Shown here: piece after piece, positions 1 to 64,000 of the stretch | Layout: every line of letters starts with the position of its first letter | Numbering within the stretch: position 1 is the stretch's first letter | DNA from: a virus | Length of the DNA: 64,000 nt | Reading direction: 5' to 3' (one strand) | IMG/VR virus record: IMGVR_UViG_3300027644_000003 | Coordinates: 35,470-99,469 of that record | Made by a program: the position numbers and the translations under genes | The notes under the pieces: model-generated | Told to the model about the DNA's origin: nothing | Seen by the model: the letters and a program-made list of their open reading frames with translations, nothing else | Database searches by the model: none

Positions 1-1134
1 AAACCATTGAATTTTTGCTACTGCACTAAACGTAGTTGTTATAGCTCTGATAAATCCTTTAAACATATACCTAGAGTTAGCTTTTACTGGAATCCCATAC
101 AGTACTGCGCTAGAGGTAGCTGAAGGACAGCGCAAAGTAATATCGCTGGTGCTTGTAGCGGTTACTACCCCTAAAGAAATTTGACGTAGCGGGTAGTCTC
201 TATTAAATAGAACAGGTGTTGGAGGAGTTAACCCAACTCCCAAAGTAGATAGGGTGTTTGCGTAGGTACATACTGCAACAGTTCCGTTAGTTGCTGCCCA
301 ACGCCCAACAGATTCTTCAAATGAAGAATCGTTATAGTCTAAAAATAAGTTGTTTCCATATGAAATTCCGCTATCCCAGTGGGTTAAGGCGGTGGTGTAA
401 GTTGTTATACCTGCACTAGTTCCTTTAGCAGAGTTTACAAAGTTTCCAGTTTTATACAAAGATCTGTGGTAAGTGTCGCCAAGAGCAGGCTCATAAATAA
501 ACCCTAGATCAGTAATTTTATTCTTTAATAGATTAGAGGGAATTTTATACGCGTCAAAAGAGTTATATAAGAGCTCAGCTTGAGCTTTTATCTTGTCATA
601 CTCGAAACCGTAAGCATCAAGAACTTCGGTTAATTCATTTTCGTCGTACTCACCAGTTGCATCTCCAATGCCTGCAACTTGATTTAGCCAAGCTGCTGGA
701 AGCCAATTTTTAAAGTATCTTTGAGTTCTGTTTTGAATAATTGTGTTTACTTTAGAGGTTCCACAATTAATCCAACCACTTAAAGTACTAAAAATCCAAA
801 GAGTGTAGGTAACTTCTCTATTTGCTTGAGAAAGATCAGAGGCAGTATCTATGTAACTTGTTAAGTAAGCTCCAGTACTGCCTGATTCAATGACTTCTCC
901 TGAATAAGCCCCATCTGGAGTACCAGTAAAAGTTTTTGTTAGGCGCCAATGAGTAAGGGTTTCTCCTAAAGCAATAGATGCAGGGTTTGCGGTAACTGCT
1001 TTCCAACGAAGAGAGATTACGCCATAATCGTACGCCCAAGCAGTAATTTGGGAAGAGTAATAGAGACGATCAGCATCGCTCTGTCCGTATTTAAAACTGG
1101 GATCGCCATAAATCCCAAATGCATATTTTGCCAT
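1..1134 (-). CDS. Baseplate wedge / tail protein I-like, 3' end outside window
   Basis: Manual translation from ATG at 1134 (MAKYAFGIYGDP...YLKNWLPAAW...AYGFEYD...SAKGTSAGI) stays open to base 1; lies downstream of baseplate J. Confidence 0.7.
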   Translation of the reverse strand, partial: MAKYAFGIYGDPSFKYGQSDADRLYYSSQITAWAYDYGVISLRWKAVTANPASIALGETLTHWRLTKTFTGTPDGAYSGEVIESGSTGAYLTSYIDTASDLSQANREVTYTLWIFSTLSGWINCGTSKVNTIIQNRTQRYFKNWLPAAWLNQVAGIGDATGEYDENELTEVLDAYGFEYDKIKAQAELLYNSFDAYKIPSNLLKNKITDLGFIYEPALGDTYHRSLYKTGNFVNSAKGTSAGITTYTTALTHWDSGISYGNNLFLDYNDSSFEESVGRWAATNGTVAVCTYANTLSTLGVGLTPPTPVLFNRDYPLRQISLGVVTATSTSDITLRCPSATSSAVLYGIPVKANSRYMFKGFIRAITTTFSAVAKIQWF

Positions 1135-1151
1135 ATTTTGCCCCTGTTAAG

Positions 1152-1673
1152 TTACATGCCAGCTAGTAAGAATGGATTAAATCTGTTTCCTTTTGCGATT
1201 GTTTCAATAGCTGTTAAAACTGTGGTTAAAGAAGTGTAGGCGGCGCCCCCAACGTATAGGACTTCTGAGGTACCTACTTTTGGTAGTCCATCAAAATCTA
1301 CATTAAATCGAAGAGTGTTTGCGGCATTTCTTGTTTCTACAAGGTTTGTTGTTCCGGCAGTTGTTTTAGCAGTAAGGCCAACTATGCCAGAAGCAGGAGA
1401 AATAACATCTCCAGATTTTTTAAAATAAGGCGCAGCAGCTACTCCAGTAACTAGGCCAGCTTCAATGTTAGCTAGTCGAAGAGACAGAGATGCCCAAGTA
1501 CCTGTTTGAACAAAAGTACCTAAATAGCTAGAAGATAGAAGAGTGGTACCTAGAGAGACTTCTAGAGCACGTGTTTCGTCTTGAAGGACGTTTACGTGGT
1601 CAGCAAATACTGTATCTACAAGGTCTACCTTTGGGGTAAAAGACCGAATCGACGAAGGATACTGTGCAGCCAT
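1152..1673 (-). CDS. Tail/baseplate structural protein
   Basis: 173 aa ORF; N-terminus YPSSIRSF...ADHVNVLQDE is typical of fibre-attachment proteins. Confidence 0.55.
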   Translation of the reverse strand: MAAQYPSSIRSFTPKVDLVDTVFADHVNVLQDETRALEVSLGTTLLSSSYLGTFVQTGTWASLSLRLANIEAGLVTGVAAAPYFKKSGDVISPASGIVGLTAKTTAGTTNLVETRNAANTLRFNVDFDGLPKVGTSEVLYVGGAAYTSLTTVLTAIETIAKGNRFNPFLLAGM

Positions 1674-1725
1674 TTCTCACCTATTCTATTCTCTTGGGTT
1701 ATTCTCTAAGACTTTAGATCTGCTG

Positions 1726-3282
1726 TCATGACAAACCGCCAGTTACGTTAATAATTAAGTTTGCAGTCTGCAATACTGGTATTTGACCACTAGTTAATTG
1801 GACACCTGCTGTAGAAGCTGAGCTTGAGTTGTCAGTGTTTAACTTAGCAATTACTAAAGATGCAACACCTTCTACACCCGCAGCTTTAGCCATAACTGCT
1901 GAATAAGCAACAAGTTGTCCAAATCCAACACTTTCGTAAGCAAACAAACCACCTGGGTTTAAAAACACGTCTCTAATGTCTTGTTCAATGTCTACGTTGT
2001 TATACGATGGGTTTGCGGTAACTGTTAAAGTTACGTAAAAATCTACATATGAAGGTGGTTGAACCGTGACAGTAGTTCCTACAGGTATTTTGTCAACTAA
2101 GTACGTTGATACGGCAGTTGATACGTCAGTCCAATTTAATGTAGGAGAGCCGCTAACAATTCCAGGAGTTACTGAGTCATCATTCTGACTTTGTAAATAA
2201 AGGGTTACGGCGCTATACACCGCGGCCACAGCTTTTGTTCTTCCAACTCCAGGCACTTGCGAAGCTAGTGCAGAGTAGTCAGCAGTAGTTACAGCCCTAC
2301 GACGAGTAGTAATGGCGTTTTTAACTTTTGAACGTATTTGGTCATTGTCGTCTCCGTCTGCTCCACCAAAAGCAGCTGAAGGGTTAGAAACAGCTAAGTA
2401 CCCAATTGCTTCGGGAACAATGTTTCCAGGAATAAAAGTAACTTCTTCAACAGTTCCTGAGTTTAGGTTTCCAGCTGCGCCAGCACTAATTCTATACAAA
2501 GCACTAATTACTTGGTTTGCTGGTGGTATAGCTCCATTAATCCCATCACCAAACTCTAAAGAAACATTTCCGTCTTCATCTACGTTTGTTGTAAAAACTA
2601 GTTGATTTGGTCCAGCTTCAGTCAAAGAGTCCACATAATTCCATGGAGTAAACGCAACCCCTTGTCCAACATAAACAACGACTGATTTATCAACAATGTT
2701 AACATCAATTAAATCTATAATTTGTTGAGCTGTTCCATCAGAAACGCCTAGGTTTACAGGCAACGGCTTATTTGTAGTTGGGCTAATTAAGTCAGGACGA
2801 TCTGTGTTAACTGTTTTTCCTTCTTGACAGGCTAGAGTTACAGTATCTCCGGCAGCTAACTGTGTAGCACTTTGAGTAGTTTCAAAGTAAACTTCTGTAA
2901 AATCTCCGTAAAGCAAGGTTGCAAGCACTTGTGTTCCTACAGGAATATCAATTGCTTCATCACTAATATTTTCAAATACTACGTTTAGGCGAGCAGGGGT
3001 AGGTCCAGAAACCCTGTACCCATACAATTTACCAAGATCAATTAGGGTTTTTCTACGGGCAGCGGTATCTACGGTAAGCTCATTTGCTACTCGATCGATG
3101 TAATAAGACATGATGTCGCCCATATAAGCAAAAGACTCTAGAAGAGTTGTACCTAGGTCGCTTGGGTCATCAGCAGCCCAAGCGTAGTTCGTTCTAACAT
3201 TTACTAGGCTTGTTAGGTCTTCTAACAGAGCTTGATAGTCTCTAGACGTATAGTCTATTTGTGAGGGTACTTCATTAGCCAT
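1726..3282 (-). CDS. Baseplate J-like wedge protein
   Basis: IDYTSRDY, RRAVTTADY and LEFGDGING motifs. Confidence 0.92.
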   Translation of the reverse strand: MANEVPSQIDYTSRDYQALLEDLTSLVNVRTNYAWAADDPSDLGTTLLESFAYMGDIMSYYIDRVANELTVDTAARRKTLIDLGKLYGYRVSGPTPARLNVVFENISDEAIDIPVGTQVLATLLYGDFTEVYFETTQSATQLAAGDTVTLACQEGKTVNTDRPDLISPTTNKPLPVNLGVSDGTAQQIIDLIDVNIVDKSVVVYVGQGVAFTPWNYVDSLTEAGPNQLVFTTNVDEDGNVSLEFGDGINGAIPPANQVISALYRISAGAAGNLNSGTVEEVTFIPGNIVPEAIGYLAVSNPSAAFGGADGDDNDQIRSKVKNAITTRRRAVTTADYSALASQVPGVGRTKAVAAVYSAVTLYLQSQNDDSVTPGIVSGSPTLNWTDVSTAVSTYLVDKIPVGTTVTVQPPSYVDFYVTLTVTANPSYNNVDIEQDIRDVFLNPGGLFAYESVGFGQLVAYSAVMAKAAGVEGVASLVIAKLNTDNSSSASTAGVQLTSGQIPVLQTANLIINVTGGLS

Positions 3283-3288
3283 TTTTCA

Positions 3289-3693
3289 TCACCTCGTGGT
3301 AGTCGCGTCTGGATTTAAAGTAGTGCTTACAATAGTAATACTGTCTTCAATAAAGTCAGGTAAAGTTACGTTAAGTTCTACTGTAACTGCACCGGTATCT
3401 AAAAACCCAATTATGTTAATATTATTAACAGTTAGGTTTGGGATCCATTTAGAAATTGCTGAACGAATTGCATCATTAATTGCTTTTTCAACATTTCCTT
3501 GGTTTTCAAACATAGCTATTGCAACATTTGTGCCATAACTAGGGCGCATAGGTCGTTCACCTACAGCGGTAGACAGTAAGGTTAGAACTTTATCTTGATA
3601 AATTTTTCTTTGATCAGTTGTACTGGTTGTTTTACCAAATGGATCTAAGGTAAAAGGAAAAGAGATTGCTTTCATCCTTGTACTCCTATCCAT
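3289..3693 (-). CDS. gp25/GPW-like baseplate protein
   Basis: LLSTAVGERPMRPSYG motif; true start may be the second Met (MKAISFPF). Confidence 0.9.
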   Translation of the reverse strand: MDRSTRMKAISFPFTLDPFGKTTSTTDQRKIYQDKVLTLLSTAVGERPMRPSYGTNVAIAMFENQGNVEKAINDAIRSAISKWIPNLTVNNINIIGFLDTGAVTVELNVTLPDFIEDSITIVSTTLNPDATTTR

Positions 3694-4199
3694 ACTGGCT
3701 CTTCAAGTAATCCCGCAACAAACATAATCCACACGCGTTGGCCTTTATTTGGCACATACCGGTGTGGCGTGTGTTCGTCCGTGTCGGTCGCGTCGTTAAA
3801 CATTGCTGTTTTAGCGTCTGAACCATTCCACTTTTTTATGGCGTTTACCACAATTTTATGGGGGTGTTTAAGGGTACCAGCACCCCCTTTTGCCACAACG
3901 GTTAACGCCGGAATAGTCTCAGTATCGCCTCTAGAGTCAGTTACCGAGATAGAGGTAGTAGTTAAGAGTGCAGCAATTTGAGCAGCCGTATGCTCTTGAT
4001 GGTCAGGGTGGTTTGCGTTATAGGTAATAGGCAAGACGGCTCTAGCCCAATCAGTAACCTCTTGACCGGTAACTGTAACTTGAACTTTGATTCTTCCCTT
4101 TTTTAGTGGGTCGTTAATTTCTTTAACTGTGCCCTCGTAGATCCCAAAAAATCTTGTTCTTCCTTGAGGATCCTGCATGTAGTCAGCGTCGGTAATCAT
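3672..4199 (-). CDS. Baseplate spike protein V / gp5 OB-fold
   Basis: GIYEGTV..DPLKKGRIKV and VPNKGQRVWIMF..G....PVWIG motifs. Confidence 0.88.
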   Translation of the reverse strand: MITDADYMQDPQGRTRFFGIYEGTVKEINDPLKKGRIKVQVTVTGQEVTDWARAVLPITYNANHPDHQEHTAAQIAALLTTTSISVTDSRGDTETIPALTVVAKGGAGTLKHPHKIVVNAIKKWNGSDAKTAMFNDATDTDEHTPHRYVPNKGQRVWIMFVAGLLEEPVWIGVQG

Positions 4200-4786
4200 T
4201 TAGCCTTCCAAGTCACTTGTCTAGTTACTTGTGAAAAATCGGGTACTTCATTTTTGTATATATTAGGGGAATAGGAGGTAGCAAGAGTTCTGGCATTAGC
4301 GCCTGGAATATTCTTAACTGACTTGGTTTTTTTTACCCCAAGGCTAGTCTTTCCATTGTTTACCCCAATAGGGTAGCTGTTTAATTTAGATCCTTTTGGC
4401 TTCAAAGACTGCTTTGATAACTCAGCTTCAAAATCTCTTTTTCCTGGTTTTTTTCCAACAGAAGGGTCAGCTCCACCCAAGGAGTCAGTTCCAACTAATA
4501 CTTCCATTTGATAAGTATAGCTTCCTCCGCCAAATAAATGAGTCACTGCCAGTACGGTCCAATACCCAGACATATTTTGATCTAGGTTGTCTAAGTAAAT
4601 AGACTCCCCAACGTTTACGTTGGCATCTCCCATCAAAATGGCAACGCCTCGGTAGTTATATCTATTGGCTTCTGCCAAGTCCTGAGCAATAAATTTTGCG
4701 TCTGATACGGTCTTAGCTACTTCAAAAGGCAAATGCTTTACAAATTTTGCTTTTTGTGAGGTTTTACTGTGAGGGCTATTTGTCAT
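4196..4786 (-). CDS. Baseplate hub (late control D-like), C-terminal part
   Basis: GD..V.VGESIYL....NMSGYWTV..VTH motif; ATGA overlap with upstream ORF. Confidence 0.7.
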   Translation of the reverse strand: MTNSPHSKTSQKAKFVKHLPFEVAKTVSDAKFIAQDLAEANRYNYRGVAILMGDANVNVGESIYLDNLDQNMSGYWTVLAVTHLFGGGSYTYQMEVLVGTDSLGGADPSVGKKPGKRDFEAELSKQSLKPKGSKLNSYPIGVNNGKTSLGVKKTKSVKNIPGANARTLATSYSPNIYKNEVPDFSQVTRQVTWKAK

Positions 4787-5616
4787 TTCTTTAAAAATTT
4801 CTTATTAGGGGTTACAACGCCTTTAGTCTTCTTTTTAGCAGGTTGAATTTTATGCTTAGTTGCAATAGTCTTATTGTTAGTTGAGTGTAAGCCGCCCACT
4901 ACCCTATCTACAGTAGCTCCAGCCATATCTGGGGCTTCATCAGATATTTCAGGAGTAAACTCTACAATCGTTCCCATAGAGGCAATAGTACGAACATTAG
5001 CTGCGTTTTCTTTAAAAAAGTAAGGTGCTCTAGCAGCACTAGCTGAGCTTAGTTTGTCTTTTGACATAAAATAGACAGTAGTACCAGTAATTTTTAATCC
5101 AAAGCCAGTTTGTTTAGCTAATCTTCTTAATAATTGCCAATCACTTTGCCCAGCTTGAGAAATACTTGCAAATACTCTTGGATGACGTTGAGTAACTGCT
5201 TTTAGTCCGTATTGCTTACAGACTTTTTCAACAATTTGATCTGCAGTTACTTTTTTGTAGATCTTTTGACGAGTTGTTTTTAAAAGATAAGTTGCAGAAA
5301 TACATACGATTGTCGTGGTATTTTCAGCTACAGTAGAGGGAATTATTTTGTGTACGTAACCTACCCAAGTTTTTGTAGACCCTGCCCCAGAGTAATCAAA
5401 CTTGACTGGATCTCCTGAACCAACAAAATTTAAAGTTTCTTCTATTTTTCCGGCGTATTTTATAGTAAGAACGTCATGAGAGTTAAATTGTTGGTCTAAT
5501 CTAGCTGTTAAAAAAACTAAACCAAAAGAAGGGCTTAAAGGAAAAGTCACGTTTCTAGTAGGAAAACGCTCTAAAGGCGTTTTAACTAAGTTTTTTTTAG
5601 ACAGAGCTGTAGCCAC
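4783..5616 (-). CDS. Baseplate hub (late control D / gp27-like), N-terminal part
   Basis: TADQIVEKVCKQYGL...QAGQSDWQLLRRLA motif. Confidence 0.82.
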   Translation of the reverse strand: MATALSKKNLVKTPLERFPTRNVTFPLSPSFGLVFLTARLDQQFNSHDVLTIKYAGKIEETLNFVGSGDPVKFDYSGAGSTKTWVGYVHKIIPSTVAENTTTIVCISATYLLKTTRQKIYKKVTADQIVEKVCKQYGLKAVTQRHPRVFASISQAGQSDWQLLRRLAKQTGFGLKITGTTVYFMSKDKLSSASAARAPYFFKENAANVRTIASMGTIVEFTPEISDEAPDMAGATVDRVVGGLHSTNNKTIATKHKIQPAKKKTKGVVTPNKKFLKK

Positions 5617-5617
5617 G

Positions 5618-5899
5618 TTATCCCCTAGGAACTCTAATAATAGTTCCAGGCTCTATTTCTAAAGCATCTGGAAGACCTGGATTTATGTCTAGTATCTGCC
5701 ACCACAGAGTAGAGTCTCTTAAGTAAACTGCAGCTAAATAATCTAACCTATCTCCATCTACCCAAGTGTAATCAATATATGTAATTACTCTAGATTCTGG
5801 AAATGCTCTATATACCGTCCAAGCGTAAGCCCCGGTGGTTTTGTTCTTTATTTGCTGGGCATCCCCATCGTCGTAACGAGAGTCTCTATATACGGCCAT
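5618..5899 (-). CDS. LysM / tail X-like baseplate protein
   Basis: GDRLDYLA......LWWQILDINP....IEPGTIIRVP. Confidence 0.88.
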   Translation of the reverse strand: MAVYRDSRYDDGDAQQIKNKTTGAYAWTVYRAFPESRVITYIDYTWVDGDRLDYLAAVYLRDSTLWWQILDINPGLPDALEIEPGTIIRVPRG

Positions 5900-7623
5900 T
5901 ACCTATCCCTCCCAGCCATTCCAAAATTAGTTAAAACCCCTTGGCTAGTAAGAACAGTACTAATTTTATTAATGCTTTCAGCTTGCTTAAATTTGCTGAA
6001 TTGTCCACTTACAAGATCTGGAAGACGTTGTAACCCTATTTGAACTACCGTTCTGATAGGAATCATATCTCTAGTAAACATACTATGTTCTATATTAATG
6101 CTTTCTAGGATTACCTTATATCGTTGTCTTTCAGAAATTTTAAATATAAATGGTATCTGAGTCATGTAGCCCATGTTTGCACTGAGTAGTTCTAACCCAT
6201 CTTTAGGAGATTCACCCATTAAAATTACTTTTTGAGGGTTTCCGTTTACTACTCTGTATAGGTATTCAAGATCATATTCAGTTCCACGGTGTAATATGCC
6301 CGCGCATTGCTCGGCATCCATTGTAACTGGGTAGGCTGCTTGCGTTAGTGAGCCTCCGCCGTTTTTCTTCCACTGTTTCATAGTAGCCATATCAGCTACC
6401 CTATCTAATAGGATATTTACGCTAATAGTTCCACCAATACCGTCAGCTACTAGTACAGCTCCGTTTTCATTTGGACGCGTCCAATCAACTTTGTTGTTTG
6501 AACTCATGTTAATGCTTATGTAACTTGGGTTGAACAAAAATCTAAATCCCCAAAGTTTGTCTAAATTAGCTGCATTACTAGTAGCAAACTCAGCTTGTTT
6601 TTTATCTGGCAAATCAAGTATTTCTGGGTCTACGTAAAAAGATGCTAGTTGATCGTATTTATTTGCATTTTCGTACTCAATAAAATCGTCTCTACTATCT
6701 ACTCTTGCAGAAAAATGTCGAGTAGATAGGTGTGGGTAGGGGTTAAAGTTTTGAGCTTTTTTTACAGAAGGTGGTGTAGGTCCAGGACCAGGACCAGGGT
6801 TATTTCCTCCCCCACCGCTATTACCAAGGGCACAGTTTTTAGCTGCGGATAGCAAAGCTTTAGCTTTTTGCCAACCGCTTCCTTTTTTAGTAAAGTCGTA
6901 ATTAAATTCTCTTTTATTATTTAATTTATCTTCTCGTATAAAGTTACCAAGTTCATTGTAGTACTTAACAGTAACTGTTACTTCCCACTTAGGGCCTAAA
7001 TTCTTTTTTGTTTCGTCTGCATTTCGGTTTACTTGTACGGCGTTGTGCAACCACATACGGGCCCACTCTCGTTTACAAGAATTCCACTCATACTGAGGTT
7101 CTTGACCAAAACTAAGTCCGCCGTCTGTACGGCTTACGCTATCAGGTACTCCTGGAGGAGTAGCTTTTTTGCTAAAAATAGCTGAGGGAATAGTTGAACT
7201 TGTTTGAATTTTTACATCTGCCCATATACCGTTAACTTGAACTTGAGCGGTAAATTTAGGTGAGGCAGTTCCATTTGTACCTTTAGGGGTTAAAGTAAAA
7301 TCGTAGTACTTATCTTGAATTGTTCTAATGCCGTCTACATCAGCAAATGCTTTTACTGTTTCTTTAAAAGTAGCAAACGGCCCTGTTCCAAGAACCCTAG
7401 ATTTTACAGTGCCGTCACCAGATATGGCTACTCCACCATCTGGGATAACAGTAGTGTTTTTATATATAGTTATTCTGTAAATAACTCTAGAGTCAATCAT
7501 TACTGTTTTACTTTTGGTAAACCTTACCCCATAAATGGATGGAGCAGTATCTTGATCGGTGCTGTACTTATTAATTTCGTAAGCTTCGACGGTGTAAAAA
7601 TACCCGGAAGGTGCGTCTGGCAT
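5899..7623 (-). CDS. Tail tube initiator-like baseplate protein
   Basis: GFRFLFNP and HSMFTRDMIPIRTVV motifs; sits between tape measure and LysM gene. Confidence 0.65.
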   Translation of the reverse strand: MPDAPSGYFYTVEAYEINKYSTDQDTAPSIYGVRFTKSKTVMIDSRVIYRITIYKNTTVIPDGGVAISGDGTVKSRVLGTGPFATFKETVKAFADVDGIRTIQDKYYDFTLTPKGTNGTASPKFTAQVQVNGIWADVKIQTSSTIPSAIFSKKATPPGVPDSVSRTDGGLSFGQEPQYEWNSCKREWARMWLHNAVQVNRNADETKKNLGPKWEVTVTVKYYNELGNFIREDKLNNKREFNYDFTKKGSGWQKAKALLSAAKNCALGNSGGGGNNPGPGPGPTPPSVKKAQNFNPYPHLSTRHFSARVDSRDDFIEYENANKYDQLASFYVDPEILDLPDKKQAEFATSNAANLDKLWGFRFLFNPSYISINMSSNNKVDWTRPNENGAVLVADGIGGTISVNILLDRVADMATMKQWKKNGGGSLTQAAYPVTMDAEQCAGILHRGTEYDLEYLYRVVNGNPQKVILMGESPKDGLELLSANMGYMTQIPFIFKISERQRYKVILESINIEHSMFTRDMIPIRTVVQIGLQRLPDLVSGQFSKFKQAESINKISTVLTSQGVLTNFGMAGRDR

Positions 7624-10598
7624 TAGTTACTCCCTATCGCTGCAATGTCTTTGTCTGCGGCTATTGCCTTTTTAAACTTATCAAGCATTACAAGAACTTC
7701 ATTATCTCCTGCTTTAGCAATGTTAACAGTCATACTTACGTTAATAGAGCTAGCTGATCCCCCGCTACTGTTGTTTCTAATACGGTCTGCTTGACCCTTA
7801 TTAAGAACCATTTCACCGTCGTGCAAATAAGCAAGTCCTTCTTTAGTTGAGTCAGCACCATAAAAGTGTCCTGGAATACCTGCTGCTTTAGAAGCTGCTT
7901 CAGCATCATCTAAGAACTGTGAGAAAGCGCCGTTACTATACGCAGACCAAGCTTTCCAATTTTTACCTTCGTTAGAAATATTCCACGCTGCTTTAACGTT
8001 AAAGGATGGATCAAACAAACGCTTGCCATCTCTCCACTGCCCGGACTCACCAAACTTTTTAGGGTCTTTAAGACTTCTAATTTGAAAGACACCCATACTT
8101 GGACCGTAGGTTTTGTTAGTAATTTTTTCATCGCCAACAGCCTTACTACGACCACCGGATTCAGCTAACGCTACTGCAAAAGCTGTTTGAAGAGCCTTTC
8201 CTCTAAAACCTTGAGCATGAAGAGCCTTTAGCAATCCCTTACGAGAACCAAAAGCCATTCCGCCAGTGTCTCCAGAAGCAGAGGTCATTTGATTGTCGCC
8301 CATTAAACCATCTAATACAGACGAGCCTTGTCCTTTACTTTTAGCCCAGTCTACGGCGCCAGAATCAGAGACATCTCCGTATGAAAGTGGTCCGCCCTGT
8401 TGAATCATTGCTAAAAGTTGACCGCCCGCGTACATAGTTCCTTTAGGAGTATCCCCTCCCAACACAAACTGTGACAAGTCACCAGCATCAGGAGCATTGC
8501 TTGCTTTGTCGTTTTTAAATAACCCAGAAACGCTTGACTTAATTTTTCCAAAAATACTCTTAGGATCTACTGATTGCTTGCTTGTTTTATCTTTACGTAC
8601 TTCAAAGTGAAGGTGGGGTCCGGTAGAAGAACCTGAGCCTGGAGCGCCCTTCTTACCGCCAGAGTAAGCAATAAGACTTCCTTGGGTAACTTTTTGTCCA
8701 ACCTTTACTACCGCACGACTTAAGTGTGCGTAGTAGGTATAAAAACCTTCATGCTTAATTACAATGTACAGACCAAAACTTCTTGAAGAATTTGGTTGAG
8801 TTGTTACTTGATCTACAACACCATCTGCTGCTGCAAGTACAGGGCTACCAACTGGCATGGCATAGTCAATGCCTCCGTGGTGATGTCTTTCCTTAGGATT
8901 ATTTGGGTTGCTTCTCCAACCAAAAGCAGAAGAAATATGCTTTGAATTTGGAGCGGGGTTAATACCTACAGTTTGTGATCCCCCAGCACTTGCGGGACCA
9001 GAGCTTTCTCCTCCACCCTTACCTAAAAGTTGACCAATTGCGTTTGAACCGCCACCAACTAACGCACCAATTAAACCTGTTACTAATGCTCCAGGGCCGG
9101 TTCCAGCTCCCAGAAGGGCTCCAGCACCTCCACCTACAGCAGCACTTGAAAACATTGACTTAAAATCAAATCCTTTTTTAGCTTTTGCAGTTTGATATCC
9201 GCCGTAAGCAGAAAGAGCAGCTCCTAAAATAGGCACTGGTTTTGCTAATGAAGCAAACTTACCAAATTTACTTGCAACTCCTGCAGCACCTGCTGCTGTT
9301 CCGGCTGCACCTGCAGCGCCTGCTGCACCAGCTGTTGCTGCCGTGCCTGCTGCGCCTGCTGCTCCTAGAGCGGGAGCAATAAGTTTTCCTCCGCCACCAA
9401 GTGCCATACGCATCATAAGCATGTTTGAAAGTGCACCTGCGGCACCAGACATAGTTGCTCCTGCGCCACCTGCTTGCGGAAGAGTCTGTAATATTCCTTT
9501 GAGAGATGCTAGGCCGTTTACTACGCCAGGCAAGGTTTCAGCTATAGCAGCAAAACCGTTATTAACTGCAGCGGCTGCTCCAAGGGCTCCTTGATATCCG
9601 CCAACTAATCCTTTTTCTGTTCCTTCTAAAAGACGATTCTGTGAGCTTTGGAAATTAAAGTTACTCTCTTGAACTCCACCTTTAACGCCCATAGTTCCAA
9701 GCATGCCTTTAGCACTGCCCATTTGCTTTGCAGTAAGTGGCTTGTTGTTTTTAAATCTAGCCATAAGTCCGCTGGCATATAAATTAAATAGGCTGGGGTC
9801 TCCGCCAGCAATAGTCATAATTGTCTGGTACTCAACGCTGTTTGGGCTAAACATTACCTCAGGATTTTTAGGTGTCTTTCCTCGGTATATTTTTGAATAC
9901 AGCTCGTTAATAATTTCGTTAGGGGGTCTTAGGTTTCCTTCGCGGTCACGCAGTCTAATTCCTAGGCGCAACATGTTCATTCCGTTTTGGCTAGCGTAAG
10001 ATCCCGCTGCTTGTTCGTTGCTCATACCACTGACGGCACTCATGCCACCAAGCTGGCTCATAATTCTTTGTGTGCTTACTGATTGTGCACCGTAACCACC
10101 TTGAGACAATACCTGTCCCATAGCCATAGTTGGACCCATAGAGCTAGTTGCGTTTCCACGACCAACCATAGAGTTTGCGGAGCTAATTACTCCTCGAGCA
10201 CCCATGCGGCCAGAACTGTACATGGCAACGCCTTCAGCGCTAAGTCTTTGTGTTACAGCTGTCATGGTGTTAGGCATAATGCCCATAGCACCTGCACCTA
10301 TTGCTGCTACTCCTAAGCCAACCTTTGAAGCGGTTGACATTCCGCCGCCGCCTCTATCAGGCAGTTGAGCAAGGCTGGAGCCCATGGTGCTAGTAGGTTT
10401 TCCACTAGCCGACGCTTGAGCTTCAGCAGTTGCTTCAGCATGTTTTTTTATCTTTTCGTAACTTTTTTCTATATTAGTTACGGTTTTAAGCATGTTAAGC
10501 AGACCTTTATTACCGGTCTCAGTTAACTTTTCGACACTCTTTTGACCGGTGAAAGCTTCATCTCCACCGGTGCCTAAGTTTCCTCTTGCCTCTGCCAA
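7623..10598 (-). CDS. Tape measure protein with M23 peptidase and lysozyme-like (SLT) domains
   Basis: Ala/Gly-rich N-terminus; HGGIDY, YAHL and STGPHLHFEV (M23); AVALAESGG...GVFQI (SLT). Confidence 0.88.
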   Translation of the reverse strand: MAEARGNLGTGGDEAFTGQKSVEKLTETGNKGLLNMLKTVTNIEKSYEKIKKHAEATAEAQASASGKPTSTMGSSLAQLPDRGGGGMSTASKVGLGVAAIGAGAMGIMPNTMTAVTQRLSAEGVAMYSSGRMGARGVISSANSMVGRGNATSSMGPTMAMGQVLSQGGYGAQSVSTQRIMSQLGGMSAVSGMSNEQAAGSYASQNGMNMLRLGIRLRDREGNLRPPNEIINELYSKIYRGKTPKNPEVMFSPNSVEYQTIMTIAGGDPSLFNLYASGLMARFKNNKPLTAKQMGSAKGMLGTMGVKGGVQESNFNFQSSQNRLLEGTEKGLVGGYQGALGAAAAVNNGFAAIAETLPGVVNGLASLKGILQTLPQAGGAGATMSGAAGALSNMLMMRMALGGGGKLIAPALGAAGAAGTAATAGAAGAAGAAGTAAGAAGVASKFGKFASLAKPVPILGAALSAYGGYQTAKAKKGFDFKSMFSSAAVGGGAGALLGAGTGPGALVTGLIGALVGGGSNAIGQLLGKGGGESSGPASAGGSQTVGINPAPNSKHISSAFGWRSNPNNPKERHHHGGIDYAMPVGSPVLAAADGVVDQVTTQPNSSRSFGLYIVIKHEGFYTYYAHLSRAVVKVGQKVTQGSLIAYSGGKKGAPGSGSSTGPHLHFEVRKDKTSKQSVDPKSIFGKIKSSVSGLFKNDKASNAPDAGDLSQFVLGGDTPKGTMYAGGQLLAMIQQGGPLSYGDVSDSGAVDWAKSKGQGSSVLDGLMGDNQMTSASGDTGGMAFGSRKGLLKALHAQGFRGKALQTAFAVALAESGGRSKAVGDEKITNKTYGPSMGVFQIRSLKDPKKFGESGQWRDGKRLFDPSFNVKAAWNISNEGKNWKAWSAYSNGAFSQFLDDAEAASKAAGIPGHFYGADSTKEGLAYLHDGEMVLNKGQADRIRNNSSGGSASSINVSMTVNIAKAGDNEVLVMLDKFKKAIAADKDIAAIGSN

Positions 10599-10599
10599 G

Positions 10600-10758
10600 T
10601 TATCTCACCGCCTTAGGTCTTGTTATAGCTTTAGATAAAAATATTAATCGTTCTCGTACGGTAAGACTTCTTAAATCTTGTAACGACCAACCCGGGTAAT
10701 ACTGAGCTAGAAGATCATAAGAATCAATTACGTCTTGGTATGTTATTTCATTGACGAA
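10600..10758 (-). CDS. Start-less tail assembly chaperone extension (probable frameshift product)
   Basis: +1 frame reads FVNEITYQDVIDSYDLLAQYYPGWSLQDLRSLTVRERLIFLSKAITRPKAVR*; no usable start codon. Confidence 0.75.
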   Translation of the reverse strand, partial: FVNEITYQDVIDSYDLLAQYYPGWSLQDLRSLTVRERLIFLSKAITRPKAVR

Positions 10759-11575
10759 ACAACTCTGCCAGTGTTAGTGGCAGGCTTACCTCCTGGCCGC
10801 AATTTTTGCAAGCCTTTTTAATTTCGCTTAGTTGTGGTCCAGGATTACGCTTTGCAATCTCTTCTAGCAGGGTCCTACGATCAGTAATTCCCAGATTTCT
10901 AATCCGACTAGCGTCTAGAACTGGCTGATCACCAATCTCTACTACACAAGAAGTCAATAGCAAAGTATCAAGCTCTGCAGAGTTCTTATCGGTAGCATTA
11001 ATGATCTTTGTTTGAACTTCCCCGCTAGGTAGGTTTACCTTTGCAAGGCCTGCTTTAAGCTCTACTGTAAATCTACGATCATTAATAGGATCATCTAGTT
11101 CTTTGGTCTCTACATCTTCATCTAGATCAACTTTAAAGACTTGAAGTTCAGGGCATTTGTCGCATACAGTAGATAGCTCTACTTCTGATCCAAATGTTGC
11201 TTTTCTAATTGCTAGTAACAGAGCTTCTCTGTCTCCGGCAAGTAAAACTCCTAAGATAGCCTTAGTAATTGGTTGTCCCCCAACGGAGACTGTTCCTCGT
11301 TCTAAGATAGATAAAAGAGCTTTGCCTGGATCAGAGATCTTTGCAATGGCTTCCTCATCGGCGCCAGTGAGTTCTCTAACTTCAGCGGTTCTGTGCACAG
11401 TTCCTTCAAACGGTTCAATAAAACCCGCCGGAAGCTTAACCTCTGCCTCAGGTAGTGATGGGATGTTAACTACTGGTATAGATCCCATCACTTCCTGATT
11501 GACAAGGTTGTTTACATCTTCTAACAGTTTGTTAGCCATAGCCGGACTTTCTGCGGCTTTAATAGTTGTAGACAT
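10748..11575 (-). CDS. Tail assembly chaperone (T4 gp26-like)
   Basis: VRELTGADEEAI, GDREALLLAIR and two CxxC motifs; between tube and tape measure. Confidence 0.82.
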   Translation of the reverse strand: MSTTIKAAESPAMANKLLEDVNNLVNQEVMGSIPVVNIPSLPEAEVKLPAGFIEPFEGTVHRTAEVRELTGADEEAIAKISDPGKALLSILERGTVSVGGQPITKAILGVLLAGDREALLLAIRKATFGSEVELSTVCDKCPELQVFKVDLDEDVETKELDDPINDRRFTVELKAGLAKVNLPSGEVQTKIINATDKNSAELDTLLLTSCVVEIGDQPVLDASRIRNLGITDRRTLLEEIAKRNPGPQLSEIKKACKNCGQEVSLPLTLAELFRQ

Positions 11576-11598
11576 GTTATATTCCTTTTCTTAGATTA

Positions 11599-12225
11599 TT
11601 AGAACTCTTTTGCTGATCCTGCAGTTGTCAATGCTTGAGCGTACTTAGCATCCCAACCTTCGTGAACAAGAGTCATTTCTTCGACCATCAAGCTATTTCC
11701 ACCAGCATCTAGGTTGCTGTATGAAAGGTTTGTAATCCAAGCATTGTATACCCGGAAACGAATAGCTACGTGAGGTGATGCTGAGTTTACTCCAGAAAGA
11801 GTTGCACTCTCACCAGGTAAGCCAGCAGGGTTTGGATGACTTAGAACTTGTAGTTCCAAATCGCAACGGAAATCCGCTCCAATACCCGCTTTAGCTCCTG
11901 AGCTAATTAGTGAGAATAGGCGCTTCATCCAATCAAGTTGTGAAGAATCTCCCAACATTACGCCTTTGCTAAGGGTAATTGGACTAAACGAAGTTTGTCC
12001 GGGTAGCTGGTGAACAGTGGTGTTGTATCCACCTTCACGGTATTGGATTGCTTCAGTAGAGACGGTTAGGCCTGATACTGAGGTAAATCCCATTTGAGCA
12101 TTAAACGCAAACTTTGGGGTTGCGGTATCAGCTGTTGGTAAAAAGTTTACTAAGAACCGAAAGTTACGAACTGGATCGGTTGTTAAAGAACTTAGTACGT
12201 TAGTAAAAGCTAGTCTATCTGCCAT
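11599..12225 (-). CDS. Tail tube protein (T4 gp19-like)
   Basis: DPVRNFRF, GFTSVSGL, YREGG and EEMTLVHEG motifs. Confidence 0.95.
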   Translation of the reverse strand: MADRLAFTNVLSSLTTDPVRNFRFLVNFLPTADTATPKFAFNAQMGFTSVSGLTVSTEAIQYREGGYNTTVHQLPGQTSFSPITLSKGVMLGDSSQLDWMKRLFSLISSGAKAGIGADFRCDLELQVLSHPNPAGLPGESATLSGVNSASPHVAIRFRVYNAWITNLSYSNLDAGGNSLMVEEMTLVHEGWDAKYAQALTTAGSAKEF

Positions 12226-12244
12226 GATTTATCCCTTGTCCTTA

Positions 12245-13771
12245 CTACGCCGAAGCGCTTCCGGTGATCTGCCCAATGCTGATCACTACGAATTCTGCAG
12301 GATATTCAACAGCCACACCAACTTCGATGTTTACTCGACCATTTAAAATATCTGTAGGTGTATTGTTTGTAGCGTCACATCTTACGTAGTACGCCTGCTC
12401 TGGAGATGCACCGCGTAGGCCACCCTGTGACCAGTAATTACGAAGGAAGTTTCCAATCGCAGTACGAAGTTGATTCCAAAGAATTTCGCTGTTGTTCTCA
12501 AATACCGCAAAACTGCTACGGTCGGTGATTTCTTTCTTCAAGAAAATCATTGAACGACGTACGTTGATGTAGCGTTCTCCGGTTGAGTTGTTGAGTGTGC
12601 GACCACCCATGATTACAATACCGCCACCAGGAACGTTACGAATAGCGTTTACTGGCTTTGATGCTGCATTGAGGTTATCTAGTTCTGTATTTGTTAGGCT
12701 GCGCTCTAGAGCAACTGCGCTGTTAATTTTTGTACCAAAACCTGCTGGGGTCTTGAATACTCCACGTGAAGCGTCTGTTTCTAGATACTTACCTGCTGCA
12801 ATTGCTGCTGGTCCAACTACGCGAGTAGCACCTGGTGCTGACTTTAGTAGATCTGGGATTACTACCCATGGGAAGTAGATTGCTGCGTTTCCGCCATCTA
12901 CCGCTCCGCAACCATCGATTGCGTAAGTAATAGCTTCTGCTGATGTACTTCCTGCTGGTGGATCGATTAGCGCAAATACATCGCCACGAGCATCTGCATA
13001 AGCAGTAACATCGTTATCCAAAAGAACCTTAGCTGCACGAGCTCCAGTTTCACCGCCTGATGCAAAAGCATAAGATGCGTCTGCGTTAATCATAATCATT
13101 GGGTTAGTAATTGGATCAAATGTTGCTAGAGCAGTTTGGTAGCTAGCACGTGTAGGTGCTGATCCGTCTGCTCCTGAGGCAAATGTCTTGACTCCGGCAA
13201 CTTCTGGCATGTTAGCTGGGGCTGCTGTACCTGAGGTTAGGTTAGTAAGTGTTACGTAATATGAAGCTGAGTTTACGTAAGCCACGCAATAGCGGCTGTT
13301 TGTTGTAGACATGCTTAGATCAGTAAACTGTTCTAGGATGCCATTTGCATCTGAAATAATCAGATTAAATGTAGTTGTAGAAGCGGCTGTAACTTCTGCT
13401 GTTAATGCGTTGCCCCAAGCACCAGCACTCTTTGCTGTTACTCGAAGTGTACTAAGTGGGGTACCTGCACGGTCACGAAGAGTTACTGATGCTGCTGTAG
13501 CACCTGAACCTACTACGCGCTTAATGTAAGCACTACGTCCGCCATTTGCAAAAAACGAATAGATCGACCAGGTAGCTGGGTAGCTATCTGAAAGGCTTCC
13601 AAAAGTTTTTCCAAAGTCGTACCAGCTTTGAATTAGAACTGGTTCTGCTGTAGGTCCTTGTGCAAATGCACCGAGGAACGCTCCACGAGCCTGTCCGTTA
13701 TCTGCTAGCGCAACTAGTTGTGGCAGAGGTACTTCATTGATGAAGACTCCTGGTCTGCTGTAACTTGCCAT
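12245..13771 (-). CDS. Tail sheath protein
   Basis: RPGVFINE, RGVFKTPAG, RYINVRR, FENN and PAEFVVI motifs. Confidence 0.97.
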   Translation of the reverse strand: MASYSRPGVFINEVPLPQLVALADNGQARGAFLGAFAQGPTAEPVLIQSWYDFGKTFGSLSDSYPATWSIYSFFANGGRSAYIKRVVGSGATAASVTLRDRAGTPLSTLRVTAKSAGAWGNALTAEVTAASTTTFNLIISDANGILEQFTDLSMSTTNSRYCVAYVNSASYYVTLTNLTSGTAAPANMPEVAGVKTFASGADGSAPTRASYQTALATFDPITNPMIMINADASYAFASGGETGARAAKVLLDNDVTAYADARGDVFALIDPPAGSTSAEAITYAIDGCGAVDGGNAAIYFPWVVIPDLLKSAPGATRVVGPAAIAAGKYLETDASRGVFKTPAGFGTKINSAVALERSLTNTELDNLNAASKPVNAIRNVPGGGIVIMGGRTLNNSTGERYINVRRSMIFLKKEITDRSSFAVFENNSEILWNQLRTAIGNFLRNYWSQGGLRGASPEQAYYVRCDATNNTPTDILNGRVNIEVGVAVEYPAEFVVISIGQITGSASA

Positions 13772-13813
13772 TCTTTACTCCTTAGGGTTGATTTGTTTTC
13801 TCGGGGTGCCTAT

Positions 13814-14443
13814 TTATATGTTTATTGTTTCAAACGGGATGTCTTGGCTTGTGAGCGATATTAGAGGAGGTGTTTGTACTGGATACTTCTGAGAAATAGC
13901 GCTAGGCAAAATTTCAGCACTAATGCGTATGTTGTACACATTAGAGAAAAGTCGCTTACCGTTTTGATCAGTAGTATCTTTTTTTGACATTCCTAAAAAT
14001 TCAACACGTCTAAGAGTGTTGTCTTCTGGAACACTAAGGCGGCCAGATCGCATTGGTATGCGTTGACCAGACAGCATCGCTGCCATAATTGCACGATCAT
14101 GTCTAGGCTGACGTGCATAAGTAGTAATCTGATAATCAAGATTTACTGGAATAGGGAATTCTGTTGTGTACTGTTTTGATCCTGCACCGCTTGAAAGCGT
14201 TGTACCTTTATCTACACCTTCTGGGTAGTAAGGCATACTTATAATGCCGCGGTGAGCTCGTTCAAAGTCTTCAGAGTAACCAATGAAGTCAAGAGTGATG
14301 TATGGATACACTTGATCTCTAATTTCCATATCAGGTTGTCCATACCAAACGCCTACGGGACGTTGAGCATTTGCACTGTCAGATACAACAATTCCTTGTA
14401 GAGCCGCTTTTAAGGCTTTATCTTCATTAAGAATAATAGGCAT
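13814..14443 (-). CDS. Tail terminator / completion protein
   Basis: YPYITL and PIPVNLDYQITTY motifs; directly upstream of sheath. Confidence 0.75.
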   Translation of the reverse strand: MPIILNEDKALKAALQGIVVSDSANAQRPVGVWYGQPDMEIRDQVYPYITLDFIGYSEDFERAHRGIISMPYYPEGVDKGTTLSSGAGSKQYTTEFPIPVNLDYQITTYARQPRHDRAIMAAMLSGQRIPMRSGRLSVPEDNTLRRVEFLGMSKKDTTDQNGKRLFSNVYNIRISAEILPSAISQKYPVQTPPLISLTSQDIPFETINI

Positions 14444-14766
14444 TAGATCAACCCCTGCACTCTAAGGCTTTTTGACAAGCCTGTAGCAAAGCTATCTTGA
14501 TCAATAAAGTTAGTTAGAAAGTTCCTAAGCACAGCGGATGGAGGGGTATCTTGATCCCCATACTCTAGAAAATTGATTTTGGCTGAAAGATGTGGTGGGT
14601 AATAGACGACGTACTCACCGTCTTTGTGAACAACAGACATCTGACTTACTACATCATCAGGCCACTTGTTTAGAAGGCACCAAGTTTTAAGGCGCTGTGT
14701 AGTGATACGAGAGTCTTCTATTTCTGCCGCAGAGACCGAGCTAGTTATAAGGTCTGATAGCTTCAC
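14443..14766 (-). CDS. Neck / tail completion protein
   Basis: FLEYG....PP..VLR motif of HK97 gp10-like neck proteins. Confidence 0.6.
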   Translation of the reverse strand: MKLSDLITSSVSAAEIEDSRITTQRLKTWCLLNKWPDDVVSQMSVVHKDGEYVVYYPPHLSAKINFLEYGDQDTPPSAVLRNFLTNFIDQDSFATGLSKSLRVQGLI

Positions 14767-14924
14767 TTACGGCCCGCGATTACTTTAGCAGTTAGACTTC
14801 CTGCAATCCATCCGGCTACCATCGAGCCAGCATGAAATTTGTCTAAGCCAAGTACACCGCGTACGAATTGCTCTCGGTCGGCATCGCTCTCTTCGCGTGC
14901 CAAACGGTCAAGTAAGTAAATCAT
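14763..14924 (-). CDS. Small hypothetical protein (53 aa)
   Basis: Manual ORF MIYLLDRLAREES...AGRK with GGAGG RBS and GTGA overlap with next gene. Confidence 0.7.
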   Translation of the reverse strand: MIYLLDRLAREESDADREQFVRGVLGLDKFHAGSMVAGWIAGSLTAKVIAGRK

Positions 14925-15001
14925 CAGAATCCTCCAAAAGAAGATGCGGGGTCAAGCTGCAGGGTTCCGGATTACTCCGGCGTCAAGAACAAGAGTAAAT
15001 G

Positions 15002-15023
15002 AAAAAGCCCCCTTTCGGGGGCT
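15002..15023 (-). terminator. Intrinsic terminator
   Basis: AGCCCCC-GAAA-GGGGGCT followed by a T-tract on the minus strand. Confidence 0.85.
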
Positions 15024-15048
15024 AATCATTTATTTCTTTTTAAGAGTA

Positions 15049-15210
15049 TTACATACCCTTTTTGCGGACCATTGACTTCTTCTTAGTCATTGGGCGGGCA
15101 TTTGGGTCTGCCTTCTTCTTGTTACGGAGCATCTTAAAGTCTGCCCCATCGATCTTCTTAGGATTGCCAGCTGTAGCAGCTAGCTTCTTTTGCTTATCTG
15201 ACATTGCCAT
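15049..15210 (-). CDS. Small basic protein (53 aa)
   Basis: MAMSDKQKKL...KIDGADFKML...RKKGM; AAGGA RBS. Confidence 0.8.
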   Translation of the reverse strand: MAMSDKQKKLAATAGNPKKIDGADFKMLRNKKKADPNARPMTKKKSMVRKKGM

Positions 15211-15219
15211 TAGGTTTCC

Positions 15220-15360
15220 TTAGTTAAAGTGTTCTGGGCGGGAAGGGGTTACTTCTTCAGGTACGTTGTCACAAAGACAGGCATACCTATTAATTTCCGG
15301 TATACGATTGGTGTTTTCGCACTTATCACACGGTTCGTCTCTAAAAATAGTCTTGTGCAC
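15220..15360 (-). CDS. Small Cys-containing protein (46 aa)
   Basis: GTG start overlapping upstream stop, AAGGAG RBS; CDKC and CLC motifs. Confidence 0.6.
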   Translation of the reverse strand: MHKTIFRDEPCDKCENTNRIPEINRYACLCDNVPEEVTPSRPEHFN

Positions 15361-15479
15361 TATTTTTTCTCCTTTTTTTTCTTAGGGGCTTTTTTCTTAT
15401 CAAACTTCTTATTTGCAGCGGTCAAAGTCTTCATGCCGTGCTTGTTCTTAGGCATGCCGCAGCCACAGGTAGCGCACAT
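15360..15479 (-). CDS. Cys/Lys-rich microprotein (39 aa)
   Basis: MCATCGCGMPKNKHG...KKKKEKK; TAATG coupling. Confidence 0.8.
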   Translation of the reverse strand: MCATCGCGMPKNKHGMKTLTAANKKFDKKKAPKKKKEKK

Positions 15480-15598
15480 TACTTCTTTTTTGCCTTACAT
15501 GATTTACAGGTACCACAAGTACAGGCCTTAGCCTTAGGCTTGCCCTTACCAAATCCTGGCTGACCTTTTTTCTTACCACATCCACATGCTGCGCACAT
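15479..15598 (-). CDS. Metallothionein-like Cys/Lys-rich microprotein (39 aa)
   Basis: MCAACGCGKKKG...CTCGTCKSCKAKKK; TAATG coupling. Confidence 0.8.
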   Translation of the reverse strand: MCAACGCGKKKGQPGFGKGKPKAKACTCGTCKSCKAKKK

Positions 15599-15729
15599 TA
15601 TTTCTTACCTTTCTTAGGTTTAGCTACTTTGTCTTTTCCTTTACCTTCAGGTACACAGTTTGGCACCTTCTGGCCATTCTTGGTCTTCATACCTACTTGA
15701 ACGTAACCTTTCCAACAAGGATCAGCCAT
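15598..15729 (-). CDS. Basic microprotein with PCWKGY...VPNCVP motif (43 aa)
   Basis: MADPCWKGYVQVGMKTKNGQKVPNCVP...; GGAGG RBS. Confidence 0.85.
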   Translation of the reverse strand: MADPCWKGYVQVGMKTKNGQKVPNCVPEGKGKDKVAKPKKGKK

Positions 15730-15938
15730 TATTTTCCTCCTTCATGAGGGTTCTTTCGGTGCCAAGCACGGGTTGCTCGTTCCCCCGCTTTGATTGTCTT
15801 AGCACCTGCTTTTTTAGTAAGGTTAATCTTATCGTACTTTCCAGCTTTGGCTTTAGCCTCATGGTCAACAATTACGTCTCCCTTTTTATTCTTCTTTACG
15901 GTGTGCTTGGCCCCACCGACTTTAATTGTTCTAGCCAT
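15729..15938 (-). CDS. Small basic protein
   Basis: 69 aa Lys-rich ORF; GGAGG RBS. Confidence 0.8.
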   Translation of the reverse strand: MARTIKVGGAKHTVKKNKKGDVIVDHEAKAKAGKYDKINLTKKAGAKTIKAGERATRAWHRKNPHEGGK

Positions 15939-15939
15939 C

Positions 15940-16518
15940 CTAGCCTCCGTTGTTAAATGGGTTGTAGTTTGAGTACTCTAAGAATTGAGGGTCGTTGACC
16001 AACTCTTCCGGATTTACCTGGTTTAAGTCCATACTGATGAAAGTGAAGTCCTCTCCCATTAACCCTCTAGGGAGGAATTTAGCTGGGGACCAAACGGTGT
16101 TTCTAAATACTATGCGATCTCTTAAAAATCTATCTGGGTCGCTGCTAAAGTAGTCATCATCAGTTGTGGTGCTACCAAAATATGAGTTTCTCTTTTTAGA
16201 TACGTCTCCCCGAATAACATCTATGTTAAAGGTAAGGCGTAGCTGATCTACGGTGTAAAGACCTCTGTCATTGCGTTGCATAACGCCTTGCTCAAGCTTG
16301 GCAGAGATAACCGGAAGGGTAGATTCTTTCTTCCATCTACGACCTACAGTAGAGGAACCCACATCGTAAATAGGGTCCACTTGACTAGCCACGGAATCCC
16401 AAGCCCACCAGTCTACGGACATACCAACGGTACGCACCATATCTTTGGTTACGCCTAATTTAATAGACTCTTTTTCAGAGGCTATAGTGAATCTGCCTTG
16501 TACTTGGTCTCCACGCAT
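15940..16518 (-). CDS. Head-to-tail stopper / head closure protein
   Basis: DPIYDVG...RGLYTVD..DRIVFR; position in neck module. Confidence 0.6.
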   Translation of the reverse strand: MRGDQVQGRFTIASEKESIKLGVTKDMVRTVGMSVDWWAWDSVASQVDPIYDVGSSTVGRRWKKESTLPVISAKLEQGVMQRNDRGLYTVDQLRLTFNIDVIRGDVSKKRNSYFGSTTTDDDYFSSDPDRFLRDRIVFRNTVWSPAKFLPRGLMGEDFTFISMDLNQVNPEELVNDPQFLEYSNYNPFNNGG

Positions 16519-16527
16519 TCTTACATT

Positions 16528-17004
16528 TTAAGGCTGAATGAAGAAAAAGAAAGCGTTAGCCAGTACGTTATTAAATGGGTCTGGGAACTCTGAGCGTACA
16601 AACTCTTGGTCAGCCGCAAAGAATAGACCTTCGTTCTCTACCCCCTCAAAGGATTCCCCACCTACTGTGGTTTCCCAACCCAGGTGTTGATATGCAACTA
16701 GGCTTATTACGTAGTCTGCGTCATCTGTAAATTTTTTAGGGGTTTGTGTTGGTTGAGGACCAGCATAGATATCTAAGTGCTGCCAGTTAGGGATTAACGC
16801 AGGGTTATTAAACATTTGCCTAGCTACGGGCAAAAGCTTTTCGTGAAGCATGCGAAGCTCAGGTGTATCTTTTAGTTGCAAGACTCCGTAGCCAGACTCA
16901 TGAGGCGGTCTAGCTTTCTTTAAAGCTTCGTGGTGCTCTAAGGCGTATTTTTGCAGGTACTCAAAGTCTCGTTCTGAAAAAAGGTCTTGTATAACCTTAT
17001 TCAC
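16528..17004 (-). CDS. 2OG-Fe(II) oxygenase-like protein, apparently degenerate
   Basis: Resembles phage 2OG oxygenases (R.EFPDP..NV....FF) but HxD is replaced by FTD. Confidence 0.5.
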   Translation of the reverse strand: MNKVIQDLFSERDFEYLQKYALEHHEALKKARPPHESGYGVLQLKDTPELRMLHEKLLPVARQMFNNPALIPNWQHLDIYAGPQPTQTPKKFTDDADYVISLVAYQHLGWETTVGGESFEGVENEGLFFAADQEFVRSEFPDPFNNVLANAFFFFIQP

Positions 17005-17275
17005 TTTCAGGCCCCTTAATTTCTTCTACCTTACTCCATTTACCAATAGGGCATTCAGCAGGTGCAATCTTAACTTTAAGGTGCATAAAACATCCACACT
17101 TTTTACAGTTCTGAGTTAGTTTAATTAAGTGGGCACATCCGTTGCAAATCTCAAGGCGTTTCTTAGCAACTTCATCGGTAGTGCGAGGAACGTTTTTATC
17201 TAAAAGATCCCAAGGCCTAGTGTCCCCTAAGTTCTTTTTATACTTTTGCCACAGGGATAAGTTCTCTTCAGACAT
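16997..17275 (-). CDS. Cys-rich DUF6171-like protein
   Basis: RLEICNGC...CKKCGCFM..K......CPIGKW. Confidence 0.7.
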   Translation of the reverse strand: MSEENLSLWQKYKKNLGDTRPWDLLDKNVPRTTDEVAKKRLEICNGCAHLIKLTQNCKKCGCFMHLKVKIAPAECPIGKWSKVEEIKGPESE

Positions 17276-17284
17276 ATTGTTCTC

Positions 17285-17770
17285 CTAGATTTCTGACCAC
17301 ATATTTAGGTCTTGGTTCTTAAGCATCGATTTTGGGGCGATATTGAATCCTATCATAAAGGTATTTTCATGACTATAAGTAATCTTTTTTCCTGCTTCCC
17401 AAAGGTAGATGTCTCCCGCAGCCAACAGATTAGATACCCCACCCACAGTTATAAAGCTGCCCTCTTCGGCGGTTAGTATAAATACGCCAGAGAAACAAGG
17501 GATCCTAACTCCTCCGGTGTCGTACCAAACGTCTGTTCGAACCTCGCTTATTAACTCGGATGATAGATAGAAAGTTGAGTGGGTCCGACTCAATTCATAG
17601 TAGCTGCAGGAATCTTCTAGTAACTTTTTGATTTCTCTATGAGCATAGTTAATTGACATATCTTCAGCAATAGGTACATTTGAAGAAAATACTTTTACCG
17701 GCTTAGTCAATAAGCTTAAGAGCACCTGCTCCTCTCCCTTACTCATTAAATCCCCCAATTCTTTGACCAA
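17285..17770 (-). CDS. Cupin / 2OG oxygenase-like hypothetical protein
   Basis: WYDT...FSGVF...GDIYLW...IGFNI pattern; lacks His ligands. Confidence 0.4.
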   Translation of the reverse strand: MVKELGDLMSKGEEQVLLSLLTKPVKVFSSNVPIAEDMSINYAHREIKKLLEDSCSYYELSRTHSTFYLSSELISEVRTDVWYDTGGVRIPCFSGVFILTAEEGSFITVGGVSNLLAAGDIYLWEAGKKITYSHENTFMIGFNIAPKSMLKNQDLNMWSEI

Positions 17771-18248
17771 ACCATATTAACGGAAAAGCTGGGTCTCTGG
17801 GAGGCTCTGCCTCGTCGTAGTCAATTCTTCCGCCCTTGATTGCAGGGACGTAGGAAGATTCTCCTAGTTCAGCCCTAGTTTTGTCATAGATCCTATCGGT
17901 CTGCTTACTTCGATCCCCAGTCCCATCTATATTGATGTCGAACTTAGAAGCAAAAAAGTGTTTTAAAAGTATGCCAAAAGGTACCCAATAGCCGTTACGT
18001 CTATGTATAGGGTTCGTGTACATTCTTTGAACTTGGTAGCCATTATCAAAACAGGCATACATATCGGGGTAGGCATAGGGCATGTACTCAGAAAGTATTA
18101 CTGTGCCGGTAGGGTGCTCATCGTTCTTATATATTGAGACAATATAGGTAAACAAAGTACTTTCTGGCTCAACACAAACATGGACCCAGAAGCCAGTCAG
18201 CTTCTCTGGAAAATCAAAGTTTAGGATTTGTGCGCCGTTTAAGTTCAT
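17739..18248 (-). CDS. GNAT-fold-like protein
   Basis: MYTNPIHRRNGY resembles the acetyl-CoA-binding motif A. Confidence 0.45.
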   Translation of the reverse strand: MNLNGAQILNFDFPEKLTGFWVHVCVEPESTLFTYIVSIYKNDEHPTGTVILSEYMPYAYPDMYACFDNGYQVQRMYTNPIHRRNGYWVPFGILLKHFFASKFDINIDGTGDRSKQTDRIYDKTRAELGESSYVPAIKGGRIDYDEAEPPRDPAFPLIWFGQRIGGFNE

Positions 18249-18250
18249 AG

Positions 18251-20605
18251 TTAGTCAACCGTATTGGAGTCGTGAGTCAACATCCTTTCGGTAAAGAATA
18301 TATCATAAGGTTCACAGTCGATAGAAACCACTTCGTGATTCACATCTACTTTTTTAAGGATGCTAATTGAGATCCAGTTGCGCTCAGCATATGACCATAT
18401 GAGGTCTGTATCTTCAAGATCAAGTGCTTTAACAAACGAGGTTACGTCTCCACGCTTGACCATAATGTAGTGAGTGTCTGAGAATATGTCTGAATCTACA
18501 ATGACTGCCCACTTAGATATACGAGTACGGATGTTTACAATCTCAGTTTCTACAAGGTTAACTTGTGGGTTTTGAGCAATCCATTCAATAAGGTCTATAT
18601 CTGTTACAAGTAAGTTGTCGTACGGGAAGGTAGCGATGTCTGCAGAAAGCAGCTTATCTCCAACTTTAAGATCATGAGCAGCAACTAGCCCATCTTTTGT
18701 ACGAACTAAAGTATTAATGTTAATACTTTTTAGTCCACTTTCGCCAAAGCCAGGGCCAAAGAAATCAAGATCAAGAGGTGGAAGTACCGTCTCTGTAGTA
18801 CCTCCAGTTGAAGTGTCTGTTTCTACAAAAGTAGTACTTCCATCAGGGTTGTTAGTAAAGGTAATTTGTGTTCCAGTCTCTGGATTTACAGGCAACGTTG
18901 TGGTTTCAGGTTGCGTTGGAAGTGTGGTGCCGTTAGAAGCTGCTGGACCTGTAGGGCTTGTAACAGTCGGCTCAACACAAGGACCATAAATATCTGCGCA
19001 ACCGCCTCTAGTAATGCAGTATGTTTGCGTACCGTTGTTTCCGCAATTTTGTGTTCCAGAACCATAGATGCACTCGGTACAGTTAATTACAGGTTCAACT
19101 ACCGTTGGCACACCGCAAAAATTTCTACCCGCACTACGTGGGGCACAGTTAGAGTAGGAACAAGGGTCATATTGGTTAACCATTAGAGTTCCATAACCAT
19201 CTGCACCAACGTTTATACAATAGCTTGCATCATCATCTATACAACAAGGTGTCCCAATAGCTGGAGCTACACAAGCCGTGTATCTGTCTGGACAGTTTGC
19301 TGGGGTCCTAAGAATTGTTCTAGTACCAGCTCTACCATCTGAAGTTGTGCATGGATCATCAGGTATTTCTCTAACAACTGGACAACTTGGTGTTCCCGGG
19401 TCAACCCAAATCTCTGGACACACAGCATATTGACCATTAGTTGTTATGCTGTTAGTACAATTTGTATTTGTAGGTGGGTCTACTAAATTAGTTGTTGAGT
19501 ATTTATTACAACTAGTTACATTTCCGTTAGTCCTACATACTTCTGTTACATAGTAAGTAGTGGTTACTGGCCCACCGCCTGTTGGTCCGGTTACTCCTGT
19601 TGGTCCAGTTGGTCCAGTTGGAGCTTGAACAGTACACTGTACAAAGTTGTATATATTGTTGCAGCCTTCAGGAGTTACACATTTGTATCTAATTGCTTTA
19701 CCTGAAGGACAGCCCGCTTCAGCGTATTCTTCTTCTCCACTACCAACTCCACAGTATGCGCCACCACATTTAGGAATTTCTCCAACACAGTCACCAATAA
19801 CGGTGTCTTGAACTGGAGTACACCAACTTTGGAAAGTTCTAGAAGTTACTAATCTTTGTCCAGTACTTAAGTATCCACAACCCTCATAAGTAGCAGAGGT
19901 TGATTTTGGAATACTGCAATTTTCTGTAGTAGAGCAAGAAGGAAACGAAATTATTCCTGCAGCTTCACAAACCCACTCACCAACTCCAGCAACAACGGTG
20001 CCAGTAAAATCGGTATCTTTGAGTTCATTTATACACGCTCCAGTAGAGAATGGGCGAAGAGTACAGTAGTACTTGACGTTAGGCTGTAAAGGGTTGCAGC
20101 ATGAGTACGAAACTTTAACGGAACTATCACTATAGCGCTTTGTTACACGTTTTGCGTAACCACTAGTACATCCAGAAATTCCACCCCAAAGTTCGCAGTC
20201 TCCTATTTGTTCACTAACTACTTGAATAATTGCATCTTCTTTAGTACACACTCCTGCTGGAGCTGTATAGGTAATGCATCCCGGATCTGTTTGACAGGTG
20301 TAGGGCGCAGTTCTAGTTCCTAAAGTAACGCCATCTGCTAAATAGCAAGGCTCTGTTGTAGGAAGAATAATGCCGTTAGTGCCGTTTAAACAATAGTTAG
20401 GCCGGTAACAAATAGTCTCTGGAATAGCTGCGGGCTGTTGTCCTGGAGCAGTACAGGTAGATCTCCATGTTCCGCTTATTCGAACATAAGATTGGTTTAC
20501 TGTACGCCAAGTTCCGTTTACTTTTACATATCCGCAAACACCATTAGAAGGAGAGTCTGTGGTGACTACCTTCCAAGCACCGGCAACTTTAGCGTATGTT
20601 GCCAT
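18251..20605 (-). CDS. Cys-rich fibre protein with C-terminal Hint domain
   Basis: YVKVNGTWR repeats, Cys-rich body, Pro/Thr linker, Hint-like blocks A/B/F/G. Confidence 0.75.
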   Translation of the reverse strand: MATYAKVAGAWKVVTTDSPSNGVCGYVKVNGTWRTVNQSYVRISGTWRSTCTAPGQQPAAIPETICYRPNYCLNGTNGIILPTTEPCYLADGVTLGTRTAPYTCQTDPGCITYTAPAGVCTKEDAIIQVVSEQIGDCELWGGISGCTSGYAKRVTKRYSDSSVKVSYSCCNPLQPNVKYYCTLRPFSTGACINELKDTDFTGTVVAGVGEWVCEAAGIISFPSCSTTENCSIPKSTSATYEGCGYLSTGQRLVTSRTFQSWCTPVQDTVIGDCVGEIPKCGGAYCGVGSGEEEYAEAGCPSGKAIRYKCVTPEGCNNIYNFVQCTVQAPTGPTGPTGVTGPTGGGPVTTTYYVTEVCRTNGNVTSCNKYSTTNLVDPPTNTNCTNSITTNGQYAVCPEIWVDPGTPSCPVVREIPDDPCTTSDGRAGTRTILRTPANCPDRYTACVAPAIGTPCCIDDDASYCINVGADGYGTLMVNQYDPCSYSNCAPRSAGRNFCGVPTVVEPVINCTECIYGSGTQNCGNNGTQTYCITRGGCADIYGPCVEPTVTSPTGPAASNGTTLPTQPETTTLPVNPETGTQITFTNNPDGSTTFVETDTSTGGTTETVLPPLDLDFFGPGFGESGLKSININTLVRTKDGLVAAHDLKVGDKLLSADIATFPYDNLLVTDIDLIEWIAQNPQVNLVETEIVNIRTRISKWAVIVDSDIFSDTHYIMVKRGDVTSFVKALDLEDTDLIWSYAERNWISISILKKVDVNHEVVSIDCEPYDIFFTERMLTHDSNTVD

Positions 20606-20608
20606 GGC

Positions 20609-20890
20609 TTAAACGTACTTCAGCCAGACATCCCCATCAGAACCACCAGTAGGTGTTCCAGTAGATGTAAATATATTTCGTACAACTCCAGAGCTAGTAC
20701 TTGCAGTTGTAACTGCGCCGTTAGTTGCGCTTACTGCACCAATAGCTAAAGGTAGAACGGGGTCTAATCCGCCCTGAGCATGCTGGGTAGCGTGAAGAGA
20801 TGCAGCAGCACCAATAGATGCAGGATCAGCTTGAGCTGTTCCAAAAGACTCCCAAGTGTTTGCTTGTTGATTCCATCTGCGTAAACCCAT
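20609..20890 (-). CDS. Small fibre-associated protein
   Basis: HATQHAQGGLDP and PTGGSDGDVWLKY motifs. Confidence 0.65.
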   Translation of the reverse strand: MGLRRWNQQANTWESFGTAQADPASIGAAASLHATQHAQGGLDPVLPLAIGAVSATNGAVTTASTSSGVVRNIFTSTGTPTGGSDGDVWLKYV

Positions 20891-21483
20891 TAGTTAACTC
20901 CAAACACTAGTACGGTGCCGGCTGTAAAACCACCGGCATCAATAATTAACTGAACAGAACTAATTGGCTGTACCTGTAACCAGGTTCCAACTTTAAGAAC
21001 AGGGGTTATGTTATTGTTAACGAGTCTGTACACGCCGTTTGCTACGCATGTAGAGTATCCTTGCGTATCTTGAGTGTCTTCAAAGGTAAAAGAAAATTTA
21101 TTTGTGGATATTCCAGATTTAATAAGTGGTAGTTCTATAATTTCTGTAGCCACTAGTCCAGCAGAATCAATATAACTAACGTTATCATTATTACAAGTTA
21201 CTCTAAGAGTTGCATTTGCAGAAAGTACTAGTCCCCGTATTAAAATGTAAAGGTCTTTGTAGTCTGAGTTTACAGATAGGTTAACTGATCTTCCAACAAT
21301 TGTTGCTAAGTTTAAAGTTTGTAACAGGTTTTTACCCGCGTTATTTTGAGTATCGGAGTCAATCCAAACATCTCCGTCAGTAGCATATGTTGGTAGAAAC
21401 GGACCAATATGAATAGTTTTACCGGGACGATTGTCCGTAAACTGAATTGCTCCTACGTCTACTCCGTTAAGTTTAACTGCCAT
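20890..21483 (-). CDS. Fibre-associated structural protein
   Basis: DGDVWID and C-terminal PISSVQL...GTVLVFGV. Confidence 0.6.
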   Translation of the reverse strand: MAVKLNGVDVGAIQFTDNRPGKTIHIGPFLPTYATDGDVWIDSDTQNNAGKNLLQTLNLATIVGRSVNLSVNSDYKDLYILIRGLVLSANATLRVTCNNDNVSYIDSAGLVATEIIELPLIKSGISTNKFSFTFEDTQDTQGYSTCVANGVYRLVNNNITPVLKVGTWLQVQPISSVQLIIDAGGFTAGTVLVFGVN

Positions 21484-21818
21484 TAGTCGGTAATCTCCGA
21501 TCCAAAGGCGTTAAATGATAGGTTATTGGTAGACGCAAAAATGTAAATAGCGTCACCAGTTCTTAAAGTAATTCCTAAAGTGTAGGTAATTGTAGATGTG
21601 GCGGGTATAGTGCTATCAAAAACAATATACTGCTTAGCGCTGTCTACGGCGCCATTTTCACGAACAGAAATTCTGTATGTGGATGAGCTACTTCCTCGGT
21701 TACAAATAGAGATAGTAGACACTACTGTTTGAATGCCTGTTCCAACAGGGCCGTAAAGCGGGGTAATTGTCGTGGTAACTGGCGCTGATTGAGCTAGGAT
21801 CTTATACGTTGTTGCCAT
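21483..21818 (-). CDS. Virion structural beta-protein
   Basis: TYKILAQSAP...LSFNAFGSEI; similar to the N-termini of the adjacent collagen fibres. Confidence 0.65.
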   Translation of the reverse strand: MATTYKILAQSAPVTTTITPLYGPVGTGIQTVVSTISICNRGSSSSTYRISVRENGAVDSAKQYIVFDSTIPATSTITYTLGITLRTGDAIYIFASTNNLSFNAFGSEITD

Positions 21819-22878
21819 CTAGGGTCTCCCGTGAATAAAAGGCTAAATTAGACTGAAGCCTAAGTTCGTCTGGATTTAATTCTACAGCTTTAGTGCCGTA
21901 AGTCAGGGCTTTCTCAAAGTTTCCTAGATTGTAGGCCGATATAGCAGCGTAGTCATAGGGCATATATCCCCAAGCAAACTCTTCACATAGATACTCTAAA
22001 GGTTTGTCTGTAATAGATAGGGCATTTTCTGCCATAACTAGACACTCTTCCCACCTGTTTTGTTGGTAGTAGAACTCCGCCAACTCTACATAGGCCTCTC
22101 TACGAGTAGGAGCTTCCTTAACTGCTTTCTTAAACCACTCTTCTTTTTCCCTAGGGTCAATCTCGAGTTTGGCTATGTAACGCATAGATGCGGCACGCTC
22201 TGGGGGCCAAACCGCTTTTGGTAAAGATAAGTGACGTTTGAACTCTTCTGTTGCTAATGAAGCTTGGCCATGAAAAAACAACTCTCGGGCGTAATAAAAA
22301 GCATTACGATCATCTGAAAGATCCTCTAGCACAGCTTGTTGCAAAAGAGGCATATATTGAGAACGAGACTTTGAATCATCTGCATGGTGATGGATCTCTA
22401 ATTTAACCCAACCTTGACGCTCTTCACTTTGATTAGTTACTAGAACTTCGTGTACTGGATGCTTCCAACGATACCCTTTTCGTGTGTGGATTTTATCCCC
22501 ACCATATTGAAGCCCTGGAGTACCATCTGCTTTCCAATTCCAAGTGTATTGGTAACGAGGGCGAGTCCAACCTTCTTGATGAGCTTTTTCTAATTCTGGG
22601 CGCCAACCCTCAATAAGGACTTCATCTAAGTCTAATGCAATGCAATAATCTATGTCTAAGGGTATAGCGGCTAAAGACGCATTACGAGCATCATCAAATC
22701 TCCAAGGTTTTACGCCAATATTTACTACGTTTATACCCAAAGACTTGGCAAGTTCAACAGTACTGTCGTTAGAACCAGTATCAGCAATAAGCAAGTAGTC
22801 AGCGTCTTTTGCCGATTCATACCAAGTTTTAACAAACTTAACTTCGTTTAGAGCAATCGAATAGACTGCAACTTTCAT
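21802..22878 (-). CDS. GT2 glycosyltransferase with TPR repeats
   Basis: IALNE, ADTGSNDST, FDDARN, LDLDE and VHE motifs; TPR-like C-terminus. Confidence 0.93.
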   Translation of the reverse strand: MKVAVYSIALNEVKFVKTWYESAKDADYLLIADTGSNDSTVELAKSLGINVVNIGVKPWRFDDARNASLAAIPLDIDYCIALDLDEVLIEGWRPELEKAHQEGWTRPRYQYTWNWKADGTPGLQYGGDKIHTRKGYRWKHPVHEVLVTNQSEERQGWVKLEIHHHADDSKSRSQYMPLLQQAVLEDLSDDRNAFYYARELFFHGQASLATEEFKRHLSLPKAVWPPERAASMRYIAKLEIDPREKEEWFKKAVKEAPTRREAYVELAEFYYQQNRWEECLVMAENALSITDKPLEYLCEEFAWGYMPYDYAAISAYNLGNFEKALTYGTKAVELNPDELRLQSNLAFYSRETLDGNNV

Positions 22879-22901
22879 ATTATGCTCCGATTTTGTAGGA
22901 A

Positions 22902-23075
22902 TTACTTAGTGGCTGCTACTTTTCTTTTTAGGTCGTCTAATGCATCTTGTATACGATCTTGTGTTCTAGTATCTAAAGATTTAATTTCTTCTAGACGAAC
23001 AAGCTCTGCTTCTAGAAGTACTATGCCTTTTTCGTAGTCTGCAACGCTTGCCGCAGGGGTTGTTTCTTCAGTCAT
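22902..23075 (-). CDS. Small coiled-coil protein (57 aa)
   Basis: Manual ORF MTEETTPAAS...VAATK; GAGGAG RBS. Confidence 0.7.
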   Translation of the reverse strand: MTEETTPAASVADYEKGIVLLEAELVRLEEIKSLDTRTQDRIQDALDDLKRKVAATK

Positions 23076-23078
23076 TTA

Positions 23079-23198
23079 TTACTCCTCTGTTGGGTAGACA
23101 AGATCGTAGCCAATTACAGCCCCAGTCTCATCCTTTACTTCGAATTTTTCTGCCCCAGTTTCTGGGTCAAGTCCTAAACTTACTTTAGTTACGGTCAT
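23079..23198 (-). CDS. Small fibre-chaperone-like protein (39 aa)
   Basis: Manual [12 protein letters not shown]...YPTEE; ATGA overlap with fibre gene. Confidence 0.65.
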
Positions 23199-24670
23199 AC
23201 TAATCTTCCCCAAATTCCTACTGTGCTAGTTGAATAGGCAGTAGCGCTGGCTGGTAGGTCTGCAGTTGCTGCTACTAAACCTGTCATTCTTGGAGCTAAT
23301 GTGCTCAAAGTTGCTGGAATAGAGTTAAAGGCTGTGTACACAGTACCTACTGTAGCAGCCACAATTACTACGCCTATTGCATAACGTGTTCCAGCGGTAA
23401 GCGTATAGCTTGCTGCGTATCCACCAGTAGTATTAAATGATCGTGTATAAACAGTATTAACTGCGCTAAAGATTGTGGTGTCTGAGGCTGTTCTAGCAAC
23501 AAGAGTTGCATTACCTGAACCGTCTACCGTGTATAGACCAAATCTAACTAAGCTCTGACCAGTTGTTTGTGTTGAGGCAGAAGCAATAGTAATAGAGCTA
23601 ACTGAGGTAGTTGTTCGTGGAGTAAAGAAAGTAAAGTAAGTAGATCCACTAGAAGGTGTTCCCGTAAAGTTTCCAATACGTGGGTACACATCAACAGCAG
23701 TTGCTGATTGATTTACTGAGCCAATAAGAGGAATTTCATACGCAGAGGTATCAAATGAAACCGTAGAAGTTCCGACATCGTAAAGTACTGGAGAGGTTGC
23801 TGCCACTAGTCCTTTTGGACCTGTTGGACCTGTTCCACCAGTTGGACCTGTTACGGTCGATGGAGGTCCAGTTGGACCTGTTGGGCCCGTAACAGTGGAC
23901 TGTGGACCAGTTGGACCGGTAGGCCCCGTAACTGTAGATGGAACAGTAGAGGTTGGCCCGGTAGGACCTGTTGGTCCAAGAATGTTTCCAGTGTTAAGCC
24001 ATTGAGTTCCAGACCATACCCAAAGATCTCCACCAATTAGGTAAGCATCTCCAATAGATCCTGTTGGATACGCAGCAACAAGGGCCGCGTAAGTTGCAAA
24101 AGAACCAAGAATGTTAAGTCCAGCACCAATAGCTCCGGTAGGTCCTGTGGGACCTGTAGGTCCTATAAAACCAGTATTTCCAGTTTGACCGGTTGCACCT
24201 TGTGAACCTGTTGGTCCAGTAGCTCCAACAGAAATAGAAATTTTCCAGGTAGATCCATCCCAAAAAGCAATTGACTGGGTTACAGCATTAATCCAAATAT
24301 CACCAATAGACGGAAATGCCGGAGGTCCAGCGTTATAAGTTACATACTGATTACCGTTGTTTTCGTACGCACCGTTTACGTAATAAGAAAGGTTATCACT
24401 ACTACCAAGTACAGTTACAATATCGCCAATATTAATAGCAAATCTAAATGTTTCAAAAGATTGACCCGCACCAACAGATATGTTTTTAACAATGTAAATT
24501 CCTGCGGAGGCAAGAGTTGCTCCATTAGGGATTACAGCAACGCTAGAGGTTGCGTTAACTTCTCCTTTATTGGCAACAATAACGGATACAACATAACCAC
24601 GTGCGGCAGTAACAAGATTTGTTTGTACATCCTTTAAAGGATTGGCGTTTCCTACGCGGACTACTGGCAT
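23195..24670 (-). CDS. Collagen-like fibre protein
   Basis: GPT triplet repeats. Confidence 0.9.
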
Positions 24671-24680
24671 TTATTTACCC

Positions 24681-26300
24681 CTAACCAATAACCGTAATTG
24701 TGCCATTCATTGATGAATGGAGTGAACATATATAGTATAAAGTATTCGGGGCACCGGCCGGCACCGTAAATGTAATTATGCCCGCTCCTGTTCCCCCATT
24801 TGTTACTCCTGTTGAGTAAGTAAGGTTTGAGTTGTAAGCGCCTGGAGTTGTTTGAAAGTAGAATGGGTGGCTAGGAGCGTTTATAGTAAAGTAATACGTG
24901 TAACCCCGTACAAGGGTTATTGCTGGATTATTACTAGTTCCATCAATTGTGTAAGTACCGCCTGATGGACTAGTTACTAAAAAGTTTTTTGCTACGGTCA
25001 TGCCTGTTGCACCCGTTGCCCCCGTTGCCCCCGTTGGACCTGCAACAGTTGAGGCTGCTCCTGTAGGGCCAGTTGGTCCGGTAACAGTACTTGCGGCACC
25101 AGTTGCTCCGGTTGGTCCGGTTGGACCACCTGACGGACCTGTTGGGCCGGTAGGACCTGTTGCGCCAATAGCTGCGGCTTCACCAGGAATACCTTGAGAA
25201 CCCGTAGGACCAGTAGGACCTGTTGGTCCCGCTACTGTGCTTGCCGCACCTGTAGGGCCAGTAGGACCCGGTATAACACTCGCAGCTCCTGTAGGACCAG
25301 TTGGCCCCGTAGGTCCTCCTGAAGGACCTGTAGGTCCGGTAGGACCATCAATACCTGCAGTACCTGTTGGACCAGTTGGACCAACACATCTAACTCCAGC
25401 AGGCCAAGCCCCACTTGTTTTTGGTCCATAAATAGTGCTACTAGCAGTGTCTATGTAAAATTGTCCGTCAACGCCAATAATATTTGTTGGGGGTAGAAGG
25501 CCGGAAAGTATTCCAGAACCAGCTGGACCCGTTACACCTTGTGCACCAGTTGGGCCTGTAGGGCCACCTGAAGGACCTGTAGGTCCAGTAGGACCAACTA
25601 GGGGTCCAGCATTTTGCCAAACAGTGTTTGACCAAACATATAATTCAGTTCCTACTACATAACCGTCACCGTTAGTACCACCTGTTCCATGTGCGGCTAT
25701 AAATAGTGCGTATGTTGAGTAATAACCTTTTATTACTAAACCGCTTCCAGTATTACCTGGAGCACCAGTTGGTCCAGTTGCACCTGAAGCTGCAGCCCAA
25801 CCTGTTGGAGTTTTAAACTCAATATAGTTTAAGTCTGTGTTGTATCTCCAGTAACCTGTTTCTGCAGCAGCTGGGCGTTCTGCCGTAGTTCCAACTGCAG
25901 GATAAATAACATTATCGTTACCCCTAATAATTTTATTAGTAAAGGTAATAGGTACATTGTTAATACTGTATTCGTTATTTTGATCCATACCTTGAATAAC
26001 AAAAGAAGTGCCTGCGGTTGTTGATCTAACTAGTACGGTGTCTCCCGCATTTACGCCAAATTTAAAAGTTTCAAATGCCTGCCCTAAGCCTACCTCTAGG
26101 TTAGAGGTAATGTAGGCGTATCCACTTGGTTGAGATACTCCTTGAGGGACAACCCAAATATCTACTTTAGTTGCACTAGTAGTAGCAGCAGTTAAAGTAT
26201 TTGAAGCAATAACGGATGCAAGGTATGACGTAGTTACGTTATACAAAACATACGAAGTATTAGCCGCAGGTGTGAAAGCACCAAGTCGAACAATCGCCAT
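24681..26300 (-). CDS. Collagen-like fibre with C-terminal cupredoxin-like domain
   Basis: GPT repeats; SHPFYF...[11 protein letters not shown]. Confidence 0.85.
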
Positions 26301-26310
26301 GGTCTCCCCC

Positions 26311-29300
26311 TTACGCCTGTGCTTCAGTCCACGTTAACTTAGCGGATGTCTGGGTATTGTTACCTGTTAAACGAGATACAGCAACGGTTAGAATATCTGG
26401 ACCGTCTGGGAACACCGAGTCTCCACCAAGGATAGAGTTTGAGAGCTCGAACAGTTCATCAATGTTTACGTTAGTAGCTGAGTCAGTACCGGCTGCACCT
26501 GCTGCACGGAAGTTGTAGATCTGAGTTCCACCAGAAACAGTATCGTTACCAGTGTGAGAAATGATCTGAGTTAGAGATGGTGCAACAACTCCAGTAAAGT
26601 TAAGGTTGTTTAGACGCGGGTTAATAAGAAGTTTTACGTCTACAAGTTGAGTAGTAGATACCGCAATTTCCTTCATACGTAGCTGCATTCGGTTAATAAC
26701 ATCTCGATCTCCCAGCTTACCTGTCAAACCGCTAGACACCGATGGTGATAGACGAATTGATAGTAGTGGCTGGTAAGCAGCTCCAGAAGCATTGTTATAC
26801 GCACCTGCTGGATAGATGTAATAGGTGAACTGGCTGTTACCTTGAGTCTGTATGTCAATTGGGAATTGACCGGCACCAGAGCCAAACAAAGCGTCTGCTT
26901 GGGTAGCGTGCAAGATCATGTTGTTTGCATCAACTGTACGTACAAAGTAAGTAAGTGCATTTTGCAAGTTTGCATAAGGATGGGCTGGATTTGAGGCTGT
27001 ATTGGCCGTAGCTGGGTTGTTACTAGCAGCACCAATTAGACCTGTACGAGTACGTCCTTCAAATACAACTGGATCTCCGGTAGCAAAACCGTGAGCAGGA
27101 ATGTTGATTTGGTTAGTAGTAGTATTTATCGCTGTAGAACCAAAGGTCTTAGTGGTTGTTCCTGCAATAGCAAGAGTGTTACTATTTTGAGAGAACAGGT
27201 AAGCCTTATCATCATCAAACTTACCGTCCATCATAACTGAGGTACCCCAGTGGAATAGGAACGGAATGTAAGTAGGTTCTGAGAAAGTTACAACTTCGTA
27301 GCGACCAGGTAAGTTACCTGAACGGAAGTAAGACTCGAGCAACTTGTTATTGTGGACATACTCGTGAACGTACTTAACTTCACCGTGGGTGTCTTTAAAT
27401 CCGTAACGAATCTTTCCAGCACCGTACCAAGAGTAGTCAATGTAGGCCATCTGGATCGTACCAAGGTTAAGGTTGTAACCTGTAACTCCAGTACCATCAC
27501 AAACATCGATGCTCCACTCTTCTTGAGGAGTACGAGTGTCTACTGTCTTAGTAACAATAATACCTGATTTAGCTGGAGTAAATGAGTGAGGAGTACCTGC
27601 ACCAACATCTGCAATAGCTACATTTGATACTGAATCTGGGCTCGCTGTTAGAGCAAAGTTATTATTATCAACTAAGTTAATGTAGTAGGTACGTCCATTA
27701 ATAAGACCTCCAATAGGAGTTCCGTCAATAGAGTTATAAACAACTGGCAACAAGTCACTAAAACCATGGCCTACGATAGTAAAGGTATCGTTAGCAACGT
27801 TTACTACGCCAGTAGTTCCGTTACCAGGGTTAAACTCTTTTTCAGTTCCAGTAGAACCCTTATATTCTGGCTTAATAGTTAAGCGAGTATCACTGTCAAT
27901 AGATGAAATTTTGTAAGATTGGCCACGTAGAACAATGTAGTCTCCAACATCTAGTTGCGTAGTAAAGGTAGTTCCACTACCAAATACAAACTCGCTACCT
28001 TGTAGGGCGGCCACTGTTCCAGCAATCTGTTGAGTAGAAGATCTACGAACTGCCCAGATCTTTTGACCATCATATTCAAAGAACAAGCCGTTCTGGAAAT
28101 CAAACATACCTGCACGTACAGCTCCGTTTGTCCAGTTTTTTACATAGAACTGTGGGAAACCGTAAGCTTGAGCCTCAACGTTTCCGGCAGCTGGCAAAGT
28201 TGTTGTTGCAAGGCAGGTAAAAATAGTAGGGCTAGTAACAGTTACTTGGAAGATACCGTTATAGAGTGTGCTTACAGCACCTGTTGAAGTTTCAGCTTGT
28301 GAAATTTCAATGTATAGGCCGTTAATCAAACCGTGAGGTCTACGAGTAGTAGCTTCAAAGGTAGTAGAGCTAATACGCTTTAAATCTTCAAGGTCAATTG
28401 TTGGCTTAAAGTTAATACCAAACGATGTCTGCAAACCCTTACCTGACTGGTAACGGAAGTACTTACGTGTTTGACGAATAATTTGAGCAAATGAACTTCC
28501 AATACCCACAGACATTTCAACTCCACCATCAAATGGGCGGTGCAAGTTGTAGCCTTGTGGACGTGTGTAAATAAAGGTTGAGTATGCATACGCTACAGAG
28601 GTGTATGTGGATGCATATGCGCGGTCTACAGTTACCTGGGTATCAGAACCAATAGCTGTAATACGACGGATAATAGGTGCTGCAGGAGTAGTCTTTGTTA
28701 AAGTAAAGTCTGTTCCTGTTCCCTGTGTTGTTAAGTCAACAGCGCCTGTACCAGCATTTGCGTCTGTAGAGCTGTTGTATAGCTTTACAGTATTGGCGTC
28801 TACACGACCAATGTAGTAGAACTGTGCAGTAGTTGTACCGCCGGGAGCAACACCTGTTCCAGAAAGGAACTGGACAGCATCCGTAGTAACAAACCCATGG
28901 GCCGTAATAGTAATTGTATCCGCACCAGTAGTTACGTTTGCAGCAGCAAATGTTTTTGTGTTGGTTACGTTTGGTGGGAAGATACGTAGACGATCTCCAA
29001 CCTTTAGGATCTTAGAGAAGGCAGTATTAAAGCCTGTAACTAGAGTTCCTCCAGAAAGGGTAGATACTGTTCCAGAACCAGTAACGTTTCCGTTAATTTG
29101 ATAGCTAGTAAGTGTGTGATCTACTCCAGCTCCAAAGCTTGAGAACGCAATAACGTTACCTGAAGCAGCGTTTTCTGCAGAAGTTGCAAGACGAATGTAG
29201 TCTTTATTAATGGCTACTACATAGTAATCAGTAAGGTGAGTTAATCCACCAATACTTGTACCAGTATTATTGTTATACCTAACCTTAGTAGTAGTTAAGA

Positions 29301-31911
29301 AACCGTGAGAAACTAACTTAATGTTGTTCTGTTGGGTATCAATAACTGTACGAGGAGTAAAGGTTTTTACAATTGCGGGTACGAAACCACCAGCAGATAC
29401 TGTAAAGGTAGTAGCTGAAGGGATAGTAGCAATTGTGTACGTTCCATCAGGAGACTTTGACAAAGAAAGAATTCTGTGGCGCCCAACACCTGCAGTAGTA
29501 ATGTTTACTGCGGTTCCAGCAACTGCATTTTCTAAGCTTGTTGCTAGCTTAATGTTGTCTCCGTCTACAAGAATAATGTAGTAAGGGGATCCAGAAGTTA
29601 AGCCACCAATAACAGTTTGTCCTACAGCGTCGTACTGAACTAGCTCGCCTTGGCTAAAACCGTGAGATGGGATAGATATCTGATCTGCTGCAAAGTCTAC
29701 AGAAGCAGTAGTAAGGGTATGGTTACCAACACCTACTGATGTAAGGTTAATAATTGCAGTTCCGGCTTTATTTGAAGATAGTTTAACAATGTTGTTGTCT
29801 ACCTTAGAAATAAAGTACTGAGCTCCAGTAGTTAAACCACCAATACTAGTTCCACCGCCGTTACTGTAAATAATCTTTTGTCCTGTCACTAAATCGTGAC
29901 CTGGAACGTAAAGGCTATCTTCAGTAATATTTACAACTACGTAAACAAACGAATGACCGACACCTGTTCCAGCGGCAGTTAAGTCAATAACTGGGCCGTT
30001 TAGGGACTGGCTAAGAGTAATGTTGTTGGCATCTACTACTGTTTTTACGTAGTAAGTAGCGTTGTTTTGTAGTGGGGCAATAGGGGATCCACCATTTGTT
30101 TGGTATCTAACAGGCTGATTTGCCAAGAAACCGTGAGATGGGATAGTAAGAGTATTTGTAGCAATGTTAGCAATAACCTTAGAGAAAGTATCATCGGTAC
30201 TAGCACTAGGAGCAGTCAAATCAACCTTAGGACTTAAAGTAGGAGACGTACTAATTTGATAGCTGTAGTTATTTATCTTATCTACATAGTAGATAGTGTT
30301 AAGTGCCATACCGCCGACCAGTGTGCCACTTGAAGTGTAGGTAATAGCATCATTAGTAGTTAAATTGTGAGCATCTGGGAAGTGGAAAGTATTACTTCCT
30401 AGGTCAACAGTAATTGGTGTAAACGCGTGGAAGGAAGATCCAGCAGGGGCAATAGCAATCCCATTAGTTCCAGCGTTAGCATCTAGAGCTGTTGGGTGGA
30501 CTGTATGTCCAGTTGTAAATGAGTTTACAAGAGTTACAACAACGCTTCCATCGCCAGTGTTATAAGCGCTTAGGTTAGTAATTGCTCCAGCAGAACCAAA
30601 TGTAGATAAGCCTTCCCAAAGACCAGTTGAAGTTGCAACGGTAGTAGCAAGGGTAGTAATAAATGATCCGCCACCACCACCTGCGTGGTTTGCAATAGTT
30701 GTGCGAGCACCGCCACCACCTGAGTATCCTCCGGCTCCACCAGATTGACCCTGTACGTTACCGTCTGACTGACCGCCGCCACCAAAACCGCCGTAACCAC
30801 CAATACGTAAGTTAGAAGAGTTAACTACTAACCCATCATTAAAGCTTCCTCCGCCAATTTCACCATTAACACCATTTTCACCACGGCCTAAGAATCCTCC
30901 ACCACCGGCAGAGTAACCGTTAGTTGAAAGACCACCAAAACCAGTATTTCCACCAGAAGCAACGCCTCCTGTAGAAGTAGAGGAAATGTTTCCTAAATGT
31001 CCGTCTCTACCTGCTCCAGCGTTTGCCTCGCCAGATCCGCCGCCTGAAATAAATAGTGGTTGCTTACCAGTTTTACGAACAACAAATGTTCCTCCACCAG
31101 ATCCGCCCCATACAGCTCCAGAAGATGGTGCAGCACCACGTTGTCCGCAGACAATAGTAATAATTTCACCCTTAGTAAGGCTTACACGACCTTGAACAAT
31201 TGCTCCACGACCTACGCCTCCAGCTCCAGAGCCGTCATAACCAGATGCACCTTTTACGTTAAATTCATACAAACCTGATACGGGCACTGTCCAGTCTTGG
31301 TAACCCTGGTAATCTCCCTGACGAAGATAAGTATCTTCCCAAGCATTTGAGGTTGTGTAGGCTGTGCGTAGCTGTGCAATAGTTGGTGGATTAGCTCCAG
31401 TTATTCCAGCGCTAGTAAATGTGTGGGTGTTGCTTGTTAGAGTGTAGAGAGCTTGAGCACCAGCAAATCCAGAGATAGATACGTTCTTTAAGAAATAAGT
31501 GTTTCCGCTTACAAGTCCAGTAAGGGGGGTTCCATCTGTGTAGTACTTAACAGCCTGTCGATCAGCAGTCTGACCGTCGATATTTAGCTTATTGTCATAA
31601 ACAATAGGGGTGTTAAATTTAATAGATCCTGCAGTCTCTGCAGTGATATCTACAGCAGCACCTCCTGAGGTTGCGCTAAATTTAAGTTGCTTAGGGTTAG
31701 CAGTTACTATATACAAAAGGGCTCCAGAAGAAATTCCTGCAAGAGCACCAATTCCAGGAGTATAGATAAACGTTTTTCCTAAAGTCATATTTGAAGGGAT
31801 AATGTCCCCAGTTACGTTCTTGTAGTAAACGTAGTTTTCAGCAACGTTTACATTTGTCTTAGCAAAAGAGTGAGTACCTGTTGCGCCCGCGGCGGTAATA
31901 TTAATTGGCAT
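26311..31911 (-). CDS. Large fibre protein with ALK/LTK-like Gly-rich domain and repeated beta modules
   Basis: QDWTVP..G.Y...GASG domain; many HG...GD.V.Y...GGL..G..YY repeats. Confidence 0.8.
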
Positions 31912-32270
31912 TAGTTACTCTCTTCTTTGTGTGTTTCACACGGTGGGCATTTGTAGTTAGGGTCAAAAGGTAGTTCCCAATATCCAGTAGTTTGATTAAG
32001 AATATGTTTTGGAGAAGGTTGAGGAGTAACTATCCATTTGCCAATTTTAACGTAACCTACATAAATCATGTACCCATAATCGTCCCAACGAATAACCTCG
32101 TCGTAAGAGTATTTGGATAATACCTCTTTAATTTCTTCTTCGGAGTATTCTTGCATAAAAACTACATCAGTCACTACACCGTCGGTCAAAAGAGCGTGGG
32201 GATTTGCAACAAAGGGCTCTGCACGAAAAGAAGGAGTAATAGTATGAATCTCAAGATAGTCAGTAGTCAT
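31911..32270 (-). CDS. Fibre assembly-like hypothetical protein
   Basis: PQPSP...LN..T..WE motif of fibre-associated chaperones. Confidence 0.5.
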   Translation of the reverse strand: MTTDYLEIHTITPSFRAEPFVANPHALLTDGVVTDVVFMQEYSEEEIKEVLSKYSYDEVIRWDDYGYMIYVGYVKIGKWIVTPQPSPKHILNQTTGYWELPFDPNYKCPPCETHKEESN

Positions 32271-32291
32271 TTATTTTTTATCCTCCGTTCC

Positions 32292-35120
32292 TTATAGTTG
32301 TTGAATAGTAACAAAACCGTCGGTGTTTCCACCTTGAATATTGTTTGACTGGTTTGTTCCATTATTAAGAGAGCCTCCACCGCCGCCAGCTAAGTAAGAG
32401 CACCATTCTCCTCCACCGCCGCCAGACCAACCACCTGATCCTCCAGAGTGCAGACCAGATGATCCACCTCCACCAAAGCCTCCATGGCGTCCAGTATCTC
32501 CCCAAGGAGTGTACATGTACCCACCTCTTAGTGGGTTGTTACCGTTTTTATACGCACTTGGATACCAGTTGCTTGCGCCACCAGAACCGTCGCTATAGAA
32601 CCCTGCTCCACCAGTTCCATAGTTAGACATAGCTCCGGCACCTTGACCGTTGTCTGCCATGAACCCACCAAAGGCAGCATTTCTATATCCAGCAGTTCCA
32701 GTGTTTGCGTTGGTAGTGTAATTATTTTGAGAACAGCATGGATAAGATCCTGGAGTTCCTCCACCACCGGCAATAACCATAACATCTGATTGAGCTGCGC
32801 CTGTGTACTTTCTTCCTCTCATAACCCAAGTTGCACCGTTTCCTCCAGAAACGTTGTGGTTACATCCTTGACCGCCTGAACCTGAACGTCCTCGTTGACC
32901 AATTGCAATAGTAACAATGTCTCCTTGAGTAAGGGTAAAATCACCTCGCATATTTGCACCTTGACCGCCAGTGTACCCAAACATGTTGTCAGAGTTTCCT
33001 CCGGAACCTTGAGCAGTAATTCTGTAGGTTGCTGTTCTTGGAACAGTCCACTCCATATGACCGTTATAAGAAGGCATATTTAAGTATGTAGCTGCCCATG
33101 CAGGGTTTCCTACACCATTACGTGCTTGAGTAATATTTGGCCCGTCATAACCGCTGGCTCCACCAGGAGTAAAGGTAGCGCTAGTAAAGCTGTACAAGAA
33201 TGGGGCTGGGTTAACTTGGAAAGTAATATCAACAAAGTCTGTTGAGTTAGCACTATCAACGGCTGTAACACGAATAGTTGCTTGAGTGTAACCGCCGATA
33301 GCAGAAGGTGTTCCGGTAATAATACCGGTAGTAGTGTTTAAATTAAGGCCTGCAGGCAAAGTTCCGCTAGTTACAGAGAACGTCAATCCTGCGCCAAAAC
33401 CAACAGCAACCATTTGAGTGGTAACAGTACTCTGTGTAGCTACTAATCCAATGTATTCTTGAAGTTTTGGAGAAGTTTCTCCTACAGTCCAGTTAACATC
33501 AAAATTGTGTGTTCCGTATAGATTCTGCACAAAGTAATAGTCTTTTTGTTCAGTAGCTACATCGTTAACTGCAAATCTACCGCCTGCGGGATAGGTGTAT
33601 CTAAGCATATCGTTTACTTGATACCCATGATTTTTTATGTGGAATATTTCTTTATCTACTGCAATTCCAATAACGGTAAACTTATGTGTTCCAGAACCTG
33701 TTGAAGTAAAGTTAATATTTGCAGAGCTAGTTGGAAACTCTTTAAGGGTAGTTACGTAGTTAATAGAGCTTCCCACTTGGAAAGAACTTTCAATAAAGTA
33801 AGTACGGTTGTTTACAAGGGCAGAGGTAGAGCCTCCAAATAAAGCACTTCCACCAGCGTTAATAGTTGGTGGTGTACCGGTTGTTTCGTACTTAACCATC
33901 AAACCTTGGTATAAGTCTAAATCTGCAATTCCAGAGCCGCTGGCTCCAGTAACGTTAGATCCGCTGAATGAGCAGTTATTTAAGAACTGACCACCAGCGT
34001 TTTCACCATTAAATGTTTTTTCTGCTTCTTCTACCAAGTTAATAATTGTTTCAGTTGCAACGTTAGTGTTGTTACCTGCAAATAGACGAGCTTCGTTTGC
34101 TTTTTGGAAAGTTCCTGTAATAGCGTTAGGAACTGCTATAACTGTTCCGTTAGGTACCGCACTTACAGTAAATATAGAGCCATTTGTATTTGAAGTATCT
34201 AGAGACTTTAAAAATACTACTCCTCTAGGGTTTGTACTAAAGTACCCACCAGCGGTTGTAATGTTGTAGTAAAGAGGAGAACCAATGCCAAGACCTACAA
34301 AGTTTTCAGTAGTGTGTGCAACAGTAATTTGATTAGTTGTTGGGTTAAAAGTAGATATAGAGCTAACAGTTCCTGAGGCCACTGCGTTGTTATCAAGGTC
34401 AAGGCGATAAGAAGTTAAAGTATTAGAGCCGTCAAATACTTGAGCTGTAGATGAGTTAGCTGAGTCAAAAGCTTTAGAGCTTGTGTTAGAAGAGTCAAAC
34501 TCTTGTGAAACTGTTGAGTTAAGGTTCAAGAAGTAAAAAGGAGTTTGAAGACCAAAACCGTGTGGAGACTCTGTTTTTACAGTAAGCGTAGATGATCCTG
34601 CAGCATCAGTAACAATACCGTCAGACTCAGCAATTTTAATCTGTGATCCTTGAAAGAACTCACCAGAAACAATAGAGGTATACAGATCTTCAATAGATGC
34701 TGCATCAGGTTGATTTTGCTTAGAAAGATAGGTAAAAGTAGTAGGTGTTGGGACTGAGTTAATGATGTAAGCGCCGTCTGCTGTAAGGGACTTTGTACCA
34801 CTTACGTTAATAGGAATACCAACAGCAAGTCCGTGAGCAAGTGAAGTTGTTACCTTGATTTCACGAGAGACTGCAGTGGTAGTAATAGCTTCAATATTAG
34901 GGATGGTTGTATCACCGCTCTTAGAGAAGAACGATGGAGTGTTGTTGATAAGTTCAACGGTTTCCCACTTGGTAGGCTGTAGACCATACTCAAAGTCGGT
35001 ATCGATAAGTGTCTGCGGTTCGGAGACACGGATCTTGGTAACCGGATCAATTAATTCAGCTGGAAAACGGATTTCTCCGCCTACGCCACCGCTTGAACTA
35101 CCGCCTAGAAAACCTGGCAT
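32292..35120 (-). CDS. Large fibre protein with putative Ig domain and Gly-rich tip
   Basis: SGTLPAGLNLNTTTGIITGTP (He_PIG-like); WTVPRTATYRITAQG Gly-rich domain. Confidence 0.8.
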   Translation of the reverse strand: MPGFLGGSSSGGVGGEIRFPAELIDPVTKIRVSEPQTLIDTDFEYGLQPTKWETVELINNTPSFFSKSGDTTIPNIEAITTTAVSREIKVTTSLAHGLAVGIPINVSGTKSLTADGAYIINSVPTPTTFTYLSKQNQPDAASIEDLYTSIVSGEFFQGSQIKIAESDGIVTDAAGSSTLTVKTESPHGFGLQTPFYFLNLNSTVSQEFDSSNTSSKAFDSANSSTAQVFDGSNTLTSYRLDLDNNAVASGTVSSISTFNPTTNQITVAHTTENFVGLGIGSPLYYNITTAGGYFSTNPRGVVFLKSLDTSNTNGSIFTVSAVPNGTVIAVPNAITGTFQKANEARLFAGNNTNVATETIINLVEEAEKTFNGENAGGQFLNNCSFSGSNVTGASGSGIADLDLYQGLMVKYETTGTPPTINAGGSALFGGSTSALVNNRTYFIESSFQVGSSINYVTTLKEFPTSSANINFTSTGSGTHKFTVIGIAVDKEIFHIKNHGYQVNDMLRYTYPAGGRFAVNDVATEQKDYYFVQNLYGTHNFDVNWTVGETSPKLQEYIGLVATQSTVTTQMVAVGFGAGLTFSVTSGTLPAGLNLNTTTGIITGTPSAIGGYTQATIRVTAVDSANSTDFVDITFQVNPAPFLYSFTSATFTPGGASGYDGPNITQARNGVGNPAWAATYLNMPSYNGHMEWTVPRTATYRITAQGSGGNSDNMFGYTGGQGANMRGDFTLTQGDIVTIAIGQRGRSGSGGQGCNHNVSGGNGATWVMRGRKYTGAAQSDVMVIAGGGGTPGSYPCCSQNNYTTNANTGTAGYRNAAFGGFMADNGQGAGAMSNYGTGGAGFYSDGSGGASNWYPSAYKNGNNPLRGGYMYTPWGDTGRHGGFGGGGSSGLHSGGSGGWSGGGGGEWCSYLAGGGGGSLNNGTNQSNNIQGGNTDGFVTIQQL

Positions 35121-35195
35121 TGATTTTTACCTCTCTTTACCTGCACCTAGTACAAGATACTTGTTATTGCATTTTTTTACGGCTTATACTTCTTT

Positions 35196-36095
35196 TTAAA
35201 TTCCAAACCACCACATTGTGCCTATTTGTAGGTTACCTGGCACACCTGCTGGACCTGTTGGCCCTACGTTTCCAGAACCTACTTCTGTCCACACGTTATT
35301 AGAAAATACGTAAGTTTTAGTAGTCTCTGTATTAAACCAACCATCTCCAGCAACAGAAGTTGCAACATTTGGGGCTGTTGCACTAGCAGTAAACTTACCC
35401 GCAGGCCCTGTATTTCCAGTAGGACCGGTTGGTCCTGTTGGTCCAGTAACTTGAGAAGCAGCTCCTGTTGGACCTGTAGGTCCAAGCTGACCTTGCAAAC
35501 CTTGCGGACCTGTAGGTCCAGTGTTACCGGTTGGTCCTGTAACTGTGGATGCCGCACCTGTTGGTCCCGTAGATCCAGTTGCTCCTGTAGGACCAGTCGC
35601 ACCATTACTTCCTACAAAACCATTTGTACCAGCAGGGCCGGTAGGGCCTGTCGCACCTGTTGCACCCGTAGGTCCCATTGGACCAACGATTTGACCAACG
35701 TTATTCCAAGTTGTGCCGTTCCAAACATAAAGATCTTCATTTGCAGTAACAATATACGCATCATTAATTGCGTTACCTGAAGCAGGAAGGTTTACAACTG
35801 CTGCAACTGTTCCACGAATATTGATACTAGTTCCTTGCGGACCTGTAGCTCCAGTAGGACCGGTTACAGTTGAAGGTTGGGTAGATACTGGACCTGTAGG
35901 ACCAGTAATACCTTGGGGACCAGTAGGTCCTTGTACACCTGAAGAATAAGATAATGAGCTCCACGCAAGTGTTCCATTACCAATTTTAAATTTACCAGTA
36001 TCGTATTCGTAACCTGCTTCACCTTGTGCAAGCACAGGATTTGCTGCAGACCACTCAGCTGCGGTACCACGCCTAAATTGAACTTTTACAGCCAT
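35196..36095 (-). CDS. Collagen-like fibre with Mtd_N-like N-terminus
   Basis: [30 protein letters not shown]; start placed at ATG 36095 (TAATG overlap). Confidence 0.88.
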
Positions 36096-37207
36096 TAGCC
36101 GGTTACTCCTCCGCAATCAATAATATCGACGCCACCATAGTTTGTGTTGGGAGCACCAGCGTCTACGTTAAGTATTGTACTTCCTGCTGCTCCAGTTAAA
36201 CCTACTAAACCTTGAGGACCTGTTGGTCCTGTTACACCCTGTGTACCTGTTGGACCAGTGTTTCCTATTGGACCTATTACACCTTGTGGGCCTGTTACAC
36301 CCTGTGGACCAGTTACTCCTTGTGGTCCAGTTGGTCCTAATATTCCTTGTGGACCTGTTGGTCCTGATGGACCGGCAACTCCTGTTGCACCAGTTGGCCC
36401 TACTTCACCTTGTAAACCTCGTGGGCCAACTCCACCTGTTGCACCTGTAGGTCCTGTAACTGTACTTGCTGCTCCAGTTGCACCAATGACACCCTGTGCA
36501 CCTGTTGCTCCAGTAGGACCAGTTGGTCCAACAACTCCTTGAGAACCTGTTGGACCTTGTGGACCTACGATTTGTCCTACGTTATCCCACTCAGAACCAT
36601 CCCAAACATAAAGATCACCTTCATCATTTACTAAGTACGCATCATTGAATGAATTACCAGATGATGGTAAAGAAGCAAATGTAGATCTTGATCCAAGAAA
36701 AGTAATTGATACGCCTTGTAAACCACGAGGACCAGTTGCACCAGCAGAACCAGTTGCACCAGTTACTCCAGCTAAACCTTGTGGACCAGTTGGACCAAGA
36801 AGACCTTGTGCACCGGTAGCGCCAGTAGGTCCGGTTGCTCCAGTGTTACCTTGTACACCTTGTGAACCGGTTGGTCCCATTGCTCCTGCAGGACCTGTGT
36901 GTCCAATAGGACCTGTAACAGTTGATGCAGTTCCTTGTGGACCAGTAGAACCTGTTGGACCAGTTGGTCCGTCTAAACCACGAGCACCAGTTGGTCCGGT
37001 AATTGTAGATGCAGGACCTGTAGCACCAGTTGCGCCGGTAGCACCTGCAGGACCAGTTGGTCCTGATGCACCAGTAGCGCCAGTTGTTCCAGTAGGACCA
37101 GTTGCTCCTTGTGGACCGGCAGGTCCAGTACTTCCAGTTTGATCAGCACCAATAGTAATTACTGTTGTGGGCTGCTCAATTATCTCAATAATTTCTGGCG
37201 TAGTCAC
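36095..37207 (-). CDS. Collagen-like fibre protein
   Basis: Long Gly-X-Y repeats. Confidence 0.9.
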
Positions 37208-38280
37208 TACAGTGTTACCTGCTTTTCAGTAAATACTTTTCCAGTCATAAATGTTCTAGTTTTTCCATCTGCACCTGTTAGCTGCACGTCGTAGTAACAA
37301 GCGTATGGAAGTTCTGCTGTAACAGCTCCTGAAAGTGCAAGTTGAAGAGTGTCAAAGATGCCGCTGCCTGTTGATTGAAGTTTAGTAATTACAAACGTAC
37401 CAACAATTACTGGACCTACTTGAGCACGGCCCCCAGTATGGAATAGGCGAAGTTGAGATTTAGGCGTGTAAGTGGCGAGATCCATTGAGAACTTGAGCTT
37501 AATAGCAAAGTCGTCTCCCGCATACATAGAGAGGTCTCTGTTAATAACGTCACCTTCGGGAGTGACATCTCCATAATCAGGGATTGACAACCGTACTCGT
37601 TGTGGAAGAGAAGCATCATCTATCTCCTGTGGTCTGTAGATTGGTACAAGCTTATTAGTCAGGCGACTAATACGGCGTAGATTAAACACATCAATCTTGT
37701 ATAAACCAATACCAAGAAGATTACATAGCTCTCGGTACTGCTCTTTACGTTGAGTAATGATGTCTGTTAGCTGACGAAATCTTTCTGTACGGGGAATAGA
37801 CACACCGTCAGGAGAAATAATATCAATATCAAAGGAAGCATCTGTGGCCAGTGTATAAAGGGCCAGAGTAGTTGCAAGAAGAATCATTGGGTATTCGTCA
37901 ATAACCGGAAGAGTAAGTAATGTTGCTCGGCTACCGTTAGTATCGCTAGTGCTATTGGCGTGTTCTACAAAAGCAGTAGTAACGTACTGGTTAATTTCGG
38001 CGGTAGTAAAGTATTTAAAAGTAGTTCCTGAGGCAGTAACTATTACCCCATCAGCTGGAGGGGAGGCTAATACAATCAAGCCGGTTCGTTCTTCTACAGA
38101 TGTAGTACCAGATACGTTTGTTGACCCTACCCGGACGGTCATAGTTGCGCCGTCTACTGGGGAAGTTGTTAGGTTAAATCGAGTGGTGACTCCGTCGCCC
38201 TTAAAGGTTTCAACAAAGGACTTACCTTGGTCACCTAGTTCAAAGCGAAGACGTTCAGATAAAGCCGAAAGTGTTGCCAC
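37207..38280 (-). CDS. Head-to-tail adaptor with C-terminal fibre-anchoring domain
   Basis: [19 protein letters not shown] and YDVQL motifs; follows capsid genes. Confidence 0.65.
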
Positions 38281-38351
38281 TGATTCCTCCGATGAAGTTA
38301 ATGTTCAAATAATCCCGTGATTAGAGACATTAGTCAGGGCAAACGTTAAGA

Positions 38352-38387
38352 GCCCTCATGGACGAAGGGCGGCTTGTCCATGAGGGC
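38352..38387 (-). terminator. 12-bp hairpin with AAGCCGCCCTTC loop
   Basis: Perfect GCCCTCATGGAC/GTCCATGAGGGC stem; weak U-tract. Confidence 0.6.
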
Positions 38388-38407
38388 GTTCTAGATTAAG
38401 TCTCTTA

Positions 38408-38773
38408 TTAGAGACGTTCGTACAAATAGCCCTTTTCTTGCAAGTGCTGAGCAACTTGCTTTGCTACTTTGTACTTTTGTCCGGCTTTAAAGGAATAATG
38501 ATTTCCTACGCCGATTGTTACAAAATCTAGGTCTTCAGCGACACGAATAACTTGTGCGTCATCTGCAAGACTTACGCCTACGGTCTCGACTTCGTCAATA
38601 ACTGTTGGACTGTTTGGGGATGTAAGATCCACAACCTCTGTCTCTAGCTTAGCTGCAGCTACTGCTGTAGCCATTGACATTTCACCTGCACGTTGTGCAA
38701 GTTCTTCTGCGTGAGCTTTAACTTGCTCTTCGCGTTGACGTCCAGTGACGTCTGTTACTTTTGCTTTTGCCAC
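38408..38773 (-). CDS. Conserved capsid-adjacent protein
   Basis: FKAGQKYKV...VA.HL.EKGY motif. Confidence 0.7.
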   Translation of the reverse strand: MAKAKVTDVTGRQREEQVKAHAEELAQRAGEMSMATAVAAAKLETEVVDLTSPNSPTVIDEVETVGVSLADDAQVIRVAEDLDFVTIGVGNHYSFKAGQKYKVAKQVAQHLQEKGYLYERL

Positions 38774-38803
38774 GATTATTATTCTCCTGTAAGTTTGTGT
38801 TGA

Positions 38804-38829
38804 GGGGCTGGATTTTTAGGCCCAGCCCC
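38804..38829 (-). terminator. Hairpin after major capsid gene
   Basis: GGGGCTGG/CCAGCCCC inverted repeat. Confidence 0.6.
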
Positions 38830-38842
38830 CTAACGGGTTAAA

Positions 38843-39919
38843 TTAGTTTGTTTCTGCTAGAACTACAGACTGATCTGTGATTAGACCAAGACCGTAAATT
38901 GCATACCAAGCAAGCGCATGCTCACGACCGAAGTCTAGAATACCACCATCGCGGAGTTCTACTGGAAGCGAGATTGCGTGACCGAATGCGTTATCTCCAA
39001 TGAAGATTGCGCTGTAACGATCCTTGTTACCATTACCTGTCTTTGTTGCTGGGGATGTGTAACCGCCACCTGTTGGGTAAACGATTGATCCTGCAGCAAC
39101 TGCAGTGTCAGCTGAGTAGCCTGAGCCAGCTCCGCCAACAACCTTTTCGATCTGTGTTGTTTCGATGAATACTGTGTCGTATAGACGACCAATCTCACCT
39201 AGCATGAAGTTACCTGGAGCTGCGTACTTTGTTACTTCGATGAACTCTGGGTTGTCACGAAGCTTGCGGCTCTGGTGTGGGTGGATGAATGCAACATATG
39301 TCTCACCCAAACGAGGGATGTTCTTTGTTGCAAGTGTCTCTACTGCATCCTTAACAACTCCTGTTGTTAGGTCGAATGCACCAGTCATAGAAGCACGGGA
39401 AGTACCTGCGGTACCTGTTCCGTACCAGTCATTTGCAGCTGTAAGACCTGAGCGGTCATAGCCGTAAATAACTGAAGATGCGGCCATGAGTGTGTCACGT
39501 GCCTGACCATCTAGGTATAGAGCCATGTTACGACCAAGAAGACGTGAGGCTGAAGCCATTACGTCATCAAATGATGCGTTAAGTAGTAGCTCTGAAACAG
39601 CAATTGCATAGCCATGCTCTGCAACTGTGATTGAGAATTGCTGTGCTGTTAGTGCGTTTGTCTGCATACGCACGCCTTCGACGAGTGAACCCGCGAAGCC
39701 GAGGTTGTTGTAACGCATAAAGTTGATCTGTAGACCTGGTGCAACTCCTAGTTCTGTCTTCTTAACAGCGAACTGTTCGAAGCGAAGAATAGGCATTGAC
39801 TGGAAAAGAATTTCCTTTGACCAGATGGTCTGAATTGCTTGTGTAAGCTGGCTATTGGAGCCAGAGTACGCTGTTGGGGCCGCGGCTAAATTACCGGTAC
39901 CCGTTACGGCTGATGCCAT
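38843..39919 (-). CDS. Major capsid protein (N4-gp56-like)
   Basis: LRFEQFA, LVEGV, IHPHQ, GEIGRL and DFGRE motifs. Confidence 0.93.
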   Translation of the reverse strand: MASAVTGTGNLAAAPTAYSGSNSQLTQAIQTIWSKEILFQSMPILRFEQFAVKKTELGVAPGLQINFMRYNNLGFAGSLVEGVRMQTNALTAQQFSITVAEHGYAIAVSELLLNASFDDVMASASRLLGRNMALYLDGQARDTLMAASSVIYGYDRSGLTAANDWYGTGTAGTSRASMTGAFDLTTGVVKDAVETLATKNIPRLGETYVAFIHPHQSRKLRDNPEFIEVTKYAAPGNFMLGEIGRLYDTVFIETTQIEKVVGGAGSGYSADTAVAAGSIVYPTGGGYTSPATKTGNGNKDRYSAIFIGDNAFGHAISLPVELRDGGILDFGREHALAWYAIYGLGLITDQSVVLAETN

Positions 39920-39966
39920 GTCGGTTTTACTCCTTAGTTAGTTTGTTTAATTACTTAGGTAACTTC

Positions 39967-40743
39967 TTACCCGAAGATTCCCTTGCCTCGGTCAGATGCG
40001 GATTTACCCAGCAACTTTCCTCGGTATTTTGCGTATTCGGTAACCGACATTGCGGCAATCTGCTCCGCAGTAAACGAGTTTTGCTCCATATTAGTGTCCA
40101 TCGGTCCGGATGGAGGCGCTGTTACACGACTCCCAGTCATTTCTTTACGGGCATTCTGCATTGCAGACTGCGCCGATTCCAGGATTCTTGAAGATCTCTC
40201 TCTCAGTCCTGTAATACTTTGTTCGATCTCATCAGGAGTACTTCCTGAAATTAGATCTACGAGCTCTGGCATGATGTTATCACGCTCATCTTCTAAGCGG
40301 CGTGTGCGATACTCAGTGAGTTCCGCATATTGACGCTCACGCTCAAGAAGAGTGAAAGCACGTTCGCGTTCTCCGCGTTCTACTTCCAACTTTTGAGCCC
40401 ACTCTAATTCTTTTGCTTCAAGTAGCTGACGAATATCCATATCTGCTTCAGCCTTTTTCTTAGCTTCTGCTTCTGCTTCTGCTGCACGAGTTGCTGCTTC
40501 GGCAAGACGTTCTTCACGCTCTTTCTTGAGCACATTGAGTTCTTCTTTTAGTGAATCTATTTGCGGATAGAGCTTTGATTTTTCCTGCTCACGTACACGC
40601 TTTAGATCATCTTCGCTATAAGCCTTGTCTGTCAAGGCTTGCTCTCTTACTGGTGTTGCTACTGTATCTGTTGCTACTGGAACATCGGCTAGAAAAGCGG
40701 CCTGTGCTTCAGGTGAATCTACGATATTTGTTGTTTCTGACAT
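39967..40743 (-). CDS. Capsid scaffolding protein
   Basis: Coiled-coil; C-terminal IAAMSVTEYAKYR; between portal and capsid. Confidence 0.85.
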   Translation of the reverse strand: MSETTNIVDSPEAQAAFLADVPVATDTVATPVREQALTDKAYSEDDLKRVREQEKSKLYPQIDSLKEELNVLKKEREERLAEAATRAAEAEAEAKKKAEADMDIRQLLEAKELEWAQKLEVERGERERAFTLLERERQYAELTEYRTRRLEDERDNIMPELVDLISGSTPDEIEQSITGLRERSSRILESAQSAMQNARKEMTGSRVTAPPSGPMDTNMEQNSFTAEQIAAMSVTEYAKYRGKLLGKSASDRGKGIFG

Positions 40744-40857
40744 GCTTTTTTTCCTTAGGTTTAAGAGGTCGTTGTCCGATTTAGTGCCACGATGACCTGC
40801 GGATTATTAGGTGGTAATAGGCTTCCAAACTATTACTAGTTTGTCTGCCTAAACTTG

Positions 40858-42564
40858 TTATTCTGGCTTATCCGAATCTGGGACCCTCTTTTGAGGAATC
40901 TTAGTTCCGTATGCCTCTGTAACAAGTTCAACTTGAGTCTGTTGCAGTTCTTGCAAGACTCCTTCTTCTAGTGGGGAAATTACCCCAGGTTGTCCGGTAG
41001 GTCCAGGTCCAACTCCCTGTCCAGGATCTTGTCCTGGAGGTGTGGTTCCATCTGGAAGAATTCCGGTTAAAGATGCAATAGAGGATGCAATTTGATTTCT
41101 TACTAGTTGGAGAGCTCCGTCGGCTTTAGCGTCAGCAATTAGCTCTGAACGGATCTCCTCAAGCTTTTCATCTGGGAACTCTTCGCCAAGTTGACGTAAA
41201 GCTCCTTCACGACTCTCAAGACCCATAGCCATTTTGCTCTGAATTTCATTTAATACAATGAGCTTATCTAATGGGAGTGGAGGTGGAAAATGTACTGTTG
41301 ATTCGTAGGTAGTAGGATCATCAAGATTTAATACTGGAAGTTGGAACTTCTTTATAGGTCCATTCTTAGCTTGGTCCCAAATAAATAACTCTGGTTCTTT
41401 AAATGCAAGTGTGCGAAGAATAAGACTATTGATCTGCTGCATTCCCTCGCCGTATTGAATCATCTTCTGTTGATAACGATTCATCAATGGCTGGTACTGA
41501 ATAGAAAGGGCAACACCTGAAGTATTAGAAATTGGTTGTACTTGTCCAAGAGCTGTCTCTGGAACACCAACCATTTCGTGCATTGCAGTTTTGATTATCT
41601 TTAGGTACTCCATGGCTCCTTGAAGGCCTTGACCGCCACCTTCTAGGTTAAAGACTTGAGCGTCTTTTGGTAGCCCGCCCCAGACCTTCTTAGGTCCCTT
41701 TTCAAGGGAGGAGGCCTTAGCACCTGTGATAACTGTAACTGGTGCCGCATGGTAGTTAATGATGTCTGCAACATCTGTTGCTACTTCGTTATAGTTACGG
41801 TTTAGAACAATAATATCGTGGCAGTCTGATAAGCCCCAAGGGGATCCAGAAACCAATACGTTTGCAATGTGAATGATTGGAACTACGCCAATAGGGTTTG
41901 GACGAGAGTCAATTAGCTCATCGTTAATATATTCTTCAATTCTGTCATCAGTCAAGATCTCTGTGTAGGTGTAGACCTGACGAGTACCTTCCATAGAAGT
42001 ACCCCAAAAACGGTACTTAAGCTTAAAACGAATTAAACGTGAACGATCATGCGGGTGGAACTCTGGGAAACAAAAAGAAGAGTTTAAAGGAAGTACACGT
42101 ACACGTCCTGCGTGCATAGCACCAATAGAGTCTTGATAAGCTTCTTCGTAAGCTACTTTGACAAAACAATCGCCAGATACTCCGCCTTGCTGTCCCATCT
42201 CCCACATAACAGAATGTTTATCATTATCTACTTCCCAGACTCTCTTTAACATATCTGGTACTACTGATTCTGTTTCTGCTGGACTGCGGAAAGATGCTCC
42301 GCGACCAAATGTAAAGTTACATATGTAATCTGTAAACGCTCTATAATAATTGTAAACCATTTGTGATTCGCCTATTTCACGGCGATAAGACCAATGATGG
42401 CCAAGATACATTGCCCAATTAAGCGAGTAACGATTTAGTCTTGGACCGTGTACTTCAAATTCTTCATCAGCAAGTTCTACTAAACCAAGAGGAGAAATAG
42501 AGATTGTTAAGTCGGAAGACGCAGCTCTATAACTGGGAGGTGAAAAATCAATGCCACCGGCCAT
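40858..42564 (-). CDS. Portal protein (SPP1 gp6-like)
   Basis: NPIGVVPIIHIAN, WGLSD and SNTSGVAL motifs. Confidence 0.92.
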   Translation of the reverse strand: MAGGIDFSPPSYRAASSDLTISISPLGLVELADEEFEVHGPRLNRYSLNWAMYLGHHWSYRREIGESQMVYNYYRAFTDYICNFTFGRGASFRSPAETESVVPDMLKRVWEVDNDKHSVMWEMGQQGGVSGDCFVKVAYEEAYQDSIGAMHAGRVRVLPLNSSFCFPEFHPHDRSRLIRFKLKYRFWGTSMEGTRQVYTYTEILTDDRIEEYINDELIDSRPNPIGVVPIIHIANVLVSGSPWGLSDCHDIIVLNRNYNEVATDVADIINYHAAPVTVITGAKASSLEKGPKKVWGGLPKDAQVFNLEGGGQGLQGAMEYLKIIKTAMHEMVGVPETALGQVQPISNTSGVALSIQYQPLMNRYQQKMIQYGEGMQQINSLILRTLAFKEPELFIWDQAKNGPIKKFQLPVLNLDDPTTYESTVHFPPPLPLDKLIVLNEIQSKMAMGLESREGALRQLGEEFPDEKLEEIRSELIADAKADGALQLVRNQIASSIASLTGILPDGTTPPGQDPGQGVGPGPTGQPGVISPLEEGVLQELQQTQVELVTEAYGTKIPQKRVPDSDKPE

Positions 42565-42640
42565 TACTCACAACTCCCCATCTTAATTTTTTAAACCCCT
42601 TTGTTTTCTTCTCTAACTCTTACTTAGAATATATCTAAGT

Positions 42641-42680
42641 AAAAACTTCCAACCCCGGAGAAGGGGTGCGGGGTTGGAAG
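42641..42680 (-). terminator. Intrinsic terminator with CACCCCTTCTC loop
   Basis: Perfect 12-bp stem CTTCCAACCCCG/CGGGGTTGGAAG followed by TTTTT on minus strand. Confidence 0.85.
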
Positions 42681-42699
42681 CTTCTACAGTCTACTATAT

Positions 42700-43107
42700 T
42701 TAATCTGCTACTTGAGCAGGGTTCATACGTTGCTGGCGTCCACCTGAGCGGATTACCTCTTCAATAACAACCTGTGAATGATCACCGAAGTTACCTTGGG
42801 AAAACTCTGCGTTATAGGCTGGAGCCTCTGGCCATGCGGCTGAACCGACATGTGCACGTTGTTTCATTGTTTCTTCTGGATACTTTTCAAACACGTTAAC
42901 ATTGTGGTTTGGACGACCCGCTGGGGTGTCATATCCTTGATCTAGTCCCAATTGAAAATCTTGTGGGACATCTGTGTCAGTTGCAATACCTTCTTCAAAG
43001 CGAAGTGGTCCGCGTTGTCCTGGTACTGATCCTGCCATCTTGCGTTCGTATGTTGCGCCAACCTTCTCAGGGAACTGAGGTGTTGGAGCAATGTTATCTA
43101 CTGCCAT
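42700..43107 (-). CDS. Conserved virion-associated protein
   Basis: 135 aa ORF with AGGAG RBS between terminase and portal. Confidence 0.7.
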   Translation of the reverse strand: MAVDNIAPTPQFPEKVGATYERKMAGSVPGQRGPLRFEEGIATDTDVPQDFQLGLDQGYDTPAGRPNHNVNVFEKYPEETMKQRAHVGSAAWPEAPAYNAEFSQGNFGDHSQVVIEEVIRSGGRQQRMNPAQVAD

Positions 43108-43183
43108 GTTTACTCCTTATGCATAGGGATTGAGGGTCCTCAGGTATAAGTCTCTACCTTAGGACTGCTTTTTAAATGCTAAA

Positions 43184-44779
43184 TTAAGAAAAAAATGGGG
43201 AGGCACTTACTTCTACTGTAGGCATCACCATATCCTGGGTCATGGCACAAGCTATGGCTAGAGAGTCCACAAAGTCGTCGTGGGCGTGGGCTTCATCAGG
43301 AGCAGCCACTAAAAAGTTTGGCCCCTTGTACTGGACTTCTGCGTCAGTCATTTGTTGATAAAATTTCTTCCAAAGACGTAAACGACGAGTTTTTGCGTGG
43401 GCAGGCCAAGAAACCATCTGACGTTGGATTAGTGCTTGTAGGTGCTTCCATCTCTTAGATTGTTCCGAAGGACTTGAGGTAATGGGGACTACCTCAGCTC
43501 TAGGCATAAGAACTTTTAAACGTCCAGCTACAGCATCTCCAACACCGTTAGAGTCCACACCAATTGCCAGGACGTCATAGTTACCCAAGAAGTTAACTAT
43601 TTGGAAGTATTGTTCTTCCCAGTCATCGCCTTGAATTTCTAGCCAATTAAGAACACGATGGTCATAATAACCAAATTCATCAGGCCTATCCCAATCAACC
43701 CAGACAACAGTAACAACTGTAGAGTCCATCTTTCTTGCGGGGTCAATTCCAACCACAACCGGGGAACGGTGCCAACTCTTAACAAGTTCTTGAGACGTGT
43801 CTCCAAGCTCATCCATAATCGTTGAGGTAAGGAACATACCTCTTTCCAAAAGCCACTTACAGTTGTACGACATCTGAAACTCATCTGAATCCTCTCCAAC
43901 ACGTAACATCTCCTTTTTAATAAACTTTTCGTAGTTATCGTTAAACTTTGCAACATCCCGCCAATCCCATTGGAAATGGTTTTGTTTGGCTGAACGTCCT
44001 GTTTGCCTACGCTTGTTCAATTGAATAGCTCTATAGAAGTTATTCTTTGAAGTAGTAGGGGTACCGGTTTTAACAATAGTAGCGTTGTAGTAAGCACCCA
44101 TTGGAGAAATTGACTTAGACACAACAAAGTCATCTGCTTCTTGACACTCATCAATAATAATTAGGTGGAAAGACTTAGACTCGATCTTTGCACGAGGGTT
44201 AGCTGTCATCATCATAAGAGTAGAGCCTGAGTTCTTTAACTTGATGTTACGCACAACTCCAGGAGTTTTTGTAGCCATATCGTCAATCTCAGGATCTCCA
44301 AGAACTTCTAGGGCTCTTTCACTTGTAAGACGAGAAACAGTTCTACCGTACAGGGTTTCTACCTGTGATTGGATGGGAGCAAACATACCTACCCAGATAC
44401 CATCTCCAAACTTACCTAGAAGTTCAGGGTACATCTTTGCAAGGCGTGGAAGGATAACCATCAATGTTGCAACGGTATTAGCAATAGTTTCTGACTTACC
44501 TGACTGACGAGAGGCAAGTGCGGTTACTTCTTCACCGTCATTAATAATAACTGATTCAATAATGCGTCTAGCAAGAGGTTCTTGATAAGCGTGCAGCTTA
44601 TGACCCACTAGCATTTCCATAAAAGCCATAATCTTATTTATTAAGGCTTTTACAAACTCTTTAGACAGTTCGTCTAACTCATCCGGATCTTCTTCAAGCA
44701 GGTCGTCTTCTTCTAAACTTAATTCTTCATGGGGGTCTATTTCCTCAAATTGTTCTTCGTCGTACTCAAAATTATCCAT
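43184..44779 (-). CDS. terL: Terminase large subunit
   Basis: RQSGKS (Walker A), IIIDE (Walker B), GIDPA and DDFVDS (nuclease). Confidence 0.96.
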   Translation of the reverse strand: MDNFEYDEEQFEEIDPHEELSLEEDDLLEEDPDELDELSKEFVKALINKIMAFMEMLVGHKLHAYQEPLARRIIESVIINDGEEVTALASRQSGKSETIANTVATLMVILPRLAKMYPELLGKFGDGIWVGMFAPIQSQVETLYGRTVSRLTSERALEVLGDPEIDDMATKTPGVVRNIKLKNSGSTLMMMTANPRAKIESKSFHLIIIDECQEADDFVVSKSISPMGAYYNATIVKTGTPTTSKNNFYRAIQLNKRRQTGRSAKQNHFQWDWRDVAKFNDNYEKFIKKEMLRVGEDSDEFQMSYNCKWLLERGMFLTSTIMDELGDTSQELVKSWHRSPVVVGIDPARKMDSTVVTVVWVDWDRPDEFGYYDHRVLNWLEIQGDDWEEQYFQIVNFLGNYDVLAIGVDSNGVGDAVAGRLKVLMPRAEVVPITSSPSEQSKRWKHLQALIQRQMVSWPAHAKTRRLRLWKKFYQQMTDAEVQYKGPNFLVAAPDEAHAHDDFVDSLAIACAMTQDMVMPTVEVSASPFFS

Positions 44780-45038
44780 TAGAGTGTCGCTTTACCAAAG
44801 ACTCCAGAATAACGTGCAAAGCTTCTGCACCTATGCGGGCCTCTTCTAAAGAAGCAAGGTCTCTAGTTTTTTGCCAAGTAGAAAGATTACGACCAATTGT
44901 GTATAGGGCGTTCTCTGTCCAGGGCATTAAGTCTGATGTGGGTAGCGTCTCAACTCTTTTTTCTATACGAGACTTTTCTTTCTGTACTTTTTCTTTACGA
45001 AAATTAATGCTGATCATCTTGTGCTCCAAATCTAACAA
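44772..45038 (-). CDS. Hypothetical protein upstream of terL
   Basis: Helical 88 aa ORF overlapping terL start. Confidence 0.6.
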   Translation of the reverse strand: MLDLEHKMISINFRKEKVQKEKSRIEKRVETLPTSDLMPWTENALYTIGRNLSTWQKTRDLASLEEARIGAEALHVILESLVKRHSNG

Positions 45039-45297
45039 AGTCCCAGTTTATTTCTTCGTCTGGGAGATATCTACCACGAATAGCATTGGTTAGTGCCTGG
45101 CTCTCATCATACGATGAATTCCACTTACCTACAACTAAAGCCAGTCTAGTGAACGGTAGTCGTATTGAAACTCCAACTCCACCCCTAAACGGTAAGGCTA
45201 TTTCTTGAGTTTCAGCTCTTTCCCACAAAATTGGTGGCTTTACCGGATATACCAGTGTATGCCAATAAAGAGATCCAACAGTTCTTGGATTTGCCAA
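45004..45297 (-). CDS. Hypothetical protein
   Basis: 97 aa ORF in operon; GAGG RBS. Confidence 0.65.
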   Translation of the reverse strand: MANPRTVGSLYWHTLVYPVKPPILWERAETQEIALPFRGGVGVSIRLPFTRLALVVGKWNSSYDESQALTNAIRGRYLPDEEINWDFVRFGAQDDQH

Positions 45298-45299
45298 TC

Positions 45300-45560
45300 T
45301 TATACCTCACAGTCGTGTCCCATAACTTCTACTTCTCGTAGAGGTTCTAAACAAATTTTACACCGATACCATCTTTGTACAGTAAAACTATTTTGAGATG
45401 TTCCGCCAACAGGAACCTCTACACCACCATCAGGCTGTGGTTGATAGTCTGAGATTACCTCAGGAGAATCAAACAGCTCTGGTGGGAATGGTCCCTTAGG
45501 CGAATGCGCAGTCTCAGGTACGGGATGCCCTTGTCTCGTAACTATGCGCTCAATGCGCAT
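45300..45560 (-). CDS. Zn-finger-like hypothetical protein
   Basis: C-terminal CKIC...HDC. Confidence 0.65.
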   Translation of the reverse strand: MRIERIVTRQGHPVPETAHSPKGPFPPELFDSPEVISDYQPQPDGGVEVPVGGTSQNSFTVQRWYRCKICLEPLREVEVMGHDCEV

Positions 45561-45712
45561 TATTCTGCAGGCGCTTCAGTTGTCTTCTTTGTAGTTTTCT
45601 TTGTTTCTTCTACTACAGGCTCTGCAACGGGTGTTTCTACTACAGGTGTCTCTACTACTGGTGCTGGAGCTACTGGTTCTTCAGTATTCCATGGTTTTGA
45701 CCAAGTTGTCAT
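45560..45712 (-). CDS. Small Pro/Glu/Val-rich protein (50 aa)
   Basis: Manual ORF MTTWSKPWNTEEPVAPAPVVETP...; GAGGA RBS, TAATG coupling. Confidence 0.7.
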   Translation of the reverse strand: MTTWSKPWNTEEPVAPAPVVETPVVETPVAEPVVEETKKTTKKTTEAPAE

Positions 45713-45761
45713 GTGATTTTCCTCTCGTTAGACAAAAAGATATTCTACATGGGTTTCTTGG

Positions 45762-45791
45762 TTGCTGACCCCCTGTAGTTACTGCTACGGT
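45762..45791 (+). promoter_or_regulatory. SigA-like promoter for SLT gene
   Basis: TTGCTG-N18-TACGGT with extended -10 TGn. Confidence 0.45.
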
Positions 45792-45935
45792 ATATCCATG
45801 GTTCAGGCATCTGGGCCATCACTAACTACGTAACAAAAGGGTTGCAGTACGAATCCGGCAGACATAGGCCGGATTGCTTTTATGCGGGTGACAGTCGCAT
45901 AGGGTAAGAACTGGCCTTCTAGCCTAGGAGATAGT

Positions 45936-46478
45936 GTGAATAAAGATGCAACTTCTCAAATTGCAATTATGGTGGCCTATTTAATGTTGATCTGCGGTAT
46001 CCCCGCAGCTATGGCTACCGAGCACATAAGTAAAGAAACCCCAACACAAACTATAGTAGAGGTCGTAGATCCACTCGACAGATACCGTGGGGCAACAGAC
46101 CTGACTAATAGCGAGTTGAAAGACCTGCTATCCCTAGTCGGATTCAAAGGCAACAACCTAAAAGTAGCTTGGTCAGTAGTTATGAAAGAGTCCAGGGGTA
46201 ACCCAGACTCACATAACAAGACTTCAGCCACAGGGGACAACTCCTATGGATTATTTCAGATCAATATGTTTGGCGATCTGGCAGAAAGCCGTAGAGAGAA
46301 GTTTGGTATCAAAACCGACGTGGAACTATTAGACCCGGTAATAAACGCTCAAGCAGCGTTCTACATGACTGGTAGGGGAACAAATTGGAGTTCTTGGGGT
46401 TACGGCCCTGGAGCTTACGATGGGGACCCTGAAGAACCAGGCATTACTAAATGGTTTGATGATTTCACTAAAAATTAA
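45936..46478 (+). CDS. Secreted lysozyme-like / SLT muralytic enzyme
   Basis: N-terminal signal/TM segment; KESRGN and YGLFQIN; paralogous to tape measure SLT domain. Confidence 0.88.
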   Translation: MNKDATSQIAIMVAYLMLICGIPAAMATEHISKETPTQTIVEVVDPLDRYRGATDLTNSELKDLLSLVGFKGNNLKVAWSVVMKESRGNPDSHNKTSATGDNSYGLFQINMFGDLAESRREKFGIKTDVELLDPVINAQAAFYMTGRGTNWSSWGYGPGAYDGDPEEPGITKWFDDFTKN

Positions 46479-46486
46479 ATAATAGT

Positions 46487-46512
46487 AAAGGCCCGGGAGA
46501 CCGGGCCTTTTC
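46487..46512. terminator. Bidirectional terminator
   Basis: AAAGGCCCGG-GAGA-CCGGGCCTTTT between convergent genes. Confidence 0.88.
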
Positions 46513-46515
46513 TAT

Positions 46516-46827
46516 TTACTTTTCGTTTTCTTTCTTACCAGCTCTTCGTTTATTCTCTTTTGCGGTGTTCTTACCATGCTTCAATGCCCTTAGGTTTCCC
46601 TTAGAGTCATTGCTGTGGTTGTTGTCCTTGTGGTCAACATCCGTTCCTCTAGGTAGTTTTCCGTTTTTAGATTCGTAATCGGCACGAGCCTTGTTTTTCG
46701 ATGTTGTAACCCACTTACCGTTTACTTTTTTCTTGTAAACGTAGATAGGGCGACCTCCATTCGCTTTGGAACCTTTGTAGGGACCAAACTTCTTTTCTTC
46801 AGCCATTACTATCTCCCTTGCACGCAC
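46516..46827 (-). CDS. HNH-like basic protein
   Basis: DVDHKDNNHSNDSKGNLR....N; probable start at MAEEKK. Confidence 0.75.
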   Translation of the reverse strand: MRAREIVMAEEKKFGPYKGSKANGGRPIYVYKKKVNGKWVTTSKNKARADYESKNGKLPRGTDVDHKDNNHSNDSKGNLRALKHGKNTAKENKRRAGKKENEK

Positions 46828-47089
46828 ATGATGCGTTTAACTTACCACAAGGACCGCAGGTAAAACGTTCGTGTGATTCTAAAGAACCTTGAGATTCCAA
46901 GGTATTTTCGTAACTATGTACTTCTTTATAACTCTTGAGCTTAACTCCATAGGTAGAGGAAGCATTAACAACTTGAGGGTCATTCCAAGGACGTGCAGCT
47001 TTAGAGGTGCGATCTGCTACAGACATGCGTACAACGCCTCCACGACCGTCTCTAGAGCCGAAATGTAGGTCTTTCTTTGAACGTCCCAT
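46799..47089 (-). CDS. Hypothetical protein with Cys-rich C-terminus
   Basis: CGPC...CAC motif. Confidence 0.65.
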   Translation of the reverse strand: MGRSKKDLHFGSRDGRGGVVRMSVADRTSKAARPWNDPQVVNASSTYGVKLKSYKEVHSYENTLESQGSLESHERFTCGPCGKLNASCACKGDSNG

Positions 47090-47271
47090 TAGTTTGATGA
47101 CTCCCCGCTAGCGCCCCGTCCAGGCTTCTTATAGAGGTCAAACTTAGGTGCGTCAGGTTGGGCGTACGGTAAACCAGTTAAGTATTCGGCTGCCTCTCGT
47201 GCGTTGTGGCGCAGAGACTTATAACCATTAAACTTTTCAGGTTCAGGGGGGAAACTGGTTACTCTAGGCAT
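47089..47271 (-). CDS. Hypothetical protein
   Basis: 60 aa translationally coupled ORF. Confidence 0.6.
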   Translation of the reverse strand: MPRVTSFPPEPEKFNGYKSLRHNAREAAEYLTGLPYAQPDAPKFDLYKKPGRGASGESSN

Positions 47272-47273
47272 GA

Positions 47274-49226
47274 TTAGCTTTCAGTAGCTAATTTTTTAAT
47301 GTTCTTCTTGTCTGCTCTAGAACCTTCTGGTTGTTCAAGCTTTGCATCGTCTGCACCAGCGTATCCGCCTTCAACTGCAATAACATCTTCTTTTCTTCCA
47401 AAACGCTTCTTAGCGTCTCCTTGAAGTCTCTTAGACGCTTCAGAAATTGGAACGACTGATCCAGCAGTTTCAAATGCATTCTTACGACCTTCTTTAACAG
47501 AGAAGTCTGGGAACAAACTTGGTTGAACCATAGCCTTTGTCTTCTTAGCTTTCTTTTCAGAAGGAACTACTGCACCTGCAGATCTAAGTGCAGATAACTC
47601 TTGAGCACCTGTCATGCCTGTGGTGTCCAAAGCAAACTGTTGTCCGCGGTTTGGATCCCTTGGTTTCTCATCACGATCTGTAGGAACGGTTCTTGTTGTT
47701 CTTACTTCTTCTTTAGTCTTTATTCGTGGAGCAAGGTCATCTTCTGTAAAAGTAGATTTGCCCACAGATGTTCCAACAGCTCCAGAAGACCATTTGTCTA
47801 ATGGACCTTCAGCACGTGTGTATTGAGCTGGGGATACAATGTCTGTTACAGTCTTTGGAACTCCGGTTCCAGGAAGCTTACCTTGAACCATTCTAGGACC
47901 TTTAGCACTAAAGTCTGGAAGATCTGTTGGTGGCTTTGATCCCAATAGAACTGTTCCACTCTTTGCACTTGGTGGCTTAGGCTTATCAAAAGCTCTAGGA
48001 TTAGGAGTAGGTGCTACAGGTGTATAAGTATCTTCATATTTTTCTTTTCCAAAACCTTCAGCAGCAACTTTTCTTTTTCCAGAACGCTTCATGCCACGAG
48101 GAACAGCACCGCTAGCCACATCAGCAATGTCATTAGCAACACTTGCTCCTTTTTTACGAGAAGTGCTAGAAGAACCATGTTCGCTTAACAGCTGTACTCT
48201 TAGGTGATCAATTAGGTCTACGCCTTTTGTAGGGCCTGCGCTGTAACGTAATACTTCTTGTCCGCCCTTTCCTCCACGAGTTTTTGTCTTATCCCAACCT
48301 CTGTATCCAGAGTCAAGTACTTCTCTACCGTCAGCCCCACGAGTTATTTTATTTACTATTCCTTCAGATCTAATAAACGAAGAAGGCATATCAGGGTGGT
48401 TTGCAGATACTGGAATGATTGCTTTAGTTGTTGGATGTTCCCAATACTCATCTCCATTTAGCGTTTGAGTAAAATCCTTCTTAGAAGTCTCATGCTGTAC
48501 AACTTTTCCATGCAACCCTGCAACATACGCTGGTAGGCGCATACCTGAAGCGCTTGCAGCATTCTTGTAAACTTCTTCATCTCCAATGCCCAGAACACGC
48601 ATTACTCTTGCATAAGCAGCGTGATGTTGGCCATATACGTGAATATGTTTGGTTGCTGGTGGATCATTTGGTGCAACGTCGTTTACTGTTTTGCCAGTAG
48701 ATCTAGCTGTTTGAAGATCACGTGCATGTAGTTTTAAGGCTAAATCTAAATCTCCATTTTCAGATCCAGGAAGTCCCATTCCAGATTTCATACGATCAAT
48801 AAGATTAGACGCAACTTCTGGTCTTTCTGTAACGTTTAGAGAAGCAGGCTTAGAAGCACCTGGTGGTCGAGAAGGTAGAGTTCCAAAATTAAGTACGCCA
48901 GTTTTTTCTTTACGTCCAGTACCTACTCGACGCTTAGAGCGTCCAGTTTCTTTTCCTAAACTAAGTGGCTCAACAGTTGGCTTAGCACGCAGTATGTCTG
49001 GAACATTTGGATTCTTAGGTATAGTCCCACCAGCAGAAATTCCTTCTAGCCGTGCAGCGTTACCTGCTTCAATAGATGCATTAGATGCGTCTTTTGATTG
49101 AGCAACAATTGTTTCATCTGCTCGCTGTGCGTTTTTTTCTATACCTTTTTTTACAACTTCATTTTTTGTGCGATCAAATTCATTTCCGCTAGAATCTCTA
49201 CCTGTGTTTGAAGTATCTTTAGCCAT
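47274..49226 (-). CDS. Large low-complexity basic protein (candidate internal virion protein)
   Basis: 650 aa Lys/Pro/Gly-rich ORF in late operon. Confidence 0.6.
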   Translation of the reverse strand: MAKDTSNTGRDSSGNEFDRTKNEVVKKGIEKNAQRADETIVAQSKDASNASIEAGNAARLEGISAGGTIPKNPNVPDILRAKPTVEPLSLGKETGRSKRRVGTGRKEKTGVLNFGTLPSRPPGASKPASLNVTERPEVASNLIDRMKSGMGLPGSENGDLDLALKLHARDLQTARSTGKTVNDVAPNDPPATKHIHVYGQHHAAYARVMRVLGIGDEEVYKNAASASGMRLPAYVAGLHGKVVQHETSKKDFTQTLNGDEYWEHPTTKAIIPVSANHPDMPSSFIRSEGIVNKITRGADGREVLDSGYRGWDKTKTRGGKGGQEVLRYSAGPTKGVDLIDHLRVQLLSEHGSSSTSRKKGASVANDIADVASGAVPRGMKRSGKRKVAAEGFGKEKYEDTYTPVAPTPNPRAFDKPKPPSAKSGTVLLGSKPPTDLPDFSAKGPRMVQGKLPGTGVPKTVTDIVSPAQYTRAEGPLDKWSSGAVGTSVGKSTFTEDDLAPRIKTKEEVRTTRTVPTDRDEKPRDPNRGQQFALDTTGMTGAQELSALRSAGAVVPSEKKAKKTKAMVQPSLFPDFSVKEGRKNAFETAGSVVPISEASKRLQGDAKKRFGRKEDVIAVEGGYAGADDAKLEQPEGSRADKKNIKKLATES

Positions 49227-49879
49227 TATGCATCTGCCTTTGGTGTGCGGGGCTTACGAACTTTAGTGGGTGTTGCTGCAGAGTCTGGATTAGTTATGCT
49301 ATCTGAAGCAGTCTTCTTACCTAAGTTACGAGCAAATGTCGGACTCAGATCTGCGGCTTGCTCTATATCAATCTCTCCTGCTTTAAGAGCTGCTGTAGTA
49401 TCTTTAAGAGTTGGGTTGCGAGTTTTTGCTTTACGTGCAGGATTGCTTGCACGATCTTTTGGAGGTGTTCCGCCAGCTGGTGGAGTAGGTGGAGTATCTA
49501 CTTTATCTGGAGTATCTGTTTTTTCAATTTTGTATTTTTGACCAGTTGCTTGCATTGAAGGTCTTCCAGCGTTATCAAAACCTCTTAAACCGGCTTTAGT
49601 CATGTCTGGACCTTTTGCAATTCCACGGTCTATTTCTCTACCAGCACGTTCATAACCTAACTCAGCACCAGCATCTTTAGTTGCCATGTCCCATGTCGTG
49701 CGTTCTTTTCTATGAAACGTATCAACGTCTGCTTTGCCTGCGTGTAAATCTAATTGAAGTTGCGCCATAGAACGTTCACGTCCTCTATCGGCAATTCCTC
49801 CAAATAGTTTTGAAAGCCAATTGCCTGTACCACCACTTGAGGGCTGTACAAAACCTTGATTATTCTGTGGTGCTGGCAT
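49226..49879 (-). CDS. Low-complexity protein (candidate internal virion protein)
   Basis: 217 aa ORF, TAATG-coupled to next gene. Confidence 0.6.
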   Translation of the reverse strand: MPAPQNNQGFVQPSSGGTGNWLSKLFGGIADRGRERSMAQLQLDLHAGKADVDTFHRKERTTWDMATKDAGAELGYERAGREIDRGIAKGPDMTKAGLRGFDNAGRPSMQATGQKYKIEKTDTPDKVDTPPTPPAGGTPPKDRASNPARKAKTRNPTLKDTTAALKAGEIDIEQAADLSPTFARNLGKKTASDSITNPDSAATPTKVRKPRTPKADA

Positions 49880-49900
49880 AAGAAGGATCCGTTCCTTTGT

Positions 49901-50101
49901 TTAGATTAATATCATTTTAACTACTGCACCTGATTTTGTAAGTGCATCTGCCTGTTCGTTATAGTGATGGGCGCAGAACGTTAGGACGCCTGTACCAAAA
50001 AAGGCGCCAAACTGTGCTCTAGCAGAGCACTTGTCACATGCTTCCCGAACCCCCACCGTCGCCAGCTGCATCTCCTGCTGATCCTCCAACATCTCCGTCA
50101 T
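49901..50101 (-). CDS. Small Zn-binding protein
   Basis: CDKC...LTFCAHH motif seen in small actinobacterial proteins. Confidence 0.7.
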   Translation of the reverse strand: MTEMLEDQQEMQLATVGVREACDKCSARAQFGAFFGTGVLTFCAHHYNEQADALTKSGAVVKMILI

Positions 50102-50294
50102 TTCCAGACTCCTGTCCTGAGTTATTAGAATTTCCTGGTCCTACACCACCGTAATACCCACCGTAGTAACCATAACCACCGTAGTAAAGCTGTGACCAAG
50201 GAATGCCGCCAACAACATAGCCACCACCCAAGCGACCTACCGTACGATGGCGCTTGTGTTTCTTAACGTTGAATTGATGCTTTTCGTTGTGCAT
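50034..50294 (-). CDS. Gly/Tyr-rich small protein
   Basis: MHNEKHQF...YYGGYGYYGGYYGG; GAGGA RBS. Confidence 0.6.
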   Translation of the reverse strand: MHNEKHQFNVKKHKRHRTVGRLGGGYVVGGIPWSQLYYGGYGYYGGYYGGVGPGNSNNSGQESGNDGDVGGSAGDAAGDGGGSGSM

Positions 50295-50333
50295 GGTTAA
50301 TCCTCTCACTCTTGCTTGCCGTATATATGCCAA

Positions 50334-50355
50334 AGGCCGGGATTTCTCCCGGCCT
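50334..50355 (-). terminator. Intrinsic terminator
   Basis: AGGCCGGGA/TCCCGGCCT stem followed by T residues on minus strand. Confidence 0.75.
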
Positions 50356-50381
50356 CTGCGCTATTAAGTTGTTTGTGTTGA

Positions 50382-51437
50382 TTATGAAGCTGTTGCGTAT
50401 GGTGTGATTGAGATTGTAGCTGTTGAGGCAACTGAAGCTGTTCCAGCTGCAACTGTCTGAGACTTGATTGTTCCAGCAACTGCTGTGAGACCAGCAACAG
50501 AAAGTGAACCTGTTGATAGTGCTCCTGAAGTTGTTGTTGTAAATGAAACTGTGTCTGTAGCAACTGCTGTAACTGTGAAGGTACCGTTGAGCGCTGTATC
50601 TGGTGATACAAGTGATGCAACAGTAATCTTGGTTCCAACTGGGTACTTAGCACCAGCACCTGTTGAGGTGATTGTTGCTGCTGTACCTGTACGTGCAACT
50701 GCTGTGATTGTTGAAGCTGCGTTAGTTGCTGCTGTAGCAGTTGTGATGTTAGCTGCTTCGTAACCAGCATCCTTAAGTGTGTCAAGGGCTACTGCTGTAG
50801 TGTTACCAACTACTGAAGGTACAATGATGAATCCAATTCCTGCACCATCAGCTGCTGTACGAGCTGTTGTCTTTTCTACTTTGCCGTACCACTGTCCGGT
50901 AATTTCACCAGCGCTAGCTGCGTTAGTTACTGTGAACTTAAGTGCGTTTGCTGTAGCAACAGTTGCTGCTGAAAGATTGTAAGCTGAAGCTGTAAGACCT
51001 GTGATGTTTACAGAGTCTCCTGCTGCAAGCTTGTTCTGTGATGTGTATGTAACTGTTGTTCCGTTACCTGAAGCTGCTGTAACCATAAAGTTACCTGCTG
51101 CTTCTACGAATGAAGGGAAGCCAGCCCACTCAGCTTCAATATCTGAGTTATCTCCCAGTGCTGCGTTTAGACGAGCTGATGCAATCTTGCTTTTAGTTGT
51201 CCACTGTCCGTTTTGTGCAGCGCCATATGTTTCGGTAGCTGTTGGAGTTCCATCAGCACGCTCATCATTTGGTTGCTTAGGGAAGTTACCCCATACAAAG
51301 TCGGTTTGTAGGTTTCCTGCTGAGTCGGTAAGATTACCGTTGTTGTTTGTTGTTGCTGCAGTATCTCCAATTGTAATGGATTCTGCTCCGGTAGCGTTGG
51401 CAGAACCAACGGCCGCGGGTGAATTGTAGCTTGACAT
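50382..51437 (-). CDS. Ala/Thr-rich virion protein with PASTA-like domain
   Basis: VPSVVGNT..VA...LKDAG and GTIKSQ..AAG motifs. Confidence 0.7.
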   Translation of the reverse strand: MSSYNSPAAVGSANATGAESITIGDTAATTNNNGNLTDSAGNLQTDFVWGNFPKQPNDERADGTPTATETYGAAQNGQWTTKSKIASARLNAALGDNSDIEAEWAGFPSFVEAAGNFMVTAASGNGTTVTYTSQNKLAAGDSVNITGLTASAYNLSAATVATANALKFTVTNAASAGEITGQWYGKVEKTTARTAADGAGIGFIIVPSVVGNTTAVALDTLKDAGYEAANITTATAATNAASTITAVARTGTAATITSTGAGAKYPVGTKITVASLVSPDTALNGTFTVTAVATDTVSFTTTTSGALSTGSLSVAGLTAVAGTIKSQTVAAGTASVASTATISITPYATAS

Positions 51438-51497
51438 TTATAGTTTCCTCACTGATCAATGTGATTGTTCGTTCGAACCCACAAAGGATGACAGAAA

Positions 51498-52064
51498 TTA
51501 TGCCTCTTGTATGTATGTATGAATCTCGCCACCCGAATAGATGTCATGCTTGCAGGCGATTTCAATTGCCCGTCTCACAGCCTTTTCGGCGGCCGCGGGT
51601 GTACTGATTTTTGAGTAGTTCAAAGCTTCAAGTGCGCCTAGTGCAACATCCCCACCACTACCAGCGTAGTAAACATTGCGGGCTTCTCTATCCCAAGAGT
51701 AATCGTTAAAGATCGGGTAGATGACACCTCTAATAGAAACAAGCAAGTTAGAGTCTTGCCACGCTGCATCGCCATCTTCTTTACCTTCAAAGCCAGCATC
51801 CTGGAAAGCTTTACGCATTGAGGGAATAAACTTCTTAGTCATAAAAGAATCTAAATCGATAGTTGCACTTGGCTTTGGTGGCTTCCAACCAAATTGGGTA
51901 ATGTTTCCACCTCTAGAAGCGCCGGAGACAGCTATCAGTACACCGTTATTATTAACAATCTTAGATGTAGCAAGTTCCATATAGCGACCATCTTCATCAG
52001 AGGCGCGGGAATCACAACCTATAACAGACCAGCCATCACCTTGGATTGCAACAAGCGTAGTCAT
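51498..52064 (-). CDS. HslV / proteasome-beta-like threonine peptidase
   Basis: N-terminal MTT, DSR, KI, GSGG..ALGAL and DIYSGG motifs. Confidence 0.9.
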   Translation of the reverse strand: MTTLVAIQGDGWSVIGCDSRASDEDGRYMELATSKIVNNNGVLIAVSGASRGGNITQFGWKPPKPSATIDLDSFMTKKFIPSMRKAFQDAGFEGKEDGDAAWQDSNLLVSIRGVIYPIFNDYSWDREARNVYYAGSGGDVALGALEALNYSKISTPAAAEKAVRRAIEIACKHDIYSGGEIHTYIQEA

Positions 52065-52099
52065 GAGATCCCCTCAGTTGATAGTGCAATCCTACAGTA

Positions 52100-52588
52100 C
52101 TACAGGCCAGATCCAAACTGGAACTCATCAGGCCTTTTGCGGGGGAGATTTGAGTAGTCAGTCTTACTCCAAGGTGCTCCATCTAGGTAAAGTGTAATAA
52201 AATCGTGGGTGGAGTCTGAGTTCTTCAAGATATCCCATAGGACAGCATCTACTCCATCGTACTGGATCATAGATCCGTCTCTCATGCCAATGACTAGTAC
52301 TTCCATCTCTTTATCTAGAGAGTAGCAAGCGTAATATGCTCTAGGTCGCGGACGTCCTAAGACGTCTGTCTTGCCAGATGTAGGAGCTGTTATATGTTCA
52401 TACCCAGGGCCACATGGATTAGAAGAGCTCATAGAAGAGAGCCGAGCTTCCCGTCCCTCTATTGTGGTATTAGAAGCTAGTTTGTCTTTCATCGCCTCTT
52501 GTACGTTTAATGCTACCTCGCCAGCTTGAGACTCTGATGACCGTCTTCTATTGTAATAGTTATCTAGATCTCGACCTCTACCGGCCAT
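52100..52588 (-). CDS. KTSC-like domain protein
   Basis: L.I..RDG....YDGV....W..L..SDS pattern. Confidence 0.6.
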   Translation of the reverse strand: MAGRGRDLDNYYNRRRSSESQAGEVALNVQEAMKDKLASNTTIEGREARLSSMSSSNPCGPGYEHITAPTSGKTDVLGRPRPRAYYACYSLDKEMEVLVIGMRDGSMIQYDGVDAVLWDILKNSDSTHDFITLYLDGAPWSKTDYSNLPRKRPDEFQFGSGL

Positions 52589-52700
52589 TATATTCCTCTT
52601 CCAAATGTTTTTCCTCGCACATGCGAGCTAAATCAGGAACTACATAGACTTTTCTACATAATTGACACGTCCAGCGTTCTAAACGCTCCCGATCATCCAT
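52578..52700 (-). CDS. Small Zn-finger protein (40 aa)
   Basis: Manual ORF containing WTCQLCRKVYVVPDLARMCEEKH. Confidence 0.6.
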   Translation of the reverse strand: MDDRERLERWTCQLCRKVYVVPDLARMCEEKHLEEEYNGR

Positions 52701-52813
52701 ATGTAGGCATCTTACTACTTGGCTACTGCCTTAGAAGCCTGTAGCTCCCCGAAATTTTTAGGCTACTGCCTCCCCGGTATAAGACTCAACAGTTTATTTC
52801 TCCTGGCCGAATA

Positions 52814-52888
52814 CGGACAAAACGGACATTTAAGGGTAGGGGGGGCAAAACGGACAAATCGGACAAATAAGAACAAAACGGACAAATA
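52814..52888. repeat. CGGACA(AAW) direct-repeat array at the strand switch
   Basis: CGGACA at 52814, 52823, 52851, 52860 and 52879, plus a degenerate copy at 52870. Confidence 0.85.
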
Positions 52889-52945
52889 AAATTATGGTGT
52901 AAGGCTTCAGAAGCAAAGGTTAGCAAGTAGGTAATCCTGTGTGCG

Positions 52946-52976
52946 GTGCCTAGTAGGTTCAACTCCTGCTAGGCAC
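52946..52976 (+). ncRNA. tRNA minihelix-like T-loop hairpin
   Basis: GTGCCTAGTAGG-TTCAACT-CCTGCTAGGCAC: 12-bp stem with 7-nt TPsiC-type loop. Confidence 0.7.
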
Positions 52977-53022
52977 ACGCTGTATTCGGTAGCCCTGTCT
53001 ATCAACAGCAGAAGGCATAACA

Positions 53023-53550
53023 ATGTCCGCACGCGAAAATCTGTCTGCGTTGCTCGCAACCCGTGGTAAGGGTGGCTCTCTAGAGTCCATCTCCCAAGCA
53101 GGGGCGCACTTCAACAAAGACAAGACACTCACCCCGTCTGACTTCATCTCGGTAGATAAGTTAGACGCATCTAAGGCAATCACACTACTAGGCGGGTTCG
53201 CCGTATCTACCTATGGGCTAGACCCAAAGGTGGCTTACTCAATGCGTAATGCGTTCGCTAAGAAGTATGCTCAGGTGGTCAATCTCTATGACCTATCACA
53301 AGCAGACTTCATCTCCGCAATTTCAGAGATAGATGCCGAGATTGCGACAGAAGCCTCTAACAAGGCTAACTTCGCTATCTCTATGGGCACAGAGCAAGAG
53401 CGTCTCATCAAGAACGCTCAATCTGCTATCGACAAGTTAGTAGATGCTAATGTGTCCCCAAAGGTCAAGCACGATTTGCTTACTCTTGCTCGCACCATTG
53501 AGCAGAAGTTGGCTTATGCGCCTGTCCAAAAAGTCGCACAAGTAGCCTAA
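53023..53550 (+). CDS. First early protein, hypothetical, helical
   Basis: 175 aa ORF with AGAAGG RBS. Confidence 0.8.
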   Translation: MSARENLSALLATRGKGGSLESISQAGAHFNKDKTLTPSDFISVDKLDASKAITLLGGFAVSTYGLDPKVAYSMRNAFAKKYAQVVNLYDLSQADFISAISEIDAEIATEASNKANFAISMGTEQERLIKNAQSAIDKLVDANVSPKVKHDLLTLARTIEQKLAYAPVQKVAQVA

Positions 53551-53557
53551 TAATAGC

Positions 53558-53980
53558 GAGAGGGGGGACTAGCTCCTCCCTCTCCCTATCTATGTCCACA
53601 GTATCCCTGTGGGCGTAGATGGGGTATGCCGACCAATCGGCTCACTCTGGTATGTAATGTGCCAGCCCCCGCACTAATGGATTACCTACAAGTGTCTTCT
53701 GTCTATCGAGAAGCCCTAGCCGTCCCCTTCACAATGTCGGCTAGGGCTTTCTCATCTCACAATGTGATACAACTCTCATCATAGATAATTGGCTACTGCT
53801 AATTGGCTAACTATGAGCATTGGGAGACACACCAGGTCTACGACTATGGTCTAGGTCTGTTATCAGGTAGGTTGTGGAAGATACATAGGACAACAGACTG
53901 AGACTCGTAAGGTGTTAATTTGTCTGTGTAGTGCGTAGGTCGCCCTTCCCTATGTATCTCTCACTCTCTATCTGGAGAGT
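53558..53980 (+). ncRNA. Multi-hairpin, pseudoknotted non-coding region
   Basis: At least eight stems found by eye; no ORF of 60 aa or more. Confidence 0.6.
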
Positions 53981-54000
53981 ATCTAACTAGGAGTAATAAA

Positions 54001-54171
54001 ATGACAGAATGTGCAGTTAGGTCTTGCAATAGCACTGAGTTAGTATTCAGTGGTGTTGACGCCTTTATGCTTGGTGGTATCCCTACCGAGAAGTATTGCT
54101 ATACCTGTGCTAATACCTATGTACAGATAGCAGACAGTATGAAACTAGAACACACCCACAACGCAACCTGA
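54001..54171 (+). CDS. Small Zn-finger protein (56 aa)
   Basis: Manual ORF with CAVRSC and CYTC; AGGAG RBS. Confidence 0.75.
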   Translation: MTECAVRSCNSTELVFSGVDAFMLGGIPTEKYCYTCANTYVQIADSMKLEHTHNAT

Positions 54172-54182
54172 AAGGCTATCTA

Positions 54183-54386
54183 ATGGATTGTATCTATTGC
54201 GGAAAGCCTGTAGTTCCTGCTAGATGGGAAGCAGGCTATGAGTATTGTATGGCTCCTGAGTGTGCTCACGAACTACGAGAGCGTGCTGAGCAATACAGAC
54301 TTATCCTTATGCCTAAGCAAGGCTTTACCTATGTCAAGGCTGATAGTCCTGACCTTCTATCTGGTAAGTCATCAGGTAGACAATAA
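54183..54386 (+). CDS. DksA/TraR C4-like Zn-finger protein
   Basis: CIYCGKPVVPARWEAGYEYCMAPEC. Confidence 0.65.
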   Translation: MDCIYCGKPVVPARWEAGYEYCMAPECAHELRERAEQYRLILMPKQGFTYVKADSPDLLSGKSSGRQ

Positions 54387-54415
54387 TCCCCCCCGATTTA
54401 TAAGAAAGGATCGTT

Positions 54416-54565
54416 ATGTTCACACTATCTGTAAAGATAGGCATTACCCGCAAGCCCCGCAAGCAGAAAGAGCTGACCAGTGTTGCTTGTTATCACTGTG
54501 GCAAGACCTTCACAATGCACATAAAGAACATCAGAACAAGCAATTACTGCACTAGTTGTAAGTAA
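54416..54565 (+). CDS. Small Zn-ribbon protein (49 aa)
   Basis: Manual ORF with CYHC and CTSC; GAAAGGA RBS. Confidence 0.75.
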   Translation: MFTLSVKIGITRKPRKQKELTSVACYHCGKTFTMHIKNIRTSNYCTSCK

Positions 54566-54589
54566 TACACCAATCCTTCCCCGCGAAGT

Positions 54590-54866
54590 TTGAGATGGAT
54601 AGAGGGCACACTGAATAGGCTGTTGATTGCATCGAGAACGAGGAATCTATGTGAGTGTAACTATTATCATAGAGGGAGCGTGAAGAAGCGAAGCAGTACG
54701 GACTTAGGTGCTTGAGGTGCCCAGAGGGAGATAGTTACCTACCTAAGTAATTACAGGACATGAACAAAAACAATCATGGTAATTGAATCTGTTATGCAAG
54801 AGGGGCTGTGGTTGTGAGTCTCACGCAATTCCTTCAGTAATTCAGTGTGTCCCCTATTTATCTCAA
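54590..54866 (+). ncRNA. 277-nt structured RNA closed by a 27-bp helix
   Basis: Closing helix has 23 Watson-Crick pairs, 3 G-U and 1 mismatch; internal kissing loop. Confidence 0.75.
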
Positions 54867-54894
54867 TCGAGGTAAATAAACAGAAGGGAAGACT

Positions 54895-54981
54895 ATGTAT
54901 ATCGAGTTCGAACCACAGACAATCGTAATCATCTGTATCTCACTAGTATTCATCGTTGCCATTAAAGCATGGCGTAAATAA
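54895..54981 (+). CDS. 28 aa single-TM peptide
   Basis: MYIEFEPQTIVIICISLVFIVAIKAWRK; AGAAGGG RBS. Confidence 0.7.
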   Translation: MYIEFEPQTIVIICISLVFIVAIKAWRK

Positions 54982-55008
54982 TTCCTCGAGAAGGGGATAC
55001 ACAGTGGC

Positions 55009-55215
55009 GACCAAGGTAATCCCACTACGGATAACAGCCATGCCCTCTGCGCTCCCGGCGCAACGGTATGGTGTAGACGCTTTCTACTTAAATGTTACTA
55101 CGCCTATGGGTGTGGAAAGTGCTGTGGTTGGTCAGACATGACCTGAGGTAAAACATGTCCCGAGCAACGGGGTATATCTGCGCCTCACCTGAGTATGTGA
55201 AAGCTAAACTGCTCA
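55009..55215 (+). ncRNA. Structured RNA with two tandem H-type pseudoknots
   Basis: GACCAA/TTGGTC multibranch; pseudoknots at 55130-55159 and 55185-55215. Confidence 0.55.
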
Positions 55216-55234
55216 CCTAACAGAAGGGATAACA

Positions 55235-55609
55235 ATGACTATAACCATAGTTGAATGCGCAAGATGTCAAGACCCACAAGTATTCAAGCCCATGTCTATG
55301 GACTCTGATATACCTGTTGCTTTAGACATATCATTAGATGGTGGTTACGCAATGTTCGTAGACAACATCTATGCTGAGGGTGGTAAGAACCCCCTGCAAT
55401 TCACATTGTGCCACAAGTGTGCCCACGAGTTTACAAAGTTCATGGGTATACCTGAGACCACAGTGTTTAACTGGCACTCAAATACAGAGGAGGAATACTG
55501 CAGTGGCTACACCAAAGAATGGTTTAACGAACAATACGATAAACAAATCGCTTACGTCAAAGAAAACTGGCACAAGCAATTCCCCAACAACCCATTCCCC
55601 AACGCTTGA
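55235..55609 (+). CDS. Zn-binding hypothetical protein
   Basis: CARC...LCHKCAH; AGAAGGG RBS. Confidence 0.8.
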   Translation: MTITIVECARCQDPQVFKPMSMDSDIPVALDISLDGGYAMFVDNIYAEGGKNPLQFTLCHKCAHEFTKFMGIPETTVFNWHSNTEEEYCSGYTKEWFNEQYDKQIAYVKENWHKQFPNNPFPNA

Positions 55610-55755
55610 AGAAATAAAGAAAGACCTGTTCATTGCCATTGAAGTTCTCAATGGTTATACAGAGCACGAAGCATTGCTAAACTGGCAATGCGTACAAGGT
55701 ACGTGCCAATGCTCGTAACCAACACAAACCCACACACCCCCGAAAGGAGCCTTCA

Positions 55756-56013
55756 ATGGCAGGGAAAAAATCAGGCGCTTCAAGAAATGATAGCCGCCCT
55801 AATGGAAAAGCATGGAAGCAAAATCCTGGCCCAGATGGAGTCAAATCCAAGTTTGTCTCTCGACCAGGTCGTATTAACGGTCGCAGTGCAAGCAACCATG
55901 AAAAGCGTGAAGCCTGGAAAGTATCAGGAGGTCGTGTTGACCACCCGACTATCCCACACTGGCGCACTGGCAAGGTAAGAAAGGAAGCAGTAAGTGTTTC
56001 CAATGACGCCTAG
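55756..56013 (+). CDS. Basic hypothetical protein
   Basis: GAAAGGAG RBS. Confidence 0.75.
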   Translation: MAGKKSGASRNDSRPNGKAWKQNPGPDGVKSKFVSRPGRINGRSASNHEKREAWKVSGGRVDHPTIPHWRTGKVRKEAVSVSNDA

Positions 56014-56191
56014 CCAATCATGGCTATTCCTGTTCTTATTGTTTTATTCAATAGGCATAACAACCTATGCATATGTATGGCGTAATAAATATTACGACCT
56101 ACAGTCTTATCGTATCTATGAGCGTAAACAACAAGCATATAAGCGCACACAGATGGACGAGTTATATTCAGAGTCATTTCTAAAAGACTAA
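55994..56191 (+). CDS. Small membrane protein
   Basis: N-terminal hydrophobic helix. Confidence 0.7.
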   Translation: MFPMTPSQSWLFLFLLFYSIGITTYAYVWRNKYYDLQSYRIYERKQQAYKRTQMDELYSESFLKD

Positions 56192-56193
56192 TC

Positions 56194-56416
56194 TTGCACG
56201 GGAGCGGGATGAACTGCGTTCAGAAAACTCCCCTCGTGAGTCCGCACCATCATGCGGAATACAAATGAGATGGAGCTTGTATAGATGTCAAAGTCTATGC
56301 AAGCACGTTGGGCAGAAGCATAATGATTAGCCAATAGAAACCGATCGAAGTCTCAGAGAAGATGGTATTTGGTCTAGCGGGTATCTCATGGAGAAACTAC
56401 TCCCGCCTATGTGCAA
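56194..56416 (+). ncRNA. 223-nt closed structured RNA
   Basis: TTGCAC/GTGCAA and GCGGGA/TCCCGC closing helices; internal 12-bp hairpin; loop-distal pairing. Confidence 0.65.
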
Positions 56417-56571
56417 CTTTTCAAAACACCAGAGACTAAATGCGTTTGCTGTTGACAGCACACCTCGGGGTAACTCCCACGTGTGCCGAGGCTAGAGTCA
56501 GGATAACCCCGTCAAAAGTGGTGCTTCTGTCCAACACAAACAACCCCCCAACACACAGAAGGGACAACAAC

Positions 56572-56853
56572 ATGTGGCTATCAAAGCGCAAGTTGATAAG
56601 CCGAATTGAGCGCATGATGGTCGAGCAGGAACTCGAACTCCATGACCTTGATTCGCAACACAGCAGGGCATACCATACCGGCATGATAGATGGCTTAGGT
56701 ATGGCACTCTTTGCAGTGTCACCAATTGCAGCAAGACGTAATCCAATCAGTATTGTATGGTTTGATGAAGATTACGACGAACCACGCAAAGTGGAACAAG
56801 ACAGAGAAACTCTGTTTGATGCAACTATGTTTGAAAGCGTAGAAGCAAGATGA
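56572..56853 (+). CDS. Hypothetical protein
   Basis: Start placed at ATG 56572 behind AGAAGGG RBS. Confidence 0.75.
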   Translation: MWLSKRKLISRIERMMVEQELELHDLDSQHSRAYHTGMIDGLGMALFAVSPIAARRNPISIVWFDEDYDEPRKVEQDRETLFDATMFESVEAR

Positions 56854-57566
56854 CCAGAGGTGCGTGGCACGTAACAGACTACGACACAGCTAAATCATAT
56901 CTATCGGGCGGTCACAAAAAATGGGATCGTCCTTTATATGTGCGAGGACTGCGTATTCAAAGTAGAAGCAAAGACATTGCTATCGTGGATAAATGGTACA
57001 ACTTTGAACCCATTTTGTTTCATCCCGATGGCACATTGACAATACAAGCACCTCAAGCAATACCAAACAATTGGGGTGGCACATGGAATCCTTTACGTTC
57101 ACAAGGTGTGCGAAGAAACTTCAAAGACTTCAGTGGACTACAAGGAATGTTTCAAAAGAATGGAACTGTATACATAACTACACAAGATGCTTTGAGGACA
57201 CCCTCAAAGATTCAAAAGTGTAGAACATGTCATGGACTTGGTTTAGTAGATAGTTGGTGTTCTCCATCATATTGTCAAAATGACTTTCCATGTAATGATC
57301 ACCCTGAATGGCAACCCAATGTTAGTTCTAGTAGTTATAGATGGCATTATGGTAATTGTCCACATGGTAACTCAGACAGTCACAGCGTTCCAAAATCACA
57401 AGACTGCTATCACTGCAAAGGTGTAGGGCTTCGTGAGTATGGTAACAACCTCATCTCTATTGCTTGGGATGGTTCCCCAATCAGGCTTAAAGATGGCAAC
57501 TTAGTAAAACAACCTCCAACCGAACTAGAGAAAAGGATCGCAGCGTATGTCCAACTTGACAGTTGA
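56850..57566 (+). CDS. Protein with DnaJ-type Zn-finger motifs
   Basis: CRTCHGLG and CYHCKGVG. Confidence 0.75.
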   Translation: MTRGAWHVTDYDTAKSYLSGGHKKWDRPLYVRGLRIQSRSKDIAIVDKWYNFEPILFHPDGTLTIQAPQAIPNNWGGTWNPLRSQGVRRNFKDFSGLQGMFQKNGTVYITTQDALRTPSKIQKCRTCHGLGLVDSWCSPSYCQNDFPCNDHPEWQPNVSSSSYRWHYGNCPHGNSDSHSVPKSQDCYHCKGVGLREYGNNLISIAWDGSPIRLKDGNLVKQPPTELEKRIAAYVQLDS

Positions 57567-58011
57567 TTACACTGGTGAAGCAGTACCAACGCAAGGTTTG
57601 GTGACCACGCCTAAAGAGGCTGCTCATCGAATTATGCTTGGTTATGTGCCAGCCAATCTAAAAGACCTAAGCACTAATACTCACTTCAGAGATACAGTGC
57701 TTGGTTACATATTGAGAGATACAACAGAGCACGACGTAGTGTTAGAAGTATTATGCTGTGCCCTACGTCATGCAGCAGAAGAAGCAGATATCCGTATGTA
57801 TAGCGAGTATGTAGCAGCAGTTGCTTACTCGTGGGAACATCCAACTCTTGCGCTAAAAGCAATCTCTCGCAACAAGCCTACAAACGCAACCACCTTCATT
57901 TGGTCAGTGGCTCAGGCGATGTACAAGAAAATGCCTGGGCCTTTCTATCAAACTCTAATTGTTTCTCAATTAGAACAAAGCGAACAGCAATGGGCTAACA
58001 CCACGCCATAA
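57547..58011 (+). CDS. DUF4192-like protein
   Basis: FRDTVLG motif, helical; paralogous to 62481-62987. Confidence 0.55.
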   Translation: MSNLTVDYTGEAVPTQGLVTTPKEAAHRIMLGYVPANLKDLSTNTHFRDTVLGYILRDTTEHDVVLEVLCCALRHAAEEADIRMYSEYVAAVAYSWEHPTLALKAISRNKPTNATTFIWSVAQAMYKKMPGPFYQTLIVSQLEQSEQQWANTTP

Positions 58012-58027
58012 CCGTTCCAACACAAAC

Positions 58028-58260
58028 ATTCACACGACAAGAAGCACTCGGCAAAATACTTAACTCGACCCAAGCCGGAACGCAATAACAATGGGCCGTG
58101 GGAAGATGGTTGAAGGTGACTAACTGGTCCAACTAACCGCTTCCGCGAGCGAATCAATTCATTTGAGCAGGCCCGTAGTAGCTAAGATTTCAGTCCCTTT
58201 TGTCCTTCGTGCGTAACTCTTGTGAATACCTCGGGGCAGGTCTTATTGACCTGCCTCGGG
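58028..58260 (+). ncRNA. Structured intergenic RNA plus 13-bp hairpin
   Basis: ATTCAC/GTGAAT closure, ATGGGCC/GGCCCGT inner stem, hairpin 58230-58260. Confidence 0.5.
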
Positions 58261-58288
58261 GAACTTAACCTACTAGAAGGGAACCATA

Positions 58289-58534
58289 ATGTCTATGTTT
58301 TTTCCAGACCACGACCACAATGACGACACGCCAGATTTTGAAAACCTGTCTCCTGTTGAAAAGCAAGAGTTCTATGACTATATTACGAAGCAAATGAATT
58401 TGATTATACAAAAAGCAGAAACACAAGGAGTGCTGTTTGATTTAATTACAAAATGGCCCCACGATAAGCAGGTAGCGTATGAGATGGCTACCGTAATTGA
58501 GAACCGCGTCCTAGAAGACGACGACGAACGCTAA
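58289..58534 (+). CDS. Acidic hypothetical protein
   Basis: 81 aa ORF; AGAAGGG RBS. Confidence 0.75.
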   Translation: MSMFFPDHDHNDDTPDFENLSPVEKQEFYDYITKQMNLIIQKAETQGVLFDLITKWPHDKQVAYEMATVIENRVLEDDDER

Positions 58535-58609
58535 GTTTCCTTAACAAATTGTTAGGGAATGTCATAGCAATATGACAAACGATTCCATTACCAAAGAAGG
58601 GGTAAAGAT

Positions 58610-60052
58610 ATGGATATCGCTGTATTCACAGAGTCGTACGAACCAATCATGGGGGCTAAGCGCCGTCAGGTTCTTATCACTCCACATGATGGAAATGTAC
58701 GAATCTACTCACGTGATACTGACGGGACTAAGGGTCCTCACAACAAGTGGGAGGAAACTGACCTCGACACTATCACTGGACAGATAGGTACTGATGAAAA
58801 GCTAACACGTGAACCTGTTGCTGTATATGTTACATCAGCAGACGAACGTGCTATGACGGACAAAGGTTATTCCCCGGTCCTCGGCACCAAGGCGTGTCAA
58901 GCACATACTAAAGCAGGACTCAACACGGATACTACGCCATTTGTAGAACGCTTATGCGAAATCTACGAAGCGGTAAGTAACCATGATGATTCTCTTGAAA
59001 ACCATGTGATTGACAATCGTCGTATGCCAGGCTTACCTGTTCCGCTAGCATCAGCACCAACACAAACAACGCCAGCACCTACCGCAACACCATTTGTAGA
59101 GCCTGTTGTTCAAGCAACAAGTACATCAAACGGCGCAGTAATAACCGCAGCGCTTGCTTCAGTGCCACGCATTGAACTAGCAAAACGTTATGTGCATCGT
59201 GATATCTGGTCCCGCCAGGACTTTGAAATCTTTGATTACTCTCGTGCTAAAAGCATCAACGTTCTTATCTACGGCCCTACCGGCCCAGGTAAAACTACAT
59301 CTGTTGAAGCATGGGCTGCTGAACGCAATTTACCTATGGCAACAGTATCTGGTAACGCTTCAATGGAGCCAAGCCAAATGACTGGTAAATATGTATCTGA
59401 TGGCAATGGTTCATTTGCATGGATCGATGGCCCAGTTACAGATGTTGTTCGTAATGGTGGTGTCTTATTACTCGACGAGGTTAACTTCATCAGTCCTAAG
59501 ATCTACACTGTTCTATATTCATTGCTAGATGGTCGTCGTTCTATCACACTGTTGGATCACCATGGTGAAACTATTGAGGCTCATCCAGACCTCACTATCT
59601 TCGCTACTATGAATCCAGATTACATTGGTACAACGCCGCTCAACTTTGCATTCCGCAATCGTTTTGATATCCAGATTCCATGGGATTACGACGATAAGGT
59701 CGAGTCTAAACTAGTCTCCTCCAAGGCTTTGCTTGTAGTTGCTAAACAACTACGCGTTGAAGCTAACAAAGGTCAATACGAGACACCAATCTCAACCAAC
59801 ATGCTGCAAGAGTTCGTTAACTTTGTTGACCCTCTTGGCTACGAGTTCGCAGTGGAAAACTTCATTGCTCACTTTAGTTCTGACGAAGCAGCAAGCGTTC
59901 GATTGGTATTTCAGACACACGAACACAATATCAAGACAGACTTTGGTATTGAAATCCCAATAACTCTTGAGAAAGAGTCTGAAGGAAAATCTCCTGAAGA
60001 ACTTCTTAAAGAGTGGGCAGGACAATACGGAGCAGTTAACGGATTGGTATAA
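58610..60052 (+). CDS. MoxR/CobS-like AAA+ ATPase
   Basis: GPTGPGKT, LLDEVN, ATMNP and NRF motifs. Confidence 0.93.
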   Translation: MDIAVFTESYEPIMGAKRRQVLITPHDGNVRIYSRDTDGTKGPHNKWEETDLDTITGQIGTDEKLTREPVAVYVTSADERAMTDKGYSPVLGTKACQAHTKAGLNTDTTPFVERLCEIYEAVSNHDDSLENHVIDNRRMPGLPVPLASAPTQTTPAPTATPFVEPVVQATSTSNGAVITAALASVPRIELAKRYVHRDIWSRQDFEIFDYSRAKSINVLIYGPTGPGKTTSVEAWAAERNLPMATVSGNASMEPSQMTGKYVSDGNGSFAWIDGPVTDVVRNGGVLLLDEVNFISPKIYTVLYSLLDGRRSITLLDHHGETIEAHPDLTIFATMNPDYIGTTPLNFAFRNRFDIQIPWDYDDKVESKLVSSKALLVVAKQLRVEANKGQYETPISTNMLQEFVNFVDPLGYEFAVENFIAHFSSDEAASVRLVFQTHEHNIKTDFGIEIPITLEKESEGKSPEELLKEWAGQYGAVNGLV

Positions 60053-60054
60053 CT

Positions 60055-61971
60055 ATGTACATTGAAGAACTAGAACAGCACTGGGGTGATGCCCGGACTG
60101 AAGATACACAGCAACGTTCTGTTCGACTCAATGCACTATGTCGTGTATACGAACAGGCTGACCGTGTACTCACGGGTGACCCAGTCACAGTCAATGTAGT
60201 GCCTAACGGCCCCGCACCAGCGTGGTCTGATGGTGCATCTATTTACATCAACCTTGATCAAATTGAGGAGATGGACTTAGAAACATTAACACAGGTTAAC
60301 GGTCTCAATTACCATGAGCTAGCCCATCACCTGTATACGCCTCGCAAAGGCACAGAACTAATCAAGTGGGTCATTGATAAAAAATACTTCCAAGCCTTTA
60401 ACATCTTGGAAGATCAACGTATCGAGACTCTCTTAGTTGGTAGATATCCATCTATTGCGCCATACCTAACAGCAACAGTTGCTCGTTGGTTAGGTGCATC
60501 AGAAGATGTCAATGGTAACTATGTCTGCATACGTGGCCGTCGTTACTTACCTGTTGAAATTAGACAAGCATTCCGTGACGAGTTTGCCTTCCCTGAACTA
60601 ATACCAACAATAATTAGAATCGTAGATGAGTATCGATTGCTAGCGTTTCCACAAGGATACGCACGAGCACAAGAACTAATCGAAGAGTTCTATGATGAAG
60701 TATGCCTACCAATGGGCTTACTACCTGAGATGGATGGTGGCCCCAACAAGTGTGGTGGTCGTGATCCAGTATCAAAAGGCAGACCTGAACCTGGTAAGGC
60801 TCAGGAGAAAGACGCTCAACGAGCAGCAGGTATGGGTACTAAAGAATCTACTTATGTACCTAAACCTAAAACTAATGAGAGCCCATCTTCAGATAACAAT
60901 GGACTATCTGATATGCCTACCAACACAAACCCAAACGATGACGGCAATGGATCTAATCCATCTACCACATCTGCGCCACGCTCTGTCCAAGAAGCATTGG
61001 ACATACGAGAGCAAAATATAAATACATCCTCAATAACACCCGGAACAGGACATGCTCCTAGTCTTGGTGGTTTACCTGACAAAATCAATGACATGCTAAA
61101 TACAGCAATTGATGAAGTGCTTGAACGTAAAGATGTACAAGCAGACGTCAAAACAAAACAGCGTGTAATTGTAGGTGGAGATGGTAAACACGAGGATATA
61201 ACTAAGAAAGGTAAATTCAATGATACAAGCGTTCCCCAAGACGCAATAATCTCTTATCGCAAGTTTGCTAAAGAGTTACAGCGTTTACGCGATGATTCAG
61301 AACCTACGTGGCAAAGAGAAACCCCTACAGGTCGACTCAATGTACAACGTGTAATCAGAGGTTGCGAAATTGATCAATCCTTTGATAGGTGGGACGAAGG
61401 TGATGATGGCTGTGATATCGAAGCAGTTATCCTTGTCGACCGTTCAGGTTCTATGTCTAGTCAACAGAATGATAAAAAAGCATCTATCGCTTGCTGGACT
61501 ATCAAACGTGCGCTAGAACATATACAAGCCCCAGTCACCGTCTATGCCTTTGATGATAAAGCAGAAGTTGCTTATACTCGTAATGAGCGTGCATCTAAAA
61601 CTCAATACAAGTTCATCTATGGTAATGGTGGTACAGAACCGTACCCAACCTTGCTTGCTGCCGAACAGTTACTTATGGCTTCGCGTAAGAAGAATAAGAT
61701 GCTGTTCATTGTTACCGATGGTGTGTTCAACACAAACAAAAACGACGAACTAATTGAACGCATTACCCGTCGCGGTATCTTGACATCTATGATTCTTATC
61801 ATGGAGGATAAAGAATGGAAATACTATGTAGAAGACCATAACCAACTCACTCAAGAGCAGTTACGGCACAAAGCAGAAGTATTTGCCCGTATCAATACTG
61901 CCAAAGACTTACTCCCATTTGCTAAACAAGTGGTAGTCAGTGCCATCAAAAAACGCTCGAGAATGAGATAG
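60055..61971 (+). CDS. CobT-like VWA protein with N-terminal metallopeptidase motif
   Basis: HELAH, FNILEDQRIE, MIDAS DRSGS, GGT and VTDG motifs. Confidence 0.92.
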   Translation: MYIEELEQHWGDARTEDTQQRSVRLNALCRVYEQADRVLTGDPVTVNVVPNGPAPAWSDGASIYINLDQIEEMDLETLTQVNGLNYHELAHHLYTPRKGTELIKWVIDKKYFQAFNILEDQRIETLLVGRYPSIAPYLTATVARWLGASEDVNGNYVCIRGRRYLPVEIRQAFRDEFAFPELIPTIIRIVDEYRLLAFPQGYARAQELIEEFYDEVCLPMGLLPEMDGGPNKCGGRDPVSKGRPEPGKAQEKDAQRAAGMGTKESTYVPKPKTNESPSSDNNGLSDMPTNTNPNDDGNGSNPSTTSAPRSVQEALDIREQNINTSSITPGTGHAPSLGGLPDKINDMLNTAIDEVLERKDVQADVKTKQRVIVGGDGKHEDITKKGKFNDTSVPQDAIISYRKFAKELQRLRDDSEPTWQRETPTGRLNVQRVIRGCEIDQSFDRWDEGDDGCDIEAVILVDRSGSMSSQQNDKKASIACWTIKRALEHIQAPVTVYAFDDKAEVAYTRNERASKTQYKFIYGNGGTEPYPTLLAAEQLLMASRKKNKMLFIVTDGVFNTNKNDELIERITRRGILTSMILIMEDKEWKYYVEDHNQLTQEQLRHKAEVFARINTAKDLLPFAKQVVVSAIKKRSRMR

Positions 61972-61980
61972 GAGGTAAAC

Positions 61981-62181
61981 ATGTACGTTGTATTTGACAA
62001 TATGACTGAAACAATAATTGGACCATTTAATGATTATGAAGATGCACAGATGTTCGTTCTACATGCATCAGGCATAACTATTAATGATTATGTTTCAGAC
62101 TTAACTATTGAACCTGTCTCTGAACCTCAGGAATGGGCTTTGGATAATGGATTAGAATCAGAACTAGGAGTTCTATCATGA
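61981..62181 (+). CDS. Hypothetical protein
   Basis: IGPF..YEDA motif; AGGAGG RBS. Confidence 0.75.
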   Translation: MYVVFDNMTETIIGPFNDYEDAQMFVLHASGITINDYVSDLTIEPVSEPQEWALDNGLESELGVLS

Positions 62182-62315
62182 ACAATAAAGAAATGGCTGA
62201 ACAAGATAAAGAAACATATGCGCAATACGAAGCTGCTACCCGTCAACTGTTAATCAAACACAAAGCGGAAGACCTATTACCAATGCTAGGACTAGAGGAA
62301 CAAACAAATGAGTGA
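62178..62315 (+). CDS. Hypothetical protein (45 aa)
   Basis: Manual ORF MNNKEMAEQ...MLGLEEQTNE; ATGA overlap, AGGAG RBS. Confidence 0.7.
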   Translation: MNNKEMAEQDKETYAQYEAATRQLLIKHKAEDLLPMLGLEEQTNE

Positions 62316-62484
62316 ACAACTCAAAGCACAACAAGAGTTCGTCAATCGTTCGGGTGAGTGCACATGCATTGTGTACCACCCAGTTGGCGAAGAATACCAA
62401 CGAGTGTTCATGGAATGGACACGCACTGGCAAAAGTAGCATGGCTATGGCTGCCCAATTGTTTAGTGAATGTGGCACCCGATGA
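62308..62484 (+). CDS. Hypothetical protein (58 aa)
   Basis: Manual ORF MSEQLKAQQEF...ECGTR; GAGGA RBS. Confidence 0.7.
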   Translation: MSEQLKAQQEFVNRSGECTCIVYHPVGEEYQRVFMEWTRTGKSSMAMAAQLFSECGTR

Positions 62485-62987
62485 GCATCACTATAACACG
62501 CAAAGAAGCCTGTGAACTAATACGTTCATACATTGGTAAACCAAATGGACCTAAAGGAGAAGACTTAAACAAGATTGTCTTTGCTGTAAACAATGACTAT
62601 CAAGTACGGGACTTTATGCTAGGTCTGCCTGAATACTATGATGTACAAGAAATTGTTAACTTCTTGTGCCACATGTCCAACAAAGCGCCTTGCGGTGAAG
62701 ATGCACCATTTATCACTGTCAACGCAGCGCTTGCCTACGAACACGACCAACTAGAAGACTTCTTTAGTCAGGTTGGGTACGTGGCAACACATAGGCCTGA
62801 GTACTCTCTAAATCAAATGCTTATGCGATGTGCAAAGGCACACTTCCCCGGTGAGATGCTAGGTAAAATGCGCGGAGAGTTAGCCGCCATAGTAATGAAG
62901 TCGTGTTACACAGACACGCCAGATCAGATCATTACAAAACTAGAGAAGCCAGACAAACTCGACTCAACACAAACAACCGATGTCTAA
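62481..62987 (+). CDS. DUF4192-like protein
   Basis: DYQVRDFMLG and YSL..ML motifs. Confidence 0.65.
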   Translation: MSITITRKEACELIRSYIGKPNGPKGEDLNKIVFAVNNDYQVRDFMLGLPEYYDVQEIVNFLCHMSNKAPCGEDAPFITVNAALAYEHDQLEDFFSQVGYVATHRPEYSLNQMLMRCAKAHFPGEMLGKMRGELAAIVMKSCYTDTPDQIITKLEKPDKLDSTQTTDV

Positions 62988-63162
62988 GTACTTAGTTAGA
63001 TGCAAAGCATCTGTGTACTTTGATATTGAAATGGAAGCACAAGAAAAATGGGACGCCGAATCTGAAGGTCTTGATGCTTTCGGCAACCTATTAGACAACG
63101 CACCCTTGCCATCTCCTCTTGAATGGGATAGCGTAGAAGTGTGGGAAGTAGAACCCATCTAA
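62980..63162 (+). CDS. Small acidic protein
   Basis: 60 aa ORF overlapping upstream gene. Confidence 0.7.
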   Translation: MSKYLVRCKASVYFDIEMEAQEKWDAESEGLDAFGNLLDNAPLPSPLEWDSVEVWEVEPI

Positions 63163-63179
63163 CGAGTAGAAGGGAAAAC

Positions 63180-63425
63180 ATGAAGCCGTATCACATACGT
63201 CTTACATTTGACGTCAACATTGCTCCATGGCGTATTGACGATCCAAATGACGTTAACAATCACGAATGGTCATTGTCAGTTTATGACAGAAACTTAGGCG
63301 AGTGGATTCCACTTAGTAGTTGTACTCGCCCTGGGGAGTCTCATAGAATTGCCAAGATCGAGGTGCTAAATGATGAAACCCCCAGTAGCACTCCGGGGGT
63401 CTCAACTGAAGGCGTGAACTCCTAG
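63180..63425 (+). CDS. Hypothetical protein
   Basis: Start at ATG 63180 behind AGAAGGG RBS. Confidence 0.7.
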   Translation: MKPYHIRLTFDVNIAPWRIDDPNDVNNHEWSLSVYDRNLGEWIPLSSCTRPGESHRIAKIEVLNDETPSSTPGVSTEGVNS

Positions 63426-63475
63426 TTTTAGGACTTTACGTGTACAGTCTACAGTACAAAAGAAAGGAGAACGAC

Positions 63476-63724
63476 ATGCATAACATGGAGTTTGCTAATG
63501 GAACTGTCAATAATAAGCATGTTCGTAAGTTAATAGCCGCCCTAGAAGGAGCAGGGTTGGAAGTAACTATAACAAAAGGCAAGCAACACATCCGTGTAGA
63601 GAATCCTGAAACCCATAAGGTAGTATTCTTTGGTGGCAACTCTCTCGGGGACTGGCGAGCCTCAAAAAATATACTGCGAGACCTAAAAATTGTAGGTTTC
63701 GATCAAGATATCAAACTAGGTTAG
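63476..63724 (+). CDS. HicA-like dsRBD-fold protein
   Basis: RKLI..LE.AG..V..TKG..HI.V....D.R..KN..RDLK..GF. Confidence 0.75.
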   Translation: MHNMEFANGTVNNKHVRKLIAALEGAGLEVTITKGKQHIRVENPETHKVVFFGGNSLGDWRASKNILRDLKIVGFDQDIKLG

Positions 63725-63733
63725 GAGTAGCAC

Positions 63734-64000
63734 ATGGCTAAAAAAATCAACAGTATGTTCAGTGCAAGTATCGTAAAAAACCGAACAAAAGGTGGTGCGT
63801 GGTTAACAACCATTAAACTAACTGATGAAGGTATAGATACACCATACGATTCATATCAAGCAGCATGGTCTAACGCATCAGCTGCAAAACGATGGATTAA
63901 AGAAGTACTACAAACAACTACCCCACGTAAATCTGTAAAGATGTTACCTGGCTCTGAGTTAGACGACAAACAAAAACCTGTCGTATTTGCTGGGGCGGTT
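63734..64000 (+). CDS. Hypothetical protein, 3' end outside window
   Basis: MAKKINSMF...; AGGAG RBS; open to window end. Confidence 0.7.
   Translation, partial: MAKKINSMFSASIVKNRTKGGAWLTTIKLTDEGIDTPYDSYQAAWSNASAAKRWIKEVLQTTTPRKSVKMLPGSELDDKQKPVVFAGAV

Follow-up and report, generated by a model that had tools for sequence, protein, structure and literature searches.

The window analysed here is a stretch of 64,000 nucleotides of a virus (IMG/VR record IMGVR_UViG_3300027644_000003, positions 35,470 to 99,469), and all coordinates below count from its first letter. The phage belongs to an abundant, uncultured group of freshwater phages, probably with actinobacterial hosts, for which we know of no cultured host-phage pair. 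No close relative emerged from a nucleotide search among cultured phages; by portal protein, the nearest cultured phages are Streptomyces phages of the BRock type (60% identity). On the minus strand, one unit (38408..39919) comprises the major capsid gene (38843-39919) and, after it, a 121-aa gene (38408-38773), and ends at a hairpin termed H1. The p135 gene (42700..43107, minus strand) forms a separate short unit with strong coverage and ends at a second hairpin, H2. The p135 protein is 58-96% identical in 25 relatives, has no Pfam or PHROG match, and its structure prediction (pLDDT 52, almost no secondary structure) gave no confident fold. H1 (38352..38387, minus strand) starts 20 nt past the stop codon of the 121-aa gene and consists of a 12-bp stem and a 12-nt loop, AAGCCGCCCUUC, at 38364-38375. 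H2 (42640..42686, minus strand) starts 12 nt past the p135 stop codon; its core 12-bp stem (42646-42680), which can be extended to 18-19 pairs, holds an 11-nt loop, CACCCCUUCUC, at 42658-42668. A third hairpin, H3 (53708..53753, plus strand), lies approximately 160 nt 3' of a 175-aa plus-strand gene and has a core 12-bp stem (53711-53749) with a 15-nt loop, UCCCCUUCACAAUGU, at 53723-53737.

Scanning the whole genome for perfect stems of 8 bp or more, we found that H1, H2, and H3 contain the only GC-rich 12-bp perfect stems in 99,469 bp (8 GC pairs each). CCCTTC is present on the transcribed strand in each of their loops, and the three hairpins lie where a preliminary description of this DNA had placed them, with unrelated stems. 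Their folding energies are -25.4, -27.2, and -27.0 kcal/mol, respectively (z approximately -6.5), and 0 of 200 shuffles folded as well. By a rough, composition-based estimate the chance of CCCTTC occurring in all three loops is approximately 4e-9. This motif is non-randomly placed, in the loops of the three strongest hairpins, but it is not enriched in total number, with 21 copies found in the window versus 25 expected. A further CCCTTC at 53943, also noted earlier, lies inside the 9-nt loop (UCGCCCUUC) of a weak hairpin, H4 (53931..53957, plus strand), located 44 nt 5' of the gene with its start at 54001; the H4 stem comprises 9 pairs, 3 of them G.U (folding energy -9.2 kcal/mol, z -2.9). Since the CUU of CCCUUC in H1 is predicted to pair with AAG within the loop, H1 displays the motif only partly. 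H1 and H2 have the layout of intrinsic terminators (i.e., a GC-rich hairpin soon after a stop codon), and the stems are followed by UUUUUAC in H2, UCUUAACGUUU in H1, and UCUCAUCUCA in H3, while T-rich tails, CUUUUUUUA in many relatives, follow H1 outside this phage. An Rfam search of the window at the gathering threshold returned no match, and a permissive search returned sub-threshold matches only, e.g., STnc40 and sar, with the sar RNA model (RF00262) scoring 27.9 bits against the H3 region 53676-53757 (E = 0.05), below its gathering score of 43. The 6C RNA model (RF01066) matched neither the window at the gathering threshold nor 38200-54200 at E up to 10, and a scan for consensus sigma-70 promoters and terminators performed no better than on shuffles. 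Elsewhere in the window, a T-loop-like hairpin is present at 52946-52976, where a tRNA was looked for and none was found.

The best-covered units in freshwater metatranscriptome contigs are those that end at H1-H3, coverage being that of assembled contigs, which carry no true 3' ends, small RNA, strand, or timing. RNA contigs over p135 extend from 43135 to approximately 42630 at a depth of 45-159, and contig cover is approximately zero over the terminase gene upstream, where lack of cover is no evidence of silence. Contig ends, which do not reveal true 3' ends, fall at or near H2 in three of four runs (42694, 42669, and 42631), and contig depth drops more than 10-fold past H1 and H2.

The preliminary description attributed an AGAAGGG ribosome-binding site (RBS) to six early genes and AGGAG or GGAGG to most late genes. 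The sequences are present at all six starts, 5-8 nt before the start codon, but 'early' denotes nothing more here than membership of the plus-strand block. AGAAGGG occupies 54882..54888, 55222..55228, 56557..56563, 58275..58281, and 63168..63174 (all plus strand) before the starts at 54895, 55235, 56572, 58289, and 63180, respectively, and the RBS of the AAA-ATPase gene (start 58610) reads AGAAGGGGUA at 58595..58604. In addition, GAGAAGGGG at 54988..54996 (plus strand) lies 8 nt before a GTG at 55004 that would open a putative 45-codon ORF. Of the 22 plus-block genes, 6 have GAAGGG in their RBS window, compared to 1 of the 104 genes on the minus strand (Fisher p = 9e-5), while GGAG or GAGG is found in 5 of 22 plus-block versus 58 of 104 minus-strand genes. 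The replication genes are on the minus strand and have GGAG-type Shine-Dalgarno sequences (SDs). The plus block does have an RBS register of its own, and this holds even if the model of trans action set out below fails. AGAAGGGA pairs well with the final 8 nt of 16S rRNA, through 7 Watson-Crick pairs and 1 G.U pair, so that the AGAAGGG class needs no phage partner; the A at position 8 of AGAAGGGA, present at 5 of 7 sites, suits the 16S tail better than the hairpin loops. GAAAGG-type SDs are also present in the plus blocks of relatives without motif loops.

Judging from the sequences of relatives, the stems of H1-H3 vary freely and the loops are kept, so that the conservation on which the preliminary proposal relied was upheld. 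Such retention over many stems is a property of the conserved single-stranded seed of a trans-acting sRNA or 3'-UTR-derived regulator. The H2 loop has the consensus (U/C)ACCCCUU(U)CUC and is retained in relatives down to 59% p135 identity; the 26 distinct hairpins that bear the motif have 16 different inner stems, and 10 of them share the identical loop UACCCCUUCUC. The H1 loop in relatives has the consensus A(C/U)CGCCCUCC, with 22 inner stems among 32 distinct motif-bearing hairpins. It is CGCCCUCC in all relatives outside this phage's clade, CCCUUC in H1 being a recent, clade-specific change, and it stays so regardless of the RBS flavour of the plus block. No RBS partner for its extended complement, GGAGGGCG, which includes a conserved CG, was found in the sequences searched. 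For H3 the consensus is CCCCUUCA, and relatives combine different stems with the loop GACCCCUUCAUAAGUG or CUACCUUCCCCGU. In some lineages the same terminator sites (H1 and H2) bear plain GNRA or UUCG tetraloops, so that the large loop represents an additional module. With the 650-aa gene as anchor, a locus search yielded no more than 2 loci. In BRock, no hairpin follows the gene in the p135 position, a positional counterpart, and the terminator after the capsid gene was rejected as an instance of the motif, its C-rich loop being AUUCCCC.

Across relatives, the motif of H1-H3 resembles the 3' tail of 16S rRNA and is not CCCUUC as such. We take this tail to be ACCUCCUUUCU, the actinobacterial anti-SD, from which the host's own tail may differ. 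The H2 loop, aligned to the tail, reads ACC-CCUU(U)CU and differs by one or two gaps of a single base each, and H1 in relatives contains CCUCC(U). The closest likeness is found in a fifth hairpin, outside the window and beside the SD of the DNA polymerase (PolA) gene, whose unpaired stretch is identical or near-identical to the tail: the loop contains CUCCUUUCU in this phage and the exact 11-nt ACCUCCUUUCU in relatives. This hairpin (stem 12-16 bp, loop 14-23 nt) lies approximately 10 nt upstream of the SD, the CUCCUU of its loop is the exact complement of AAGGAG, and the arrangement is retained in relatives of 65-100% PolA identity.

We found that the RBS of the AAA-ATPase gene is complementary over 9 nt to the H2 loop of this phage and perfectly over 8-10 nt to the H2 loops of relatives (up to 11 pairs counting G.U), and this complementarity between the H2 loop and the AAA gene is conserved in most genomes with the motif loop. 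The site at 54988..54996 is a 9-nt complement of the H2 loop and an 8-nt complement of the H3 loop, and the two best sense-strand matches to the H2 loop genome-wide (9 nt) are both plus-block RBSs. In 19 of 24 genomes, at least one RBS window of the plus block contains a perfect complement of at least 8 nt to the genome's own H2 loop, compared to 4 of 24 for a mirror-sequence control. With kinship ignored, 12 of 15 genomes with the CCCUUCUC loop have a complement to UACCCCUUCUC of at least 10 nt, versus 1 of 13 others. In RNAcofold predictions, intermolecular pairing was limited to a few end pairs; since loop-to-strand pairing is outside the model of that program, we instead computed duplex energies of RBS regions with the H2 loop and with the 16S tail. 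Energies for the AGAAGGG RBSs range from -11.5 to -17.1 kcal/mol with the H2 loop versus -9.2 to -10.0 with the 16S tail, and the RBS regions of late genes have the opposite preference (16S tail over H2 loop). Covariation between loop and RBS appears weak, and the associations track clades. A permutation of own versus swapped loops, ignoring kinship, gave p = 0.05; CCUUCUC co-occurs with GAGAAGG and CCUUUCUC with GAGAAAGG, which, kinship again being ignored, looks like approximately one event; and there are clear exceptions (L109, L084, L124, L153, and the L090/L093 orthologues).

We tentatively propose, with a confidence somewhat short of even, that the loops of H1-H3 are anti-SD mimics which pair with SD regions, H2 and H3 plausibly acting in trans on plus-block RBSs. 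The three hairpins would be intrinsic terminators at the 3' ends of the most abundant phage mRNAs, in which the usual tetraloop would have been replaced by an enlarged conserved loop imitating the 16S rRNA 3' tail and acting through base-pairing with SD regions. In this phage the best matches of H2 and H3, and less clearly of H1 and H4, are the AGAAGGG(G) RBSs of the plus block, above all that of the AAA-ATPase gene. As p135 and capsid mRNAs accumulate, their 3' loops might compete with the ribosome for these sites and so lower the translation of plus-block genes. The hairpin structures, the conservation of their loops, their location at 3' ends, and the complementarity with its distribution over relatives are observed; we infer the pairing in the cell, the repression that would result from it, and the early timing of the plus block. 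The preliminary description had suggested that 3' hairpins of abundant transcripts serve as anti-SD seeds against early genes, and much of this stands: the loops are conserved, anti-SD-like, and located 3' of the best-covered units, and H2 complements plus-block RBSs. What did not stand is CCCUUC as the family motif, and the weak covariation and the alternative of cis action count against the remainder. Pairing of the loops with RBSs, if it occurs, would make abundant mRNAs regulators by way of their own terminator loops, and phage early-to-late switching could then proceed by RNA mimicry of the ribosome docking sequence and not by proteins such as RegA or RegB of T4. A further-reaching version, in which the terminator loops are trans anti-SD decoys, the AGAAGGGG-type RBSs of one gene block have shifted from the optimum for 16S rRNA toward the phage's own loops, and the whole forms a protein-free temporal switch, seems to us unlikely. 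Were it true, the build-up of capsid-module mRNA would shut plus-block translation automatically through a switch located in mRNA 3' ends and common to hundreds of freshwater actinophages. The system contains its own natural controls, namely tetraloop relatives at the same sites and variants of loop and RBS.

Because a sister hairpin adjoins the DNA polymerase SD, an alternative is that the loops act only in cis: each would pair in a pseudoknot-like manner with the following gene's SD within its own transcript and damp the translation of that gene, on read-through transcripts in the case of H1 and H2 and in the leader in that of the PolA hairpin. Both the loops and the plus-block RBSs resemble or complement the 16S tail, and their match would then be no more than a consequence of this. 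The position of the PolA hairpin, its complementarity to the adjacent SD, and its retention in relatives fit such a role, as does H1: in every case of H1 with CCCUCC the downstream p357 SD is GGAGGA, at a constant 64-75 nt, p357 genes behind a tetraloop version of H1 have (A/G)GGAG, and the p357 RBS region pairs at -12.5 kcal/mol with the H1 loop versus -10.6 with the 16S tail. In many relatives the next gene's SD also begins 3-8 nt past H2, but the downstream RBS region offers the H2 loop a complement of only 3-6 nt. Furthermore, H3 and H4 mismatch the AGGAG of the next gene, H1 loop variants in the motif clade (L003, L013, and L021) come without compensating SD changes, and most transcripts seem to stop at H1 and H2, so that little read-through RNA would be available for regulation. 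We consider action in cis alone distinctly unlikely.

Two other explanations strike us as improbable. The loops might bind a protein, recruiting or decoying a factor that recognises the 16S tail or pyrimidine-rich RNA (e.g., ribosomal protein bS1 or bS21, a toxin or RNase cleaving the anti-SD, or an RNA-binding protein of the phage), with mRNA stabilisation, enhanced translation, or ribosome protection as the outcome. bS1 prefers pyrimidine-rich single strands, the exact 11-nt tail in the PolA hairpin would fit tail-binding factors, and the loops are kept more strictly than loose SD pairing requires; H1 in particular conserves more than an SD complement (CGCCCUCC), including the CG for which no RBS partner was found. 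However, no candidate protein was identified, with p135, beside H2 and conceivably a binder of its own 3' hairpin, having neither a family match nor a confident fold, three differing loop types are awkward for one protein, and protein binding would not account for the complementarity of 9-11 nt to specific RBSs. Alternatively, there may be no function beyond termination, the loops being pyrimidine-rich by chance and AGAAGGG an ordinary, unrelated SD variant. Consistent with this, CCCTTC is not enriched in total, its occurrence in H1 is recent, clade-specific, and partly paired, AGAAGGGA pairs over 8 bp with the 16S tail, and GAAAGG-type SDs exist without motif loops. Against it, an identical 11-nt loop over at least 10 stems and loop retention down to 59% protein identity are hard to obtain without selection on the loop, the motif is common to all three of the strongest hairpins, and large loops weaken terminators, tetraloop versions of which exist at the same sites.

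Trans action by anti-SD mimicry, the reading we favour, would have partial counterparts in known systems. In phage T4, RegB and RegA silence, post-transcriptionally and later in infection, a class of early genes marked by RBS sequence; those effectors are proteins (a nuclease and a repressor), whereas the effector proposed here is RNA. P22 sar and lambda OOP are short phage RNAs with a terminator hairpin that pair with the RBS of another phage gene and time its expression, but they are true cis-antisense and fully complementary, unlike the 7-11 nt, trans, anti-SD-like matches described here. The 6C sRNA of Actinobacteria uses C-rich loops to pair with G-rich RBSs, e.g., AGGGGGG of panD, without Hfq or ProQ (PMC6486639; also PMC10470900), through loop-loop or loop-to-single-strand contacts (PMC6486639). 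The likeness to 6C (B11, RF01066) thus lies in C-rich loops pairing with G-rich RBSs, likely in the same host phylum; 6C itself is a stand-alone sRNA of the host and has two C-rich loops, whereas H1-H3 are single terminator hairpins with CU-rich loops that end phage protein-coding mRNAs. In Staphylococcus aureus, conserved C-rich loops of RNAIII pair with the SD regions of several mRNAs and block the 30S subunit, pairing starting as loop-loop contacts (PMC2837412, PMC2790875); as with 6C, no chaperone is needed for these loops to pair with G-rich RBSs (PMC2837412). Hairpins 7, 13, and 14 of RNAIII and UCCC-motif sRNAs (RsaE and others) share with H1-H3 the C-rich anti-SD loop, but RNAIII is a dedicated regulator of a Bacillota host, while here abundant structural-gene mRNAs would carry the loops at their 3' ends. 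RNAIII itself is terminated by hairpin 14, so that a terminator loop serving as an anti-SD seed has a precedent.

The PolA hairpin, with its exact 16S tail in relatives, is a clear candidate for a translational operator even if the model of trans action fails. In T4 and RB69, a conserved hairpin lies directly upstream of the DNA polymerase SD, and the T4 gene 43 operator, with a 5-bp stem and an 8-nt loop, is bound by the polymerase. The PolA hairpin shares this position with the gene 43 operator, and resembles SD-sequestering pseudoknots, but has a longer stem and a 16S-tail loop, and since that loop is an exact copy of the tail, sequestration by RNA-RNA pairing is suggested.

The viral record spans 99,469 bp at 43.5% GC, and the window covers its bases 35470-99469. 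From about 53180 leftwards, minus-strand genes encode an HslV-like peptidase, the large terminase (43184-44779), the small protein p135 (42700-43107), the portal (40858-42564), the major capsid protein (38843-39919), the 121-aa protein p121 (38408-38773) and tail proteins. A plus-strand block of small unknown genes, with a MoxR-like AAA ATPase and a VWA protein, runs from 53023 to beyond the window end, while genes for PolA, DnaB, primase, RecA and a SNF2 helicase lie further along, outside the window, on the minus strand. Given that the closest cultured phages are BRock-like Streptomyces phages (portal identity 60%), with approximately 600 capsid relatives in IMG/VR, and that the RNA runs bearing the phage are freshwater metatranscriptomes, the host is likely actinobacterial. 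The comparison with relatives drew on approximately 300 loci surrounding their capsid, AAA, HslV, p135, p121 and PolA genes.

A preliminary description had reported hairpins with CCCTTC in the loop and ribosome-binding sites (RBSs) complementary to them, and we found every coordinate to be correct. A whole-genome perfect-stem scan returned exactly three GC-rich 12-bp stems: H1 (38352-38387, minus) after p121, H2 (42646-42680, minus) after p135 and H3 (53708-53753, plus) after a 175-aa gene. Their loops of 12, 11 and 15 nt all carry CCCTTC on the transcribed strand, with folding energies of -25 to -27 kcal/mol (z approximately -6.5); in H1, folding predicts a pairing of CUU and AAG inside the loop itself. 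The further CCCTTC, at 53943, is also a loop sequence, but its hairpin (53931-53957, plus) is weak. CCCTTC is not enriched overall (21 observed vs 25 expected in the window). The H3 region (53676-53757, plus) gives a sub-threshold Rfam match to P22 sar antisense RNA (27.9 bits vs a gathering score of 43, E = 0.05), which is probably due to chance.

Across relatives, the loops of H1, H2 and H3 are retained over changing stems. H2 is found 12-25 nt past the p135 stop, even where p135 identity has dropped to 59%, and its stems are wholly different (CCCAGCCTCG, CCCGGTCTTG, GGTCTCCAGCTCTG, CTTCCAACCCCG and others) while the loop is kept as (U/C)ACCCCUUCUC, with variants UAUCCCUUCUC, UACCCCUUUCUC and UACUCUUUCUC. 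The 26 distinct motif-bearing H2 hairpins have 16 inner stems between them, and the loop is identical in 10; some lineages have a GCAA or GUAA tetraloop at this site in place of the motif loop. H1 lies 14-31 nt past the p121 stop; its 32 distinct hairpins have 22 inner stems, T-rich tails and a loop that reads A(C/U)CGCCCUCC(U). Its CCCUUC version was found only in this phage's clade, and remoter relatives carry UUCG-type terminators at the site. H3 retains CCCCUUCA or CCUUCCCC over different stems. In an unbiased count of intergenic hairpins, the top loop words were CGCCCU, CCCUCC, CCCUUC and CCCCUU. The original observation is real and has a wider reach than first described.

Expression was assessed from four freshwater metatranscriptome runs, as assembled contigs only, mapped to 37500-57400. 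Coverage was best over the p135 unit, where contigs of depth 45-159 run from approximately 43135 to 42631-42694, over the 175-aa gene (52912-53560), and over the scaffold-capsid-p121 unit, which is covered to 38418-38455. There is also coverage of the lysozyme and PASTA genes, both closed by tetraloop terminators. Terminase depth is approximately 0, and coverage of the assembled contigs drops more than 10-fold beyond H1 and H2. This pattern fits H1 and H2 as terminators closing abundant units, with contigs that do not give true ends, strand or timing. The p135 gene, flanked by terminase and portal, forms a separate, heavily covered unit; the protein is 58-96% identical across 25 relatives, a family search gave no match, and its predicted structure is not confident (pLDDT 52).

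The actinobacterial 16S rRNA ends in ...CACCUCCUUUCU-3'. H1 of relatives includes CCUCC(U), as in this tail, and the H2 loop is readable against it as ACC-CCUU(U)CU. Scanning the whole genome for the motif in loops revealed a fifth hairpin, which lies beyond the window (L236:3849-3894, minus, in the phage's own remaining sequence; genome 23849-23894) and ends 10 nt upstream of the PolA Shine-Dalgarno (SD) AAGGAG; its stem has 12 bp, and its 22-nt loop contains CUCCUUUCU. In relatives with 65-100% PolA identity, its stem covaries (compensatory changes in 4/9 pairs) and its loop carries ACCUCCUUUCU, the exact 16S 3' tail. The PolA hairpin is a candidate translational operator or SD-sequestering pseudoknot. 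Since the H1, H2 and PolA-hairpin loops all resemble the 16S tail, the family-level motif is an anti-SD mimic, and CCCUUC is one local version of it.

The AGAAGGG RBSs claimed for early genes are present 5-8 nt upstream of six plus-block starts, and GAGAAGGGG precedes the GTG at 55004. With a simple gene call, GAAGGG occurs in the RBS window of 6/22 plus-block vs 1/104 minus-strand genes (p = 9e-5), and GGAG/GAGG in 5/22 vs 58/104. The wider GAA(A)GG register, pairing with the terminal 3' bases of 16S rRNA, is distinctive of the block (53023-64000, plus; 8/22 vs 4/104 genes). Plus-block SD flavours in relatives are clade-specific (GAAAGG, GGAAGG or AGGAGG) and look homogenised inside each genome.

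The proposal that the loops act as anti-SD seeds on these RBSs was partly supported. On the sense strand of this genome, the H2 loop has its longest matches, of 9 nt each, in two plus-block RBSs (54988, and 58595 of the AAA gene); another five RBSs match it over 7 nt. In 19/24 genomes, a plus-block RBS window contains 8 nt or more complementary to that genome's own loop, vs 4/24 for a mirror-sequence control. In a large clade, the AAA-gene RBS is (G)AGAAGGGGUA, a perfect complement to the own genome's loop over 8-10 nt (up to 11 pairs with G.U); the corresponding RBS is GAGAAAGG(G) where the loop is CCCUUUCUC, and plain AGAAAGG or AAGGAG in tetraloop phages. A complement of at least 10 nt to UACCCCUUCUC was found in 12/15 genomes with a CCCUUCUC loop vs 1/13 others (Fisher one-sided p approximately 1.6e-4 by hand calculation, uncorrected for ancestry). 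Duplex energies of AGAAGGG RBS regions are -11.5 to -17.1 kcal/mol with the loops vs -9.2 to -10.0 with the 16S tail, while late-gene RBS regions pair better with the 16S tail. The predicted fold of the AAA-gene RBS region places AAAGAAGG in a loop, a geometry that would be suited to loop-loop contact. In the predicted leader fold (58570-58620, plus), UACC pairs with the RBS GGUA and the AUG lies in a stem; UACC...GGUA is retained in several relatives.

Pairing of the H2 and H3 loops with plus-block RBSs in trans nevertheless remains a hypothesis, for several reasons. AGAAGGGA pairs with 16S rRNA 3'-UCUUUCCU-5' over 8 bp including one G.U, and the position-8 A, in 5/7 sites, suits 16S more than the loops. 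In addition, the GAAAGG-type SDs typical of plus blocks also occur in the absence of motif loops, swapping loops between genomes gave p = 0.05 only, orthologous RBSs do not change consistently with loop variants, and four relatives (L109, L084, L124 and L153) are exceptions. H1 is CCCUCC irrespective of plus-block RBS flavour, and no partner RBS for its conserved CG was found in the DNA searched. Alternatively, the loops may act in cis on the neighbouring gene's SD. The PolA hairpin is sited to sequester the adjoining SD, and where H1 carries CCCUCC, the SD of the downstream gene p357 is always GGAGGA, 64-75 nt downstream, giving way to (A/G)GGAG with tetraloop versions; the H2 loop, however, has no comparable match to the following gene's RBS. 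A further, less likely reading is that the loops serve as binding sites for a protein.

Pairing of C-rich hairpin loops with G-rich RBSs is established for actinobacterial 6C/B11 (PMC6486639, PMC10470900) and for S. aureus RNAIII loops 7, 13 and 14 and UCCC-motif sRNAs (PMC2837412, PMC2790875). Unlike these, the phage elements are terminators of protein-coding mRNAs and copy the 16S tail; an Rfam search placed the phage hairpins in no family.

Several other hairpins were observed. Immediately 3' of the capsid stop, a second hairpin (38804-38829, minus) has a G-rich 5' arm, a C-rich 3' arm and an A-rich loop; its arms are GGGGCUGG...CCAGCCCC here and GGGGGCGGG or GGGAGGCUGG in relatives, with a conserved tail AACACAAAC. 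At the strand switch, a hairpin at 52946-52976 has a T-loop-like GGTTCAACTCC, replaced by GGTTCGATTCC in some relatives; ARAGORN reports no tRNA there. In other relatives, a hairpin close to the strand-switch region preserves UUGAGGGG or UUUGAGGGAG as its loop (opposite strand: CCCCUCAA) on four unrelated stems (L100:3702-3733, L105:6916-6943, L106:703-732, L095:4959-4988). In relatives, the terminator at the plus-block end has variable stems and loops followed directly by an invariant AATGTTTGTG (L084:11158-11185, L092:16068-16092, L096:11752-11780 and others). Finally, a perfect 10-bp bidirectional terminator at 46487-46510, AAAGGCCCGG-GAGA-CCGGGCCTTT, separates a plus-strand lysozyme-like gene from minus-strand genes and is kept in relatives.

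Follow-up and report, generated by a model that had tools for sequence, protein, structure and literature searches.

The window analysed here, a stretch of 64,000 nucleotides that lies at the right-hand end of a virus genome of 99.5 kb, contains a 5.6-kb rightward operon whose genes are separated by long gaps, and it raises the question of what these gaps encode and to what end. Genuine plus-strand genes leave the gaps 53551-54000 (A), 54566-54894 (B) and 54982-55234 (C), and the same operon has further gaps at 56192-56571 (D) and 58012-58288 (E) and a leader at 52890-53022; comparison with relatives places the start of the gene behind gap D at 56572, not at 56440. The initial annotation held that most gaps of this presumably early region lack credible long open reading frames, and we found all the long plus-strand gaps between 52,900 and 58,290 to be non-coding: three-nucleotide periodicity is absent in every gap and gap indels are mostly not multiples of three, while coding controls from the same loci (n=9) show strong periodicity and indels that are all multiples of three. 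Between 10 and 35 contigs of related freshwater phages share each gap, whose conservation sometimes exceeds that of its flanking genes. The gaps hold at least six mutually unrelated folded RNA domains of 95-345 nt, and RNA structure occupies about one third of the operon. The elements alternate with genes for small Zn-ribbon and basic proteins, and all the neighbouring proteins are ORFans; for the 175-aa gene product p175 we recovered neither a family nor a fold match, and its structure model is predicted to be all-helical.

Evidence for conserved plus-strand RNA structure

Folding z-scores of single sequences did not set the gaps apart from the genome background: gap z-scores range from -1.7 to -3.6 and those of coding windows from +1.1 to -4.6, with gap A as the sole outlier (z about -7 to -8; range -6.9 to -8). 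Folding energy thus fails as evidence because genes fold equally well, and the case for structured RNAs rests on covariation. The G-U bias noticed earlier was reproduced: when pairs were counted in the plus-strand consensus, G-U far outnumbered A-C (G-U:A-C cells 98:3 in A, 149:5 in B, 61:1 in C, 75:7 in D and 53:6 in E), which points to plus-strand RNA. The features of the operon are as follows:

52927..52946, plus strand: 5' strand of a clamp, pairing with 53669-53689 across the entire 175-aa gene
52946..52976, plus strand: leader hairpin of the 175-aa gene, with a 12-bp stem and a T-loop-like 7-nt loop, UUCAACU
53023..53550, plus strand: p175 gene (175 aa), enclosed by the clamp, with coding periodicity
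53555..53621, plus strand: two strong hairpins (53555-83 and 53584-621) right after the p175 stop, in the MFE structure
53669..53689, plus strand: 3' strand of the clamp, partner of 52927-46
53692..53863, plus strand: A-core, highly conserved; its 14-bp hairpin (53708-21/53739-53) presents CCCCUUC in the loop
53864..53974, plus strand: irregular rod hairpin, ~25 bp, hypervariable in its apical insert and reaching to just 5' of the next RBS
54576..54878, plus strand: RNA B, ~300 nt, with a covariation-supported fold
54982..55122, plus strand: 5' half of element C, four to five hairpins, in some relatives only
55123..55217, plus strand: C3 module, hairpins 55130-43 and 55190-215 on either side of an H-type pseudoknot
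56236..56535, plus strand: RNA D, two 5' hairpins (56236-62, 56275-304) ahead of a domain with closing helix 56307-32/56490-535
58028..58260, plus strand: RNA E, with a domain closed by 58028-37/58218-27 and a terminal 14-bp hairpin (58230-43/58247-60)

The long-range stem 52927/53689 recurs as a 12-14-nt complementarity ~750 nt apart in five relatives; it is seen in the window and in L006, L056, L031 and L058. Its sequences differ among them (GTAGGTAATCC/GGATTACCTAC; ATAACAGCAGGC/GCCTGCTGTTAT; ACAGCAGCAGACT/AGTCTGCTGCTGT), and the 17-bp clamp helix (11+6 bp) covaries. The stem of the adjoining leader hairpin covaries in five of five aligned relatives, with retention of the loop consensus U(U/G)C(A/G)A(C/U)U; ARAGORN calls no tRNA here, the likeness being confined to a T-arm-like loop on a 12-bp stem. 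The two hairpins behind p175 are conserved in relatives, and RNA contigs from three studies end at 53547, for which strain variation is a possible cause. Further into gap A, the A-core is 94-95% identical in L008/L055, where the p175 DNA is 71% identical, and all 209 of 209 cells of its hairpin are paired, with double changes in two pairs. The rod that follows (53864-89/53949-74), which was found as an inverted repeat (I2) and lies within the element originally placed at 53765-53980, covaries in 12 relatives (for example, arms AGAUACAUAGG/CCUAUGUAUCU; AGACACAUCUG/CAGGUGUGUCU; AGGCACAUCUG/CAGGUGUGCCU) and occurs twice in L030 and L066.

RNA B is closed by a 38-bp rod (54590-54637 with 54819-54866) and also has a small 5' hairpin; inside the rod lie six covarying helices and a kissing loop between the hairpin loops of 54646-73 and 54702-48, whose pairing covaries through three sequence versions. 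In its alignment 97.7% of cells are paired, versus 35-42% when the structure is slid, and 23 pairs show double changes, a number reached by 0 of 500 shuffles. The rod, first noticed as the stem 54590-54616/54840-54866, is invariant in the close clade and covaries against the distant copies in L030, L065 and L027. An alternative 3' hairpin (54855-64/54869-78) likewise covaries: the segment 54855-64 can pair either with 54592-601 in the rod or with 54869-78 in the hairpin, two mutually exclusive states that are both covariation-supported. RNA D yields comparable values (97.6% of cells paired versus 33-49% for the slid structure; double changes in 13 pairs, reached by 0 of 500 shuffles) and has a 22-bp rod. 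This RNA had been recognised, with the wrong boundaries, as the element 56194-56416, the outer closure of which is an invariant 7-bp pairing that is broken in divergent copies; the supported closure is 56307-19/56523-35. In RNA E, which is also found in the distant relatives L065 and L068, the closing helix has double changes in seven of its 10 pairs, and the terminal hairpin, sitting just 5' of the RBS, in four of 14. The element formerly delimited as 55009-55215 survives in its C3 half. In the C3 pseudoknot (55130-55187) the helix 55144-48/55183-87 encloses the hairpin 55159-71, whose loop pairs with 55179-81, and across 18 distinct copies that are 88-95% identical the loop and downstream strands covary (GCA/UGC, GACA/UGUC, UAGCA/UGCUA and AAGCA/UGCUU). 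Only some of the relatives have the 5' half, whose alignment (8 sequences, 88% identity) contains few informative changes.

The elements are not repeats of one another, each being found once in the genome with no cross-matches in nhmmer searches, and they match no catalogued (Rfam) RNA family. An Rfam 15 covariance-model scan at gathering thresholds gave 0 matches in the 64 kb, among families that include riboswitches, ribozymes, 6S/Ms1, tmRNA, RNase P, Y RNA, ToxI, group I/II introns and GOLLD/ROOL/raiA; the best sub-threshold match was sar (RF00262), which reached 27.9 bits on the hairpin 53708-53753 where 43 are required, no riboswitch matched even at E up to 5, and ARAGORN recovered neither a tRNA nor a tmRNA. 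Searches of 185,579 prokaryote genomes retrieved no copies or mimics, and by sequence comparison the elements are restricted to one phage clade.

The region was present in six lake metatranscriptome runs, at uneven depth, and is therefore transcribed. This evidence consists of assembled RNA contigs, a poor measure of element abundance, among which p175 is the most abundant RNA of the region (contig depth 50-67 versus 3-15 downstream). In contig depth the elements do not exceed their flanking genes, and individual contigs bridge elements and neighbouring genes (X11, 54875-55601; X9, 56169-57555; X8, 56207-58166). The contig breaks at 53547, 54875 and 56207 fall at strain-variable junctions and may hence be assembly artefacts. 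What stands of the initial interpretation is thus a transcribed set of conserved plus-strand, multi-helix RNAs with tertiary contacts.

Modules at cassette junctions and their possible roles

The modules sit exactly at breaks of homology where relatives have additional genes, the insertion sites between relatives being 54874/54895, 55220/55235 and 52731/52757. These extra genes are 166-223-aa ORFans behind B and a gene for WhiB (in L003) or a 121-aa protein behind C3; the gene downstream thus varies between phages, and the modules are not gene-specific. The WhiB of L003 also suggests a probably actinobacterial host. A strong Shine-Dalgarno sequence (AGAAGGGA) and a start codon follow the end of every module at a distance of 10-40 nt. 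Positions are largely syntenic, with shifts of order in distant relatives: in both L030 and L065 B follows p124, and in L030 it has C3 directly upstream.

We tentatively favour, as plausible though far from assured, a reading in which the modules are cis-acting elements of mRNA architecture, combining double-stranded-RNA processing or stability clamps with translation gating. The intercistronic gaps would encode autonomous folding domains, portable modules that act in cis on the operon's transcripts. Among them the p175 clamp, the 53864-53974 rod and the rods of B and D would be RNase III-type processing or stability signals, long, irregular and sequence-conserved helices at which the transcript might be cut into units whose paired ends would thus be protected. 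Some modules could also gate translation of whichever gene follows through mutually exclusive pairings beside the Shine-Dalgarno sequence; in RNA B, the 3' arm of the rod could switch to the covarying hairpin directly 5' of the RBS. We infer these steps of cleavage, stabilisation and gating from covarying structures in non-coding gaps, from the siting of modules at Shine-Dalgarno sequences and homology breaks, from the clamp around the region's most abundant mRNA, and from the mutually exclusive B rod and 3' hairpin. Contigs that join elements and genes at similar depth are as expected for parts of an mRNA. Since each module would carry its own function, gene cassettes would be swappable behind it, which would account for modules marking cassette junctions and moving as units. 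Against the cis-acting reading, B, D and E hold more conserved tertiary structure (kissing loops, multiway junctions, invariant unpaired stretches) than an RNase III site or a Shine-Dalgarno-masking hairpin needs; at 10 bp the E closure, like the clamp, is short for an RNase III substrate; and masking is convincing in B only.

The size and complexity of the elements (~300 nt, a kissing loop, a pseudoknot, invariant single-stranded blocks) speak for a different, less probable but serious possibility, namely that the operon transcript gives rise to trans-acting non-coding RNAs by releasing the domains inside B, D and E, and possibly the A-core and C3. Such RNA 'early gene products' would bind or titrate host machinery or defence proteins. 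Their sequence conservation exceeds that of the neighbouring proteins, they do not depend on the identity of flanking genes, their closing helices would permit excision, and the ORFan surroundings resemble takeover regions. On the other hand, neither the contig depths, poor a measure as they are, nor the bridging contigs set the elements apart from the genes; no promoter or terminator of their own was recognised, a sigma-70-like scan being not enriched; no partner protein was identified; and the search of 185,579 prokaryote genomes produced neither a copy nor a mimic. In a stronger form, which we regard as rather doubtful, the operon would be largely a cluster of RNA genes, with B, D, E and perhaps the A-core and C3 excised at their closing helices as free tertiary-structured RNAs, each engaging a different host machine or defence system.

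It is unlikely that the modules are leaders responding to a ligand or protein, whether riboswitch-like or operators for the Zn-ribbon or basic proteins, that control the gene downstream. Each domain does have a P1-like closing helix just upstream of an RBS, the 3' end of B has its alternative pairings, and the small proteins interleaved with the RNAs could be regulators of this kind. However, B and C3 are followed, depending on the phage, by unrelated ORFans or by WhiB, which do not form one pathway, at least five new classes within 5.6 kb are implausible for metabolite sensors, the sizes are above those of typical aptamers, Rfam offers no riboswitch, and B is found both with and without the 49-aa Zn-ribbon gene. 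We also considered C3 as a type III antitoxin RNA. ToxI/CptI-like RNAs are tandem identical 34-45-nt repeats beside an endoribonuclease toxin gene; the two units of C3 differ in length and sequence, and neither a toxin family among the neighbours nor an Rfam match was found. Very improbable, finally, is a DNA-level role with incidental RNA folds (PeSL-like recombination linkers, MITE- or attC-like inverted-repeat cassettes, or single-stranded DNA structures): the location at cassette junctions, the 27-nt terminal inverted repeats of B and an above-gene conservation that could stem from frequent recombination among co-infecting relatives would fit it, but the elements are single-copy without a shared consensus and largely syntenic, the inner helices, kissing loop and pseudoknot covary, the G-U excess fits plus-strand RNA, B lacks a flanking target-site duplication, and the inserted cassettes bring no repeat of their own.

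Relation to known phage and bacterial RNAs

Under the favoured cis-acting reading, the closest parallels are early mRNAs of T7, which host RNase III cuts at irregular intercistronic hairpins, and pre-rRNAs, which are excised at long-range stems flanking 16S and 23S. As in T7, the elements are intercistronic in a co-directional operon, with irregular helices of ~20-40 bp, conserved internal loops and an RBS next to them; the 53864-53974, B and D rods are irregular helices of about two turns or more, the structural form of T7-type RNase III sites. As in pre-rRNA, the p175 clamp is built from both sides of a whole gene. Unlike the simple ~50-60-nt hairpins of T7, the helices here surround a conserved, multi-helix structure of 150-220 nt that includes tertiary contacts; cleavage is only proposed here, and in place of E. 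coli the likely host is an actinobacterium.

PeSLs of T4-type phages are short, multi-copy elements that share a single consensus, in which an early promoter is accompanied by a short stem-loop (PMC2839356, PMC4122927). Like them, the modules are conserved non-coding sequence where related phages insert, delete and swap small genes; unlike them, they are 95-345 nt long, single-copy, mutually unrelated and maintained by RNA-type covariation. GOLLD, ROOL, raiA and OLE are large, ornate, covariation-supported non-coding RNAs (bioRxiv 10.1101/2024.12.08.627333) that had no assigned function when first found, and share with the present elements their ornate build, lake metagenome and phage sources and kissing loops; B and D, however, are smaller (300-345 nt), lie between protein genes and not beside tRNAs, occur in one phage clade, and match none of the four in Rfam. 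Among the 10,006 candidate structured RNAs from IMG/VR, for which no function was given (Fremin, Bhatt and Kyrpides 2023; PMC10690425), conservation and covariation on IMG/VR contigs, often upstream of genes, resemble the present case, a likeness by description only.

It is rare to find RNAs of ~300 nt whose tertiary contacts are supported by covariation, and the present ones behave as portable units placed where phages exchange accessory genes. The past classes OLE, GOLLD, ROOL, raiA and HEARO each opened a line of research. If the modules act in cis, they would be a phage means to insulate, stabilise and gate arbitrary cargo genes, bearing on mosaic evolution and offering natural engineering parts; if in trans, they would add a new class to the known phage effectors, and as excised free RNAs they would constitute an RNA-based host-takeover toolkit without a described counterpart in phages of abundant freshwater bacteria. 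The stretch is present in 16 studies, six of those in RNA libraries; these phages are thus common in lakes, and their expression can be tested in public data.

Genome setting and conservation of the intergenic gaps

The window forms the final 64 kb of a 99,469-bp virus genome contained in one contig. Minus-strand genes, among them those for the terminase, the portal and an HslV-like peptidase, extend as far as about 52,700, with the DNA polymerase A, SNF2 and DnaB genes lying farther left, and from 53,023 onward the genes lie on the plus strand until the contig ends. The plus-strand block opens with thirteen small ORFan genes, at the end of which genes for an AAA_5 ATPase and then a VWA-domain protein form a CobS/CobT-like pair (58610-61971). 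The long gaps between the small genes, and the leader before the first of them, are the following (comparison with relatives places the true start of the 137-aa ORF annotated at 56440 at 56572, which sets the 3′ limit of gap D):

Leader and intergenic gaps carrying the RNA elements
Upstream of 53023, plus strand: leader U
53551-54000, plus strand: gap A
54566-54894, plus strand: gap B
54982-55234, plus strand: gap C
56192-56571, plus strand: gap D
58012-58288, plus strand: gap E

Between the minus-strand operon and p175 (the 175-aa gene at 53023-53550) lies a divergent control region in which ACGGACAAA is directly repeated at least six times, with a phasing of about 9-10 bp (52805-52889). The repeats are kept in relatives and resemble an array of operators or iterons; the RNA of gap B likewise contains the word ACGGAC, without variation. 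Four tiny CxxC...CxxC Zn-ribbon-like proteins (40, 56, 67 and 49 aa; 52578-52700, minus strand, and 54001-54565, plus strand) flank the control region and the RNAs, and Pfam gave a hint for one of the four, a weak, below-threshold match to Zn_ribbon_Brz. Apart from this, the proteins neighboring the RNAs had no matches in Pfam or PHROGs, and a Pfam search for RNA enzymes among twenty other ORFs of the genome returned replication and nucleotide genes only.

Folding energy relative to shuffled sequence does not discriminate the gaps: single-sequence z-scores were -6.9 (A), -3.8 (B), -1.8 (C), -3.8 (D) and -2.8 (E), while 16 coding windows on the same strand ranged from +1.1 to -4.6, leaving A as the sole gap outside the coding range. 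Since coding sequence of this genome reaches equally low values, we dropped the z-scores as evidence, and with only A an outlier the argument must rest on comparison with relatives. Protein-guided scans of IMG/VR and JGI lake metagenomes yielded about 70 related loci, and every gap is conserved in 10-35 distinct contigs. At the nucleotide level, the gaps can be better conserved than the genes: in loci L008/L058, 53692-53889 and 55124-55217 are each 95% identical, as against 71% for p175 DNA and 77-79% for other genes. The initial annotation had found no credible long ORFs in the gaps, and comparison with nine coding controls bears this out. In the gaps 3-nt periodicity is absent (chi-square p 0.38-0.98), and the majority of indels there have lengths not divisible by three. 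Strong periodicity marks eight of the nine controls (p as low as 8e-12), the remaining one covering two overlapping genes, and every indel in the controls is a multiple of three. Hidden small genes are thereby ruled out, and the gaps, being also conserved, are therefore non-coding and under selection.

The same annotation had recognized no known RNA class in the elements and had considered them not to be repeats of one another, and both statements hold. No Rfam family was found at gathering thresholds, with nothing usable at E-values up to 5; there was no tRNA and no tmRNA; and blastn with the region as query found zero matches among 50,697 GenBank phages. Each element occurs once per genome and none matches another, which rules out paralogy among them. 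Exact core patterns recovered B from 7 viral contigs and C3 (the 3′ module of gap C, 55123-55217) from 11, and two scans of 185,579 prokaryote genomes for host or prophage copies of these patterns found none, a search that distant mimics would escape. In a 2023 survey of IMG/VR, 10,006 predicted RNAs were put forward as structured candidates (PMC10690425).

Pairings within the elements

In every element G-U cells far outnumber A-C cells on the plus strand, so that the plus-strand G-U bias noticed in the single sequence is upheld across relatives, and the structure conservation index is 0.56-0.84 as against 0.19-0.53 in coding controls, with the plus strand the higher.

The RNAalifold consensus of 15 distinct B sequences contains 77 pairs, in which 97.7% of pair cells are standard, a share that drops to 35-42% once the 3′ partners have been slid. 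Double-sided changes affect 23 pairs, as against 3-9 in the slid alignments and 14.2 ± 2.2 in shuffled ones, with none of 500 shuffles as high. The closing rod (54590-637/54819-866), a long irregular helix of 38 bp, is free of variation inside the close clade and covaries against the diverged copies L030, L065 and L027 (e.g., CTGAAT/ATTCAG to C-GCAT/ATGC-G, and GATTG/CAATT to TATTA/TAATT). The loop of hairpin 54646-73 pairs with that of hairpin 54702-48 in three sequence versions:

Loop-loop pairing in RNA B
Version 1: GUAACUAU/AUAGUUAC
Version 2: GGAACUAU/AUAGUUUC
Version 3: GGCUA(A)/UUAG(U)CC or GGAUUUAG/CUAAAU(U)CC

Judged by these joint changes, the contact is a covarying kissing loop. Alternatively to closing the rod, the final 10 nt of its 3′ arm can pair with 54869-78 as a hairpin, which also covaries and whose end adjoins the Shine-Dalgarno (SD) sequence.

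For D (17 sequences) the consensus has 68 pairs; 97.6% of cells are paired, a share that falls to 33-49% on sliding, and double changes occur in 13 pairs (0 of 500 shuffles). The supported closure is 56307-32/56490-535; the outer closure first proposed, 56194-209/56401-416, proved to be merely an invariant 7-bp pairing that is broken in divergent copies. RNA D (56236-56535) was seen only in relatives that also have the gene for a 65-aa single-TM protein directly upstream (55994-56191), and in relatives lacking both, the small genes b85 and p93 are joined by a gap of about 50 nt; the gene and the RNA may thus be one unit.

In E, double changes occur in 7 of the 10 pairs of the closing helix (58028-37/58218-27) and in 4 of the 14 of the terminal hairpin (58230-60). 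The C3 pseudoknot is marked by joint changes of the loop and its downstream partner (GCA/UGC, GACA/UGUC, UAGCA/UGCUA, AAGCA/UGCUU); a second candidate pseudoknot there (GACAUG/CAUGUC) is maintained only in part. Within gap A, 53864-53974 forms an irregular rod of about 25 bp with a stem that covaries in 12 relatives and a hypervariable insert at its tip. The leader hairpin (52946-76) has a covarying stem and retains a T-loop-like loop. Finally, the box at 52927-46 is complementary to one about 750 nt downstream, past the entire p175 gene, in five of five relatives examined, and the boxes of this clamp are unrelated in sequence between two sub-clades.

Modularity, expression and predicted role

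Homology to close relatives stops exactly at the module edges, and there the relatives have additional genes. Between B and the gene for the 28-aa peptide these are unrelated ORFans of 166-223 aa, and behind C3 a WhiB gene (PF02467, E 2e-12) or a 121-aa ORFan; a further insertion, of about 750 bp, lies at 52731/52757. In distant relatives the modules themselves have moved: in L030 and L065 B follows the 124-aa gene, and in L030 C3 directly precedes B. The modules thus do not depend on which genes adjoin them. WhiB is the sole identification among the cassette genes; it occupies the slot behind C3 in L003 (8765-9013), which is empty in the window, and suggests that the clade infects actinobacteria.

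The stretch is present in twenty public runs from 16 studies, six of the runs being metatranscriptomes. In four RNA runs the depth of assembled contigs was very uneven (0 over 52005-52671, 23-34 over p175 and 3-27 over the rest), which argues for RNA rather than carried-over DNA. In these four lake metatranscriptomes no other RNA of the region comes near p175 (53023-53550) in abundance, its contigs reaching depths of 50-67. RNA contigs span C and D together with adjoining genes. Contig ends fall at module edges (53547, 54875/54892, 56169/56207 and 58166/58180); we discounted these as processing sites and do not read them as RNA ends, because strains differ at the same places and assemblies break at such junctions.

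We tentatively favor a role as cis-acting modules of mRNA architecture, since the modules sit directly before strong SD sequences, include long irregular helices (among them the clamp around the most abundant mRNA) and are independent of gene identity, and since B can pair at its 3′ end in a second way that covaries. Such modules would supply double-stranded RNA signals for processing or stability, much as RNase III sites do in T7 and stems in pre-rRNA, and some of them would gate translation as well. The inner domains are richer than processing, stability or gating would need, which keeps alive the initial proposal of trans-acting ncRNAs, on balance an unlikely one. Leaders of riboswitch or operator type are improbable, and purely DNA-level elements very improbable, both being a poorer fit than cis-acting modules or trans-acting ncRNAs.

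For p175 itself, ESM Atlas, a PDB sequence search and Foldseek gave no informative match, and neither did its AlphaFold model (pLDDT 76), which is all-helical; p175 thus stays an ORFan, matching neither a family nor a fold. The motif CCTATNTATCT showed no enrichment. At up to one mismatch, CCAACACAAAC has 19 copies across the window, where 1.65 would be expected; most of them are on the sense strand, and the first 35 kb of the genome has none. Its intergenic copies (55719, 56531, 58017, and on the minus strand 38803 and 50381) are placed between a structured RNA and the following ribosome-binding site, and it may be a CA-rich translation leader.

Follow-up and report, generated by a model that had tools for sequence, protein, structure and literature searches.

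Comparative evidence for an mRNA panhandle enclosing an early gene of uncultured freshwater phages

Comparison of related loci shows that the leader and the 3' untranslated region (UTR) of an early phage gene are under selection to pair with each other in plus-strand RNA, giving a predicted mRNA panhandle whose helix encloses the whole open reading frame (ORF). The sequence in which this helix was noticed, a stretch of 64,000 nucleotides (nt) referred to here as the window, is inconclusive when taken alone, and it was the comparison with its relatives that proved decisive. Intramolecular pairing between 5' and 3' UTRs is textbook knowledge where the messages of eukaryotes and RNA viruses are concerned; for bacteria and DNA phages, to our knowledge, a handful of single-gene studies document it (hok, icaR, and hbs). 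While bacterial-type 5'/3'-UTR pairing is therefore known in principle, what is new here is a panhandle belonging to no described family that is combined with a putative tRNA-like minihelix, ultra-conserved UTRs, and unusually strong natural covariation. A literature search returned nothing specific to such an element. With covariation spanning six clades of uncultured phages, the panhandle offers a clean model for asking what purpose a closed bacterial mRNA serves.

The window makes up the right-hand 64 kb of an uncultured virus record that is 99,469 bp long. Late and structural genes (terminase, portal, major capsid protein, and tail fibers) occupy the minus strand from 1 to 52588, and a rightward gene run begins at 53023; the panhandle locus is the divergent junction between the two, a layout retained in relatives. 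The major capsid protein is 72-73% identical to those of Streptomyces phages of the BRock group, and fresh water is the source of all related contigs and sequencing runs, from which we take the phage to be most likely a freshwater actinophage. A nucleotide search against a phage collection was without match. The elements of the locus, numbered by position in the window, are as follows.

52886-52891, plus strand: candidate -10 element TAAAAT, which has the form TAnnnT in every homolog and precedes the first hairpin by about 10 nt
52903-52914, plus strand: P0, a small hairpin at the 5' end whose loop (U/G)CAGA is conserved, seen in the MFE fold
52927-52937, plus strand: 5' arm of P1, the outer part of the helix
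52941-52945, plus strand: 5' arm of P2, GUGCG, separated from P1 by a 3x4 internal loop
52946-52976, plus strand: T-loop hairpin of 12 bp with T-loop GGTTCAACTCC, abutting P2 without spacer
52979-53009, plus strand: variable hairpin located 3' of the T-loop hairpin and 5' of the ribosome-binding site (RBS), with each homolog having its own
53010-53015, plus strand: Shine-Dalgarno (SD) sequence GAAGG, AGAAAGG in most homologs and conserved in alignment A5
53023-53550, plus strand: ORF of 175 aa, a conserved, predicted all-helical protein with 85 homolog clusters
53553-53589, plus strand: hp1, a G+C-rich hairpin directly 3' of the stop codon, seen by repeat search, fold, and alignment
53589-53619, plus strand: hp2, a 13-bp hairpin rich in U.G pairs, where U.G alternates with U-A or C-G
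53621-53669, plus strand: 3' sub-domain with a GGGG/CCCC closing helix, in MFE and centroid folds, adjoining the P2 3' arm
53670-53674, plus strand: 3' arm of P2, CGCAC, from the letters, the fold, and homolog comparison
53679-53689, plus strand: 3' arm of P1, from the letters, a repeat search, and homolog comparison
53692-53706, plus strand: block GTGTCTTCTGTCTAT, whose first 14 bases are identical in 17 of 17 aligned sequences and in loci L023 and L034
53708-53753, plus strand: probable intrinsic terminator, an almost invariant hairpin of 14 bp whose 15-nt loop is C-rich, with UUUCUCAUCUC after it

The helix in the window and in related loci

An earlier note on this DNA, made from the letters of the window, had described GTAGGTAATCC (52927-52937) as the exact reverse complement of 53679-53689 and the adjacent GTGCGG (52941-46) as complementary to CCGCAC (53669-74). 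Both pairings were confirmed in the window letters, the first also by a repeat search. Nucleotide G52946 more likely belongs to the T-loop hairpin (52946-52976) than to P2, which leaves P2 with 5 bp. The helix spans about 750 nt, and its enclosed contents are likewise as the note had them, namely the 12-bp T-loop hairpin, the 175-aa ORF, and four 3' hairpins. Exact 11-nt inverted repeats no more than 1 kb apart number 33 in the window, against 20.6 +/- 6.8 in Markov-1 random sequences. Among 20,000 random segment pairs, 2 matched the duplex energy of -29.7 kcal/mol, a frequency at which one such duplex is expected by chance somewhere in 64 kb, so that the single sequence is not significant. 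Folding of 52900-53780 places the helix in both the MFE and the centroid structures (z = -7.6).

Twenty related loci with usable flanks were taken from viral, metagenome, and genome collections; they form six clades (A-F) and encode proteins 41-98% identical to that of the window. A two-part duplex of 17-22 bp occupies the same place in all 20 of these loci (freshwater viral and metagenome contigs), its two partners lying immediately 5' of the T-loop hairpin and of the conserved GTGTCTTCTGTCTA, respectively. Duplex energies in the homologs range from -26 to -31 kcal/mol against shuffle means of -10 to -14 kcal/mol, and 0-2 of 1000 shuffles match the observed value. P1 varies from 7 to 14 bp and P2 from 4 to 10 bp, with an internal loop or bulge between them; this interruption is kept in every clade, and the total length is that of about two helical turns.

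The arms have diverged in concert. Clade-specific pairs include GUAGGUAAUCC/GGAUUACCUAC, AGUUAGGUGA/UCACCUAACU, ACAGCAGCAGACU/AGUCUGCUGCUGU, and AUAACAGCAGGC/GCCUGCUGUUAU, the P2 arms of clade E read CUCG/CGAG, and arms combined across clades misfit, reaching only -7 to -18 kcal/mol. An end-anchored alignment shows both-side changes at 9 of the 11 P1 pairs and pairing in 95% of cells, compared with 32-47% in slid registers, and the covariation score was matched by none of 500 shuffles. Independent partition-function folds of 14 full-length homologs gave 15-22 long-range pairs in the ensemble. Covariation of the arms among homologs, which the earlier note had proposed as a check on the helix, is thus clearly present.

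One of these loci, L034, was found later via an unrelated DNA motif and represents a previously unsampled clade. Its arms, AAUAGGC/GCCUAUU in P1 and UGCUAUUGCG/CGCAAUAGCA in P2, are different yet complementary (-25.9 kcal/mol), so that new data bore the prediction out. In the search for more distant clades, viral scans with P0084 and P0079 yielded nothing, and the genome scan yielded this one contig. On the opposite strand, the U.G pairs of the arms and of hp2 would become A.C mismatches, and for this reason the structure is assigned to plus-strand RNA; in hp2, the exchange of U.G with U-A or C-G at several pairs points to plus-strand RNA only.

The earlier note had also suggested that GTGTCTTCTG could pair with the RBS region. 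This is true of the window letters (-15.9 kcal/mol), and it is not a conserved feature: energies in homologs fall to between -7.7 and -12.7 kcal/mol, at background level in clade E, and the pairing is absent from the ensembles. Two further candidates were rejected, namely pairing of the P2 arm with codons 2-4 (CCGCAC), which occurs in clade A only, the codons varying freely elsewhere, and pairing of the RBS sequence AGAAAGCA with UGCUUUCU, which is restricted to locus L007. In full-length folds of 14 homologs, the mean unpaired probability of the SD sequence ranges from 0.05 to 0.61, the lowest value (0.05) being that of L007, and its pairing partners are mostly local, L007 excepted. In Staphylococcus aureus icaR, a 3' motif (UCCCCUG) masks the Shine-Dalgarno sequence by 5'/3'-UTR pairing (Ruiz de los Mozos et al. 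2013, PMC3868564). Unlike the icaR pairing, the phage helix is situated some 70-95 nt upstream of the start codon, and masking of the SD sequence is not a conserved feature.

The enclosed gene, its UTRs, and their transcription

At the 5' end of the locus, the candidate -10 element appears in homologs as TAAACT, TATAAT, TAATCT, or TAAGAT (alignments A1 and A5), and a sigma-70 scan gave no full promoter. The P0 stem varies by clade and is complementary by eye (GCU/AGC, CGG/CCG, GGUG/CACC, and CGGGU/ACCCG); RNAalifold did not call it. Between P0 and the 5' arms of P1 and P2 lies a conserved linker, AAGGUUAG.

The T-loop hairpin carries the loop UUCAACU and shows compensatory changes in 8 of its 12 pairs (RNAalifold). 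The window has a single GGTTCRANTCC motif where 0.11 would be expected, and the T-arm consensus GGTTCRANYCC is present on the 12-bp coaxial stem, except that clade E and L034 carry TGCRAYT instead. We regard the hairpin as a putative mimic of the tRNA acceptor/T-arm minihelix, a type of structure that is a substrate of RNase P and of the CCA-adding enzyme. Like tRNA minihelices, it has a 12-bp stem, a 7-nt loop fitting the T-loop consensus, and G-C closing pairs; unlike them, it has no CCA, D arm, or anticodon arm, and a G stands at the U55 position in clade E and L034. ARAGORN reported no tRNA gene, cloverleaf, or CCA end, and Rfam gave no tRNA or tmRNA match even at E values up to 10.

Diversity at codon positions 1, 2, and 3 of the ORF is 0.33, 0.25, and 0.52, respectively, a pattern which argues that the ORF is truly a protein-coding gene. 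The AlphaFold model of its product is all-helical (pLDDT 83). Searches of Pfam and PHROG assigned the protein to no family, PDB and BFVD gave no fold match, and the phage collection gave no relative. The earlier note had drawn a comparison with type I toxin mRNAs; membership in that class is not supported, as the product is soluble and helical, 175 aa long, and its ORF carries a clear coding signature. The 3' non-coding blocks differ pairwise by 0.11-0.21 on average, versus 0.39 for the ORF body, and the last seven codons have a third-position diversity of 0.12 versus 0.48 overall, the lowest of 169 windows along the ORF.

In the 3' UTR, hp1 shows one both-side change, U-A to A-U, in 7 of 17 sequences. 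Hairpins hp3 (53628-41) and hp4 (53647-65) sit within the GGGG/CCCC sub-domain, whose clade E counterpart is closed by GGGGAG/CUCCCC. The 14-bp hairpin with its U-rich tail is likely to be the transcript terminator; it shows one U-A to C-G double change among homologs, and L034 adds a C-G pair and a UUUUCAUUAU tail. A terminator scan missed this hairpin (53708-53753), whose loop is longer than the scan's 8 nt. A weak Rfam match to sar RNA (27.9 bits versus a gathering score of 43) is attributed to resemblance to a terminator, and the remaining matches in 52600-54000, all sub-threshold, are likewise put down to hairpin or terminator likeness. Across the whole window, Rfam returned nothing at the gathering threshold, including GOLLD, ROOL, group I and II introns, and ribozymes, in a search that would miss a model split by an ORF. 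No hammerhead-type core motifs were seen by eye.

Six public metatranscriptome runs, which look like a single 2017 campaign, contain part of the window, and the contigs of four, which carry no strand-specific information, were compared with it. In three of these runs, contigs extend from 52912/13 to 53547-60, through the 5' arm, the T-loop hairpin, and the ORF, at a depth of 10-51; in the fourth, a contig covers 52995-53547 at a depth of 65. The late-gene side, 52026-52911, is uncovered in all four, which indicates an RNA signal rather than DNA carry-over. The leader, including the 5' arm, and the ORF belong to one RNA, and the contigs of the panhandle gene are 3-10 times deeper than those of its neighbors. 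A transcript start after 52946, which the earlier note had named as grounds for abandoning the helix, is excluded, the RNA contigs beginning upstream of the 5' arm. Circularization, another proposal of that note, found no support: there are no joints in the RNA contigs and no RtcB match in the phage record, both of which are weak negatives.

The lack of contigs over 53560-53977 in the four runs could be taken for an RNA end at hp1, and this candidate was rejected as an assembly artifact. Two contig ends, 53556 and 53560, lie 30 nt, or k-1 of the assembler, beyond the last differences specific to a strain (53526 and 53530 in L024; 53524 in L002), and the break thus falls where a strain-specific ORF meets a 3' UTR common to co-occurring strains. 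With the contig ends explained as de Bruijn breakpoints, the gap is no evidence on the 3' end of the transcript. The same applies to a gap at 54609-54875.

Possible functions of the closed message

Processing, protection, and switching are rival functions of the helix that are separable by experiment. Our tentative preference, by analogy with known stems, is that the helix may serve as a leader-trailer stem for processing by a host RNase III-type enzyme and for stabilization of the message. Bacterial 16S and 23S rRNA precursors have leader-trailer RNase III stems, and T7 early mRNAs have bipartite RNase III sites. The phage helix resembles these sites in that flanking complements pair over hundreds of nt around a functional RNA, and in being an interrupted helix of about two turns, its two ~10-bp stems set around an internal loop, on an early phage transcript. 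It differs from the rRNA stems in that the enclosed RNA is a protein-coding message and cleavage is here only proposed, and from the T7 sites in that these are local intergenic hairpins, not gene-enclosing helices.

Under the processing model, the transcript would run from near 52899 to the invariant terminator hairpin near 53755. The arms would pair, and host RNase III would then cut in or beside the internal loop, severing either both strands or, as it does at T7 R1.1, just the 3' strand. Cleavage would remove flanking RNA to give a monocistronic message, the trimmed ends of which would abut the T-loop hairpin on the 5' side and the GGGG/CCCC hairpin cluster on the 3' side. Such stable ends would block 5'-end-dependent nucleases and 3' exonucleases, resulting in high early expression. 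The phage record gave no match to the RNase III (PF14622), reverse transcriptase, or RtcB families tested, so that the enzyme would be that of the host; Actinobacteria possess RNase III.

The processing model is favored by the conservation in every clade of a two-turn length with an interruption, by the stable covarying hairpins at both inner ends of the helix, and by the greater depth of the RNA contigs relative to those of neighboring genes. Against it, the RNA contigs start upstream of the 5' arm, which means that at least part of the RNA has an uncut leader, and the longest uninterrupted run does not exceed 14 bp, a length that could equally evade RNase III. Processing would also leave unexplained the conservation of the T-loop sequence, the near invariance of 53692-53753, and the synonymous constraint in the last seven codons.

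Almost as likely, if still doubtful, is an uncleaved protective clamp similar to that of hbs, in which the helix, P0, and the terminator would form a compact junction hiding the RNA ends and the leader from nucleases. In an extension of this idea, terminating ribosomes may be held near the start codon, giving a long-lived and highly translated early mRNA. A clamp explains the intact leader of the RNA contigs and the conserved linkers better than processing does, and continuous runs of at most 14 bp would avoid RNase III. The layout is symmetric, with a terminal hairpin, a conserved linker, and an arm at each end; the linkers AAGGUUAG and GUGUCUUCUGUCUAU and the P0 loop CAGA are possible junction contacts, which, however, fall in invariant sequence and hence beyond the reach of covariation. 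Most full-length folds predict an SD sequence that is largely unpaired (mean unpaired probability 0.25-0.61, with L007 at 0.05). A precedent is the Bacillus subtilis hbs mRNA, where a 14-bp pairing of the 5' with the 3' UTR protects from RNase Y (Braun, Durand and Condon 2017, PMC5737220). The phage element shares with hbs an intramolecular leader/3'-UTR pairing of about 14 bp near leader hairpins, hbs being a highly expressed small gene with altered nuclease access. Unlike hbs, it belongs to another organism group and shows no sequence relation, and its helix is longer, bipartite, and placed beside a T-loop hairpin.

A two-state switch comparable to hok fbi/tac or lambda sib appears unlikely. 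Here the 5' arm would alternate between partners and so set translation or decay and the timing of this early gene. Its partner would be the 3'-UTR arm in full-length or read-through RNA and the last ORF codons in a shorter RNA ending at hp1. The hok mRNA fold-back (fbi/tac) belongs to type I toxin-antitoxin systems and lambda sib to retroregulation, and the phage element has in common with them a covariation-supported long-range 5'-3' pairing and a possible alternative partner of the 5' element. In clades B-E the 5' arm is complementary to the last ~20 nt of the ORF (-17 to -25 kcal/mol, matched by 4 to 34 of 500 shuffles), the arms of clade E misfit the ORF ends of clades B-D, the low third-position diversity lies in those last seven codons, and hp1, which has a U-rich tail in clade E, follows immediately after the stop codon. 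In the window itself, on the other hand, the ORF-end pairing is at the shuffle mean (-14.4 kcal/mol), and the pairing register differs among clades, so that no column-wise count of covariation can be made. Nor is the ORF toxin-like: hok encodes a small hydrophobic membrane toxin (under about 60 aa) in place of a 175-aa soluble protein, and the phage arms are not at the extreme RNA ends. We treat the second state as a lead rather than a result.

The better conservation of the UTRs relative to the protein keeps open a further reading raised by the earlier note, that the ORF is embedded in a larger structured RNA. In its specific form, the UTRs would be the halves of one structured noncoding RNA of ~330 nt serving a function of its own, perhaps by mimicking tRNA so as to decoy or recruit host tRNA-processing factors, with the ORF simply lying in a loop. 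The maintained T-loop consensus, the lower divergence of the UTR blocks (0.11-0.21, compared with 0.39 for the protein-coding part), and other conserved structured early elements, such as that at 54560-54890, are in its favor. It is nevertheless improbable: no copy without the ORF was found, the 3' motif occurring once per contig and always beside the panhandle gene, and there is no Rfam family, CCA end, or cloverleaf. In a broader form, the leader and trailer would make up one selected RNA device of ~330 nt among a battery of structured RNAs dominating the early region of widespread freshwater actinophages, a view we consider possible, if on the unlikely side. If it were true, early expression or host takeover would be run largely by RNA structure and not by proteins.

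Finally, a DNA-level feature (recombination, cassette exchange, or single-stranded DNA folding) or a chance 11-mer is very improbable, for even though the ORF varies more than the sequence flanking it, a trait also of exchangeable cassettes, and the repeat is within chance in the window alone, compensatory changes occur in six clades, the G.U pairs would be A.C mismatches on the other strand, the region is transcribed, and neither a reverse transcriptase match in the record nor a recombinase among the nearby proteins scanned was found.

As a separate observation on the early region, the further conserved structured element at 54560-54890 is 71-97% identical among relatives. In the clade E locus L007 it retains 85% identity over 328 nt, although the encoded proteins are 43% identical.

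Conserved non-coding and coding sequence in the early region

The best-conserved parts of the early region seem to be non-coding elements, among which the following lies between genes:

54560-54890: structured intergenic element, with a closing helix of 27 bp (54590-54616/54840-54866)

Across about 20 related loci this element retains a nucleotide identity of 71-97%, and in the clade E locus L007 it is 85% identical, while the proteins of that locus show only about 43% identity. Inside the 175-aa ORF that is enclosed by the long-range helix, the last seven codons (53530-53550) are nearly frozen at synonymous sites, with a diversity of 0.12 versus 0.48. Because in clades B-E these codons are complementary to the 5' arm, the leader side of the helix, which also pairs with the 3' UTR, base complementarity makes them a possible alternative partner of that arm. 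Synonymous diversity is likewise low (about 0.26) in codons 15-28 (53065-53105, AAGGGTGGCTCT and onward), where several wobble positions are invariant between clades, hinting at an additional RNA-level constraint within the ORF.

Repeated motifs flanking the gene

Two repeated motifs accompany the gene. One immediately precedes the candidate -10 element, and copies of the other lie on either side of the coding sequence:

52805-52889: 29-nt repeat family ACGGACAAA, present in four to five copies immediately before the candidate -10 element
52719-52728, + strand: TTGGCTACTG(C) motif, upstream of the gene
52759-52768, + strand: TTGGCTACTG(C) motif, upstream of the gene
53789-53798, + strand: TTGGCTACTG(C) motif, past the terminator

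The ACGGACAAA repeats are kept in all homologs. When up to one mismatch is allowed, ACGGACAAA has 21 matches in the whole window versus 14 expected, and its exact copies are clustered at 52805-52889. The four to five repeats there may serve to bind a regulator, or they may belong to an unusual promoter. The third copy of TTGGCTACTG(C) is invariant among homologs, and the count of this motif across the window shows no excess over chance.

A possible T-loop variant and a short homologous contig

In one RNA contig from the public metatranscriptome run X16 (depth 10.7), T replaces A at position 52962, the counterpart in the leader's T-loop hairpin of tRNA A58; position 52962 is invariant across all homologous loci. 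This substitution may reflect strain variation or a mistake in the assembly.

The sole hit in the genome collection, contig L034 (JBBRXZ010000210.1, 1784 nt), carries a homolog of the 175-aa ORF gene with its leader and trailer, and was binned into a Candidatus Saccharimonadales metagenome-assembled genome. The locus is too short to reveal any host DNA. Since the contig may come from a phage and have been mis-binned, it is uninformative as to the host.

Other genes in the window

Two further features of the window were recorded:

52578-52700, - strand: 40-aa ORF with CxxC...C spacing, flanked on one side by the divergent region and on the other by the 162-aa gene
58610-61971: two paired genes, one for an AAA_5 ATPase, the other for a protein that has a VWA domain at its C-terminus

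The 40-aa ORF may encode a small zinc-ribbon protein. The ATPase/VWA pair resembles CobS/CobT-like pairs, which are common in phages.

Follow-up and report, generated by a model that had tools for sequence, protein, structure and literature searches.

A family of covarying structured RNAs among the small early genes of uncultured freshwater actinobacterial phages

Elaborate, covariation-supported RNAs carried by phages have been described as GOLLD and ROOL and, on a larger scale, among the 10,006 unnamed candidate viral structured RNAs that Fremin et al. (2023, PMC10690425) screened from IMG/VR, the same resource that supplied the contig studied here. Orphan structured phage RNAs are already known as a kind, and that catalogue (PMC10690425) may contain the family reported below; the RNA family itself is new and has no relative in Rfam. 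GOLLD and ROOL exceed the present element two- to threefold in size, and their Rfam models do not match it. The pRNA of phi29 is likewise a phage-encoded early RNA with two complementary loops that covary between phages, a feature also found in the element. However, pRNA is 120-174 nt long and belongs to small protein-primed podoviruses, in which the loops of different pRNA molecules pair with each other around the portal, whereas the element comes from a 100-kb tailed actinophage with a Borockvirus-type capsid and matches pRNA neither in sequence nor by model. A long duplex flanking a unit within a polycistronic transcript, like the closing helix (P1) of the element, is known from the early RNase III sites of T7 (R0.3, R1.1) and from rRNA-flanking stems. 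Cleavage at T7-type sites parts the cistrons and leaves terminal hairpins, and by analogy cleavage of P1 would do the same; the T7 sites are simple irregular hairpins of ~60 nt, whereas P1 closes a conserved, pseudoknotted core of 220 nt. In Y RNA (bound by Ro60), 6S RNA and adenovirus VA RNA, too, a long terminal stem holds the ends and the central domain is structured; in VA RNA, an abundant viral decoy, that domain is pseudoknotted. None of them is homologous to the element, and any likeness would be functional only. Finally, the element resembles 3'UTR-derived sRNAs in its position behind a unit's last ORF and in the intrinsic terminator that most homologs share with that unit, but such sRNAs are short, Hfq-type RNAs with single-stranded seeds rather than a compact 280-nt fold. 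To our knowledge, few large, well-supported structured RNA classes come from phages, and almost none from freshwater actinobacterial phages. With ~280 nt, ten covarying helices including a loop-loop contact, presence in RNA libraries and a ready covariance model, the family is a candidate that lends itself to structure determination and to the search for a new RNA-based step, either in phage takeover or in mRNA processing.

The window, by which we mean the whole stretch of DNA analysed, covers the final 64 kb of an IMG/VR phage record of 99.5 kb (IMGVR_UViG_3300027644_000003), which CheckV rates complete. Tailed-phage structural genes are encoded in the record, and its major capsid protein shares 73% identity with those of the Streptomyces phages BRock, LuckySocke and Alone3 (Borockvirus type). 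Two WhiB-family genes scored above the Pfam cut-off (G000:C1:29150-29338 and 19452-19673, outside the window), and Corynebacterium was the sole control genome to give a match in this search. WhiB is a hallmark of actinobacteria. Based on these genes, the G+C content of the phage (43.5%) and the sequencing runs holding the stretch, all of which are labelled freshwater or lake, the host is probably a low-GC freshwater actinobacterium. Late genes occupy the - strand up to 52588, and small + strand ORFs follow from 53023 onward. The element sits among the latter, in a gap of 329 nt that a 49-aa zinc-ribbon ORF (54416-54565) borders upstream and a 28-aa membrane mini-ORF (54895-54981) downstream. 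The zinc-ribbon ORF contains a 9-nt perfect tandem duplication (CCCGCAAGC x2) at 54447-54464.

Homologs were collected by flanking-protein searches and DNA-pattern scans of viral and metagenome collections and confirmed by profile search. Twenty-four further distinct copies were found in related uncultured freshwater phage contigs, with lengths of 277-293 nt and a mean column identity of 75% in the alignment. Pattern matches at L025, L026, L028, L039, L040, L042 and L069-L071 had no profile support and were discarded as chance. The element occurs once in each of three complete genomes and is missing from two complete related phages, and is therefore dispensable; BRock and LuckySocke also lack it. 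When 50,697 phage records were searched with the region by blastn, none matched; scanning 185,579 species genomes for the pattern returned chance hits only and no bacterial genome copy; and literature searches found no description of the element. None of the 4227 models of Rfam 15 reached its gathering threshold anywhere in the window. Around the element, hits admitted at E values up to 10 were at chance level (TarA, 17.9 bits against a threshold of 80; PART1_3, 16 against 40), and searching eight divergent homologs yielded nothing on the element. The Rfam models of ribozyme and scaffold families, pRNA/GOLLD/ROOL, riboswitches and 6S RNA do not match. The family consists of 277-293-nt structured RNAs located among small early genes in a clade of uncultured freshwater actinobacterial phages. 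Its features in the window, from 5' to 3', are the following.

54563-54589, + strand: 5' leader of 27 nt, TAATACACCAA..CTTCCCCGCGAAGT, beginning with the stop codon of the upstream ORF
54590-54616/54840-54866, + strand: closing helix P1 (inverted repeat I1), 22-29 pairs in 25/25 homologs
54619-22/54835-38, + strand: helix P2a, supported by covariation
54625-30/54825-30, + strand: helix P2b, supported by covariation
54634-37/54819-22, + strand: helix 4, GAGA/TCTC, also found as GAGG/CCTC
54638-40/54679-81, + strand: helix 5, ACG/CGT, also found as ACA/TGT and ACT/AGT
54646-51/54668-73, + strand: hairpin P3 (helix 6), both-side changes in 3/6 pairs
54657-64/54731-38, + strand: loop-loop helix (helix 7)
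54680-54692, + strand: purine-rich junction strand GTGAAGAAGC.., columns at least 90% conserved in alignment A3
54693-97/54805-09, + strand: P6 (helix 8), 5/5 pairs changing on both sides, enclosing P4 and P5
54702-09/54741-48, + strand: stem P4, supported by covariation, holding P4a and kissing sequence 2
54720-22/54726-28, + strand: inner hairpin P4a, with variants CCC/GGG, CGG/CCG and CAG/CTG
54749-84, + strand: variable arm P5, AATTAC/GTAATT plus CATGA/TCATG in this phage
54805-54822, + strand: 3' strand of P6 (54805-09), linker and TCTC (54819-22)
54855-64/54869-78, + strand: alternative hairpin (inverted repeat I12), using the final 10 nt of the 3' arm of P1
54883-54891, + strand: purine-rich SD-like tail, the RBS of the next ORF here and kept in almost all homologs
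54895-54981, + strand: single-pass membrane mini-ORF of 28 aa, the immediate downstream neighbour, outside the RNA

The helix model was derived from covarying stacks and evaluated on alignment A3 (24 non-identical sequences), with pairing partners slid by 1-3 columns and 500 shuffles as controls. It comprises ten helices and 74 pairs, including the loop-loop helix. Standard pairs filled 92.6% of the cells in the model compared with 35-44% with slid partners, both-side changes were found in 43 of the 74 pairs compared with 12-22, and the covariation score was 0.309 compared with 0.06-0.09; not one of the 500 shuffles equalled the model on any of these measures. P1 and P2a together hold 14 pairs with changes on both sides (helices 1-2), and the letters of P1 differ in L014, L016 and L017 while its length stays at 22-29 pairs. 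Column pair 44/270 in the P2 region (helices 2-3) switches from G-C to A-U in eight sequences, and P6 changes, for example, from CAG/CTG to TGA/TCA. The 3' strands of P2b and P2a (54825-54838) fall within a 36-nt block that is invariant among close homologs. At the central junction, 54634-54640 is modelled as one continuous strand on which the GAGA and ACG helices would stack. We regard the element as almost certainly a genuine structured RNA family.

The pairings listed in the original prediction, which had been made from the letters of the window, are all real. Its closing repeat (54590-54616/54840-54866) consists of 23 Watson-Crick pairs, three G-U pairs on the + strand and one A-C mismatch over 27 positions. 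The TCTATG/CATAGA hairpin (54646-51/54668-73) displays GTAACTAT (54657-64) in its 16-nt loop, as claimed, and this kissing sequence 1 is the exact complement (8/8) of ATAGTTAC (54731-38), which is enclosed by the equally perfect stem ACTTAGGT/ACCTAAGT (8/8, 54702-09/54741-48). The further arm AATTAC/GTAATT plus CATGA/TCATG is present at 54749-84 in this phage; it is, however, the sole variable arm, and most homologs carry a longer, different one. Four covariation-supported helices had been missed (P2a/P2b, GAGA/TCTC, ACG/CGT and GCAGT/GCTGT), and the proposed extent of 277 nt (54590-54866) holds for the core pairings, while the conserved unit is wider, taking in the 5' leader (54563-89) and a 3' tail to ~54891.

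The loop-loop contact is documented by compensatory change, the absence of which the original prediction had named as a refutation, with seven of its eight pairs altered on both sides. The pair reads GTAACTAT/ATAGTTAC here, ACAACTAT/ATAGTTGT in L054 and GGAACTAT/ATAGTTTC in L045 and L062; L038 swaps a U-A pair for C-G, and L017 carries the unrelated yet complementary GGATTTAGA/TCTAAATTCC. In 19 sequences the cognate kissing duplex reached -8 to -11 kcal/mol, compared with about -3 to -4 kcal/mol for shuffled loops. The six members of the L014 subgroup show a bulged complementarity of 7-10 bp that overlaps P4 and is statistically ambiguous, and the loops of L016 gave no duplex better than shuffled ones. 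As a covariation signal, the loop-loop helix would fit intramolecular or intermolecular pairing alike. P5 in most homologs is a longer arm with GACGCGAC or GTCATGAC in its apical loop (A3 columns ~200-215). The change from GACGCGAC to GTCATGAC in L038, L054 and L067 keeps the central palindrome (CGCG to CATG), as would be expected of a self-pairing loop or of the site of a dimeric binder; the window itself has a short P5 arm without the palindrome.

Folding energy alone cannot decide the strand, as both strands fold well. The minimum free energy of the + strand is -92.3 kcal/mol (z = -4.5, 0/200 shuffles as good), and the - strand also scores well (z = -5.2) because of the long inverted repeat. 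In the alignment, 158 G-U cells stand against 39 A-C cells, and the covariance model R1, built from the homologs as the original prediction had suggested, scores 280 bits on the + strand and 31 bits on the - strand, indicating an RNA on the + strand, co-oriented with the flanking early genes. No ORF within the element is conserved across the homologs; the longest stop-free stretch varies in strand and frame, and indels break every reading frame. Together with the G-U bias and the R1 scores, this shifting stop-free stretch identifies a non-coding + strand RNA.

Logan contigs from four metatranscriptome runs match the region at 99-100% identity, and one of them, 204 nt long, lies entirely within the element. 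These contigs show presence in RNA libraries and are silent on level, strand and exact ends, with DNA carry-over possible. The contig ends at ~54602-09 and 54875-81 are imprecise, as they come from assembled contigs only. The downstream RNA contigs of three runs from three studies start at 54875, 54875 and 54881, without loose ends, and this shared start at ~54875-81 hints, weakly, at an RNA end. Contig depth in two runs was 39-65 over the element and 3-15 over the flanks, values that cannot rank abundance, and parts of the 4-kb stretch have no RNA-contig cover, which says nothing of expression level. Thus, the central claims of the original prediction, namely that the RNA is non-coding, is closed by a long helix and contains a loop-loop contact, are backed by covariation, by strand-specific G-U wobble and by RNA-library presence; the catalytic or scaffold role that it also proposed is a conjecture, with no match to a known ribozyme or scaffold family.

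The flanks of the helical core are conserved as well. The 5' leader is nearly invariant in 20 of 25 homologs despite different upstream genes. Unrelated upstream ORFs (zinc ribbons of 49 and 67 aa and a 56-aa protein) share their stop codon TAA at 54563-54565 in all main-group loci. The RNA module therefore has a sharp recombination boundary at this codon. A repeated phage promoter was considered for the leader and rejected, since its motif occurs once in the genome and the other two AAGTAATACAC copies lie within coding sequence; pairing of the leader with the P5 loop or the G-rich junction strand was likewise dropped, as the alignments contain no supporting covariation. The leader segment CTTCCC (54576-81) is predicted, by minimum free energy only, to pair with the RBS GGGAAG, and both are so highly conserved that covariation cannot test this pairing. 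The alternative hairpin shows compensatory changes in L002 (two pairs) and L054 and is isoenergetic with outer P1 (-9.3 and -9.9 kcal/mol); it is missing from L014, L016, L017 and L038 and competes with only the outer 10 of the 27 bp. A strong intrinsic terminator stands 30-60 nt past P1 in 14 of 23 homologs, whereas the window itself has none and runs directly into the mini-ORF; a scan for sigma-70 promoters and terminators found nothing adjoining the element in the window.

The genes beside the RNA change from locus to locus. The downstream genes of the homologs comprise at least six unrelated ones, and in L014 (3437-3535) and L016 (3435-3527) homologs of the mini-ORF are found upstream of the RNA, at a distance of 5-6 nt. 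The SD-like tail is kept in both although no ORF lies behind it. The mini-ORF peptide is conserved in its own right as a single-pass membrane peptide of 28-32 aa with a basic C-terminus. Neighbourhood analysis gave no partner protein, as no flanking ORF tracks the RNA, and the contrast in gene content between genomes with and without it was obscured by their general divergence and by spurious, overlapping ORFs. Comparison of the loci shows the RNA as an independent module that moves between different neighbouring genes.

Several known types of element were considered and set aside. A 6S/Ms1-type RNA does not fit, as the fold is multi-branched and pseudoknotted instead of a rod with a central bubble, and no Rfam 6S model matches. 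A retron msr-msd is rejected, since no RVT_1 match was found in the 99.5-kb genome while the controls were positive. At 58610-61971 the window encodes a MoxR/CobS-like AAA+ ATPase (AAA_5) and, behind it, a protein of 638 aa that carries a VWA domain at its C-terminus and has no match in residues 1-450. A Ro60-like role of this VWA protein was dismissed because it has no TROVE domain, and the phage genome gave no match to a TROVE/Ro60 gene. A cobalamin riboswitch, suggested by the CobS/CobT-like genes 4 kb downstream, has no Rfam match, and membership of a riboswitch class in general disagrees with the at least six unrelated downstream genes and with a terminator that occurs in 14/23 homologs and is absent here.

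We favour, with a rough probability of 45%, the reading that the element is a discrete, stable, end-clamped early phage ncRNA acting in trans. This reading is preferred because the conserved complexity and the invariant junction strands go far beyond the needs of a cleavage site, because the module is portable, and because it usually has its own terminator. The RNA would be transcribed together with the upstream early genes; the promoter scan found none of its own. RNase III substrates span about two helical turns, and P1, with 22-29 pairs in 25/25 homologs, exceeds the ~20 bp of duplex within a transcript that characterise such sites; judged from this model, P1 is likely an RNase III site. 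The RNase III gene is present in the actinobacterial control genome and absent from the phage, and the host enzyme would release or trim the RNA by acting on P1, unless the transcript simply ends at the terminator. The product would accumulate as a compact RNA, and we propose nuclease resistance because both of its ends are buried in the P1 clamp. It would then act in trans during host takeover, its invariant junction strands binding a host or phage factor, and in this phage cleavage would also free the RBS of the 28-aa ORF from pairing with the C-rich leader. A further and doubtful reading is a new class of phage RNA whose complementary loops, P3 with P4 and in most members also the palindromic P5 loop, drive intermolecular assembly into a dimer or ring, or whose compact core counters a host factor of RNA binding or defence, as a decoy, an inhibitor or a ribozyme, early in the infection of freshwater actinobacteria.

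The main rival, which we think less likely than the favoured reading, is a cassette that acts purely in cis on the processing, stability or translation of the early polycistronic mRNA: an RNase III cut would give the flanking mRNAs protective hairpins and uncover the downstream RBS, while the excised core would have no function of its own. Such a cassette would sit between same-strand early ORFs, as the element does, and an insulator-like cassette would show the same portability beside any gene. The alternative 3' hairpin with its compensatory changes, isoenergetic with outer P1, the predicted pairing of leader CTTCCC with the RBS GGGAAG, and the start of RNA contigs at ~54875-81 in three runs point in the same direction, as do the other gaps of the operon, which are also conserved and structured; the alternative hairpin, the SD-like tail and these structured gaps fit a cis role at least equally well. 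Yet a hairpin of ~60 nt suffices for cleavage, whereas here nine helices, a pseudoknot and invariant junction strands are kept over a nearly constant length of 277-293 nt. Moreover, with a terminator in 14/23 homologs there is often no downstream cistron on the transcript to unmask, and the SD-like tail persists in L014 and L016, where no ORF follows. A trans-acting ncRNA and a cis cassette are not mutually exclusive. The two mutually exclusive pairings of 54855-64, both with compensatory changes, would also suit a ligand- or protein-responsive regulator that toggles a terminator or downstream RBS between closed P1 and the alternative hairpin, and the terminator or RBS directly downstream and the complex, conserved, aptamer-like core are in line with this. 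We nevertheless consider such a regulator improbable, because the downstream genes are unrelated across homologs, a P1 of 22-29 bp is far too stable for switching, with only the outer 10 bp in competition, the alternative hairpin is absent from L014, L016, L017 and L038, and no riboswitch family matches.

Self-assembly through intermolecular loops, as in phi29 pRNA or ROOL/GOLLD cages, or a new ribozyme activity, has in our estimate a small chance of being correct. The covariation of the loop pair is compatible with intermolecular pairing, the P5 palindrome is kept on change (CGCG to CATG; TCATGA in three sequences) as in a homodimerising loop, and a precedent exists in the natural RNA-only assemblies via kissing loops that a preprint reports (bioRxiv 10.1101/2024.12.08.627333). 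On the other hand, the P5 loop of the window itself has no palindrome, and no known ribozyme core, pRNA, GOLLD or ROOL model matches. Finally, the view that the element acts as DNA, whether as MITE-like terminal inverted repeats, as an origin of replication or as a palindrome bound by a protein, or that it encodes a small protein, is largely refuted and very improbable. The 27-nt terminal inverted repeats do resemble those of a MITE, a 41-codon ORF starting with TTG spans 54590-54715, and the - strand folds well too, owing to the repeat. However, the element is present in a single copy in each of three complete genomes, its flanks (AAGT and TCGA) show no target-site duplication, and no transposase-sized ORF was found near it. 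The internal helices covary, a feature not required of DNA binding sites, G-U cells exceed A-C cells by 4:1 in a strand-specific manner, R1 scores 280 against 31 bits, and indels disrupt all reading frames.

Other parts of the early region are also conserved. All of its larger intergenic gaps, at 52589-53022, 53785-54000, 54982-55234, 56192-56439 and 58012-58609, are conserved in nucleotide sequence in 14-34 related loci, and each yields a consensus fold with 6-35 pairs changing on both sides, counts that are alifold-derived and lean towards structure. The most striking is the 598-nt gap before the MoxR-like ATPase gene. In L020 (~5585-5640), a terminator hairpin separates the SD-like tail from a start codon that directly abuts the U-tract. 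L045, L058, L060 and L062 show the same arrangement in the corresponding place. The 166-aa ORF at this site has no other RBS, and the arrangement may represent a split ribosome-binding site joined by the hairpin, or obligatory read-through.
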